A stretch of DNA of 20,000 nt from an uncultured virus (IMG/VR IMGVR_UViG_3300037418_002259) (Duplodnaviria > Heunggongvirae > Uroviricota > Caudoviricetes): the IMG/VR virus record IMGVR_UViG_3300037418_002259; one strand, given 5' to 3'. This document shows positions 1 through 20,000 of the stretch, in pieces. The notes beneath the pieces are model-generated. The model saw only the letters and a list, made by a program, of their open reading frames with translations. It was not told the DNA's origin and did not search any database. Both the position numbers and the translations under genes were made by a program. Every line of letters begins with the position of its first letter. The stretch's first letter is position 1.

Positions 1-37
1 GCGCGCTTCTCCTGGCGCGCGCCTTCCGCGCGCGCGC

Positions 38-553
38 TCACTGCGCGTCCTCATCGCCGCGCGCGTCCTGCGGTGCGCGCTGGCTGGTGCTGCCGTACTG
101 GATCCCGCCGCGCGCTGCGTGCAGCACGACGTGCGCCGGAGCCGCGTTCACGGCATCTCCGATCGGGTCGCCGAAGCGCGCTCCGTGCAACTCGACCGAC
201 TGTGAGCCGATGACATGCGGGGGGAGGGTGACGCGCTTTCCGGTCGGATCGTTCGGGCGCGCGGCTTCAGCGCAGCCTTCCTCGTGCGGGGTGACCCACA
301 GCACGCTGCGCGTCTGGTCCTCCCATTCGAGGGTGACGCCGCCCGGGGGCTGCTCGGTCTTGCTGTTCACGATCACAGCGGCCGGCCGGTTGCAGGTCCC
401 ACACGGTCGGTGCGTGCCGCCGGTGAATCCGGTCATGGTCAGTTGGGGGCGCTGGCCGACGAAGTGTGCGGATCCTTCGCCGATCGGTACGCCGTCGAGG
501 TACGCGGTGCCGGTCCCGAGGACGGGCTGGGGAGGGGTGTGGTGGTCGCTCAT
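38..553 (-). CDS. hypothetical phage protein (171 aa, one CxxC)
   Basis: ORF track; protein-like composition, unlike the overlapping Arg/Ala-rich shadow frames; GGACGG just before the ATG; stop overlaps a possible next GTG at 41 (gene running off the left edge). Confidence 0.65.
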   Translation of the reverse strand: MSDHHTPPQPVLGTGTAYLDGVPIGEGSAHFVGQRPQLTMTGFTGGTHRPCGTCNRPAAVIVNSKTEQPPGGVTLEWEDQTRSVLWVTPHEEGCAEAARPNDPTGKRVTLPPHVIGSQSVELHGARFGDPIGDAVNAAPAHVVLHAARGGIQYGSTSQRAPQDARGDEDAQ

Positions 554-669
554 CCGTCCATCGTAGTTTGAAGCATAATCATGGTTCTGTTTAACTCGCC
601 GGAAAATCGCGCTCAGAAGGGGTTCGGTTTGGGGTTCTGTTTGCCCTCCGAGCCGATCCGGGCAAACAG

Positions 670-703
670 AACCCCCTGAGCCGGGGTTCGGTCTCAGGGG
701 GTT
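670..703 (-). terminator. probable intrinsic terminator after the 719-925 gene
   Basis: Inverted repeat AACCCCCTGAG...CTCAGGGGGTT followed on the minus strand by CTGTTT; overlaps a second 16-bp inverted repeat (631-646/660-675). Confidence 0.5.
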
Positions 704-718
704 TCGGTGGCCGGCGAG

Positions 719-925
719 CTAGGCGGCGAGGCGGTACGTCTTGGTTTTGGTGCCGACCTTCACCCGCAGCTCGCACTGCTCCGGGCGGCGCTTGTGTGCC
801 TTCGCCATGGTCTTCAGCACGCTCAGACAGGCGTCTTCGTCGCCCTGGTCGACCACAACGGTGGTCGTCTCCAGGTGGTTCGTACGGCCTCGTTTGCCGA
901 TCTCGCGGAGTTCTACGCGCGCCAT
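719..925 (-). CDS. hypothetical protein, 68 aa (MARVELREIG...KTYRLAA)
   Basis: Start re-called at the ATG at 925 because AGGAGAC lies just upstream on the minus strand, the same RBS motif used by the rightward genes. Confidence 0.75.
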   Translation of the reverse strand: MARVELREIGKRGRTNHLETTTVVVDQGDEDACLSVLKTMAKAHKRRPEQCELRVKVGTKTKTYRLAA

Positions 926-1064
926 GATCCGGGGTCTCCTGTCGTCCGGGGTACGCGTCCATTGGACCCGATTTCGGGCCGAAAGTCCCGCGTTTCCTGG
1001 CTCCCTCGCGCGCGTTACGCGCAACGCGCGCGCCTGCGCGCGTAGGGCCGATCTTAGGCGCTCG

Positions 1065-1089
1065 TGTGAGCCTGTGAGCCGTGTGAGCC
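1065..1089. repeat. three tandem TGTGAGCC direct repeats in the divergent intergenic region
   Basis: TGTGAGCC at 1065-1072, 1073-1080 and 1082-1089. Confidence 0.7.
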
Positions 1090-1219
1090 CGCGGGCGTGT
1101 CGCGGCACGTCATGCGCGGGTTCGTACGTGCGTGACGGGGGTGCGCGTGATGCGTGTGCAACGTGTCGCGCGGGCGAGTTGCGCCGGCGCGGGCGTCCGC
1201 TCGATGCGTGCACACCCGC

Positions 1220-1248
1220 TTGCCTTCCACGCTAAGCGGGTATACGCT
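1220..1248 (+). promoter_or_regulatory. class I promoter P1 (SigA-like, conserved spacer box)
   Basis: TTGCCT-17 nt-TACGCT; spacer contains GCTAAGCGGGTA; inverted half-site ACCCGCTT at 1214-1221. Confidence 0.8.
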
Positions 1249-1257
1249 TGAAGTGTT

Positions 1258-1383
1258 GGGAGCGCGGCAGCAAGCGGAGCGGTGAAACGCCCCGGGCGCT
1301 GATGGCGGACAGCCTCACGGCAGTGAGGTCCGTTGGACGGCACGGAGGAATCCGAGCGAAGGTTCGAACCCTTCCGCTCCCCA
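1258..1383 (+). ncRNA. tRNA-like structured RNA with enlarged anticodon region
   Basis: Acceptor stem GGGAGCG(1258-1264)/CGCTCCC(1375-1381); canonical T-arm GAAGG-TTCGAAC-CCTTC (1358-1374); D-arm-like GCG-GAGCGGTGAAA-CGC (1274-1290); extra internal helices; starts ~10 nt after the P1 -10 box. Confidence 0.65.
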
Positions 1384-1392
1384 CACCAAGCA

Positions 1393-1410
1393 CCGGGAAG
1401 AGCAGCCCGG
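1393..1410 (+). promoter_or_regulatory. AAGAGCAG-loop leader hairpin 1
   Basis: CCGGG-AAGAGCAG-CCCGG, upstream of AGGAGAC and ATG 1433. Confidence 0.8.
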
Positions 1411-1432
1411 CCGGAGACACAGGAGACCCGAG

Positions 1433-1693
1433 ATGCCCGCAGCGATCCTCATCACCGTCGACCACCTCGACCCGTTCGCCACCGACTCGACCCCCGTCAA
1501 GGCGACCAGGCTCCGCGAGGGCATGGTGATCATGGACCCCGAACTCGGCACCCCGGCGCTGTGGCTCGACCACCGCACCCGCTCGACCCGCGGGTCCGGC
1601 AGCGTCTCGTGGTACGCCCACGACTTGGAGACCGGCCGGTTCGGCCCGCACACCTTCCACGAGAACCACCAGGTCAACGTCCTCGCGGACTGA
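1433..1693 (+). CDS. hypothetical protein, 86 aa
   Basis: ORF with AGGAGAC RBS and GC3-biased codons. Confidence 0.85.
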   Translation: MPAAILITVDHLDPFATDSTPVKATRLREGMVIMDPELGTPALWLDHRTRSTRGSGSVSWYAHDLETGRFGPHTFHENHQVNVLAD

Positions 1694-1729
1694 CCCGACG
1701 CGACACAACCGCACCACCCATCACACCGT

Positions 1730-1749
1730 GGCCGGAAGAGCAGCCGGCC
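1730..1749 (+). promoter_or_regulatory. AAGAGCAG-loop leader hairpin 2
   Basis: GGCCGG-AAGAGCAG-CCGGCC, upstream of AGGAGAC and ATG 1766. Confidence 0.8.
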
Positions 1750-1765
1750 CGAACAGGAGACCGAA

Positions 1766-2176
1766 ATGGGCAACAACACGCCTGAAGGCACCTTCGACTA
1801 CGACGTCACCGAAGGCGGCGTACTCGTGTACTTCGGCCCGGAGAACGGGCTGGACCTGACCACCCCGAGCGAGAACCCGATCGAACAGCGGGCGAACGTC
1901 GAGCGCGTGATCCGCGTGCTGCGGATGTTCGCGGCAAACCCCGACTCGACCGGCGTCCTGGACCTGGTCGAGAACGCGCCCGAGCCCGCACTGTTGGAGG
2001 CGCTGGCCGCGAACGCAGACGAGGTCATCGCCGAGCTGGAGCGGTACGCACGCGAGATCGGCAAGCCGTGCCGCGCGTGCGGCGGCGAGGGCGGACAGGA
2101 GAGCGGGCGCGATGGGCTCGACTGGACGGTCTGCACCGCCTGCGCCGGCACCCGAGTTGGGGAGTCGGCGGCGTAG
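1766..2176 (+). CDS. hypothetical protein with C-terminal DnaJ-type zinc-finger-like motif
   Basis: CRACGGEG...CTACAGT (CxxCxGxG-like pair); AGGAGAC RBS. Confidence 0.8.
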   Translation: MGNNTPEGTFDYDVTEGGVLVYFGPENGLDLTTPSENPIEQRANVERVIRVLRMFAANPDSTGVLDLVENAPEPALLEALAANADEVIAELERYAREIGKPCRACGGEGGQESGRDGLDWTVCTACAGTRVGESAA

Positions 2177-2214
2177 CACTCCCCCGACTGGACGCTGACT
2201 GGCGTCGCCTAGCA

Positions 2215-2385
2215 GCCTGTCCCTGACGGCAGACGGGGAGTCGACGCCCCAGCCGTTAGGGACAGGCCCGTACGGCGTCTGGTGGCATGGCCCTGGTGTG
2301 GCGCGTCGAGGGAAGTGCCTTTGGCCGTCCGCTCGATGTGCGGATGGGCGGACGACGTCCGTCTACATCGCCCGAGGCGCGCCAC
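2215..2385. other. highly structured intergenic region, candidate ncRNA
   Basis: 16-bp stem 2215-2230/2252-2267 (one G-U); GTGGCGCG(2298-2305)/CGCGCCAC(2378-2385) enclosing further helices; no credible ORF. Confidence 0.4.
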
Positions 2386-2403
2386 CCACGCCGGATCTGA
2401 ATT

Positions 2404-2449
2404 CGTATACCCGCTTAGCTTGCGCCATGACGCTAAGCGGGTATACGCT
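2404..2449 (+). promoter_or_regulatory. class I promoter P2 embedded in a perfect 16-bp inverted repeat
   Basis: TTGCGC(2420)-18 nt-TACGCT(2444-2449); CGTATACCCGCTTAGC(2404-2419)/GCTAAGCGGGTATACG(2432-2447). Confidence 0.8.
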
Positions 2450-2458
2450 TGCGTCATC

Positions 2459-2478
2459 GGGTCGAAGAGCAGCGGCCC
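2459..2478 (+). promoter_or_regulatory. AAGAGCAG-loop leader hairpin 3
   Basis: GGGTCG-AAGAGCAG-CGGCCC (one U-G pair). Confidence 0.75.
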
Positions 2479-2498
2479 CAGACCGAGGAGACACCACG

Positions 2499-3281
2499 AT
2501 GGACCTGACCACCGCCACCCCCGTCGAGATCGACACCAAACTGGCCGAGATCTCCGAAGAGGTCCGCAGCGCCCAGGTGATCGCAACGGCCGCATGGAAC
2601 AGCGTCGTCCGAGCCGCCACCAAGTACGTCGGCAAGGAAGGCAAGTTCGAGCGGGTCGGCCGCAAGACGGTCGCGATGCGCGCCACCGACGAGGAGATCC
2701 AGACCGCGCTGGTCGAGGCCGCCGAGTTCGAGGGCCAAGACATCTGCGCGATGGAGACGGCGGAGCAGCGAGTCAAGGCGTGGAACGGGCTGGACCTGGT
2801 CGAGGCGCAAGTCAGGTTCGAGGAGGCTGCCGACAAGGTTGCCGCGATCAAGGTGACCGCGCTGCCGTACGACGCCGAGTTCACCCGGCGCGGCGGCTGG
2901 TCCCGGTTCTTCCTGGTGACCAGCTCCGACGGGCACATCCACTCATCGATGAACTGCTCGACCTGCAACCCGCGCACAACGTACGCCTGGTACCCCGAGT
3001 TCTCTGGCCAGACCATGGCCGAGGCGATCGCCGCCTGGGACGAGCGAGGCTCCGCCGAGGTCCTGTGCACCACCTGCTTCCCCGACGCCCCCACCCCGCG
3101 GACACAGAAGCCGGTCGAGGACGGCGTGTGCCCCGGCTCTGGCACCTGGGACTACCCGGCCGAGACCGCCCGCAAGGGGTACGCCGCTGGAAACTACGGC
3201 GTCTGCCGCCACTGCGGCACCGCGATCACGATCAGCTCGACCGGCAAGATGCGGAAGCACAAGACCCCGAAGGCAGCCTGA
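2499..3281 (+). CDS. hypothetical Cys/His-rich (probably zinc-binding) phage protein, 260 aa
   Basis: Start re-called to ATG 2499 (AGGAGAC RBS); motifs GHIHSSMNCSTC, LCTTCFPDAP, CPGSG...CRHC. Confidence 0.85.
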   Translation: MDLTTATPVEIDTKLAEISEEVRSAQVIATAAWNSVVRAATKYVGKEGKFERVGRKTVAMRATDEEIQTALVEAAEFEGQDICAMETAEQRVKAWNGLDLVEAQVRFEEAADKVAAIKVTALPYDAEFTRRGGWSRFFLVTSSDGHIHSSMNCSTCNPRTTYAWYPEFSGQTMAEAIAAWDERGSAEVLCTTCFPDAPTPRTQKPVEDGVCPGSGTWDYPAETARKGYAAGNYGVCRHCGTAITISSTGKMRKHKTPKAA

Positions 3282-3286
3282 TCCCC

Positions 3287-3312
3287 GGCCGCCCGGCACC
3301 AGCCGGGCGGCC
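3287..3312 (+). terminator. GC-rich hairpin after the stop codon, no U-tract (terminator or stabiliser)
   Basis: GGCCGCCCGGC-ACCA-GCCGGGCGGCC. Confidence 0.45.
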
Positions 3313-3335
3313 CCCTCCCCGTTGGAGACCTAGCA

Positions 3336-3503
3336 ATGAAGACCTGGACCTGCCTCGGCTGCGACCGTGAGAACCCCGAATGGGCATTCGAGTGCGGCGG
3401 CTGCGGGCGCTGTAGTGAATGCGGCCAGATCCTCCCGACCGTGCCGGACCCACGCGAAACGTTCGACCTGCGGCAGCCGCACCGGCGAACCCACCTCGAC
3501 TAA
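3336..3503 (+). CDS. small RanBP2/NZF-type zinc-ribbon protein, 55 aa (absent from the ORF track)
   Basis: Translated by hand: MKTWTCLGCDRENPEWAFECGGCGRCSECGQILPTVPDPRETFDLRQPHRRTHLD; GGAGAC RBS; W-x-C-x2-C-x3-N-x6-C-x2-C. Confidence 0.75.
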   Translation: MKTWTCLGCDRENPEWAFECGGCGRCSECGQILPTVPDPRETFDLRQPHRRTHLD

Positions 3504-3553
3504 CCACCACTCCCCCGCGACGAGCACCGCGACCACACAGGAGACTGAGCACC

Positions 3554-3961
3554 ATGACCGCACTGAAACTGTTCGCCGGCACCGCAGTCTGGGTCCCCAA
3601 CGCCTGGAAGCGGCGCGTGACGGACGGCCCGCACTCGCAGCTTGACGTCGTTATCGTGGCCGCTTCCAAGGCAGGAGCGATCGAACTGCTGACCGGGATC
3701 GGCGAGCATGACAGCGCGGCCCAGGCCATCGCCCGCGCCTGCAGGTGGCAGCGCGACCACATGAGCAATCCGGTCCGCGATCTGGTGGACGCGAAAGTCG
3801 TCGACATGGACCAGGCCGGGATCTACGTGTGGAAGCGGTACGCGAAGGACAACCCCGTCGCTCGCATCGACGCGCCCGGGATGCCGATCGTCGGCCACTT
3901 CCGCATCGCGAAGGGCGAGCGTGGCTCGTGGTCGATGTACGCCGAGAAGGTGTCGGCATGA
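3554..3961 (+). CDS. hypothetical protein, 135 aa
   Basis: Start re-called to ATG 3554 (AGGAGAC upstream); stop overlaps next start (ATGA). Confidence 0.8.
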   Translation: MTALKLFAGTAVWVPNAWKRRVTDGPHSQLDVVIVAASKAGAIELLTGIGEHDSAAQAIARACRWQRDHMSNPVRDLVDAKVVDMDQAGIYVWKRYAKDNPVARIDAPGMPIVGHFRIAKGERGSWSMYAEKVSA

Positions 3962-4539
3962 CGATGCAGACCGCTCGCCCGATCGAGCACATCCAGGTCT
4001 CGACCATGACCCGCCCGTTGGGGTGGATCCTCGACTTCGCCCGGCCCGACCACCGACGCCATCTGGACATGGATCAGCCCTACCAGCGCGGCGACGTGTG
4101 GGGGCTCACCCGCCGGCGGAACCTCATCCGCTCGATGCTGCTCGGCGTGCCGATCCCGAGCCTGGTCGTCAACGACCGGTTCAGCGCACGGTTCCGCGAG
4201 CCCGGCTACGACCAGGACCGCAACTGGGCGTACGCGCTCGTCGACGGCAAGCAGCGCGCCACCACGTGGCTGATGTTCGTCGCCGACGAGTTCTCGGTGC
4301 CGGCGTCGTGGTTCGCTGAGGGAGTCTTGCGCGGCGAGGACACTGACGATGGCCCGTATGTGCGGCACAGCGGGCTCTCCGAGAGCATGCAGCGGATGTT
4401 TGACACGATGCCGATTGGGGTCGCGGAGGGCCGGTTTAAGACGCTCGAAGCTGAGCGGTACATCTTCGACCTGGTGAACTTCGGTGGCGTCGCCCAGGGC
4501 GAGAGTGACGACGACTTGGTGGTTCCCGAGGCGCGGTGA
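3958..4539 (+). CDS. DUF262-like (ParB/Srx-fold, GmrSD N-terminal-type) domain protein, 193 aa
   Basis: Motifs PYQRGDVW, LIRSMLLGVPIP and LVDGKQR match the QR...W / DGQQR signature of DUF262; ATGA coupling. Confidence 0.8.
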   Translation: MTMQTARPIEHIQVSTMTRPLGWILDFARPDHRRHLDMDQPYQRGDVWGLTRRRNLIRSMLLGVPIPSLVVNDRFSARFREPGYDQDRNWAYALVDGKQRATTWLMFVADEFSVPASWFAEGVLRGEDTDDGPYVRHSGLSESMQRMFDTMPIGVAEGRFKTLEAERYIFDLVNFGGVAQGESDDDLVVPEAR

Positions 4540-4556
4540 CTTGTCGGTAACTTGGC

Positions 4557-4585
4557 TTGCGTGGAACGCTAAGCGGGTATACGCT
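4557..4585 (+). promoter_or_regulatory. class I promoter P3
   Basis: TTGCGT-17 nt-TACGCT with GCTAAGCGGGTA in the spacer. Confidence 0.8.
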
Positions 4586-4595
4586 CTTCCTTGTC

Positions 4596-4613
4596 GCCGG
4601 AAGAGCAGCCGGC
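4596..4613 (+). promoter_or_regulatory. AAGAGCAG-loop leader hairpin 4
   Basis: GCCGG-AAGAGCAG-CCGGC. Confidence 0.8.
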
Positions 4614-4631
4614 CCAACTCAGGGAGACCAA

Positions 4632-5192
4632 ATGAACGTCACCAGCACCTGCGCGATCCTCGCCTCCGACTTCTCGCCGTCGACCACTGACAAGCTCCGG
4701 CGCAACTGGTCGGTCGGCAAGATGGCTCACGTGATCGCCGCGCTCGATGGCGCGCCCGTGGCCATCACCACGGACCGCCAGACCGGGCACACCCTGGTCG
4801 GCGTCCAGCTGATCAGCGCCTTCCAGGGCGGCGCTGGTCGGGGCCCCCGCGTCCAGGTGCGCATGACGCACACGGACGGCACCACGCAGGACACCAACTA
4901 CTACCTGTGGAATGTCGGCGAGGCCATCATCCCGATGGAGCGCGCCGAGGGCTCTGACGCGAAGTGGAAGGCGCTCGAATCGTTCCGCAGGCAGTGCTCC
5001 GAGGCGATCAAGGCCGCGCAGGAAGAGCACGGCGAGAGCGAGGGCCGCGCCTGGGGATCGTGGGAAGCCACCCCGATCGACGCGACCTCGGTCGGCGTCC
5101 GCTACACCCCGAGCACCGGCAACCCCGCGTTCGCCGACCGGTGGGGTACCCGGTGGAGCGGCAATGTTCGCACCGAGGCAGTGACCGCCTGA
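4632..5192 (+). CDS. hypothetical protein, 186 aa
   Basis: Start re-called to ATG 4632 after GGGAGAC. Confidence 0.85.
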   Translation: MNVTSTCAILASDFSPSTTDKLRRNWSVGKMAHVIAALDGAPVAITTDRQTGHTLVGVQLISAFQGGAGRGPRVQVRMTHTDGTTQDTNYYLWNVGEAIIPMERAEGSDAKWKALESFRRQCSEAIKAAQEEHGESEGRAWGSWEATPIDATSVGVRYTPSTGNPAFADRWGTRWSGNVRTEAVTA

Positions 5193-5205
5193 TCCCCCAC
5201 CCCTG

Positions 5206-5241
5206 AAGCGCCCGCTCCCCTTCCCCGGGGGCGGGCGCTTT
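5206..5241 (+). terminator. intrinsic terminator
   Basis: AAGCGCCCGCTCCC/GGGGGCGGGCGCTT stem ending in TTT, 13 nt after the stop. Confidence 0.7.
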
Positions 5242-5316
5242 CGCGTGCTCGACGCGACGCTAAGCAGGCACCTGCCCGAGACTCCGGAACGAACCACCTT
5301 CACCCCGGAGGCCCCG

Positions 5317-5817
5317 ATGACAACCCACCAGACCCCGCCGAACGCCGCGACCACACCTGAGGTCTGGCGTGCCATGGTCAACGCGAACAACGACTCGGCC
5401 GCGACCGACCCGGTCGACTGGGTCGAGACGACCGCGCCGCACTACTCCCCGCGGGGCCGGCACCGGTGGCTGTGGCACCTCGCGATCCCCCTCGGCGAGG
5501 TCCGGCCCGGTGGCGGCGTACAGGAGATCACCGCCCGGTCCGGCACCGCGCTCACGCAAGCCGGCGCGAAACGCAAGATCGGCCGCCTGGCCAGCAGGCA
5601 CTTCGCCGAGGCAGCCGGACGCGACCCGCACGGCCCCATGCTCGACGCGGTACGGCACTGGTCGCTGTTCGCTCTGCTCGTCACCGGTGTCGCGCTGATC
5701 CTGATGACGGCAGGCTGCACCCCGTCGACGCTGGGCGTGCTGGTCATGGTCGCCGCGATCGTCGGCATCGCAGCGACGCTGGCGAAGTCGCACCGCGCCC
5801 ACACCCGCCGTACGTGA
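5317..5817 (+). CDS. membrane protein with two C-terminal TM segments, 166 aa
   Basis: GGAGG RBS before ATG 5317; hydrophobic stretches WSLFALLVTGVALILMTAG and LGVLVMVAAIVGIAATLA. Confidence 0.75.
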   Translation: MTTHQTPPNAATTPEVWRAMVNANNDSAATDPVDWVETTAPHYSPRGRHRWLWHLAIPLGEVRPGGGVQEITARSGTALTQAGAKRKIGRLASRHFAEAAGRDPHGPMLDAVRHWSLFALLVTGVALILMTAGCTPSTLGVLVMVAAIVGIAATLAKSHRAHTRRT

Positions 5818-5892
5818 ATGCAAAGCGTGTGTACAGCGCGGCGGGATCGGCCTACTGTGTAGAGGACAGCCCTACACGTAGGCAGGTGCACC

Positions 5893-6093
5893 GTGCCGAA
5901 GCTGATGACGACCGCCGACCTCCCCGCCACCTTCCGCGCCGACTTCACCAACCCGATCGCGCTGCGCGCCGTACGCGCCTCCAAGCTGCGTCTCGACCTG
6001 GAGCGCTGCGAGCACGGCCGCACCGACTGCCCGTCCTGCGTGATCGAGGCCGCCCGGCAACTGGTGGCCGACGCGGAGCAACCGGCAACCTGA
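5893..6093 (+). CDS. hypothetical protein, 66 aa (CEH...CPSC)
   Basis: GTG start after AGGTG; followed by a terminator. Confidence 0.7.
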   Translation: MPKLMTTADLPATFRADFTNPIALRAVRASKLRLDLERCEHGRTDCPSCVIEAARQLVADAEQPAT

Positions 6094-6104
6094 CCCCTGC
6101 AACA

Positions 6105-6141
6105 GAACGCCCCGCGATCCCTGGTGGATTGCGGGGCGTTC
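6105..6141 (+). terminator. intrinsic terminator immediately upstream of P4
   Basis: GAACGCCCCGCGATCC/GGATTGCGGGGCGTTC stem followed by ATATT. Confidence 0.7.
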
Positions 6142-6144
6142 ATA

Positions 6145-6173
6145 TTGCCACCAATGCTAAGGGTGTGTACGCT
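6145..6173 (+). promoter_or_regulatory. class I promoter P4
   Basis: TTGCCA-17 nt-TACGCT; variant box GCTAAGGGTGTG. Confidence 0.75.
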
Positions 6174-6181
6174 CGTGTTGT

Positions 6182-6201
6182 GGTCGGAAGAGCAGCCGAC
6201 C
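6182..6201 (+). promoter_or_regulatory. AAGAGCAG-loop leader hairpin 5
   Basis: GGTCGG-AAGAGCAG-CCGACC. Confidence 0.8.
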
Positions 6202-6221
6202 CTCACCCAAGGAGACCCACC

Positions 6222-6371
6222 ATGAACAGCTTGCCGACCCGCACCGTCCGCTCCGTCACCCGCGACAGCCGCCGTACCTGCTTCGGCCGGCGCGCCACTG
6301 GCCGCAACCTCCTGGCCGGTCGCAGCAACGCCAACCGCGCTGCCATCGCCGCCTCGCTGGCCGGGTTCTGA
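6222..6371 (+). CDS. small basic protein, 49 aa (MNSLPTRTVR...ASLAGF)
   Basis: Full cassette upstream (promoter, hairpin, AAGGAGAC); 3' part of the track ORF 5466-6371. Confidence 0.75.
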   Translation: MNSLPTRTVRSVTRDSRRTCFGRRATGRNLLAGRSNANRAAIAASLAGF

Positions 6372-6376
6372 TCCCC

Positions 6377-6817
6377 GTGACCACCCGCGAAAAGCTGGCA
6401 ACGGTCATCCCGTTGCCAGCCGCGCCCCGGGCACCCCGCGAGCGCACAACCTCACCCGTCGACCTCACCCTTGAGGTCGACCGGGTGAAGTTGCGTCGCC
6501 ACGTGACGGCCGCGCTCCTGCGACACGGAGCCGACGGCCTCCGCGGCGACTGCTACTGCGGACTTCACCCCCGCTCCCTCCGGATGCACATGGCGTCGGC
6601 CGTCTCGATCGAGACCCACCTCCCCCGGTCGTACGTCGCCCCGCTCATGGAGAGGCACCGCAACGCGGTCGGCGTCACCGATCTCGTCTGCGACTGCGGT
6701 ACGACGTACACCCCGAGCGACTACGGCCGCGAACAGCACCTCGCGGCCGCGATCGTTGCCGACATTCCAGCAGATGGCGTACGCCGTGCGCTTGACGCGA
6801 TCCGAGCAGGAGACTGA
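6377..6817 (+). CDS. hypothetical protein with two CxCG...H(M/L)A repeats, 146 aa
   Basis: CYCG...MHMA and CDCG...QHLA, each preceded by RH; likely zinc binding. Confidence 0.7.
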   Translation: MTTREKLATVIPLPAAPRAPRERTTSPVDLTLEVDRVKLRRHVTAALLRHGADGLRGDCYCGLHPRSLRMHMASAVSIETHLPRSYVAPLMERHRNAVGVTDLVCDCGTTYTPSDYGREQHLAAAIVADIPADGVRRALDAIRAGD

Positions 6818-6822
6818 CCACC

Positions 6823-7593
6823 ATGAACCCCGTCACCGCCACCACCCCGAAGGGTTCCCCTGTCGGGACTGCGAAGGGCATCGTTCACTTGCTCGACTAC
6901 ACCTACGCGGACCGGCTGACGCCGACTGCAAACGTGGTCGTCGTCAAGGTGATCGGCCTGTGCCGGTCAGTGCTGCGTGGAAAGCCTGTCGAGCGTCCCA
7001 ACTCCGAGCCGACCTGCCAGGACTGCATCGACGAGCGCGACTCCCGCGCCGCGCAGCAGGCTGGATTCGAGCACAATGTGTACGCCCGGCGCGTCCCGCT
7101 CGGGCATTCCCCGGTCGCAGGCAACAACGCGATGCGGTACGGCTCCGAGGTTGTCTGTGCCAGCCACCCCAAGGCCAACGGCCGCCCGTCCGTCGTGTGG
7201 TCCAAGAACGAGTCCGGCCATCTCCGGGAGGCCGAGAAGATCGCCCGGCAGCACTACGTGGAGGCGTACCGCGAAAGCCTCGCAGCCAAGGCCGTACCCG
7301 AGCCCGTGACCGCGATCGAGCCGGCGCGCCTGGTCGAACTCCGCACCGAGGGACAAGCGAAGGCCAGCCAGTTCGTGGACCCGCACGTGCTGCACAACAT
7401 GACCGCCGTACTGGCAAAGCGCGGCGAGACGTGGGCCGCCGCGATCCTCGGCCGAGACATCTCCCGCCGCAGCCTCGCCATCCCGGCGATGCCGTGGCTG
7501 CGGAACGGCGAGGAGTACACCCTGGTCGCGGCCGACGTCGAAGAGGACAAGGCACGGTTCGACCAGATCATCGGCTCAGAGACCGGAGACTGA
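6823..7593 (+). CDS. hypothetical protein, 256 aa
   Basis: AGGAGAC RBS; H...LC...CQDC module. Confidence 0.8.
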   Translation: MNPVTATTPKGSPVGTAKGIVHLLDYTYADRLTPTANVVVVKVIGLCRSVLRGKPVERPNSEPTCQDCIDERDSRAAQQAGFEHNVYARRVPLGHSPVAGNNAMRYGSEVVCASHPKANGRPSVVWSKNESGHLREAEKIARQHYVEAYRESLAAKAVPEPVTAIEPARLVELRTEGQAKASQFVDPHVLHNMTAVLAKRGETWAAAILGRDISRRSLAIPAMPWLRNGEEYTLVAADVEEDKARFDQIIGSETGD

Positions 7594-7596
7594 CCG

Positions 7597-7854
7597 ATGT
7601 GTGACCCTAATGCTGGTTTGCGGAAGAGCCTCGCTGAGTCGCCGTTGGCCGCTGCCATGGTGGATGGACGTGAGCCCGACGCAGCCCGCAACGCGGCGCT
7701 GCTGCACGAGGTCGCCGACACCATCCCGGATGCGGCCGGACATGACGAGGTCCACGCCGCTGGCGCGTATGCCGCGATGCGGGCCGGGCTGCCGTACAAC
7801 CGCGACTACCTCGACCGGTGGCTCGACGAACTGCTGAAGAAGCACCGGCCATGA
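7597..7854 (+). CDS. hypothetical protein, 85 aa
   Basis: GGAGAC RBS; ATGA overlap with the next gene. Confidence 0.7.
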   Translation: MCDPNAGLRKSLAESPLAAAMVDGREPDAARNAALLHEVADTIPDAAGHDEVHAAGAYAAMRAGLPYNRDYLDRWLDELLKKHRP

Positions 7855-8204
7855 GCGGCCTCGGACTGACTGACCCGCAGATGCGTGCCCTGCAAGCCGT
7901 GTACGACCTGTCCGGCGAGCACGAGGGCCGCTGCGAGATGGTCAGCCCGAGGCAGGTCGCGCTGCGACTCTGGCCGGACTCCCCCGCGTGGGATCGCCGG
8001 CCACGCCGCCAGGATGGCCACTTCGGTGGCCGGGGCGGCACGATGCCGATGAAGGCCGGGAAACTGCTGTGGCACCTACACAGCCGCGGACTGGCCCGGC
8101 GACACGAGAAACGCAACCTGTGGTCGCTGACCGCGCTCGGCTTGGACACTGTCCAGACCGCGCGGTCAGCGCTCACGCTCCCGATCCCGGAGACCACCCG
8201 ATGA
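7851..8204 (+). CDS. putative winged-helix DNA-binding protein, 117 aa
   Basis: LTDPQMRAL...SPRQVA...LWHLHSRGLARR...WSLTALG resembles a wHTH pattern; ATGA overlaps at both ends. Confidence 0.6.
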   Translation: MSGLGLTDPQMRALQAVYDLSGEHEGRCEMVSPRQVALRLWPDSPAWDRRPRRQDGHFGGRGGTMPMKAGKLLWHLHSRGLARRHEKRNLWSLTALGLDTVQTARSALTLPIPETTR

Positions 8205-9934
8205 CCCTCAAGCTCGCGCCGGACTTCACCATGCCCGACCAGGCCGTCACAGAGACCTTCGGCATCCTCGCCGTACGACGCTCCGGCAAATCGAACGCCG
8301 CCGTCGTCATAGCTGAGGAGATGTACCACGCCGGGCTGCCGTGGGTCGCGATCGACCCCAAGGGCGACTGGTGGGGCATGCGTTCGTCCGGCGACGGCAA
8401 GAAGCCCGGCCTGTCCGTGCTCGTGTTCGGAGGCGACCACGCCGACGTGCCGCTGGAGCCGACAGGCGGCGAGCTGGTCGCGGACCTGATCGTCGACCAG
8501 CGCATCACCTGCATCCTCGACATCTCGGAGATGATCAAGGCCGAGCAGACCCGGTTCCTGCTGGCGTTCGCGAACCGCCTCTACAAGCGCAACCGGAAGC
8601 CGCTGCACGTGTTCTGCGAGGAAGCCGACGAGTACATCCCGCAGCAGGTGCTCGGCGAGGACGCCAAGGTCGTGCGGGCGTTCGAGATCCTGATCAAGCG
8701 CGGCGGCCACCGAGGGATCGGGTCGACGCTGATCACGCAGCGGTCCGCGTCGCTGAACAACAACGTGCTCACGCAGGTCGAGACGCTGTTCGCGATGCGC
8801 ACGCTCGGAACGTCGGACCGGAAGGCCGTGAAGGACTGGGCGACCGGCCACGACACCGGCGTCGACGTCGTCGCCGAGCTGCCGCACCTCCACCAGGGCG
8901 AGGCGTGGGTGTTCTCCCCGCACTTCCTGCAGACCGTGCAGAAGATCCAGTTCCGTCGACGCCGCACGTTCGACTCCGGAGCTACCCCGAAGGTAGGCCA
9001 GGAGATCATCACCCCGACCCGTCGCGCCGACGTCGACCTCGCCGCGATCCGCGACGCGATGGCAGAGACGATCGAACGCGCCCAGGAGAACGACCCCGCC
9101 GAGCTGCGCCGGCGGAACGCTGCACTCGAGCGGAAGCTCGCGGACGCGCTGCGGCAACTGAAGCAGATCACGCCGCCGAAGCCGATCGAGGTCAAGGTCC
9201 CCGTGCTCACGGACGAGATGCGGGAGTCGATGCTGGCCGCGTCCGAGCGCATCGGCGAGCGGGTAGCTGCCGTGATGGCCGAGGCGCAGGAACAGATCGC
9301 TGCGGCAGTCGCCCCGGTCGTGGAAGCGCTCCGGACAGCCAAGATCCCCACCGTGCCGTCACCGAACATGGTCAAGCCGCCGCGACTTCCATCTGTCCGC
9401 CCGGTCGACGTCACACCGCGCGTCATCGACGCCACCAAGCCGGACACGGTCCACCTGGAAGGCGCTGGAGCGCGCCGAATGGTCGAGGCGCTGGGCCGGA
9501 TGGCTCCGCTCCGGCTGACGAAAGCTCAGTGGGGCACTGTCTCGCACATGAAGACCAGCGGCGGCACCTGGTCGACGTACCTGAGCCGGATCCGTCAGCT
9601 CGGGTTCCTCGACGAGAACGCCGCCGGTTACACGCTCACCGATGCCGGGTTCGACTACCTCGGCGGCCGGCCCGAGCCGATGACCGCTGCCGAACTGCAG
9701 GACCACTACCGCACGATCCTGCGCGCCGGGGCCGCGAAGATGCTCGACGCGCTGCTCGACGCCTACCCGCACGCGCTGACCAAAGACCAGCTCGGCGAGG
9801 CCGCCGGCATCGTCACCACCGGTGGCACGTTCTCGACGTACCTCGGAGACCTGACCCGCAACGGCCTGGCAGAGCGCCGCCCGGACGGCACCATCGCCGC
9901 TACCGACATCCTCATCCACGGAGCCAATCAGTGA
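8201..9934 (+). CDS. HerA/FtsK-superfamily (DUF87-like) P-loop ATPase with coiled coil and tandem C-terminal winged helices, 577 aa
   Basis: Walker A AVRRSGKS, IDPKGDW, Walker B VFCEEADE, KRGGHRG, LITQR; start re-called to ATG 8201 (GGAGAC RBS, ATGA overlap). Confidence 0.85.
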   Translation: MTLKLAPDFTMPDQAVTETFGILAVRRSGKSNAAVVIAEEMYHAGLPWVAIDPKGDWWGMRSSGDGKKPGLSVLVFGGDHADVPLEPTGGELVADLIVDQRITCILDISEMIKAEQTRFLLAFANRLYKRNRKPLHVFCEEADEYIPQQVLGEDAKVVRAFEILIKRGGHRGIGSTLITQRSASLNNNVLTQVETLFAMRTLGTSDRKAVKDWATGHDTGVDVVAELPHLHQGEAWVFSPHFLQTVQKIQFRRRRTFDSGATPKVGQEIITPTRRADVDLAAIRDAMAETIERAQENDPAELRRRNAALERKLADALRQLKQITPPKPIEVKVPVLTDEMRESMLAASERIGERVAAVMAEAQEQIAAAVAPVVEALRTAKIPTVPSPNMVKPPRLPSVRPVDVTPRVIDATKPDTVHLEGAGARRMVEALGRMAPLRLTKAQWGTVSHMKTSGGTWSTYLSRIRQLGFLDENAAGYTLTDAGFDYLGGRPEPMTAAELQDHYRTILRAGAAKMLDALLDAYPHALTKDQLGEAAGIVTTGGTFSTYLGDLTRNGLAERRPDGTIAATDILIHGANQ

Positions 9935-10383
9935 CCGCTGCGCTGACCTTCGCCGTGCTCGCCCCGACCCTGTACGCCGCGCACCATGTCGGCGACTACT
10001 GGGTCCAGACCCACCACCAGGCGCTCACCAAAGGCATACCGCGCCGTGCGGGACAGCTCGCCTGTCTGCGGCACGTCGCGACGTACACCGTCACCACGGC
10101 GCTGTTCATCGCGATCGTGTGGGCGCTGTTCGACCTGGACGTCACCTGGTGGGGATTCGCCGCCGGCCAGATCGCGTCTGCCGTCACGCACTACTGGGCA
10201 GACCGTCGTACGCCGCTGCTGCGCCTCGCCGACCGCTTGGGCAAGACAGAGTTCGCCGTACTCGGTACGCCGCGCCAAGGCCGCGACGACAACCCAACGC
10301 TTGGCACCGGCGCGACCGCGCTCGACCAGGCATGGCACCACCTATGGCTGTGGATCGCAGCCCTACTGACCGCACTGATCTGA
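9931..10383 (+). CDS. DUF3307-like His-rich membrane protein, 150 aa
   Basis: AHHVGDYWVQT...K, HVATY, HYWAD and DQAWH motifs with hydrophobic helices; GTGA overlap. Confidence 0.8.
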   Translation: MTAALTFAVLAPTLYAAHHVGDYWVQTHHQALTKGIPRRAGQLACLRHVATYTVTTALFIAIVWALFDLDVTWWGFAAGQIASAVTHYWADRRTPLLRLADRLGKTEFAVLGTPRQGRDDNPTLGTGATALDQAWHHLWLWIAALLTALI

Positions 10384-10391
10384 GGAAACCA

Positions 10392-10898
10392 ATGACCGAC
10401 CAGAAGCAGATTCGCGTCCAGTACGAGTTCGACTGGCAGAGCGTCGAGGGCATCGCCGAGTACGACGCAGACACCCACGTCCTGACCATGCGCATCAAGC
10501 CCGGTGGCCCGGTCGACAAGCTGCTCGCCGGAACCGACCAGAAGAACCTGATCCGGGCGCTCTCGTTCGCGTGGACACCGACCCGTCAGGTTGTGTCGCC
10601 CAGCGGGCAGACGATCGATCCGCCGCACATGGGCACGATCCAGTTCGGCGGCGACCTGTCCGACGAGGAGATCCACCTCGAAGCGAGCGACGCCATGGGC
10701 GCGACACTCTGCAGCATCGAGTTGTTCCCCCGTGACGAAGCCGGCCAACTGCTCCCGCGCGGCTGGTCCCGCGGCGGAGGCGACACCGGCCCGAACTGCC
10801 GCCGTGTCCCGTGCCCGAAGTGCCGGGACCTCGCGCTCGGCCGACCGGGCGTGCAGATCGTTGACCACACGTTCGGGCTCGACTGGAGCAGGGCATGA
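10392..10898 (+). CDS. hypothetical protein, 168 aa (H...LC...CPKC module)
   Basis: GAGGA RBS; 3' part of the track ORF 10119-10898. Confidence 0.75.
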   Translation: MTDQKQIRVQYEFDWQSVEGIAEYDADTHVLTMRIKPGGPVDKLLAGTDQKNLIRALSFAWTPTRQVVSPSGQTIDPPHMGTIQFGGDLSDEEIHLEASDAMGATLCSIELFPRDEAGQLLPRGWSRGGGDTGPNCRRVPCPKCRDLALGRPGVQIVDHTFGLDWSRA

Positions 10899-11125
10899 GC
10901 CGGCACGAGATCGCGGCGAGGAACGCCCGCGCCGCCGTCGACAGGGAACTCGGGATGGCCGCCCGTGCTTTGGAGTCTGCCGCCGAGTCGATCGAGGAAC
11001 TCCGGGCGCTGGGCATCGAGTACCCCGCGAATGGGCCCATCGACGCGCTCACGGTCGCCCGGACCCTGTCCCAGACGACCATCGAACTGCAGGTCAACGT
11101 ACGGAAGGCGAACCACGAAGCATGA
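10895..11125 (+). CDS. hypothetical helical protein, 76 aa
   Basis: ATGA overlaps at both ends. Confidence 0.75.
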   Translation: MSRHEIAARNARAAVDRELGMAARALESAAESIEELRALGIEYPANGPIDALTVARTLSQTTIELQVNVRKANHEA

Positions 11126-11232
11126 TCAGCCTGCTTGCGCTCACCTGGCCAACCGCGATCGGGCTCATGGTCGCGACCGGACTCATCGGCATGTCTATCG
11201 GGCTTTGGCTCGGAGCGAGGATGAGCCGGTGA
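11122..11232 (+). CDS. small single-pass membrane protein, 36 aa
   Basis: MISLLALTWPTAIGLMVATGLIGMSIGLWLGARMSR; coupled at both ends. Confidence 0.65.
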   Translation: MISLLALTWPTAIGLMVATGLIGMSIGLWLGARMSR

Positions 11233-11612
11233 CCCGCATCAGCTTCCGCGGGTACCGCCTGGCCGAGCACGAGACCGTCACCGATGAGGCGCTCGCCGGC
11301 ATGCGCGGTCAGACGTTCGTGATCCGCGACGGGGACCGCCAGACCGCCGCGCGTGTGGTCGAGGCCGTCGTGCGGGACGGGTGGATCGTGGCGACGGCAG
11401 ATCTCGACGTAGACGATTTCCCGTCCACCTTCGCTGCGGTGTTCGACGTCGGCCCGCTGAGCGTGCGCGTCCTGCCTGACATGCCGGCCGAACAGCGGTA
11501 CGTGCCGACACCCGGCGAGCCGGACTGGTCGAGCATCCCGCAGACGCTCGCGCCGTCGCGGCTCGACCAGGTCCTGTACGGCACGGACAGCGAGTTGCGG
11601 TTTCATGACTGA
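11229..11612 (+). CDS. hypothetical protein, 127 aa
   Basis: GTGA overlap with the upstream stop. Confidence 0.7.
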   Translation: MTRISFRGYRLAEHETVTDEALAGMRGQTFVIRDGDRQTAARVVEAVVRDGWIVATADLDVDDFPSTFAAVFDVGPLSVRVLPDMPAEQRYVPTPGEPDWSSIPQTLAPSRLDQVLYGTDSELRFHD

Positions 11613-11660
11613 CGGGTATCAACCGGGTGCTGATTGAACTCGGCAGTAGCCCGGCGCAGA

Positions 11661-11686
11661 CGCTCAGCGTGTACACGCAGTACCCT
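11661..11686 (+). promoter_or_regulatory. class II (leaderless-type) promoter candidate
   Basis: CGCTCAGCGTGTACACGC-AG-TACCCT, 6 nt before GTG 11693. Confidence 0.45.
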
Positions 11687-11692
11687 GAGCCC

Positions 11693-11884
11693 GTGACCCC
11701 ACCCCCTCCGCCGCCGCCCCGACGGAAACCGGACCCCACCCGGATCTCGAAGAACTGTGCCGATGGCAAGCATCATCTCTGCCACGGCACTGTCTATGTG
11801 TACCCGGTCCAGCCCGGCCAGGACCGGTTCGCGCCGTGCCAGTGCCCCGTAGAGGATTGCGGCCACGGGCGCCGCGACCGATGA
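11693..11884 (+). CDS. small Pro-rich Cys/His protein, 63 aa (start uncertain; track start 11627)
   Basis: CADGKHHLC...CQC...CGH motif; ATGA overlap with the next gene. Confidence 0.6.
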   Translation: MTPPPPPPPRRKPDPTRISKNCADGKHHLCHGTVYVYPVQPGQDRFAPCQCPVEDCGHGRRDR

Positions 11885-12312
11885 CGATCCCTGACTTCGC
11901 GAGCATGACGTGGACCTGCAACGTCTGTGGTGACGAACGGCCGGATGCAATGATCGGCGTAGCGAAGCGCCCAGGCCCGTTCCTGTCCGAACGGGTCCGC
12001 CCGTTCTGGAACATTCGGTACTGCAGAGACCGTCCGGCCTGCGTCGAGTACGCCCAGCAGGACGGCGAGTGGCTCGGCCCGGCTGAGCGGTACGACGTGC
12101 GCGTCTACTGCGACGGGATCACCATGGAGGAACTCAACCGCTGCGCAGCTATCAGCCAAGCGAGCCCGTACGACGTGCAATGGTCTGGGATCTGCGGCCG
12201 GACGGTCGCGATGGTGTCCCTGCACGCGGCGTCGGCTGTCGCCGCGGAGAAGCACGTCGGGGATCTGCTCCGAGCGGCTGGCGTCCGACCGCTTTTCACC
12301 GACGTCACCTGA
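11881..12312 (+). CDS. hypothetical protein with N-terminal zinc ribbon, 143 aa
   Basis: WTCNVC...YCRDRPAC; ATGA overlap. Confidence 0.75.
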   Translation: MTIPDFASMTWTCNVCGDERPDAMIGVAKRPGPFLSERVRPFWNIRYCRDRPACVEYAQQDGEWLGPAERYDVRVYCDGITMEELNRCAAISQASPYDVQWSGICGRTVAMVSLHAASAVAAEKHVGDLLRAAGVRPLFTDVT

Positions 12313-12468
12313 CCGGGATTTGGCCGGGATTCTTGCGTATTCGTCCGAGATCCCACCGTGCCATGCTCGCGCTGTGGCAGCCTGGCGACCGCGACTCGTT
12401 GTTTCCTCCTTTGGCCGGGCGTCGCTCGCCGGGTCTCGTTCGCAGCGGGGCCCGGCATCAGCACGAGA

Positions 12469-12494
12469 CGCTAACGGTGTCCACGGTGCACACT
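12469..12494 (+). promoter_or_regulatory. class II (leaderless-type) promoter candidate
   Basis: CGCTAACGGTGTCCACGG-TG-CACACT, 7 nt before ATG 12502, which has no RBS. Confidence 0.35.
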
Positions 12495-12501
12495 CACCCG
12501 C

Positions 12502-13377
12502 ATGACCGACTCGCCGATCTCCGGGTACTGGGCCGAGGGACGTGTCGCCGATGGCGGCTGTAGCTTCCGCTGGGCTGAGAACGCGCCTCGATGCGGCGCG
12601 CCCGTCACGCTGCACGTGCTGACTGAGTCCGCGATCTACGGCAAGGGCAGCGTCGGGACCTGTGAACCGCACGCCTCGATCGCCCGCGCGGTCGGGGTGT
12701 ACCTCGGCGAGCACTCCCCCAGCTTCCCGGACTGCCGCTGCACCCCGGTCCACGACCAGGAGCGCCCGCAGCTCGCCGCGGACCCGGACGACGTCCACCG
12801 TGACCCGCTCGACGGTGTGCCGGACTATGTCAAGGATCGGCTCCGGTACAGCGACCGTGTCCCGTTCGACCTGGTGTTCGCTCGCCGCGCTCTCTCCCAG
12901 GTCCGCGCGGCCCCGGACCCGTCGACCGTCTCGATCCACTACCGGGTTCCCCGCGACGGCGTGGAGGGGCCGCTCTGCGGGGCCCCCGGATCTGGCGTCC
13001 TCGCCGGCCACTGGCGTGCCGTGTCCTGCCCAGCCTGCCGGACAACCGGGCTCGACCCGTCGATGGCGTATGGCCGCATCGTGCCCGGCAGTGAACTCGA
13101 CGTGCCACGCCTGCCCGGCACCGTGTTCGCGGTCGAGGTCCGCCCGCCGTACGACCCGGAACTCGACCGGCGGCTCCGCGCCGTCCGACTGGCGGTCCCG
13201 TACGCCCGCGACGGCCTCACCCACTACCCCGATACACACGACGGCTGGGACATCCGCCCGCTCTGCGGAGCCGGCAAGTACCTCATGGATCTCCGCGCCG
13301 CGAGCGAGTACGTCACGTCCCGCAACTGGCGGCTCGTGTCCTGCCCGACCTGCCGAACCACGGAGACCCCACGATGA
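12502..13377 (+). CDS. hypothetical protein with repeated zinc-binding modules, 291 aa
   Basis: Two copies of HY...DG...PLCGA...WRxVSCPxCRTT. Confidence 0.75.
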   Translation: MTDSPISGYWAEGRVADGGCSFRWAENAPRCGAPVTLHVLTESAIYGKGSVGTCEPHASIARAVGVYLGEHSPSFPDCRCTPVHDQERPQLAADPDDVHRDPLDGVPDYVKDRLRYSDRVPFDLVFARRALSQVRAAPDPSTVSIHYRVPRDGVEGPLCGAPGSGVLAGHWRAVSCPACRTTGLDPSMAYGRIVPGSELDVPRLPGTVFAVEVRPPYDPELDRRLRAVRLAVPYARDGLTHYPDTHDGWDIRPLCGAGKYLMDLRAASEYVTSRNWRLVSCPTCRTTETPR

Positions 13378-13640
13378 GCGACCGCGGACACTACGTGCTC
13401 CCCGACGGCGGCCCCCTCGTCCCCGAGGTCGCACTCCCGCCGTTCCCCCCGCCCGAGTTCGACCCGCCCGCAGTCACGTACATGATCGAGTACGACTCCC
13501 GCTCAGACGGCGGACCCCGCCGCGTCGGCCCGTTCGACGACCGCGTGACCGCACAACGGCACGCCGACAGCCACACCGGCCCCGGCTTCACCGCCTCCTG
13601 GTGCGTCGTACCCGTCACCTCGCCCCAGGCAGACACCTGA
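13374..13640 (+). CDS. hypothetical protein, 88 aa
   Basis: GGAGAC RBS; ATGA and TGATG overlaps. Confidence 0.7.
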   Translation: MSDRGHYVLPDGGPLVPEVALPPFPPPEFDPPAVTYMIEYDSRSDGGPRRVGPFDDRVTAQRHADSHTGPGFTASWCVVPVTSPQADT

Positions 13641-14314
13641 TGCCCCGCAACAAACGACCCCGAGGACGCCCAACCCTCCTCACCCCCGACAGGCAAGCCA
13701 AGCTCTTCGACATCGTGAAGAAGGGCAACCACCTCACCACCGCCTGCGCAGTCGTCGGCATAGGCGTCTCCACCATGTACCGGTGGCTCGAAGACGCAGA
13801 CGAAGCCGAAGCCACCCAACTCGAAGGCGGCGACATCACCCCCCGCCAACAGGCGTGCGTGGAATTCCGGGATGGGTTGAGGCTCGCGCGCGCGCACGCG
13901 GAGATGCGTGCGGTGTCGGTGATCGAGCGGAGCATGGAGGGTGGGGCGCTGATTTCGGAGCGTCCGTTGCAGAACTCTGAGGGCGAGTTGGTGATGGATC
14001 CGGTCACGGGTGAGCCGATGTATGAGCGGACGTTCACGCAGCCGGATGGGCGGCTGGCGCTGAACTACCTGGCGCGGTCTGCTCCGCACATGTGGGGCCA
14101 GAACGTGTCTACGGGCGCGTTGGGTGACGCTGGCGGCGGTTCGGCGGCTGGTGGGCAGGCTGGTGGGGATCTGAGCGAGGATGACGCGGCGCGGCTGGCG
14201 CGGCAGTTGGCGCAGGTTGCGGCGCGGGTTCGGGAGGATGCGGAGCAGGAGCGGTTGGAGTTGGAGGCCGGCGGTGTGCAGGACGCGGAGATCGTTGAGG
14301 ATAAGGCGTCTTGA
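13640..14314 (+). CDS. HTH DNA-binding protein, terminase small subunit-like, 224 aa
   Basis: GRPTLLTP...GNHLTTACAVVGIGVSTMYRWLE HTH; DGRLALNYLARSAPHMWG resembles the AAxWxLERxxPxxWG motif of this phage family; acidic helical tail. Confidence 0.65.
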   Translation: MPRNKRPRGRPTLLTPDRQAKLFDIVKKGNHLTTACAVVGIGVSTMYRWLEDADEAEATQLEGGDITPRQQACVEFRDGLRLARAHAEMRAVSVIERSMEGGALISERPLQNSEGELVMDPVTGEPMYERTFTQPDGRLALNYLARSAPHMWGQNVSTGALGDAGGGSAAGGQAGGDLSEDDAARLARQLAQVAARVREDAEQERLELEAGGVQDAEIVEDKAS

Positions 14315-14329
14315 CGCGCATGGGTGAAC

Positions 14330-14341
14330 GCTAAGCGGGTA
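14330..14341 (+). promoter_or_regulatory. isolated GCTAAGCGGGTA box
   Basis: Exact 12-mer without the TACGCT -10 or a correctly spaced TTG. Confidence 0.6.
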
Positions 14342-14350
14342 GTCTCTGAC

Positions 14351-14389
14351 GCGAAGCGCCCGGCCATCCCCCCTTGGTCGGGCGCTTCG
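14351..14389 (+). terminator. probable intrinsic terminator
   Basis: GCGAAGCGCCCGGCCA/TGGTCGGGCGCTTCGC stem followed by CATGTT. Confidence 0.65.
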
Positions 14390-14480
14390 CCATGTTCGCG
14401 CTCCTCGCACCACAGGCCGAGGAACGGGCCCGCGCGTACACACGCTGCGCGTTGCGTGGGTTGACGCGCCCAAAGCTGCA

Positions 14481-14506
14481 CGCTCAGCGGGGGTACGCGG
14501 TACGGT
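14481..14506 (+). promoter_or_regulatory. class II (leaderless-type) promoter candidate
   Basis: CGCTCAGCGGGGGTACGC-GG-TACGGT, 6 nt before ATG 14513. Confidence 0.45.
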
Positions 14507-14512
14507 GCGGAA

Positions 14513-14752
14513 ATGACCCCACGAACACGAGCGAATTCCGGTGAAGAACCAACCCCGGCCCGCCGCGTCCGGACCATGAACCGGCAGCGGCACGGCTGGA
14601 CCGAAGCCGAAGCCCGCGACCTCCTCCGCCAGGGCTACGAGCCCGACCAGGTCGCACGCGTCACCGGGTACGGCATCGAATGGGTACAGGCGCAGCCGAT
14701 CCCCCGCAAGCCGATCCACCCGGCGCTCGCCGCGACGCAACCGCGTGAGTGA
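14513..14752 (+). CDS. small HTH-like protein, 79 aa
   Basis: ARDLLRQGYEPDQVARVTGYGIEWV resembles a helix-turn-helix. Confidence 0.6.
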   Translation: MTPRTRANSGEEPTPARRVRTMNRQRHGWTEAEARDLLRQGYEPDQVARVTGYGIEWVQAQPIPRKPIHPALAATQPRE

Positions 14753-15161
14753 CGGCAGACTGCCCGGCATGCCATTGACCCCTGCGACCCGCCAGCACCT
14801 GTACAAGGTGACCGCCGACCTGCCGATGTGCGGGTGTGGATACCCGGAGGCCGCCTACCAGCTTGTTGTCGACCTGCTGAAGCTCGCGCCGTTCTACCAG
14901 CACCGTGAGGATGTCGCGCGTCTGGTCGGCCCCGAGGACGGGGGCGTGTACGCCCTGGTGCTCGGCGCGCTGGACCACGCGGAACTGATCGAGCACGGCG
15001 GCAACATCTCCGGGTCGTGGATCACGCCGAAGGGGAATTGGTTCCTGCAGGCGGTGGAGTTGGCAGGCGGACCCGACGAACTGTCCGACGCGACCGCCGA
15101 GCAGGGCTACCCGCACAACGGTGGCAAGTGCACCGTCGCGTGCTGGGAGAAGACACCGTGA
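14745..15161 (+). CDS. hypothetical phage protein, 138 aa
   Basis: CGCGYPE...LIEHGGNISGSWITPKG; coding-like codon usage. Confidence 0.75.
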   Translation: MSDGRLPGMPLTPATRQHLYKVTADLPMCGCGYPEAAYQLVVDLLKLAPFYQHREDVARLVGPEDGGVYALVLGALDHAELIEHGGNISGSWITPKGNWFLQAVELAGGPDELSDATAEQGYPHNGGKCTVACWEKTP

Positions 15162-15442
15162 GCTGCCACTGTCGCCGCTCGTGCTGCTGCCGCCGCGGGC
15201 CGGGACTCGTCGACTCGTTCGACGTCGAGCCGGCGCAGCCGTACGACGGCCCGATCGTCACGCCGACCGGCGCGGTCATCCCGGATGAGTACCTGACGGA
15301 CCGCGTGCACCCCGGACCGAGTGCTGGCGTGGCGTACTGGAGCGCCGTACGACCGCAGCCACGCCTCCCGGACCCGTTCCCGAGGCCACGGCCCGGGGTC
15401 GTCCGGCGGCTGGTCAGGCTGCTGCGCCCGACGCGACGTTAA
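15158..15442 (+). CDS. hypothetical protein with Cys-rich N-terminus, 94 aa
   Basis: GGAGA RBS; GTGA overlap. Confidence 0.6.
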   Translation: MSCHCRRSCCCRRGPGLVDSFDVEPAQPYDGPIVTPTGAVIPDEYLTDRVHPGPSAGVAYWSAVRPQPRLPDPFPRPRPGVVRRLVRLLRPTRR

Positions 15443-15500
15443 CCAGGGCCCGGGGTGACCGTGAGGAGGTTGACCCCGACCCCAGGAGGCGCAACACCTC

Positions 15501-15932
15501 ATGAGACGCATCGCCGTCGTCACTCAAGCTGTCGCGTTCATCGTCACCGGTCTACTCGTCCTGTTCGCTCTCGGGTTGCTCGCCACGAAGCAGAACGGTC
15601 CGCCGCGCGCCGCGATCCCCGAGCTGATCCTGCTCGGGATCGCGATCATCGCGTTCCTGCTCGCCTCGAAGCCGTACGTCGACGCGGACGCTGAAGAGCC
15701 GGCCAAGCCGGTCGAGGTGCGGCTGTGGGATCCGCAGGTGGATCTGCTCGCGAGGATCGTGGATTCGTTGGCCGAGCGGACGGCGCAGCATCCCGGGCCG
15801 AAGCCGATCCCGGACATGACGTATGCGCCGACGTTGCCGCCTGACGGGCTCGGAGTGGACACGCCGCCGCAGGTGCGGGAGACGAGGCTGCCGCGTCCGC
15901 GTCGCGGGGCGCATCGTGCGTCGCCTCGATGA
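15501..15932 (+). CDS. membrane protein with two N-terminal TM helices, 143 aa
   Basis: AGGAGG RBS; two hydrophobic segments. Confidence 0.8.
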   Translation: MRRIAVVTQAVAFIVTGLLVLFALGLLATKQNGPPRAAIPELILLGIAIIAFLLASKPYVDADAEEPAKPVEVRLWDPQVDLLARIVDSLAERTAQHPGPKPIPDMTYAPTLPPDGLGVDTPPQVRETRLPRPRRGAHRASPR

Positions 15933-15936
15933 CCGC

Positions 15937-15965
15937 TTGCCCAGAATGCTAAGCGGGTATACGCT
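15937..15965 (+). promoter_or_regulatory. class I promoter P5
   Basis: TTGCCC-17 nt-TACGCT with GCTAAGCGGGTA; CCGCTT half-site over the -35. Confidence 0.8.
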
Positions 15966-15973
15966 TGGGTTGT

Positions 15974-15991
15974 GCCGGAAGAGCAGCCGGC
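15974..15991 (+). promoter_or_regulatory. AAGAGCAG-loop leader hairpin 6
   Basis: GCCGG-AAGAGCAG-CCGGC. Confidence 0.8.
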
Positions 15992-16009
15992 CCAATCCAA
16001 GGAGACCCG

Positions 16010-16228
16010 ATGCACATCACCGTCGCGAACCCCGACAACCCCTTCGACGCCCCCGCCTACGACGGCGAGTCCAAGGAAGCCCACACCGTACTGGCGGCCG
16101 GTGAGTACACCGCCACCGTCGTCTCCGACGACGAGTACGACGGCACCGAGGTCGCGCTCCTGGTCGGCTCGACGTCCAGCTTCGCGGCCCCGATCGTCGA
16201 CATCGACCACATCCACACCCGCGCCTGA
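16010..16228 (+). CDS. acidic hypothetical protein, 72 aa
   Basis: Start re-called to ATG 16010 after AAGGAGAC. Confidence 0.8.
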   Translation: MHITVANPDNPFDAPAYDGESKEAHTVLAAGEYTATVVSDDEYDGTEVALLVGSTSSFAAPIVDIDHIHTRA

Positions 16229-16241
16229 CCGCTGAGGACCA

Positions 16242-16272
16242 CCGGCCCGAGCACTCCCCCCGCTCGGGCCGG
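16242..16272 (+). terminator. GC-rich hairpin after the stop codon, no U-tract
   Basis: CCGGCCCGAGC/GCTCGGGCCGG. Confidence 0.45.
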
Positions 16273-16289
16273 ACCCCTGAACGATCAGA

Positions 16290-16305
16290 CCGGAAGAGCA
16301 CCCGG
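16290..16305 (+). promoter_or_regulatory. leader hairpin 7 (loop variant AAGAGCAC)
   Basis: CCGG-AAGAGCAC-CCGG upstream of GAGGAGAC and ATG 16326. Confidence 0.7.
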
Positions 16306-16325
16306 CAACTACCGAGGAGACCCAA

Positions 16326-16757
16326 ATGCCCAAGCGTGGACAGACGCTCCCCTTCCGCCTCGACTACACGTGGGACCCGACCAGCGACAAGCCGGTCAAG
16401 GGCTGCGTGCGGTTCTCGGATCGCGAAGAGATGGAGATGTTCGCGGCCGAGCAGCGCAGCCTGGCCGAGTCCCAGGACCGCATCATCGAGCACAAGTTCA
16501 CCGACGACACCCCGGCGAGCTACGACACCATGACCCCGAAGGGCGGCGCGCAGCAGCGCGGATCCGACCGAGGCGTCGCCGCGTTCCGTGGCGGCGAGGT
16601 CAAGCGCGGACGGCTCGTCGCCACCGCAGCCGAGGCAGGACAGCAGGCGTACCCGAACGACGAGGAACTCGCCTTCGCCTACGCCGAAGAGTTCATCGTC
16701 GGCTACGAGGCGATGCAGAAGAGCGCCCGCCGCGAGCGCAGCCGCCGCCGCGCATGA
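16326..16757 (+). CDS. hypothetical protein, 143 aa
   Basis: AGGAGAC RBS. Confidence 0.85.
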   Translation: MPKRGQTLPFRLDYTWDPTSDKPVKGCVRFSDREEMEMFAAEQRSLAESQDRIIEHKFTDDTPASYDTMTPKGGAQQRGSDRGVAAFRGGEVKRGRLVATAAEAGQQAYPNDEELAFAYAEEFIVGYEAMQKSARRERSRRRA

Positions 16758-16803
16758 CCCGCCGCACCCACCAGACGATCAAGACCACGAAGAAGGTGAC
16801 ACC

Positions 16804-17040
16804 ATGACCACCCCCGCCCGACCACCTGCCGTCGCTCGCGCCGAGTCGCGGGCTGTCGCCGTACTCGTCAAGTCCGGCGCGTCCGACAACACCTACACGC
16901 GGATCGTTGCCGAGGACATCGTCGGCGAGTACATGGTCACCGGGAACGTGACGGCGTACGGGCTGATCCGTCAGCTGATCGGCGACACGCTCGCCGGCGA
17001 ACTGGCGGAGGCTCGCGCCGCCGAGAAGGTGTCGGCGTAG
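16804..17040 (+). CDS. hypothetical protein, 78 aa
   Basis: GAAGGTG RBS before ATG 16804. Confidence 0.75.
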   Translation: MTTPARPPAVARAESRAVAVLVKSGASDNTYTRIVAEDIVGEYMVTGNVTAYGLIRQLIGDTLAGELAEARAAEKVSA

Positions 17041-17063
17041 CGAAGGGAGTTGGCTGCACCCGC

Positions 17064-17092
17064 TTGGCGAAAACGCTAAGCGGGTGTACGCT
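17064..17092 (+). promoter_or_regulatory. class I promoter P6
   Basis: TTGGCG-17 nt-TACGCT with GCTAAGCGGGTG; inverted ACCCGCTT at 17058-17065. Confidence 0.8.
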
Positions 17093-17102
17093 TGTGTCAT
17101 CA

Positions 17103-17122
17103 GGTCGGAAGAGCAGCCGACC
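17103..17122 (+). promoter_or_regulatory. AAGAGCAG-loop leader hairpin 8
   Basis: GGTCGG-AAGAGCAG-CCGACC. Confidence 0.8.
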
Positions 17123-17140
17123 ACCACCCGAGGAGACCGA

Positions 17141-17491
17141 ATGAACACCGCACCCGCCACCGTCACCGAGACCGCCACCATCCTGGTCAACGAACTGGGC
17201 ACCCGCACCGGCCTCGCCCACGACGTGCTCACGGTCGAGGACTACGGCAACGTGTGGAACATCCTGGTCCCCCGGTTCGACGGCAACTGGATCCTCACCG
17301 AGGACAGCATCCTGTGCTGGTACCCCGGCGGAACCTGGTCCGAGGACGGCAGCGAGCCGGAGTTCGAGACGCAGATCGACTGCACCACTCCCCGCTACCT
17401 GGCCGAGGCCGCCGCCGACATCATCACCGCCCCCGCTGACCAGCGCGCGTACGTCGCCGCGATCAACGGCCCGAACCTGGTCCAGGGCTGA
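17141..17491 (+). CDS. hypothetical protein, 116 aa (paralog 1 of tandem trio)
   Basis: Start re-called to ATG 17141 after GAGGAGAC. Confidence 0.85.
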   Translation: MNTAPATVTETATILVNELGTRTGLAHDVLTVEDYGNVWNILVPRFDGNWILTEDSILCWYPGGTWSEDGSEPEFETQIDCTTPRYLAEAAADIITAPADQRAYVAAINGPNLVQG

Positions 17492-17497
17492 CCCGCG

Positions 17498-18004
17498 ATG
17501 ACGCTGAACCTGGCCGAACTGAAGGCCGAACTCGAAGAGGACCGCTACCGCTACCGCGTCCAGCCGATCAAACTGGCCAGCTGCAACGCGCTCGTCATCG
17601 CCCGGCCGGATGGCTGGTGGATCGTCACCGACGCCAGCACCATCACCCTGCACACGGGCGCAGACAACGGCACGATCGGGGCCCCGGTCTTCGCGGCAGC
17701 CCTCGACCTCGCGTACAGCGCCGGAGATCTCGCGGCAGCGGTCGACAACCTCGTCCACACTCCCGCCGAGCACCGCGAGCACGTCGCCGCCTTGGAAGGC
17801 CCGAACACCGCCGAGACTCCGACGCTCGCGAAGCACCTCACCAGCGGCTCACAGGTCGAGTTCGCGACCGACGACGGCATGGTTGCCGGCACGGTCGTCG
17901 AGGCGTACGGCAACGGGCACGGCGGCATCAACCTCAAGATCCGGACCGTGGACGGCGTAACCCACAAGCGCTGCTGGCACCGCCTCGAAGAGATCGGAGC
18001 CTGA
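17498..18004 (+). CDS. hypothetical protein, 168 aa (paralog 2, extra C-terminal beta-rich domain)
   Basis: ORF track; similarity to the neighbouring genes seen by eye. Confidence 0.8.
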   Translation: MTLNLAELKAELEEDRYRYRVQPIKLASCNALVIARPDGWWIVTDASTITLHTGADNGTIGAPVFAAALDLAYSAGDLAAAVDNLVHTPAEHREHVAALEGPNTAETPTLAKHLTSGSQVEFATDDGMVAGTVVEAYGNGHGGINLKIRTVDGVTHKRCWHRLEEIGA

Positions 18005-18009
18005 GCGCC

Positions 18010-18666
18010 ATGAGCAAGGCACCTGTCACCCTGATCCGCGTCCGCCAACTGCTGGCCGACCGAGGCCACGAGTTCACGGCCCCCGAGCACGACGGCAACT
18101 CCTGGGCGATCGTGGCCCGCACCGAGCACGGCGCGTGGGCCCTGGCGCAGGATTGGATCCTGACCTTCCACCTCGGCGGAGACTTCACGACCGAGCCCTA
18201 CTACGAGTACTGGGCCGACTCGGATCTCGCGCTCAAGGAGATCGCCGAGGACATCCACGACGTGATCAGCGAGTTCACCAGCAACACGTTCCCGGCGAAA
18301 CCAGGCGAGGCGATCGTGTTCACGTCCGGTGAGCCTCCGCGCCGGGTCACGATCGACCACGTGACCGATGACGAGATCCGGCAGCGGCTCGCGTCCGTCG
18401 AGCCGGCGAACGCGTGGATCGAGTACCAAAGCGACGCGTTCCGCGTCTGGGGCCGCTCGACCGGAGACGTGATGGTCGAGCACACCACAACAGGCGAATC
18501 ACGGCTCCTGCAAGGCGACGACGCGACCGCGCTGCAAGCCGAGATCGTGGGGATCGCCGACCACGCCGGCGACCGTGACCTCGACCCGGTCGAGGCGACC
18601 GACCACTACCTGTCGACGGAGATCTTCGGTCGCGGGCCCGAGCAACCAGCCACCCCAGGAGACTGA
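18010..18666 (+). CDS. hypothetical protein, 218 aa (paralog 3, extra C-terminal domain)
   Basis: GGAG RBS before ATG 18010; 3' part of the track ORF 17617-18666. Confidence 0.8.
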   Translation: MSKAPVTLIRVRQLLADRGHEFTAPEHDGNSWAIVARTEHGAWALAQDWILTFHLGGDFTTEPYYEYWADSDLALKEIAEDIHDVISEFTSNTFPAKPGEAIVFTSGEPPRRVTIDHVTDDEIRQRLASVEPANAWIEYQSDAFRVWGRSTGDVMVEHTTTGESRLLQGDDATALQAEIVGIADHAGDRDLDPVEATDHYLSTEIFGRGPEQPATPGD

Positions 18667-18671
18667 TCACC

Positions 18672-19040
18672 ATGCCCGTCTACCACCTTCACCACACCGG
18701 CTACGTATCGCACGTCGAGACCGTCGAGGCGGACACCCCGGAGGCTGCGATCGACGCCTCTGAAGAGGGCTGGGTCAGCCTGTGCCACCAGTGCACCCGC
18801 GAGTGGGATTCTGCGGGCGACCCGGAGATCACGAGTGTCACTGACGAGACCGGCGAGATCGTGTGGGAGCCCGAGCGGGAACCGGCCCGGGCCCCGCTGC
18901 CGACGCAGGAGCAGATCAGCGAGGCCATCCTCGCGGCGTGGATCGTACAGACCGAACTCGGAGTCCAGGCGACCCCCGTCGAGCACTCCCGTGCCCTGGC
19001 CGGCGGCGTGATGAAGCTGCTGAACGGTGGCACGTCATGA
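18672..19040 (+). CDS. hypothetical protein, 122 aa (CHQC)
   Basis: AGGAGAC RBS. Confidence 0.8.
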   Translation: MPVYHLHHTGYVSHVETVEADTPEAAIDASEEGWVSLCHQCTREWDSAGDPEITSVTDETGEIVWEPEREPARAPLPTQEQISEAILAAWIVQTELGVQATPVEHSRALAGGVMKLLNGGTS

Positions 19041-19261
19041 CCGCGGCACGGTTCGACTTCCGCCCGACCGGTGACGGGATCTTCCAGGTCGACCAGGGCG
19101 ACACGCACCTGGGCACCGTCCAGAAGTTCTCTGCGGGCGAGTGGTGGGCGTACCCGGCGAATTCGGCCGGCCAGACCTCGTTCACGCTGACGACCCGGGA
19201 GAAGGCCGCGGAGGCGCTCCGAGACCACCACGCCGCCAACACCTCGGCGGGCGTCCGATGA
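19037..19261 (+). CDS. hypothetical protein, 74 aa
   Basis: ATGA overlaps at both ends. Confidence 0.75.
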   Translation: MTAARFDFRPTGDGIFQVDQGDTHLGTVQKFSAGEWWAYPANSAGQTSFTLTTREKAAEALRDHHAANTSAGVR

Positions 19262-19455
19262 CGACGCTGAGGGCCATCGTCGCGGTATTCATGGTGGTGT
19301 TCGGCGTCCTGTGCCTGGTCGACAGCATCAAGGGTGACGGGCTGCCTTCGGACCCGGAGCCGACGACACCGACGACTCCGATCTACCCGCTCGGGCACCC
19401 GCCCACGAACTGCGCGGAGTACATCGGGACGAACACCTACCACGAGGGCTGCTGA
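19258..19455 (+). CDS. small secreted or membrane-anchored protein, 65 aa
   Basis: Hydrophobic N-terminus AIVAVFMVVFGVLCLV; coupled at both ends. Confidence 0.7.
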   Translation: MTTLRAIVAVFMVVFGVLCLVDSIKGDGLPSDPEPTTPTTPIYPLGHPPTNCAEYIGTNTYHEGC

Positions 19456-19919
19456 TGCCGCGACGCAACGAGGGATTCAGGGAGTACTGCGGCGCGCAGG
19501 ACCCGAACCGTGTACGGCACAGCGCGAGCTGTGTCCTGAAGGCGGGGCACGCAGAACACATCCCACACAAGGACGTGGACGGCAACCGGTGGTCTGACGT
19601 CGAGCCTGCGGCGGCAGAGGAGGCGAAGCCGGCGAAGCGGACTCGGCTCACGCCGAACCGGTGGACCGGTTGGAAGCCCGAGCACGTCGTCGAGGTCGAG
19701 CTGATCGAGCGCGTCCCGAAGCACTGGAGCCTGTACGCGGTCTACCTGAACGGGGAGCGGATCGGGTGGGTGCACGGCTATCCGAAGTACCGGCACAATC
19801 AGCCCGCGTGGGCGTACCTGCGCGGCGGCGAGCGCCCGAGCATCGCAGCGTTCGGGTATCACGCCGGCGAGTCGCGGACTGCGGTGGTCGAGTACCTGGT
19901 CGAAGAGGCGCTGCGGTGA
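19455..19919 (+). CDS. hypothetical protein, 154 aa
   Basis: TGATG overlap; N-terminal YCG...CVLKAGH...H motif. Confidence 0.75.
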   Translation: MPRRNEGFREYCGAQDPNRVRHSASCVLKAGHAEHIPHKDVDGNRWSDVEPAAAEEAKPAKRTRLTPNRWTGWKPEHVVEVELIERVPKHWSLYAVYLNGERIGWVHGYPKYRHNQPAWAYLRGGERPSIAAFGYHAGESRTAVVEYLVEEALR

Positions 19920-20000
19920 GCCGCCTGCGCCTGCGTACTGTGGCGGCGTGGGTGGTGATCGTTGCCGCTGTCCTGCTCGGGCATTCCGCTGGCGTGACGC
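19916..20000 (+). CDS. 5' fragment of a membrane or secreted protein (truncated by the window edge)
   Basis: GTGA overlap; MSRLRLRTVAAWVVIVAAVLLGHSAG, open to the end of the window. Confidence 0.5.
   Translation, partial: MSRLRLRTVAAWVVIVAAVLLGHSAGVT

Follow-up and report, generated by a model that had tools for sequence, protein, structure and literature searches.

A tRNA-derived RNA module without an anticodon loop recurs as a unit in two unrelated genomic contexts

Near the left end of the window, by which we mean the whole 20,000-nucleotide stretch analysed here (IMG/VR record IMGVR_UViG_3300037418_002259), lies a real, discrete, tRNA-derived structured RNA module that current family models do not recognise. 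It comprises about 125 nt (1258-1382) arranged as a tRNA-like five-way junction in which a 7-bp acceptor stem is stacked on a canonical T-arm, and it is mobile between unrelated contexts as a unit, absent from close relatives of the window and recurring in a phage (contig L017). Window GC is 0.64-0.72, and the module sits in a divergent intergenic region of about 500 nt, laid out as follows.

Start near 928, minus strand: leftward 69-aa gene, left of the intergenic region
1220-1248, plus strand: candidate promoter P1, TTGCCT (1220-1225), 17-nt spacer, TACGCT (1243-1248), proposed from the sequence and from its retention in relatives
1249-1393, no strand: stretch without a counterpart in related elements, holding the entire tRNA-like module
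1258-1264, plus strand: acceptor 5' strand GGGAGCG, 7/7 pairs with CGCTCCC at 1375-1381; similarity to L017 begins exactly here
1268-1301, plus strand: D-like arm, stem CAGC (1268-1271)/GCTG (1298-1301), loop AAG...GGC
1275-1294, plus strand: 20-nt hairpin inserted in the D-like loop; unrelated 27 nt in L017
1304-1334, plus strand: arm at the anticodon position, 5 bp GGCGG/CCGTT, 3-nt bulge ACA, 7 bp GCCTCAC/GTGAGGT, GGCA loop
1310-1341, plus strand: 32-nt block identical in the window and L017, the longest identical run (alignment columns 60-91)
1340-1357, plus strand: variable-arm-like hairpin GC-A-CGGA-GGAA-TCCG-A-GC, abutting the T-arm (spacer 0); in L017 a 5-bp hairpin with a 6-nt loop
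1358-1374, plus strand: canonical T-arm GAAGG (1358-1362)-TTCGAAC (1363-1369)-CCTTC (1370-1374), abutting the acceptor 3' strand (spacer 0)
1375-1382, plus strand: acceptor 3' strand CGCTCCC and discriminator C1382; 1383-1385 is ACA, CCA not being encoded
1383-1393, plus strand: short trailer of the inserted module, with CAAGC common to L017 by sequence reading
1393-1410, plus strand: leader hairpin CCGGG-AAGAGCAG-CCCGG, also in relatives without the module; older leader
1433-1693, plus strand: first gene of the rightward operon, 86 aa, phrog_23190, function unannotated

The free minimum-energy fold of 1258-1382 is exactly the five-way junction, at -59.0 kcal/mol, and the slightly longer piece 1253-1388 reaches -64.3 kcal/mol (z = -2.37), with 3 of 200 shuffles equally good; an extra GTGT/ACAC pairing (1253-1256/1383-1386) forms in the window copy and is not preserved in L017. 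The acceptor/T arrangement is 7/5, the T-loop fits TTCRANY, acceptor pair 3-70 is G-C and the discriminator at position 73 is C. A first-pass annotation of this DNA had described the 7-bp acceptor GGGAGCG/CGCTCCC stacked on a perfect T-arm and the lack of a CCA at the canonical position, where 1383-1385 reads ACA, and both can be read directly from the sequence. Its D-like arm, placed at 1274-1290 behind a 9-nt linker, is better drawn with a 3-nt linker (CGG) and a stem at 1268-1271/1298-1301 closing a D-loop with an inserted hairpin, the stem and the AAG/GGC letters being kept in L017. By tRNA numbering (A14 R15 ... G18 G19), we infer a D-arm whose loop has taken up a hairpin. The 4-bp stem and the conserved AAG and GGC conform to this, but position 8 carries C in place of U, the linker between acceptor and D-stem has 3 nt and the loop hairpin 20-27 nt; 2 nt link the D-like arm to the second arm.

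At the place of the anticodon arm, the 21 nt inside the 5-bp stem 1304-1308/1330-1334 fold into a 7-bp helix capped by GGCA, without an anticodon, all 12 pairs of the arm are invariant in both copies, and the 7-nt anticodon loop is absent. The replacement of the anticodon region by the long hairpin 1304-1334 and the CGGA-GGAA-TCCG hairpin 1343-1354 is thus as first described. The identical block 1310-1341 contains GGTCCG on the strand that continues into the variable and T arms.

Since five homologues of the 86-aa protein begin with MPAAIL or similar, its start codon is fixed at 1433 and the element upstream is non-coding. Transcription starting about 1253-1256 from P1 would leave a leader of 2-5 nt before G1258. 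TANNNT is an actinobacterial -10 form; a scan of 1-3000 with a generic promoter consensus returned 0 sites and did not call P1. Judged by its genes, the window resembles large plasmids of Corynebacteriales: its HerA/DUF87 ATPase (7988-9934) has relatives of 45-52% identity on Mycolicibacterium and Gordonia plasmids, and a few window genes have mycobacteriophage relatives (Pixie gp92/93). The parent contig of the window has 136 kb, and one public run, a rhizosphere metagenome, contains the full stretch, whereas among runs recorded as RNA none with the stretch is listed. Both carriers, the plasmid-like window element and the L017 phage, belong to GC-rich, probably actinobacterial hosts.

That the module is a discrete block is evident from contigs of public runs aligned to 900-2000 of the window. 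Related elements from two studies (X3 record 3 and X8 record 15) join window position 1250 or 1248 to 1394 with 10 unrelated letters between, so skipping 143-145 nt of the window; these contigs have 151 nt and a depth of 2-3, and come from independent studies with different filler letters. The relatives' flanks differ from the window by about 5-10%, and 1212-1250 is retained in them with 3-4 differing letters. These module-free relatives also have the candidate promoter region and, from 1394 on, the leader with its hairpin, the ribosome-binding site and the first gene, all of which are therefore older; the element is dispensable for the operon, since close relatives do without it. Going by the alignments, the tRNA-like piece is gained in the window lineage, or lost in the relatives, as one block. 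A further contig (X2) is identical to the window over 1330-1480, and the element is present there.

A homologue was found with an 18-nt hairpin probe at 288-417 of L017, an IMG/VR contig of 5,948 bp (also listed as L016) with 7 ORFs, among them that of a terminase large subunit (phrog_979) whose identity to Arthrobacter phage terminases does not exceed 48%; no proteins common to the window and L017 were found. There, a 55-aa gene and a strong hairpin precede the element, the 23 nt between show no recognisable promoter by sequence reading, and transcription of this copy is likely by read-through; the downstream gene encodes a 274-aa protein with a signal-peptide-like N-terminus. The match to the window sets in exactly with acceptor base 1 (L017 288) and is lost gradually some 10 nt past the acceptor 3' strand. 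The edges of this similarity are the same as the insertion/deletion edges in the window. The distinct copies known are 2, plus the contig identical over 1330-1480, a count that is no measure of rarity.

Outside the hairpin inserted in the D-like loop (inner arm 1), 94 of the 105 core positions are identical in the two copies, and the 33 pairs of the shared model form in both (66/66 cells). The 11 differing core columns include 3 paired ones where about 6.9 are expected (binomial P = 0.018), and they break 0 pairs. One change is compensatory, the T-stem A-U being G-C in L017, whose T-arm reads GGAGG-TTCGACC-CCTCC. Inner arm 1 is swapped between the copies (20 versus 27 unrelated nt), with the closing stem and AAG/GGC kept. 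The homologue search for covariation proposed with the first-pass annotation gives one homologue that keeps all 33 pairs; a single compensatory change in two sequences of 90% identity makes for weak covariation statistics. Likewise, a shuffle control was uninformative, with 246 of 500 shuffles attaining the observed pairing values, and the free minimum-energy fold of the L017 copy (-62.5 kcal/mol, against -58.8 for the shared fold) is an alternative better by 3.7 kcal/mol that disrupts the D-stem and outer pairs of the second arm. Conservation between the two copies may, from the sequences, mirror recent transfer rather than selection.

Acceptor pair 3-70 is G-C in the window and G-U in L017, where the discriminator is A73. 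The first-pass statement that no G3-U70 is present thus holds for the window, but not for the homologue. As the identity elements differ in this way (G3-C70/C73 versus G3-U70/A73), a conserved aminoacylation identity is unlikely.

Known RNA families do not accommodate the element. ARAGORN in default, intron and tmRNA modes called no tRNA and no tmRNA in the window; at lowered thresholds it gave scattered junk calls on both strands, and in tmRNA mode still nothing. Rfam gave 0 matches for the element at gathering score. At E<=10 (window 1150-1500, L017 230-470) tRNA-Sec was the only tRNA-clan match, scoring 17.5 bits (window) and 21.2 bits (L017) where the cut-off is 47, whereas RF00005 (cut-off 29 bits), tmRNA and YrlA were unlisted; across the entire L017 record, RF00005 matched nothing at E<=1. 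This screen, which covered the tmRNA and Y RNA models proposed with the first-pass annotation, recognised no known family and bears out its view of a non-decoding RNA that is neither tRNA nor tmRNA. Long insert-bearing control tRNAs of 111-132 nt (L003, L005, L006, L007, L012, L013) reach 41.6-54.9 bits with RF00005, although ARAGORN misses them. As these controls pass RF00005 and the element does not, it is much further from tRNA than insert- or intron-bearing tRNAs, which, as long phage and metagenome tRNAs with inserts, keep canonical D-arms, whereas the element is without an anticodon loop.

A canonical tRNA can be set aside, as the anticodon loop is absent and RF00005 is unlisted, despite the 7-bp acceptor on a 5-bp T-stem and the TTCRANY loop. 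The 7/5 arrangement, with a score below 47 bits, likewise does not fit tRNA-Sec or allo-tRNA (8/5, 9/4 and 8/4 folds). tmRNA, with its G3-U70 alanine identity, tag reading frame, pseudoknots and length of about 300-400 nt, resembles the element in its tRNA-like domain, likewise an acceptor and T-arm 'top half' without an anticodon, and the L017 copy has G3-U70 and A73; the element, however, has 125 nt, no tag frame or pseudoknots and G3-C70 in the window, and neither ARAGORN -m nor Rfam returned anything. mascRNA/menRNA and the haloarchaeal t-elements are also tRNA look-alikes without a working anticodon arm, situated beside a longer transcript and cut by RNase P/Z, but they are eukaryotic or archaeal, have about 60 nt and are without extra arms; the resemblance of L017 to mascRNA is sub-threshold (18.4 versus 42.5 bits). 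Phage tRNA morons share with the element that they are small RNA genes which one close relative has and another lacks, and they are transcribed along with their neighbours, as the element would be. The Bacillus cereus tRNA-Other is reported to be a tRNA-derived pseudo-tRNA with a regulatory, non-translational role (PMC3399842). Its normal cloverleaf with an anticodon loop and its chromosomal location are unlike the element.

The nearest comparison is with YrlA, which, according to Chen et al. 2014 (PMC4201824), is circularly permuted (Ro motif-V-T-acceptor (closed)-D), lies within about 4 kb of a same-strand TROVE gene and is found in actinobacteria and mycobacteriophages; the M. smegmatis YrlA, with a 7-bp acceptor stem, is cleaved by RNase P and gains CCA (PMC4201824). 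Both are tRNA mimics that do not decode and that have a T-arm, a D-loop, a variable arm and an acceptor-like stem; in YrlA the stem at the anticodon position is the protein-binding helix. The element differs in that its acceptor is open and its 'anticodon' stem is closed by a loop, and in that the near-invariant D/T stems of YrlA (GCUC/GAGC and GCGGG/CCCGC in the Rfam consensus) are absent. GGTCCG in the element agrees in 6 of 7 letters with GGUCCGA, the contact of vertebrate Ro60 given in PMC4201824, at the place where YrlA has its Ro motif, but the bacterial motif GNCGAAN0-1G is unmatched, as the element's GGTCCGTTGG has TT (UU) where AA is required. With its order that of tRNA and not permuted, no RF02553 match at E<=10 (the gathering score of this model is 69 bits and a control locus in phage Bxz1 gives 32.5 bits), and TROVE and the motif absent, the element is not YrlA; a TROVE/Ro60 gene was not found among the 73 ORF translations of the window, in which only about 1.2 kb are visible to the left of the element.

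Further homologue searches returned no other copy. A blastn comparison of the element with phage and plasmid sequences brought up nothing beyond short T-arm-like stretches and chance similarities. Protein searches anchored on the 86-aa neighbour found no match in viral contigs, in metagenome contigs or, by tblastn, in plasmids, and in species genomes a single weak unrelated locus (L002). The pattern GGGAGCG-N{80,110}-GGTTCGAANCCNNNCGCTCCC hit 1 viral locus (L003) and 11 metagenome loci (L004-L014), none of them homologous but insert-bearing or tandem tRNAs; three more patterns on viral contigs gave no match or the L017 contig again, and two hits to a looser viral pattern (L019, L020) are chance matches in coding regions. 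An 18-mer match (L015) is a gene-junction hairpin. A module scan of the window and a covariance model (R1) found no second copy there, and the model found none in 17 other loci; its match in L001, at 20.9 bits, is without a T-arm. The literature searched, in the parts of it that were accessible, contained no description of the tRNA-like element.

Could the fold be a chance resemblance in GC-rich intergenic DNA? Very many windows were scanned, and high-GC DNA folds well (z = 0.13 for the control fold L003). In 20-kb first-order Markov simulations of the window, the T-arm module (5-bp stem, loop TTCRANY, G53/C61) turns up 0.0175 times on average, and 0 of 2000 such simulations gave it together with a 7/7 acceptor complement 40-140 nt upstream. 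As the number of windows scanned is very large, the simulation result is not decisive by itself for a tRNA-like element. Taken with the absence of the block in relatives, at insertion/deletion edges that coincide with the structure, and with a homologue of the same architecture, it effectively refutes chance, which we regard as barely conceivable. A role purely in cis, in which the tRNA-like fold would only direct the processing of the downstream mRNA or stabilise it (RNase P/Z entry, 5'-end protection) and have no function in trans, is a more serious contender, if a rather unlikely one: both copies lie 45-50 nt upstream of a same-strand start codon, the window copy begins about 2-5 nt past the likely transcription start, and tRNA-like processing tags are a known device, to which the sub-threshold mascRNA resemblance of L017 (18.4 bits) may be added. 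The downstream genes, however, are unrelated (86-aa versus 274-aa protein), relatives use the same operon leader without the element, and a bare tag leaves the 32-nt invariant block in a non-tRNA arm unexplained.

The element might also be a decayed or rearranged class II tRNA, whose anticodon and D-loop were disrupted by insertions and which moves by recombination as a functionless relic. tRNA genes and pseudo-tRNAs are frequent in phages and plasmids, tRNA-Sec gives the best Rfam resemblances (17.5 and 21.2 bits), and with a core identity of 90% the copies could simply be young. Yet neither copy has lost a helix (66/66 cells paired), and substitutions either spare paired positions or are compensated there (P = 0.018). 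In moving between contexts that are unrelated, the unit kept boundaries exactly like those of a tRNA, and flanks that differ by only about 5-10% from the relatives leave a normal tRNA little time to gain three helices after insertion. Moreover, the first-pass annotation had itself named a decaying tRNA with an unconserved insert as the outcome that would speak against it, and the non-tRNA hairpin is instead the best-conserved part, 32 nt of it being identical in L017; decay therefore seems decidedly unlikely to us. Function at the DNA level, as a small non-autonomous mobile element or att-like site with the acceptor halves as terminal inverted repeats, would agree with the sharp presence/absence edges against close relatives, the 7-nt inverted termini and GGTTCGAACC, which by sequence reading is a DNA palindrome. 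It is nevertheless improbable, as a target-site duplication is not visible at 1257/1258 and 1393/1394, the window holds no second copy, integrase, transposase and other recombinase families number 0 among the 73 window ORF translations and the 7 L017 ORFs, and the compensatory T-stem change fits RNA pairing. The 24-nt string of T-arm and acceptor has 0 exact matches in viral contigs and in 185,579 species genomes and is no known host tRNA end. Among the forms that such a DNA element could take, an attP-type site has neither a genome match of this 24-mer nor an integrase in its favour, the first of these two points being a weak one, and a MITE-like element is at odds with inversion of only the 7-nt acceptor halves, no edge duplication and a single copy in the window.

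The reading that we prefer, tentatively and with a confidence just short of even, is that of a moron-like gene for a non-decoding tRNA mimic, which would be excised by tRNA-processing enzymes and act via the conserved bulged helix. Positions 1258-1393 would then be a self-contained, horizontally moved 'moron' for a tRNA-shaped RNA of about 125 nt, which would have kept those tRNA parts that processing and end-reading enzymes recognise, namely the acceptor/T-arm stack, the AA...GG D-loop and a class II-like variable hairpin. It would share a transcript with the genes behind it, one that starts at P1 in the window and arises by read-through in the phage. RNase P would cut at G1258 and an RNase Z-type enzyme after the discriminator, with subsequent CCA addition, which would release a stable small RNA and leave the operon mRNA with a processed 5' end. 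By analogy with the M. smegmatis YrlA, the acceptor/T-arm minihelix and the D/T elbow form a putative substrate for RNase P, for trimming at the 3' end and for CCA addition.

The released RNA would act in trans, as a ligand or decoy of a host protein engaged via the conserved helix and the acceptor end; in sequence terms, the invariance of the bulged helix suggests a sequence-specific partner. The roles offered with the first-pass annotation (decoy for nucleases, ligand of the ribosome or RelA, processing signal), like its transcription from P1, are putative. A variable hairpin that abuts the T-arm without a spacer is reported to guide the MenT3 toxin to tRNA-Ser (PMC11541572), but this resemblance and that to the Ro60 motif are leads, not evidence. 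[quoted passage not shown]

To our knowledge, bacterial non-decoding tRNA mimics are few (tmRNA, YrlA), and each opened a new pathway; the element described here, present on two mobile elements that are unrelated, escapes both tRNA finders and Rfam. The half of the tRNA that is kept is the one read by processing enzymes, some synthetases and toxins that modify the acceptor end, while the decoding half is replaced by an invariant helix. If expressed and processed, the module would be a small system in which the supply of a tRNA decoy or adaptor by a mobile element could be tested, and even if it were merely a relic, it would still show that tRNA-derived modules travel between plasmid and phage as units.

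Insert-bearing tRNA genes of 111-150 nt occur in phage and metagenome contigs, namely in loci L003 (1500-1611 and 900-1024), L005, L006, L007, L012 and L013 from the acceptor/T-loop pattern scan, and carry inserts of 35-60 nt located 3' of a canonical D-arm. The acceptor GGGAGCG/CGCTCCC is common to seven of the eight long genes, a proportion shaped by the search pattern, which demanded that acceptor, while the eighth (L003 900-1024) derives from the Rfam scan only and stands outside the acceptor comparison. The Rfam tRNA model passes these long tRNAs at 41.6-54.9 bits, and ARAGORN called none of the long genes in the six loci.

In the control locus of Mycobacterium phage Bxz1 (L022), the YrlA-like RNA (9980-10056) lies upstream of gp220 'RNA-binding protein', beside the Ro60-like gene of the phage; with 32.5 bits against a gathering threshold of 69 for Rfam YrlA, it escapes the curated threshold. 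GGCCGAAGG is present in a second stretch of L022, about 10100-10200, after this RNA.

Two proteins of the rightward gene string of the window can be named, with no family assigned to most of the remaining window ORFs:
3745-4539, rightward, GmrSD_N (DUF262) domain protein
7988-9934, rightward, HerA/DUF87 ATPase, 45-52% identical to Mycolicibacterium and Gordonia plasmid proteins

Around their translation starts, the divergently oriented leftward 69-aa gene and first gene of the rightward operon form a 16-nt inverted repeat of 88% complementarity (927-942/1419-1434; ATCCGGGGTCTCCTGT/ACAGGAGACCCGAGAT), so that the sequence from ribosome-binding site to start is nearly identical in both. Downstream of the leftward gene lies an island of lower GC (583-712), and the intergenic stretch 1007-1210, upstream of the candidate promoter P1, is rich in repeats:
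583, 621 and 633, three GGTTCTGTTT-like words
631-646/660-675, perfect 16-nt inverted repeat
within 583-712, GGGGTTCGGT repeats
1007-1048, dense GCGCGC palindromes
1063-1096, CGTGTGAGCC repeats
1136-1156/1190-1210, 21-nt direct repeat

The island probably represents a terminator together with protein-binding sites 3' of the 69-aa gene, and the repeats in 1007-1210 are possible operator or iteron sites.

The phage contig L017, which carries a homologue of the tRNA-like element, was read by sequence as starting with a near-consensus promoter:
L017 31-67, TTGACG-17-TATAGT

With an ATG 7 nt past its -10 box, the small 55-aa gene ahead of the tRNA-like element is probably leaderless. A third related contig (metagenome run X8, record 16) matches window 1218-1259, including the promoter region, and diverges beyond 1259, and in relatives the promoter module may thus precede still other sequences.

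Follow-up and report, generated by a model that had tools for sequence, protein, structure and literature searches.

The stretch of DNA analysed here (the window) comprises 20,000 nt; the contig to which it belongs measures about 136 kb and comes from an uncultured virus, IMGVR_UViG_3300037418_002259, a high-GC soil phage. It carries eight short hairpins, all on the sense strand and all intergenic, each followed 6-11 nt beyond the end of the stem by the SD GGAGAC and then by an ATG that lies 22-27 nt from the end of the loop (Table 1), an arrangement which, like the positions of the hairpins, agrees in all eight cases with the original prediction. Six promoter-like cassettes of the form TTGCNN-17/18-TACGCT accompany them, five lying directly 5' of a hairpin; between the sixth and its hairpin stands a tRNA-like RNA that is not called as a tRNA. 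The cassettes are probably promoters; their 18-mer core occurs six times on the plus strand of the window and once on the minus strand (0.00 expected), four of the six have an inverted repeat, (A)CCCGCTT(A)GC / GCTAAGCGGGT, and a scan of the window for E. coli-type consensus promoters returned none. The minus-strand copy, inverted relative to the others, could serve as an operator or else terminate transcription coming from upstream.

Five of the eight hairpins begin 8-10 nt past the TACGCT box which, were transcription to start 7 nt after the box, would place the start of the stem at about +1 to +4. The prediction had assigned an adjacent promoter to these five and none to the copies at 1393, 1730 and 16290. 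This holds for 1730 and 16290, but a promoter copy does precede the 1393 hairpin, by 145 nt (1231-1248), and the tRNA-like RNA lies in the interval. In two places a second hairpin follows the first after only about 320-340 nt (1393 to 1730 and 15974 to 16290), so that a per-gene role fits better than a per-operon role. A further GC hairpin, at 16246-16268, stands 5' of leader hairpin 7.

Table 1. Leader hairpins, promoter-like cassettes and associated features of the window
Feature	Coordinates	Strand	Description
Cassette P1	1220..1248	+	TTGCCT, 17 nt, TACGCT; 18-mer GCTAAGCGGGTATACGCT at 1231-1248; then tRNA-like RNA and hairpin 1
tRNA-like RNA	1259..1389	+	Between P1 and hairpin 1; acceptor-like stem GGGAGCG/CGCTCCC; T-arm GAAGG-TTCGAAC-CCTTC
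Leader hairpin 1	1393..1410	+	CCGGG-AAGAGCAG-CCCGG; SD GGAGAC 1422-1427; ATG 1433; 86-aa ORF, phrog_23190
Leader hairpin 2	1730..1749	+	GGCCGG-AAGAGCAG-CCGGCC; SD 1756-1761; ATG 1766; without promoter copy
Inverted 18-mer copy	2402..2419	-	2 mismatches; 15-bp inverted repeat with 2432-2446 around the P2 -35
Cassette P2	2420..2449	+	TTGCGC, 18 nt, TACGCT; 18-mer at 2432-2449; hairpin 3 after 9 nt
Leader hairpin 3	2459..2478	+	GGGTCG-AAGAGCAG-CGGCCC, one U-G pair; SD 2487-2492; ATG 2499; 260 aa, phrog_2433
Cassette P3	4557..4585	+	TTGCGT, 17 nt, TACGCT; hairpin 4 after 10 nt
Leader hairpin 4	4596..4613	+	GCCGG-AAGAGCAG-CCGGC; SD 4623-4628; ATG 4632; 186-aa P0001
Non-member motif	5023..5030	+	AAGAGCAC inside ORF 4632-5192, without stem; internal negative
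Cassette P4	6145..6173	+	TTGCCA, 17 nt, TACGCT; variant 18-mer GCTAAGGGTGTGTACGCT; hairpin 5 after 8 nt
Leader hairpin 5	6182..6201	+	GGTCGG-AAGAGCAG-CCGACC; SD 6211-6216; ATG 6222
Cassette P5	15937..15965	+	TTGCCC, 17 nt, TACGCT; hairpin 6 after 8 nt
Leader hairpin 6	15974..15991	+	GCCGG-AAGAGCAG-CCGGC; SD 16001-16006; ATG 16010
Leader hairpin 7	16290..16305	+	CCGG-AAGAGCAC-CCGG, variant loop; SD 16316-16321; ATG 16326; without promoter copy
Cassette P6	17064..17092	+	TTGGCG, 17 nt, TACGCT; hairpin 8 after 10 nt
Leader hairpin 8	17103..17122	+	GGTCGG-AAGAGCAG-CCGACC; SD 17132-17137; ATG 17141

Fixed loop and covarying stems

The loop is near-invariant, as had been proposed: seven hairpins carry AAGAGCAG, and only the 16290 copy has AAGAGCAC. 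The corresponding motif AAGAGCAS occurs nine times in the window against 0.51 expected, a count reached in none of 200 shuffles, and all nine matches are on the plus strand, eight of them forming the loops of 4-6 bp GC stems. At least four flanking base pairs are thus present at 8/9 motif matches, compared with 2.3% of 15,000 random positions. The motif is not equally common in antisense or coding positions, the finding that would have told against the prediction: there are no antisense matches, eight of the nine sense matches are intergenic and the lone match within an ORF has no stem.

The stems vary while their pairing is kept. Across the eight copies 89.6% of stem cells are paired, compared with 73.4% in shuffles (0/500 reaching the observed value), there are four double-sided pair changes where 1.0 is expected, and the covariation score of 0.476 (0.113 in shuffles) is likewise attained in none of 500; when the registers are slid, pairing falls to 12.5-50%. 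The covariation claimed at the outset, including the U-G pair of GGGTCG/CGGCCC, is therefore upheld. Folding energies are ordinary (z -0.46 to -2.81), so the evidence for the element lies in recurrence and covariation, not in stability. In the MFE folds the hairpin is formed in 8/8 cases, and the spacer and SD stretch beyond it adds at most 1-4 short pairs.

The eight-copy leader hairpin is a real message tag, also present in distant phages, and is undescribed, in keeping with the original failure to match it to a known family. An Rfam search of the whole window (E up to 1) gave only three weak unrelated matches, none of them to the hairpin family, and a search of 1200-1440 (E up to 10) left the hairpin unmatched, as did that of a region of G005, a contig described below; nor did we find a published description of a fixed-loop leader hairpin in the literature.

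In print the nearest analogues come from Cluster K mycobacteriophages, whose SAS/ESAS repeats number 11-19 per actinophage genome and share a single orientation. SAS lies just 5' of the start codons of non-structural genes, at 3-9 bp, with a function given as still unknown, and ESAS, a SigA-like conserved promoter with an imperfect inverted repeat, is often coupled to SAS, standing 5' of a subset of the sites (PMC3203893, 2011; Adephagia, PMC11373665; Yasnaya_Polyana, PMC12699233). In these accounts SAS consists of a linear 13-mer, GGGATAGGAGCCC, which takes in the SD and forms no hairpin, whereas the window element is a loop on covarying stems standing before the SD. Allowing up to three mismatches, the 13-mer has seven matches in the window (6.72 expected, not enriched), none of them at a start site except for a chance overlap with hairpin 1. 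The six window cassettes, with their inverted repeat in 4/6, do share the ESAS arrangement, as an architectural analogy and not as sequence homology.

Sister hairpins in other phage lineages

The search of other phage genomes suggested with the prediction showed that five IMG/VR contigs of 78-127 kb (G001 to G005), representing three further phage lineages, each hold 10-36 copies of a sister hairpin whose loop reads AGAGCGA. These hairpins occupy the equivalent leader position. Counted by strand, GAGAGCGAC is present 3+33 times in G002 (control 2+1), 0+11 in G003, 0+10 in G004 and 1+17 in G005 (controls 0), a strand ratio of 33:3 in G002 beside 9:0 for the window motif. An SD and start codon lie no more than 45 nt downstream of the motif in 13/25 cases in G001, 41/53 in G002, 33/38 in G005 and 8/9 in the window; the background rate is 9.5-11.4%.

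The sister stems also covary. In 39 distinct hairpins, pre-selected for at least 4 bp, 78.6% of cells are paired (vs 58.4%) and 70 cells are double-sided (vs 28.9), and without selection stems of at least 4 bp are found at 9/25 motifs in G001, 36/53 in G002 and 8/38 in G005, vs about 2.8%. Interior wobbles favour the sense strand, as G-U pairs (16) outnumber A-C pairs (5), an excess that comes mostly from one repeated pair in G002, where the 5' arm GTTGGG is itself near-constant. In 4/4 genomes the distance from the TAC of the -10 box to the start of the motif is 14-20 nt, mostly 15-18 and independent of stem length, the single outlier being one G005 copy at 26 nt. In G005 a stemless motif is additionally found about 4 nt 3' of tRNAs and tRNA-like minihelices.

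The genomes that hold the common loop core have no nucleotide similarity and share almost no genes: only 4/40 window ORFs match G001, and the comparison across G001, G002 and G005 gives DnaB and three tail-fibre genes. The 18-mer promoter is nevertheless common to the window and G001, which has 12 copies, mostly followed by an AGAGCGA hairpin and ACAGGAG, and homologues of P0001, the gene at 4632, are likewise 3' of a promoter and AGAGCGA hairpin in G002 and G005. The window loop, AAGAGCAG or its variant ending in C, differs from AGAGCGA by one extra A and by AG in place of GA, the core AGAGC being common to both; it is 8 nt in 8/8 copies, and loops of the relatives are 7-9 nt. A covariance model of the 39 AGAGCGA hairpins (R1) scores the window copies at 6.9-9.8 bits (E 1.3-7.6); its 34 matches at E up to 10 include six of the eight and are headed by a non-member. 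As the model does not single out the window copies, the link between the two loop types rests on promoter, architecture and AGAGC core. On these grounds the window family has the architecture of the AGAGCGA type, i.e. a GC hairpin with an AGAGC-core loop, a promoter 5', an SD 3' and many copies on the coding strand.

Possible roles of the leader hairpin

Our best explanation, offered tentatively, is that a 5'-terminal leader hairpin shields the message while its fixed loop meets a putative sequence-specific reader controlling stability or translation. The eight elements would act in cis as RNA hairpins, the genes whose 5' leaders hold them being non-structural phage genes. Each would belong to a repeated expression cassette running from a sigma-70-type promoter, often within an inverted repeat, through the GC hairpin and a C/A-rich unpaired spacer to GGAGAC and ATG. 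Beginning about at the predicted +1 to +3 and displaying AAGAGCAG, the hairpin would do two jobs. Its 5'-end stem would block 5'-end-dependent decay and leave the ribosome site open, on a message whose 5' end may be primary or made by processing behind the tRNA-like RNA, and its invariant loop would be the docking site of the reader, which would adjust all tagged messages together, in stability or in translation. From the sequence we infer that there is a promoter, that the hairpin is 5'-terminal, that a reader exists and in which direction it acts. The loop reader, for which no candidate was found, may well be a host component, because the loop is kept in phages that have little in common except DnaB and tail-fibre genes.

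Stabilising 5' hairpins are familiar from the leaders of E. coli ompA and T7 gene 10 and from B. subtilis leaders, and need no particular loop. The window elements resemble them in placing a stem-loop a few nt from the (here predicted) mRNA 5' end, with an unstructured spacer between it and a strong SD, but in the window the loop is the most conserved part. Translational operators, such as those of MS2/PP7 coat, T4 gp43 (8-nt loop) and RegA, offer the other likeness, being short hairpins with a sequence-specific loop near the ribosome site through which one reader could act on several messages. They overlap the SD or start codon, whereas the window stem ends 6-11 nt before an SD that is not sequestered in folds; strict membership of the MS2/PP7 class is ruled out, as the hairpin leaves SD and start codon uncovered.

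Unlikely, in our estimation, is antitermination, in which the nascent hairpin loop would bring to RNA polymerase a factor, either phage-encoded and N-like or of the host Nus type, and the polymerase would then read through operon-internal GC hairpins. The lambda nut site, read by N, consists of a boxB hairpin with a 5-nt GNRA-like loop and, a few nt 5' of it on the same strand, boxA (YGCUCUUWA); the window elements are similar in being small promoter-proximal hairpins (in 5/6 cassettes) with an invariant loop on stems of unimportant sequence, in several early transcripts. Terminator-like GC hairpins (3287-3312, 5208-5238 and 14353-14388) are found within units lacking any further promoter copy, and about 9.7 kb would depend on a single cassette (P4, 6145). 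These internal hairpins, though without T-tails, would suit an antitermination role equally well. A terminator scan is, however, at chance (7 vs 6.8), the loop of 8 nt (7-9 in the relatives) is not a GNRA-like pentaloop, and YGCTCTTWA with up to one mismatch has 0 matches on either window strand; loop length and lack of boxA rule out strict membership of the lambda boxB/nut family. Second copies at 1730 and 16290, so soon after the first, would be unneeded for reloading, and a site that loads RNAP need neither recur per gene and adjoin the SD (8/9 in the window, 41/53 and 33/38 in relatives) nor stand 3' of tRNAs within arrays. No N-like, arginine-rich antiterminator gene was identified in the 20-kb window, Pfam and PHROGs giving no hint and holding no profile for such small proteins.

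Stabilisation could also be purely structural, a 5' stabiliser or insulator acting without a reader, its loop kept at the DNA level by duplication or gene conversion of a mobile cassette resembling PeSL; this we think quite improbable. In the T4-type phages RB49 and phi1, many PeSL modules of promoter, GC stem-loop and SD precede small genes of unknown function, and such modules can spread and mediate shuffling (Arbiol et al. 2010, PMC2839356). In the window the entire cassette of about 75 nt is repeated, its inverted repeat in 4/6 promoter copies resembles the PeSL stem-loop in position, and the almost constant 5' arm in G002 is of the kind duplication would leave. However, the PeSL stem-loop, as described there, lies within or before the promoter, precedes the transcription start, terminates upstream transcription and has no invariant or conserved loop (PMC2839356), whereas the window hairpin follows the -10 box by 8-10 nt, would be transcribed after the predicted start and has an invariant loop. 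Furthermore, almost every copy within the window and within G001 has a different stem and the loop is constant, the reverse of drift after duplication, and the loop core persists between genomes without nucleotide similarity.

Distinctly doubtful is a mark for RNA processing, in which a ribonuclease, from host or phage, would cleave or stop at the loop or single-stranded motif, so that polycistronic and tRNA-containing precursors would be cut into messages with a 5' hairpin. The motif does stand 4 nt 3' of tRNA ends in G005, where it also follows tRNA-like minihelices, and in the window it comes after the tRNA-like RNA; the intergenic copies at 1730 and 16290 are promoterless, but most copies are immediately 3' of a promoter, where no processing is needed, and no nuclease candidate was identified. 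Least probable by far is that a regulator binds just 3' of the promoter, at an operator or roadblock in double-stranded DNA, a reading to which the fixed distance from the -10 box and the operator-like inverted repeats of the promoter would lend themselves, since compensatory stem changes are meaningless for a duplex, the motif is asymmetric and strand-specific, and copies occur without promoters and behind tRNAs.

Leader hairpins and their cassettes in the window

The octamer AAGAGCAS occurs nine times in the window, always on the + strand, where 0.51 matches (sd 0.69) are expected and none of 200 shuffles reaches nine. Eight matches are flanked by GC-rich inverted arms of 4-6 bp, compared with a background in which at least four flanking pairs occur at 2.3% of 15,000 random window positions; the ninth (5023-5030) lies within ORF 4632-5192 and has no arms. 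This upholds the family of eight sense-strand hairpins proposed in the original prediction, and far from being equally common in coding or antisense positions the motif is intergenic with a stem in eight of nine cases and absent from the - strand. The claimed covariation of the stems (variants CCGGG, GGCCGG, GGGTCG with a U-G pair, GCCGG, GGTCGG and CCGG) is likewise sustained, as 89.6% of cells are paired over the eight copies, against 73.4% in column shuffles (0/500 reach the observed value), and both sides have changed at four of six stem pairs where 1.0 would be expected. Sliding the 3' partner lowers pairing to 12.5-50%. MFE structures contain the hairpin in all eight leaders, with the ribosome site (SD) outside it. 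Since leader folding energies are ordinary for composition (z -0.46 to -2.81), the case for the hairpins is built on recurrence, strand, place and covariation, and not on stability. The fixed loop and covarying stems are clear signs of selection in a compact element.

The window has 68% GC and its genes run rightward, except for two leftward ORFs at the left end. All hairpins are intergenic and stand before a C/A-rich spacer, the stem ending 6-11 nt upstream of a GGAGAC SD and the loop 22-27 nt before the ATG, so that the position first described holds for every hairpin. The element heads most non-structural transcription units. Five hairpins start 8-10 nt past the final base of an 18-mer, GCTAAGSGKGTRTACGCT, which has six copies on the + strand and one on the - strand (expected 0.00) and which, joined to an upstream TTGCNN, gives TTGCNN-17/18-TACGCT, presumably a sigma-70-family layout with an actinobacterial TANNNT -10 box. 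As a scan with an E. coli-type consensus finds 0 promoters in the window, these cassettes are best called putative promoters. Hairpins 1730 and 16290 have no promoter copy, as originally stated, and each lies about 320-340 nt downstream of another hairpin; the third hairpin said to be promoterless, 1393, does have a copy upstream (P1, 1231-1248), with a tRNA-like RNA between. In four of six copies GCTAAGCGGGT, the right part of the 18-mer and the conserved promoter spacer, complements the -35 region (A)CCCGCTT(A)GC, and the inverted repeat at the promoters may act as an operator or, in the manner of PeSL, terminate transcription from upstream. Orphan half-sites, GCTAAGCGGG (or GCTAAGCAGG, GCTCAGCGGG), are also seen with no full promoter or hairpin; any factor recognising the spacer element could bind there too.

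Features of the window and of related contigs (L280, L287, L289 and L290 are loci read in the latter)
Feature	Position	Strand	Remarks
Leader hairpins 1-8	1393-1410, 1730-1749, 2459-2478, 4596-4613, 6182-6201, 15974-15991, 16290-16305, 17103-17122	+	
tRNA-like RNA	1259-1389 (131 nt)	+	between promoter copy P1 and hairpin 1
Promoter inverted repeats	2402-2446; 1214-1241; 15934-15958; 17059-17086		perfect 15 bp at 2402-2416/2432-2446
Orphan half-sites	5259, 14330, 14482	+	
Orphan half-site	11462	-	
Strong GC hairpins past stop codons	3287-3312, 5208-5238, 6106-6140, 14353-14388, 16246-16268		mostly without T-tail
tRNA-gene loci	L280:932-6667; L287		listed with G002 and G005 tRNA counts
Mini tRNA-like elements, G005	L290:8538-9108; L290:795-863; L289:16102-16170	-	just past stop codons

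A sister hairpin in distant phages

The window comes from a 136,199-nt contig of a rhizosphere metagenome. Megablast and blastn against 50,697 phage records matched only the HerA segment of MW202482.1, and AGAGC-type leader hairpins are absent from that record and from ten HerA-related loci. Window ORF 8201-9934 encodes a HerA/FtsK-like ATPase (DUF87), and ORF 3745-4539 is GmrSD_N/DUF262-like. The exact 18-mer recovered a single IMG/VR contig, G001 (114.6 kb), in which 12 copies of the promoter motif (≤2 mismatches) are mostly followed by a GC hairpin with loop AGAGCGA, then ACAGGAG and a start codon. Scanning for the AGAGCGA hairpin with an SD yielded four more contigs, namely G002 (126.9 kb, a provirus by classification), with 36 copies of GAGAGCGAC, of which one strand carries 33 (control 3), and G003, G004 and G005 (78-89 kb, near-identical mutually where compared), with 11, 10 and 18 copies (controls 0). 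Promoters differ (TTGCCA..TTAAATACCGGTACNNTC in G002, CTTGAC..GCTAAATGNNTGTAC in G005) and the hairpin loop is the same in both.

When every AGAGCGA on both strands is taken in without pre-selection, stems of at least 4 bp directly flank 9/25 copies in G001, 36/53 in G002 and 8/38 in G005 (background ~2.8%). An SD-like site and start within 45 nt downstream, counted with up to three extra loop bases, accompany 13/25, 41/53 and 33/38 respectively (background of the SD criterion 9.5-11.4%), and the hairpin is present in 12, 39 and 22 of these SD-linked copies. Thirty-nine distinct 7-nt-loop hairpins, pre-chosen for at least four pairs and an SD so that their inner four pairs pair by construction, have 78.6% of cells paired (58.4% in shuffles; at most 48.1% in slid registers) and 70 double-sided changes versus 28.9; weight is therefore placed on the outer pairs and on the unselected flanking-stem counts. 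The distance from the TAC of the -10 box to the motif start, measured in four genomes, is 14-20 nt, mostly 15-18 (one G005 copy 26), regardless of stem length. A covariance model built from AGAGCGA hairpins only gives the window copies 6.9-9.8 bits and does not separate them from noise, as six of the eight appear among 34 matches with E up to 10 and a non-member first; that the two loop types are kin is therefore concluded from the promoter shared by the window and G001, identical architecture and the AGAGC core.

The genomes themselves have little in common. The window and G001 share a single short blastn segment and ORF matches for 4 of 40, and the only genes common to G001, G002 and G005 are DnaB and three tail-fibre genes, the sharing of the latter suggesting that their hosts may be related. 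One window ORF alone, 13637-14314, an HTH protein, has homologues in all three of these contigs; it matches small-terminase PHROGs. Because the hairpin recurs while genes are hardly shared, at least four phage lineages, diverged beyond recognition, have retained the element.

Wider searches mark the limits of this family. Judged by portal protein, the named phage closest to G002 is Streptomyces phage Gilgamesh (45.8% identity), which has no enrichment (RAGAGCRR 22+18 vs control 26+12), and motif counts equal the control in five contigs with single matches to the sister pattern (G006-G010). In viral contigs the 14-mer CGGAAGAGCAGCCG is unspecific, with more than 121 loci, those examined being coding repeats; the window-type hairpin plus SD pattern returned 20 loci, all coding EEQP-like stretches without stem or promoter. 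The promoter plus motif pattern matched once by chance in genome_contigs, in an archaeal MAG, and once in metagenome_contigs (44% GC), and revealed no prophage relatives at that stringency with one genome per species. Outside G001 the promoter 16-mer gave chance matches, some inside tRNA genes. G002 also encodes a TROVE (Ro60-like) domain protein (locus L286:2434-4065, +).

Known elements and tRNA-like structures

The hairpin had originally been matched to no described family, and an Rfam search agrees, returning no match; nor did we find a published description of such a hairpin in actinophages. As far as the accessible text of the Cluster K papers goes, the nearest analogue is SAS/ESAS, a conserved promoter with inverted repeat and a start-associated repeat with no assigned function (PMC3203893, PMC11373665, PMC12699233); in the window the SAS 13-mer shows no enrichment. 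Operators of the MS2/PP7 and gp43 types cover the SD or start codon, whereas the window hairpin covers neither. PeSL stem-loops differ from the window hairpin in lying ahead of the transcription start and in lacking a fixed loop (PMC2839356), and in the Cluster O 17-bp palindrome the arrangement is opposite to that of the window element, with the stem conserved and the centre variable (PMC4351075). The element is real, wider than a reading of sequence alone could see, and of the kind of phage leader cis-elements or start-associated repeats.

The tRNA-like RNA before hairpin 1 combines a 7-bp stem resembling an acceptor with a T-arm of canonical appearance (GAAGG-TTCGAAC-CCTTC) and three more arms, yet ARAGORN makes no tRNA call for it and its best Rfam match, tRNA-Sec, is weak (17.5 bits, E 0.43). 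There are 38 tRNA genes in G005 and 33 in G002, and AGAGCGA is also found in G005 3-5 nt past tRNA 3' ends, e.g. tRNA-Val (L287 8580-8651). G005 has in addition six Y-shaped mini tRNA-like elements of ~45 nt, each a 6-bp acceptor-like stem plus a 7-bp T-arm-like hairpin, with no Rfam family or ARAGORN call; AGAGCGA follows every one within 4 nt, and then comes an SD. At all these tRNA- and minihelix-linked sites the SD comes 7-11 nt onward, and several have no flanking stem. Taken with the tRNA-like RNA before hairpin 1393, the stemless tRNA-linked copies suggest that in every context the motif would lie near the predicted mRNA 5' end, be it primary or from tRNA-type processing. The closing pairs and loop of all hairpins read GG-N-AGAGC-R, as most tRNAs do in the 3' half of their D-arm, and the same segment is present in the phages' own tRNAs (L280:900-6700, L287); the resemblance may be chance or mimicry.

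Possible roles and candidate readers

Little is understood of how actinophages control their genes. Selection of the loop while the stems drift means that something reads the loop or that the loop has a specific shape. We tentatively favour 5'-end protection combined with docking, in which the hairpin would protect the 5' end of the message and the loop would dock a putative reader controlling message stability or translation. A post-transcriptional role on single messages fits four features better than does polymerase loading, namely the constant place before the SD, the repetition of copies within a few hundred bases, their occurrence behind tRNAs and an SD that the leader hairpin does not sequester. 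Recurrence in at least four lineages with almost no common genes points to a common reader, and possibly to a general means by which phages mark their own messages. A host-derived reader is plausible, because phages with few common genes keep the loop; with such a reader, the changed loop of the window beside a promoter as in G001 would reflect a change of host or of reader. The loop provides a handle for isolating the putative reader, and the cassette (insulated promoter, 5' hairpin, C/A spacer, strong SD) an expression module for high-GC actinomycetes.

Polymerase must pass operon-internal GC hairpins without T-tails (3287-3312, 5208-5238, 14353-14388), as a nut-like antitermination role would allow, but the SD-adjacent place and the closely spaced and tRNA-linked copies fit polymerase loading less well, and we consider this role unlikely; strict nut membership fails, because the window has no boxA and the hairpin no pentaloop. 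Spread of the cassette by recombination, with no reader, is improbable. A mark for RNase processing is about as improbable; the tRNA-like RNA ahead of hairpin 1 may itself be a processing signal. We give little chance to the further idea that phage messages carry the AGAGC loop as an identity tag, marking 5' ends that are primary or cut behind tRNAs and tRNA-like minihelices, by mimicry of the D-arm segment (G18-G19-N-AGAGC-R in what we take to be the tRNA numbering) and read by a common host component such as the ribosome, an RNase or a tRNA-handling enzyme; if true, large actinophages would mature their messages, and have them selectively translated, through tRNA mimicry. A site acting as duplex DNA is very improbable. 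Interior wobbles in the sister hairpins (16 G-U versus 5 A-C, dominated by one recurrent G002 pair) favour the sense strand.

P0001, the 186-aa product of ORF 4632-5192 downstream of hairpin 4, was considered as reader and rejected, since homologues occur in two complete motif-less phages (G011, G012) and P0001 is missing from G001, which does have the motif. Of the non-structural proteins of the window, G002 and G005 none is better conserved than P0001 (~50% identity), and its 30 homologues are all unnamed. Its predicted fold is confident (pLDDT 92); Foldseek with this model returned nothing at E 0.001 or better, and VIA-align matched the N-terminal domain to Sm/Hfq-like barrels only, at Z 5.8-6.7, a range stated to be common.

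Three of the five strong GC hairpins past stop codons sit in units with no further promoter copy, and these hairpins could be U-tail-less terminators, 3' stabilisers or processing sites. The gene-free gap 2177-2498 (322 nt) contains a long imperfect hairpin (2215-2267, GCCTGTCCCTGACGGC...GCCGTTAGGGACAGGC) upstream of an inverted promoter copy, and might encode a small RNA.
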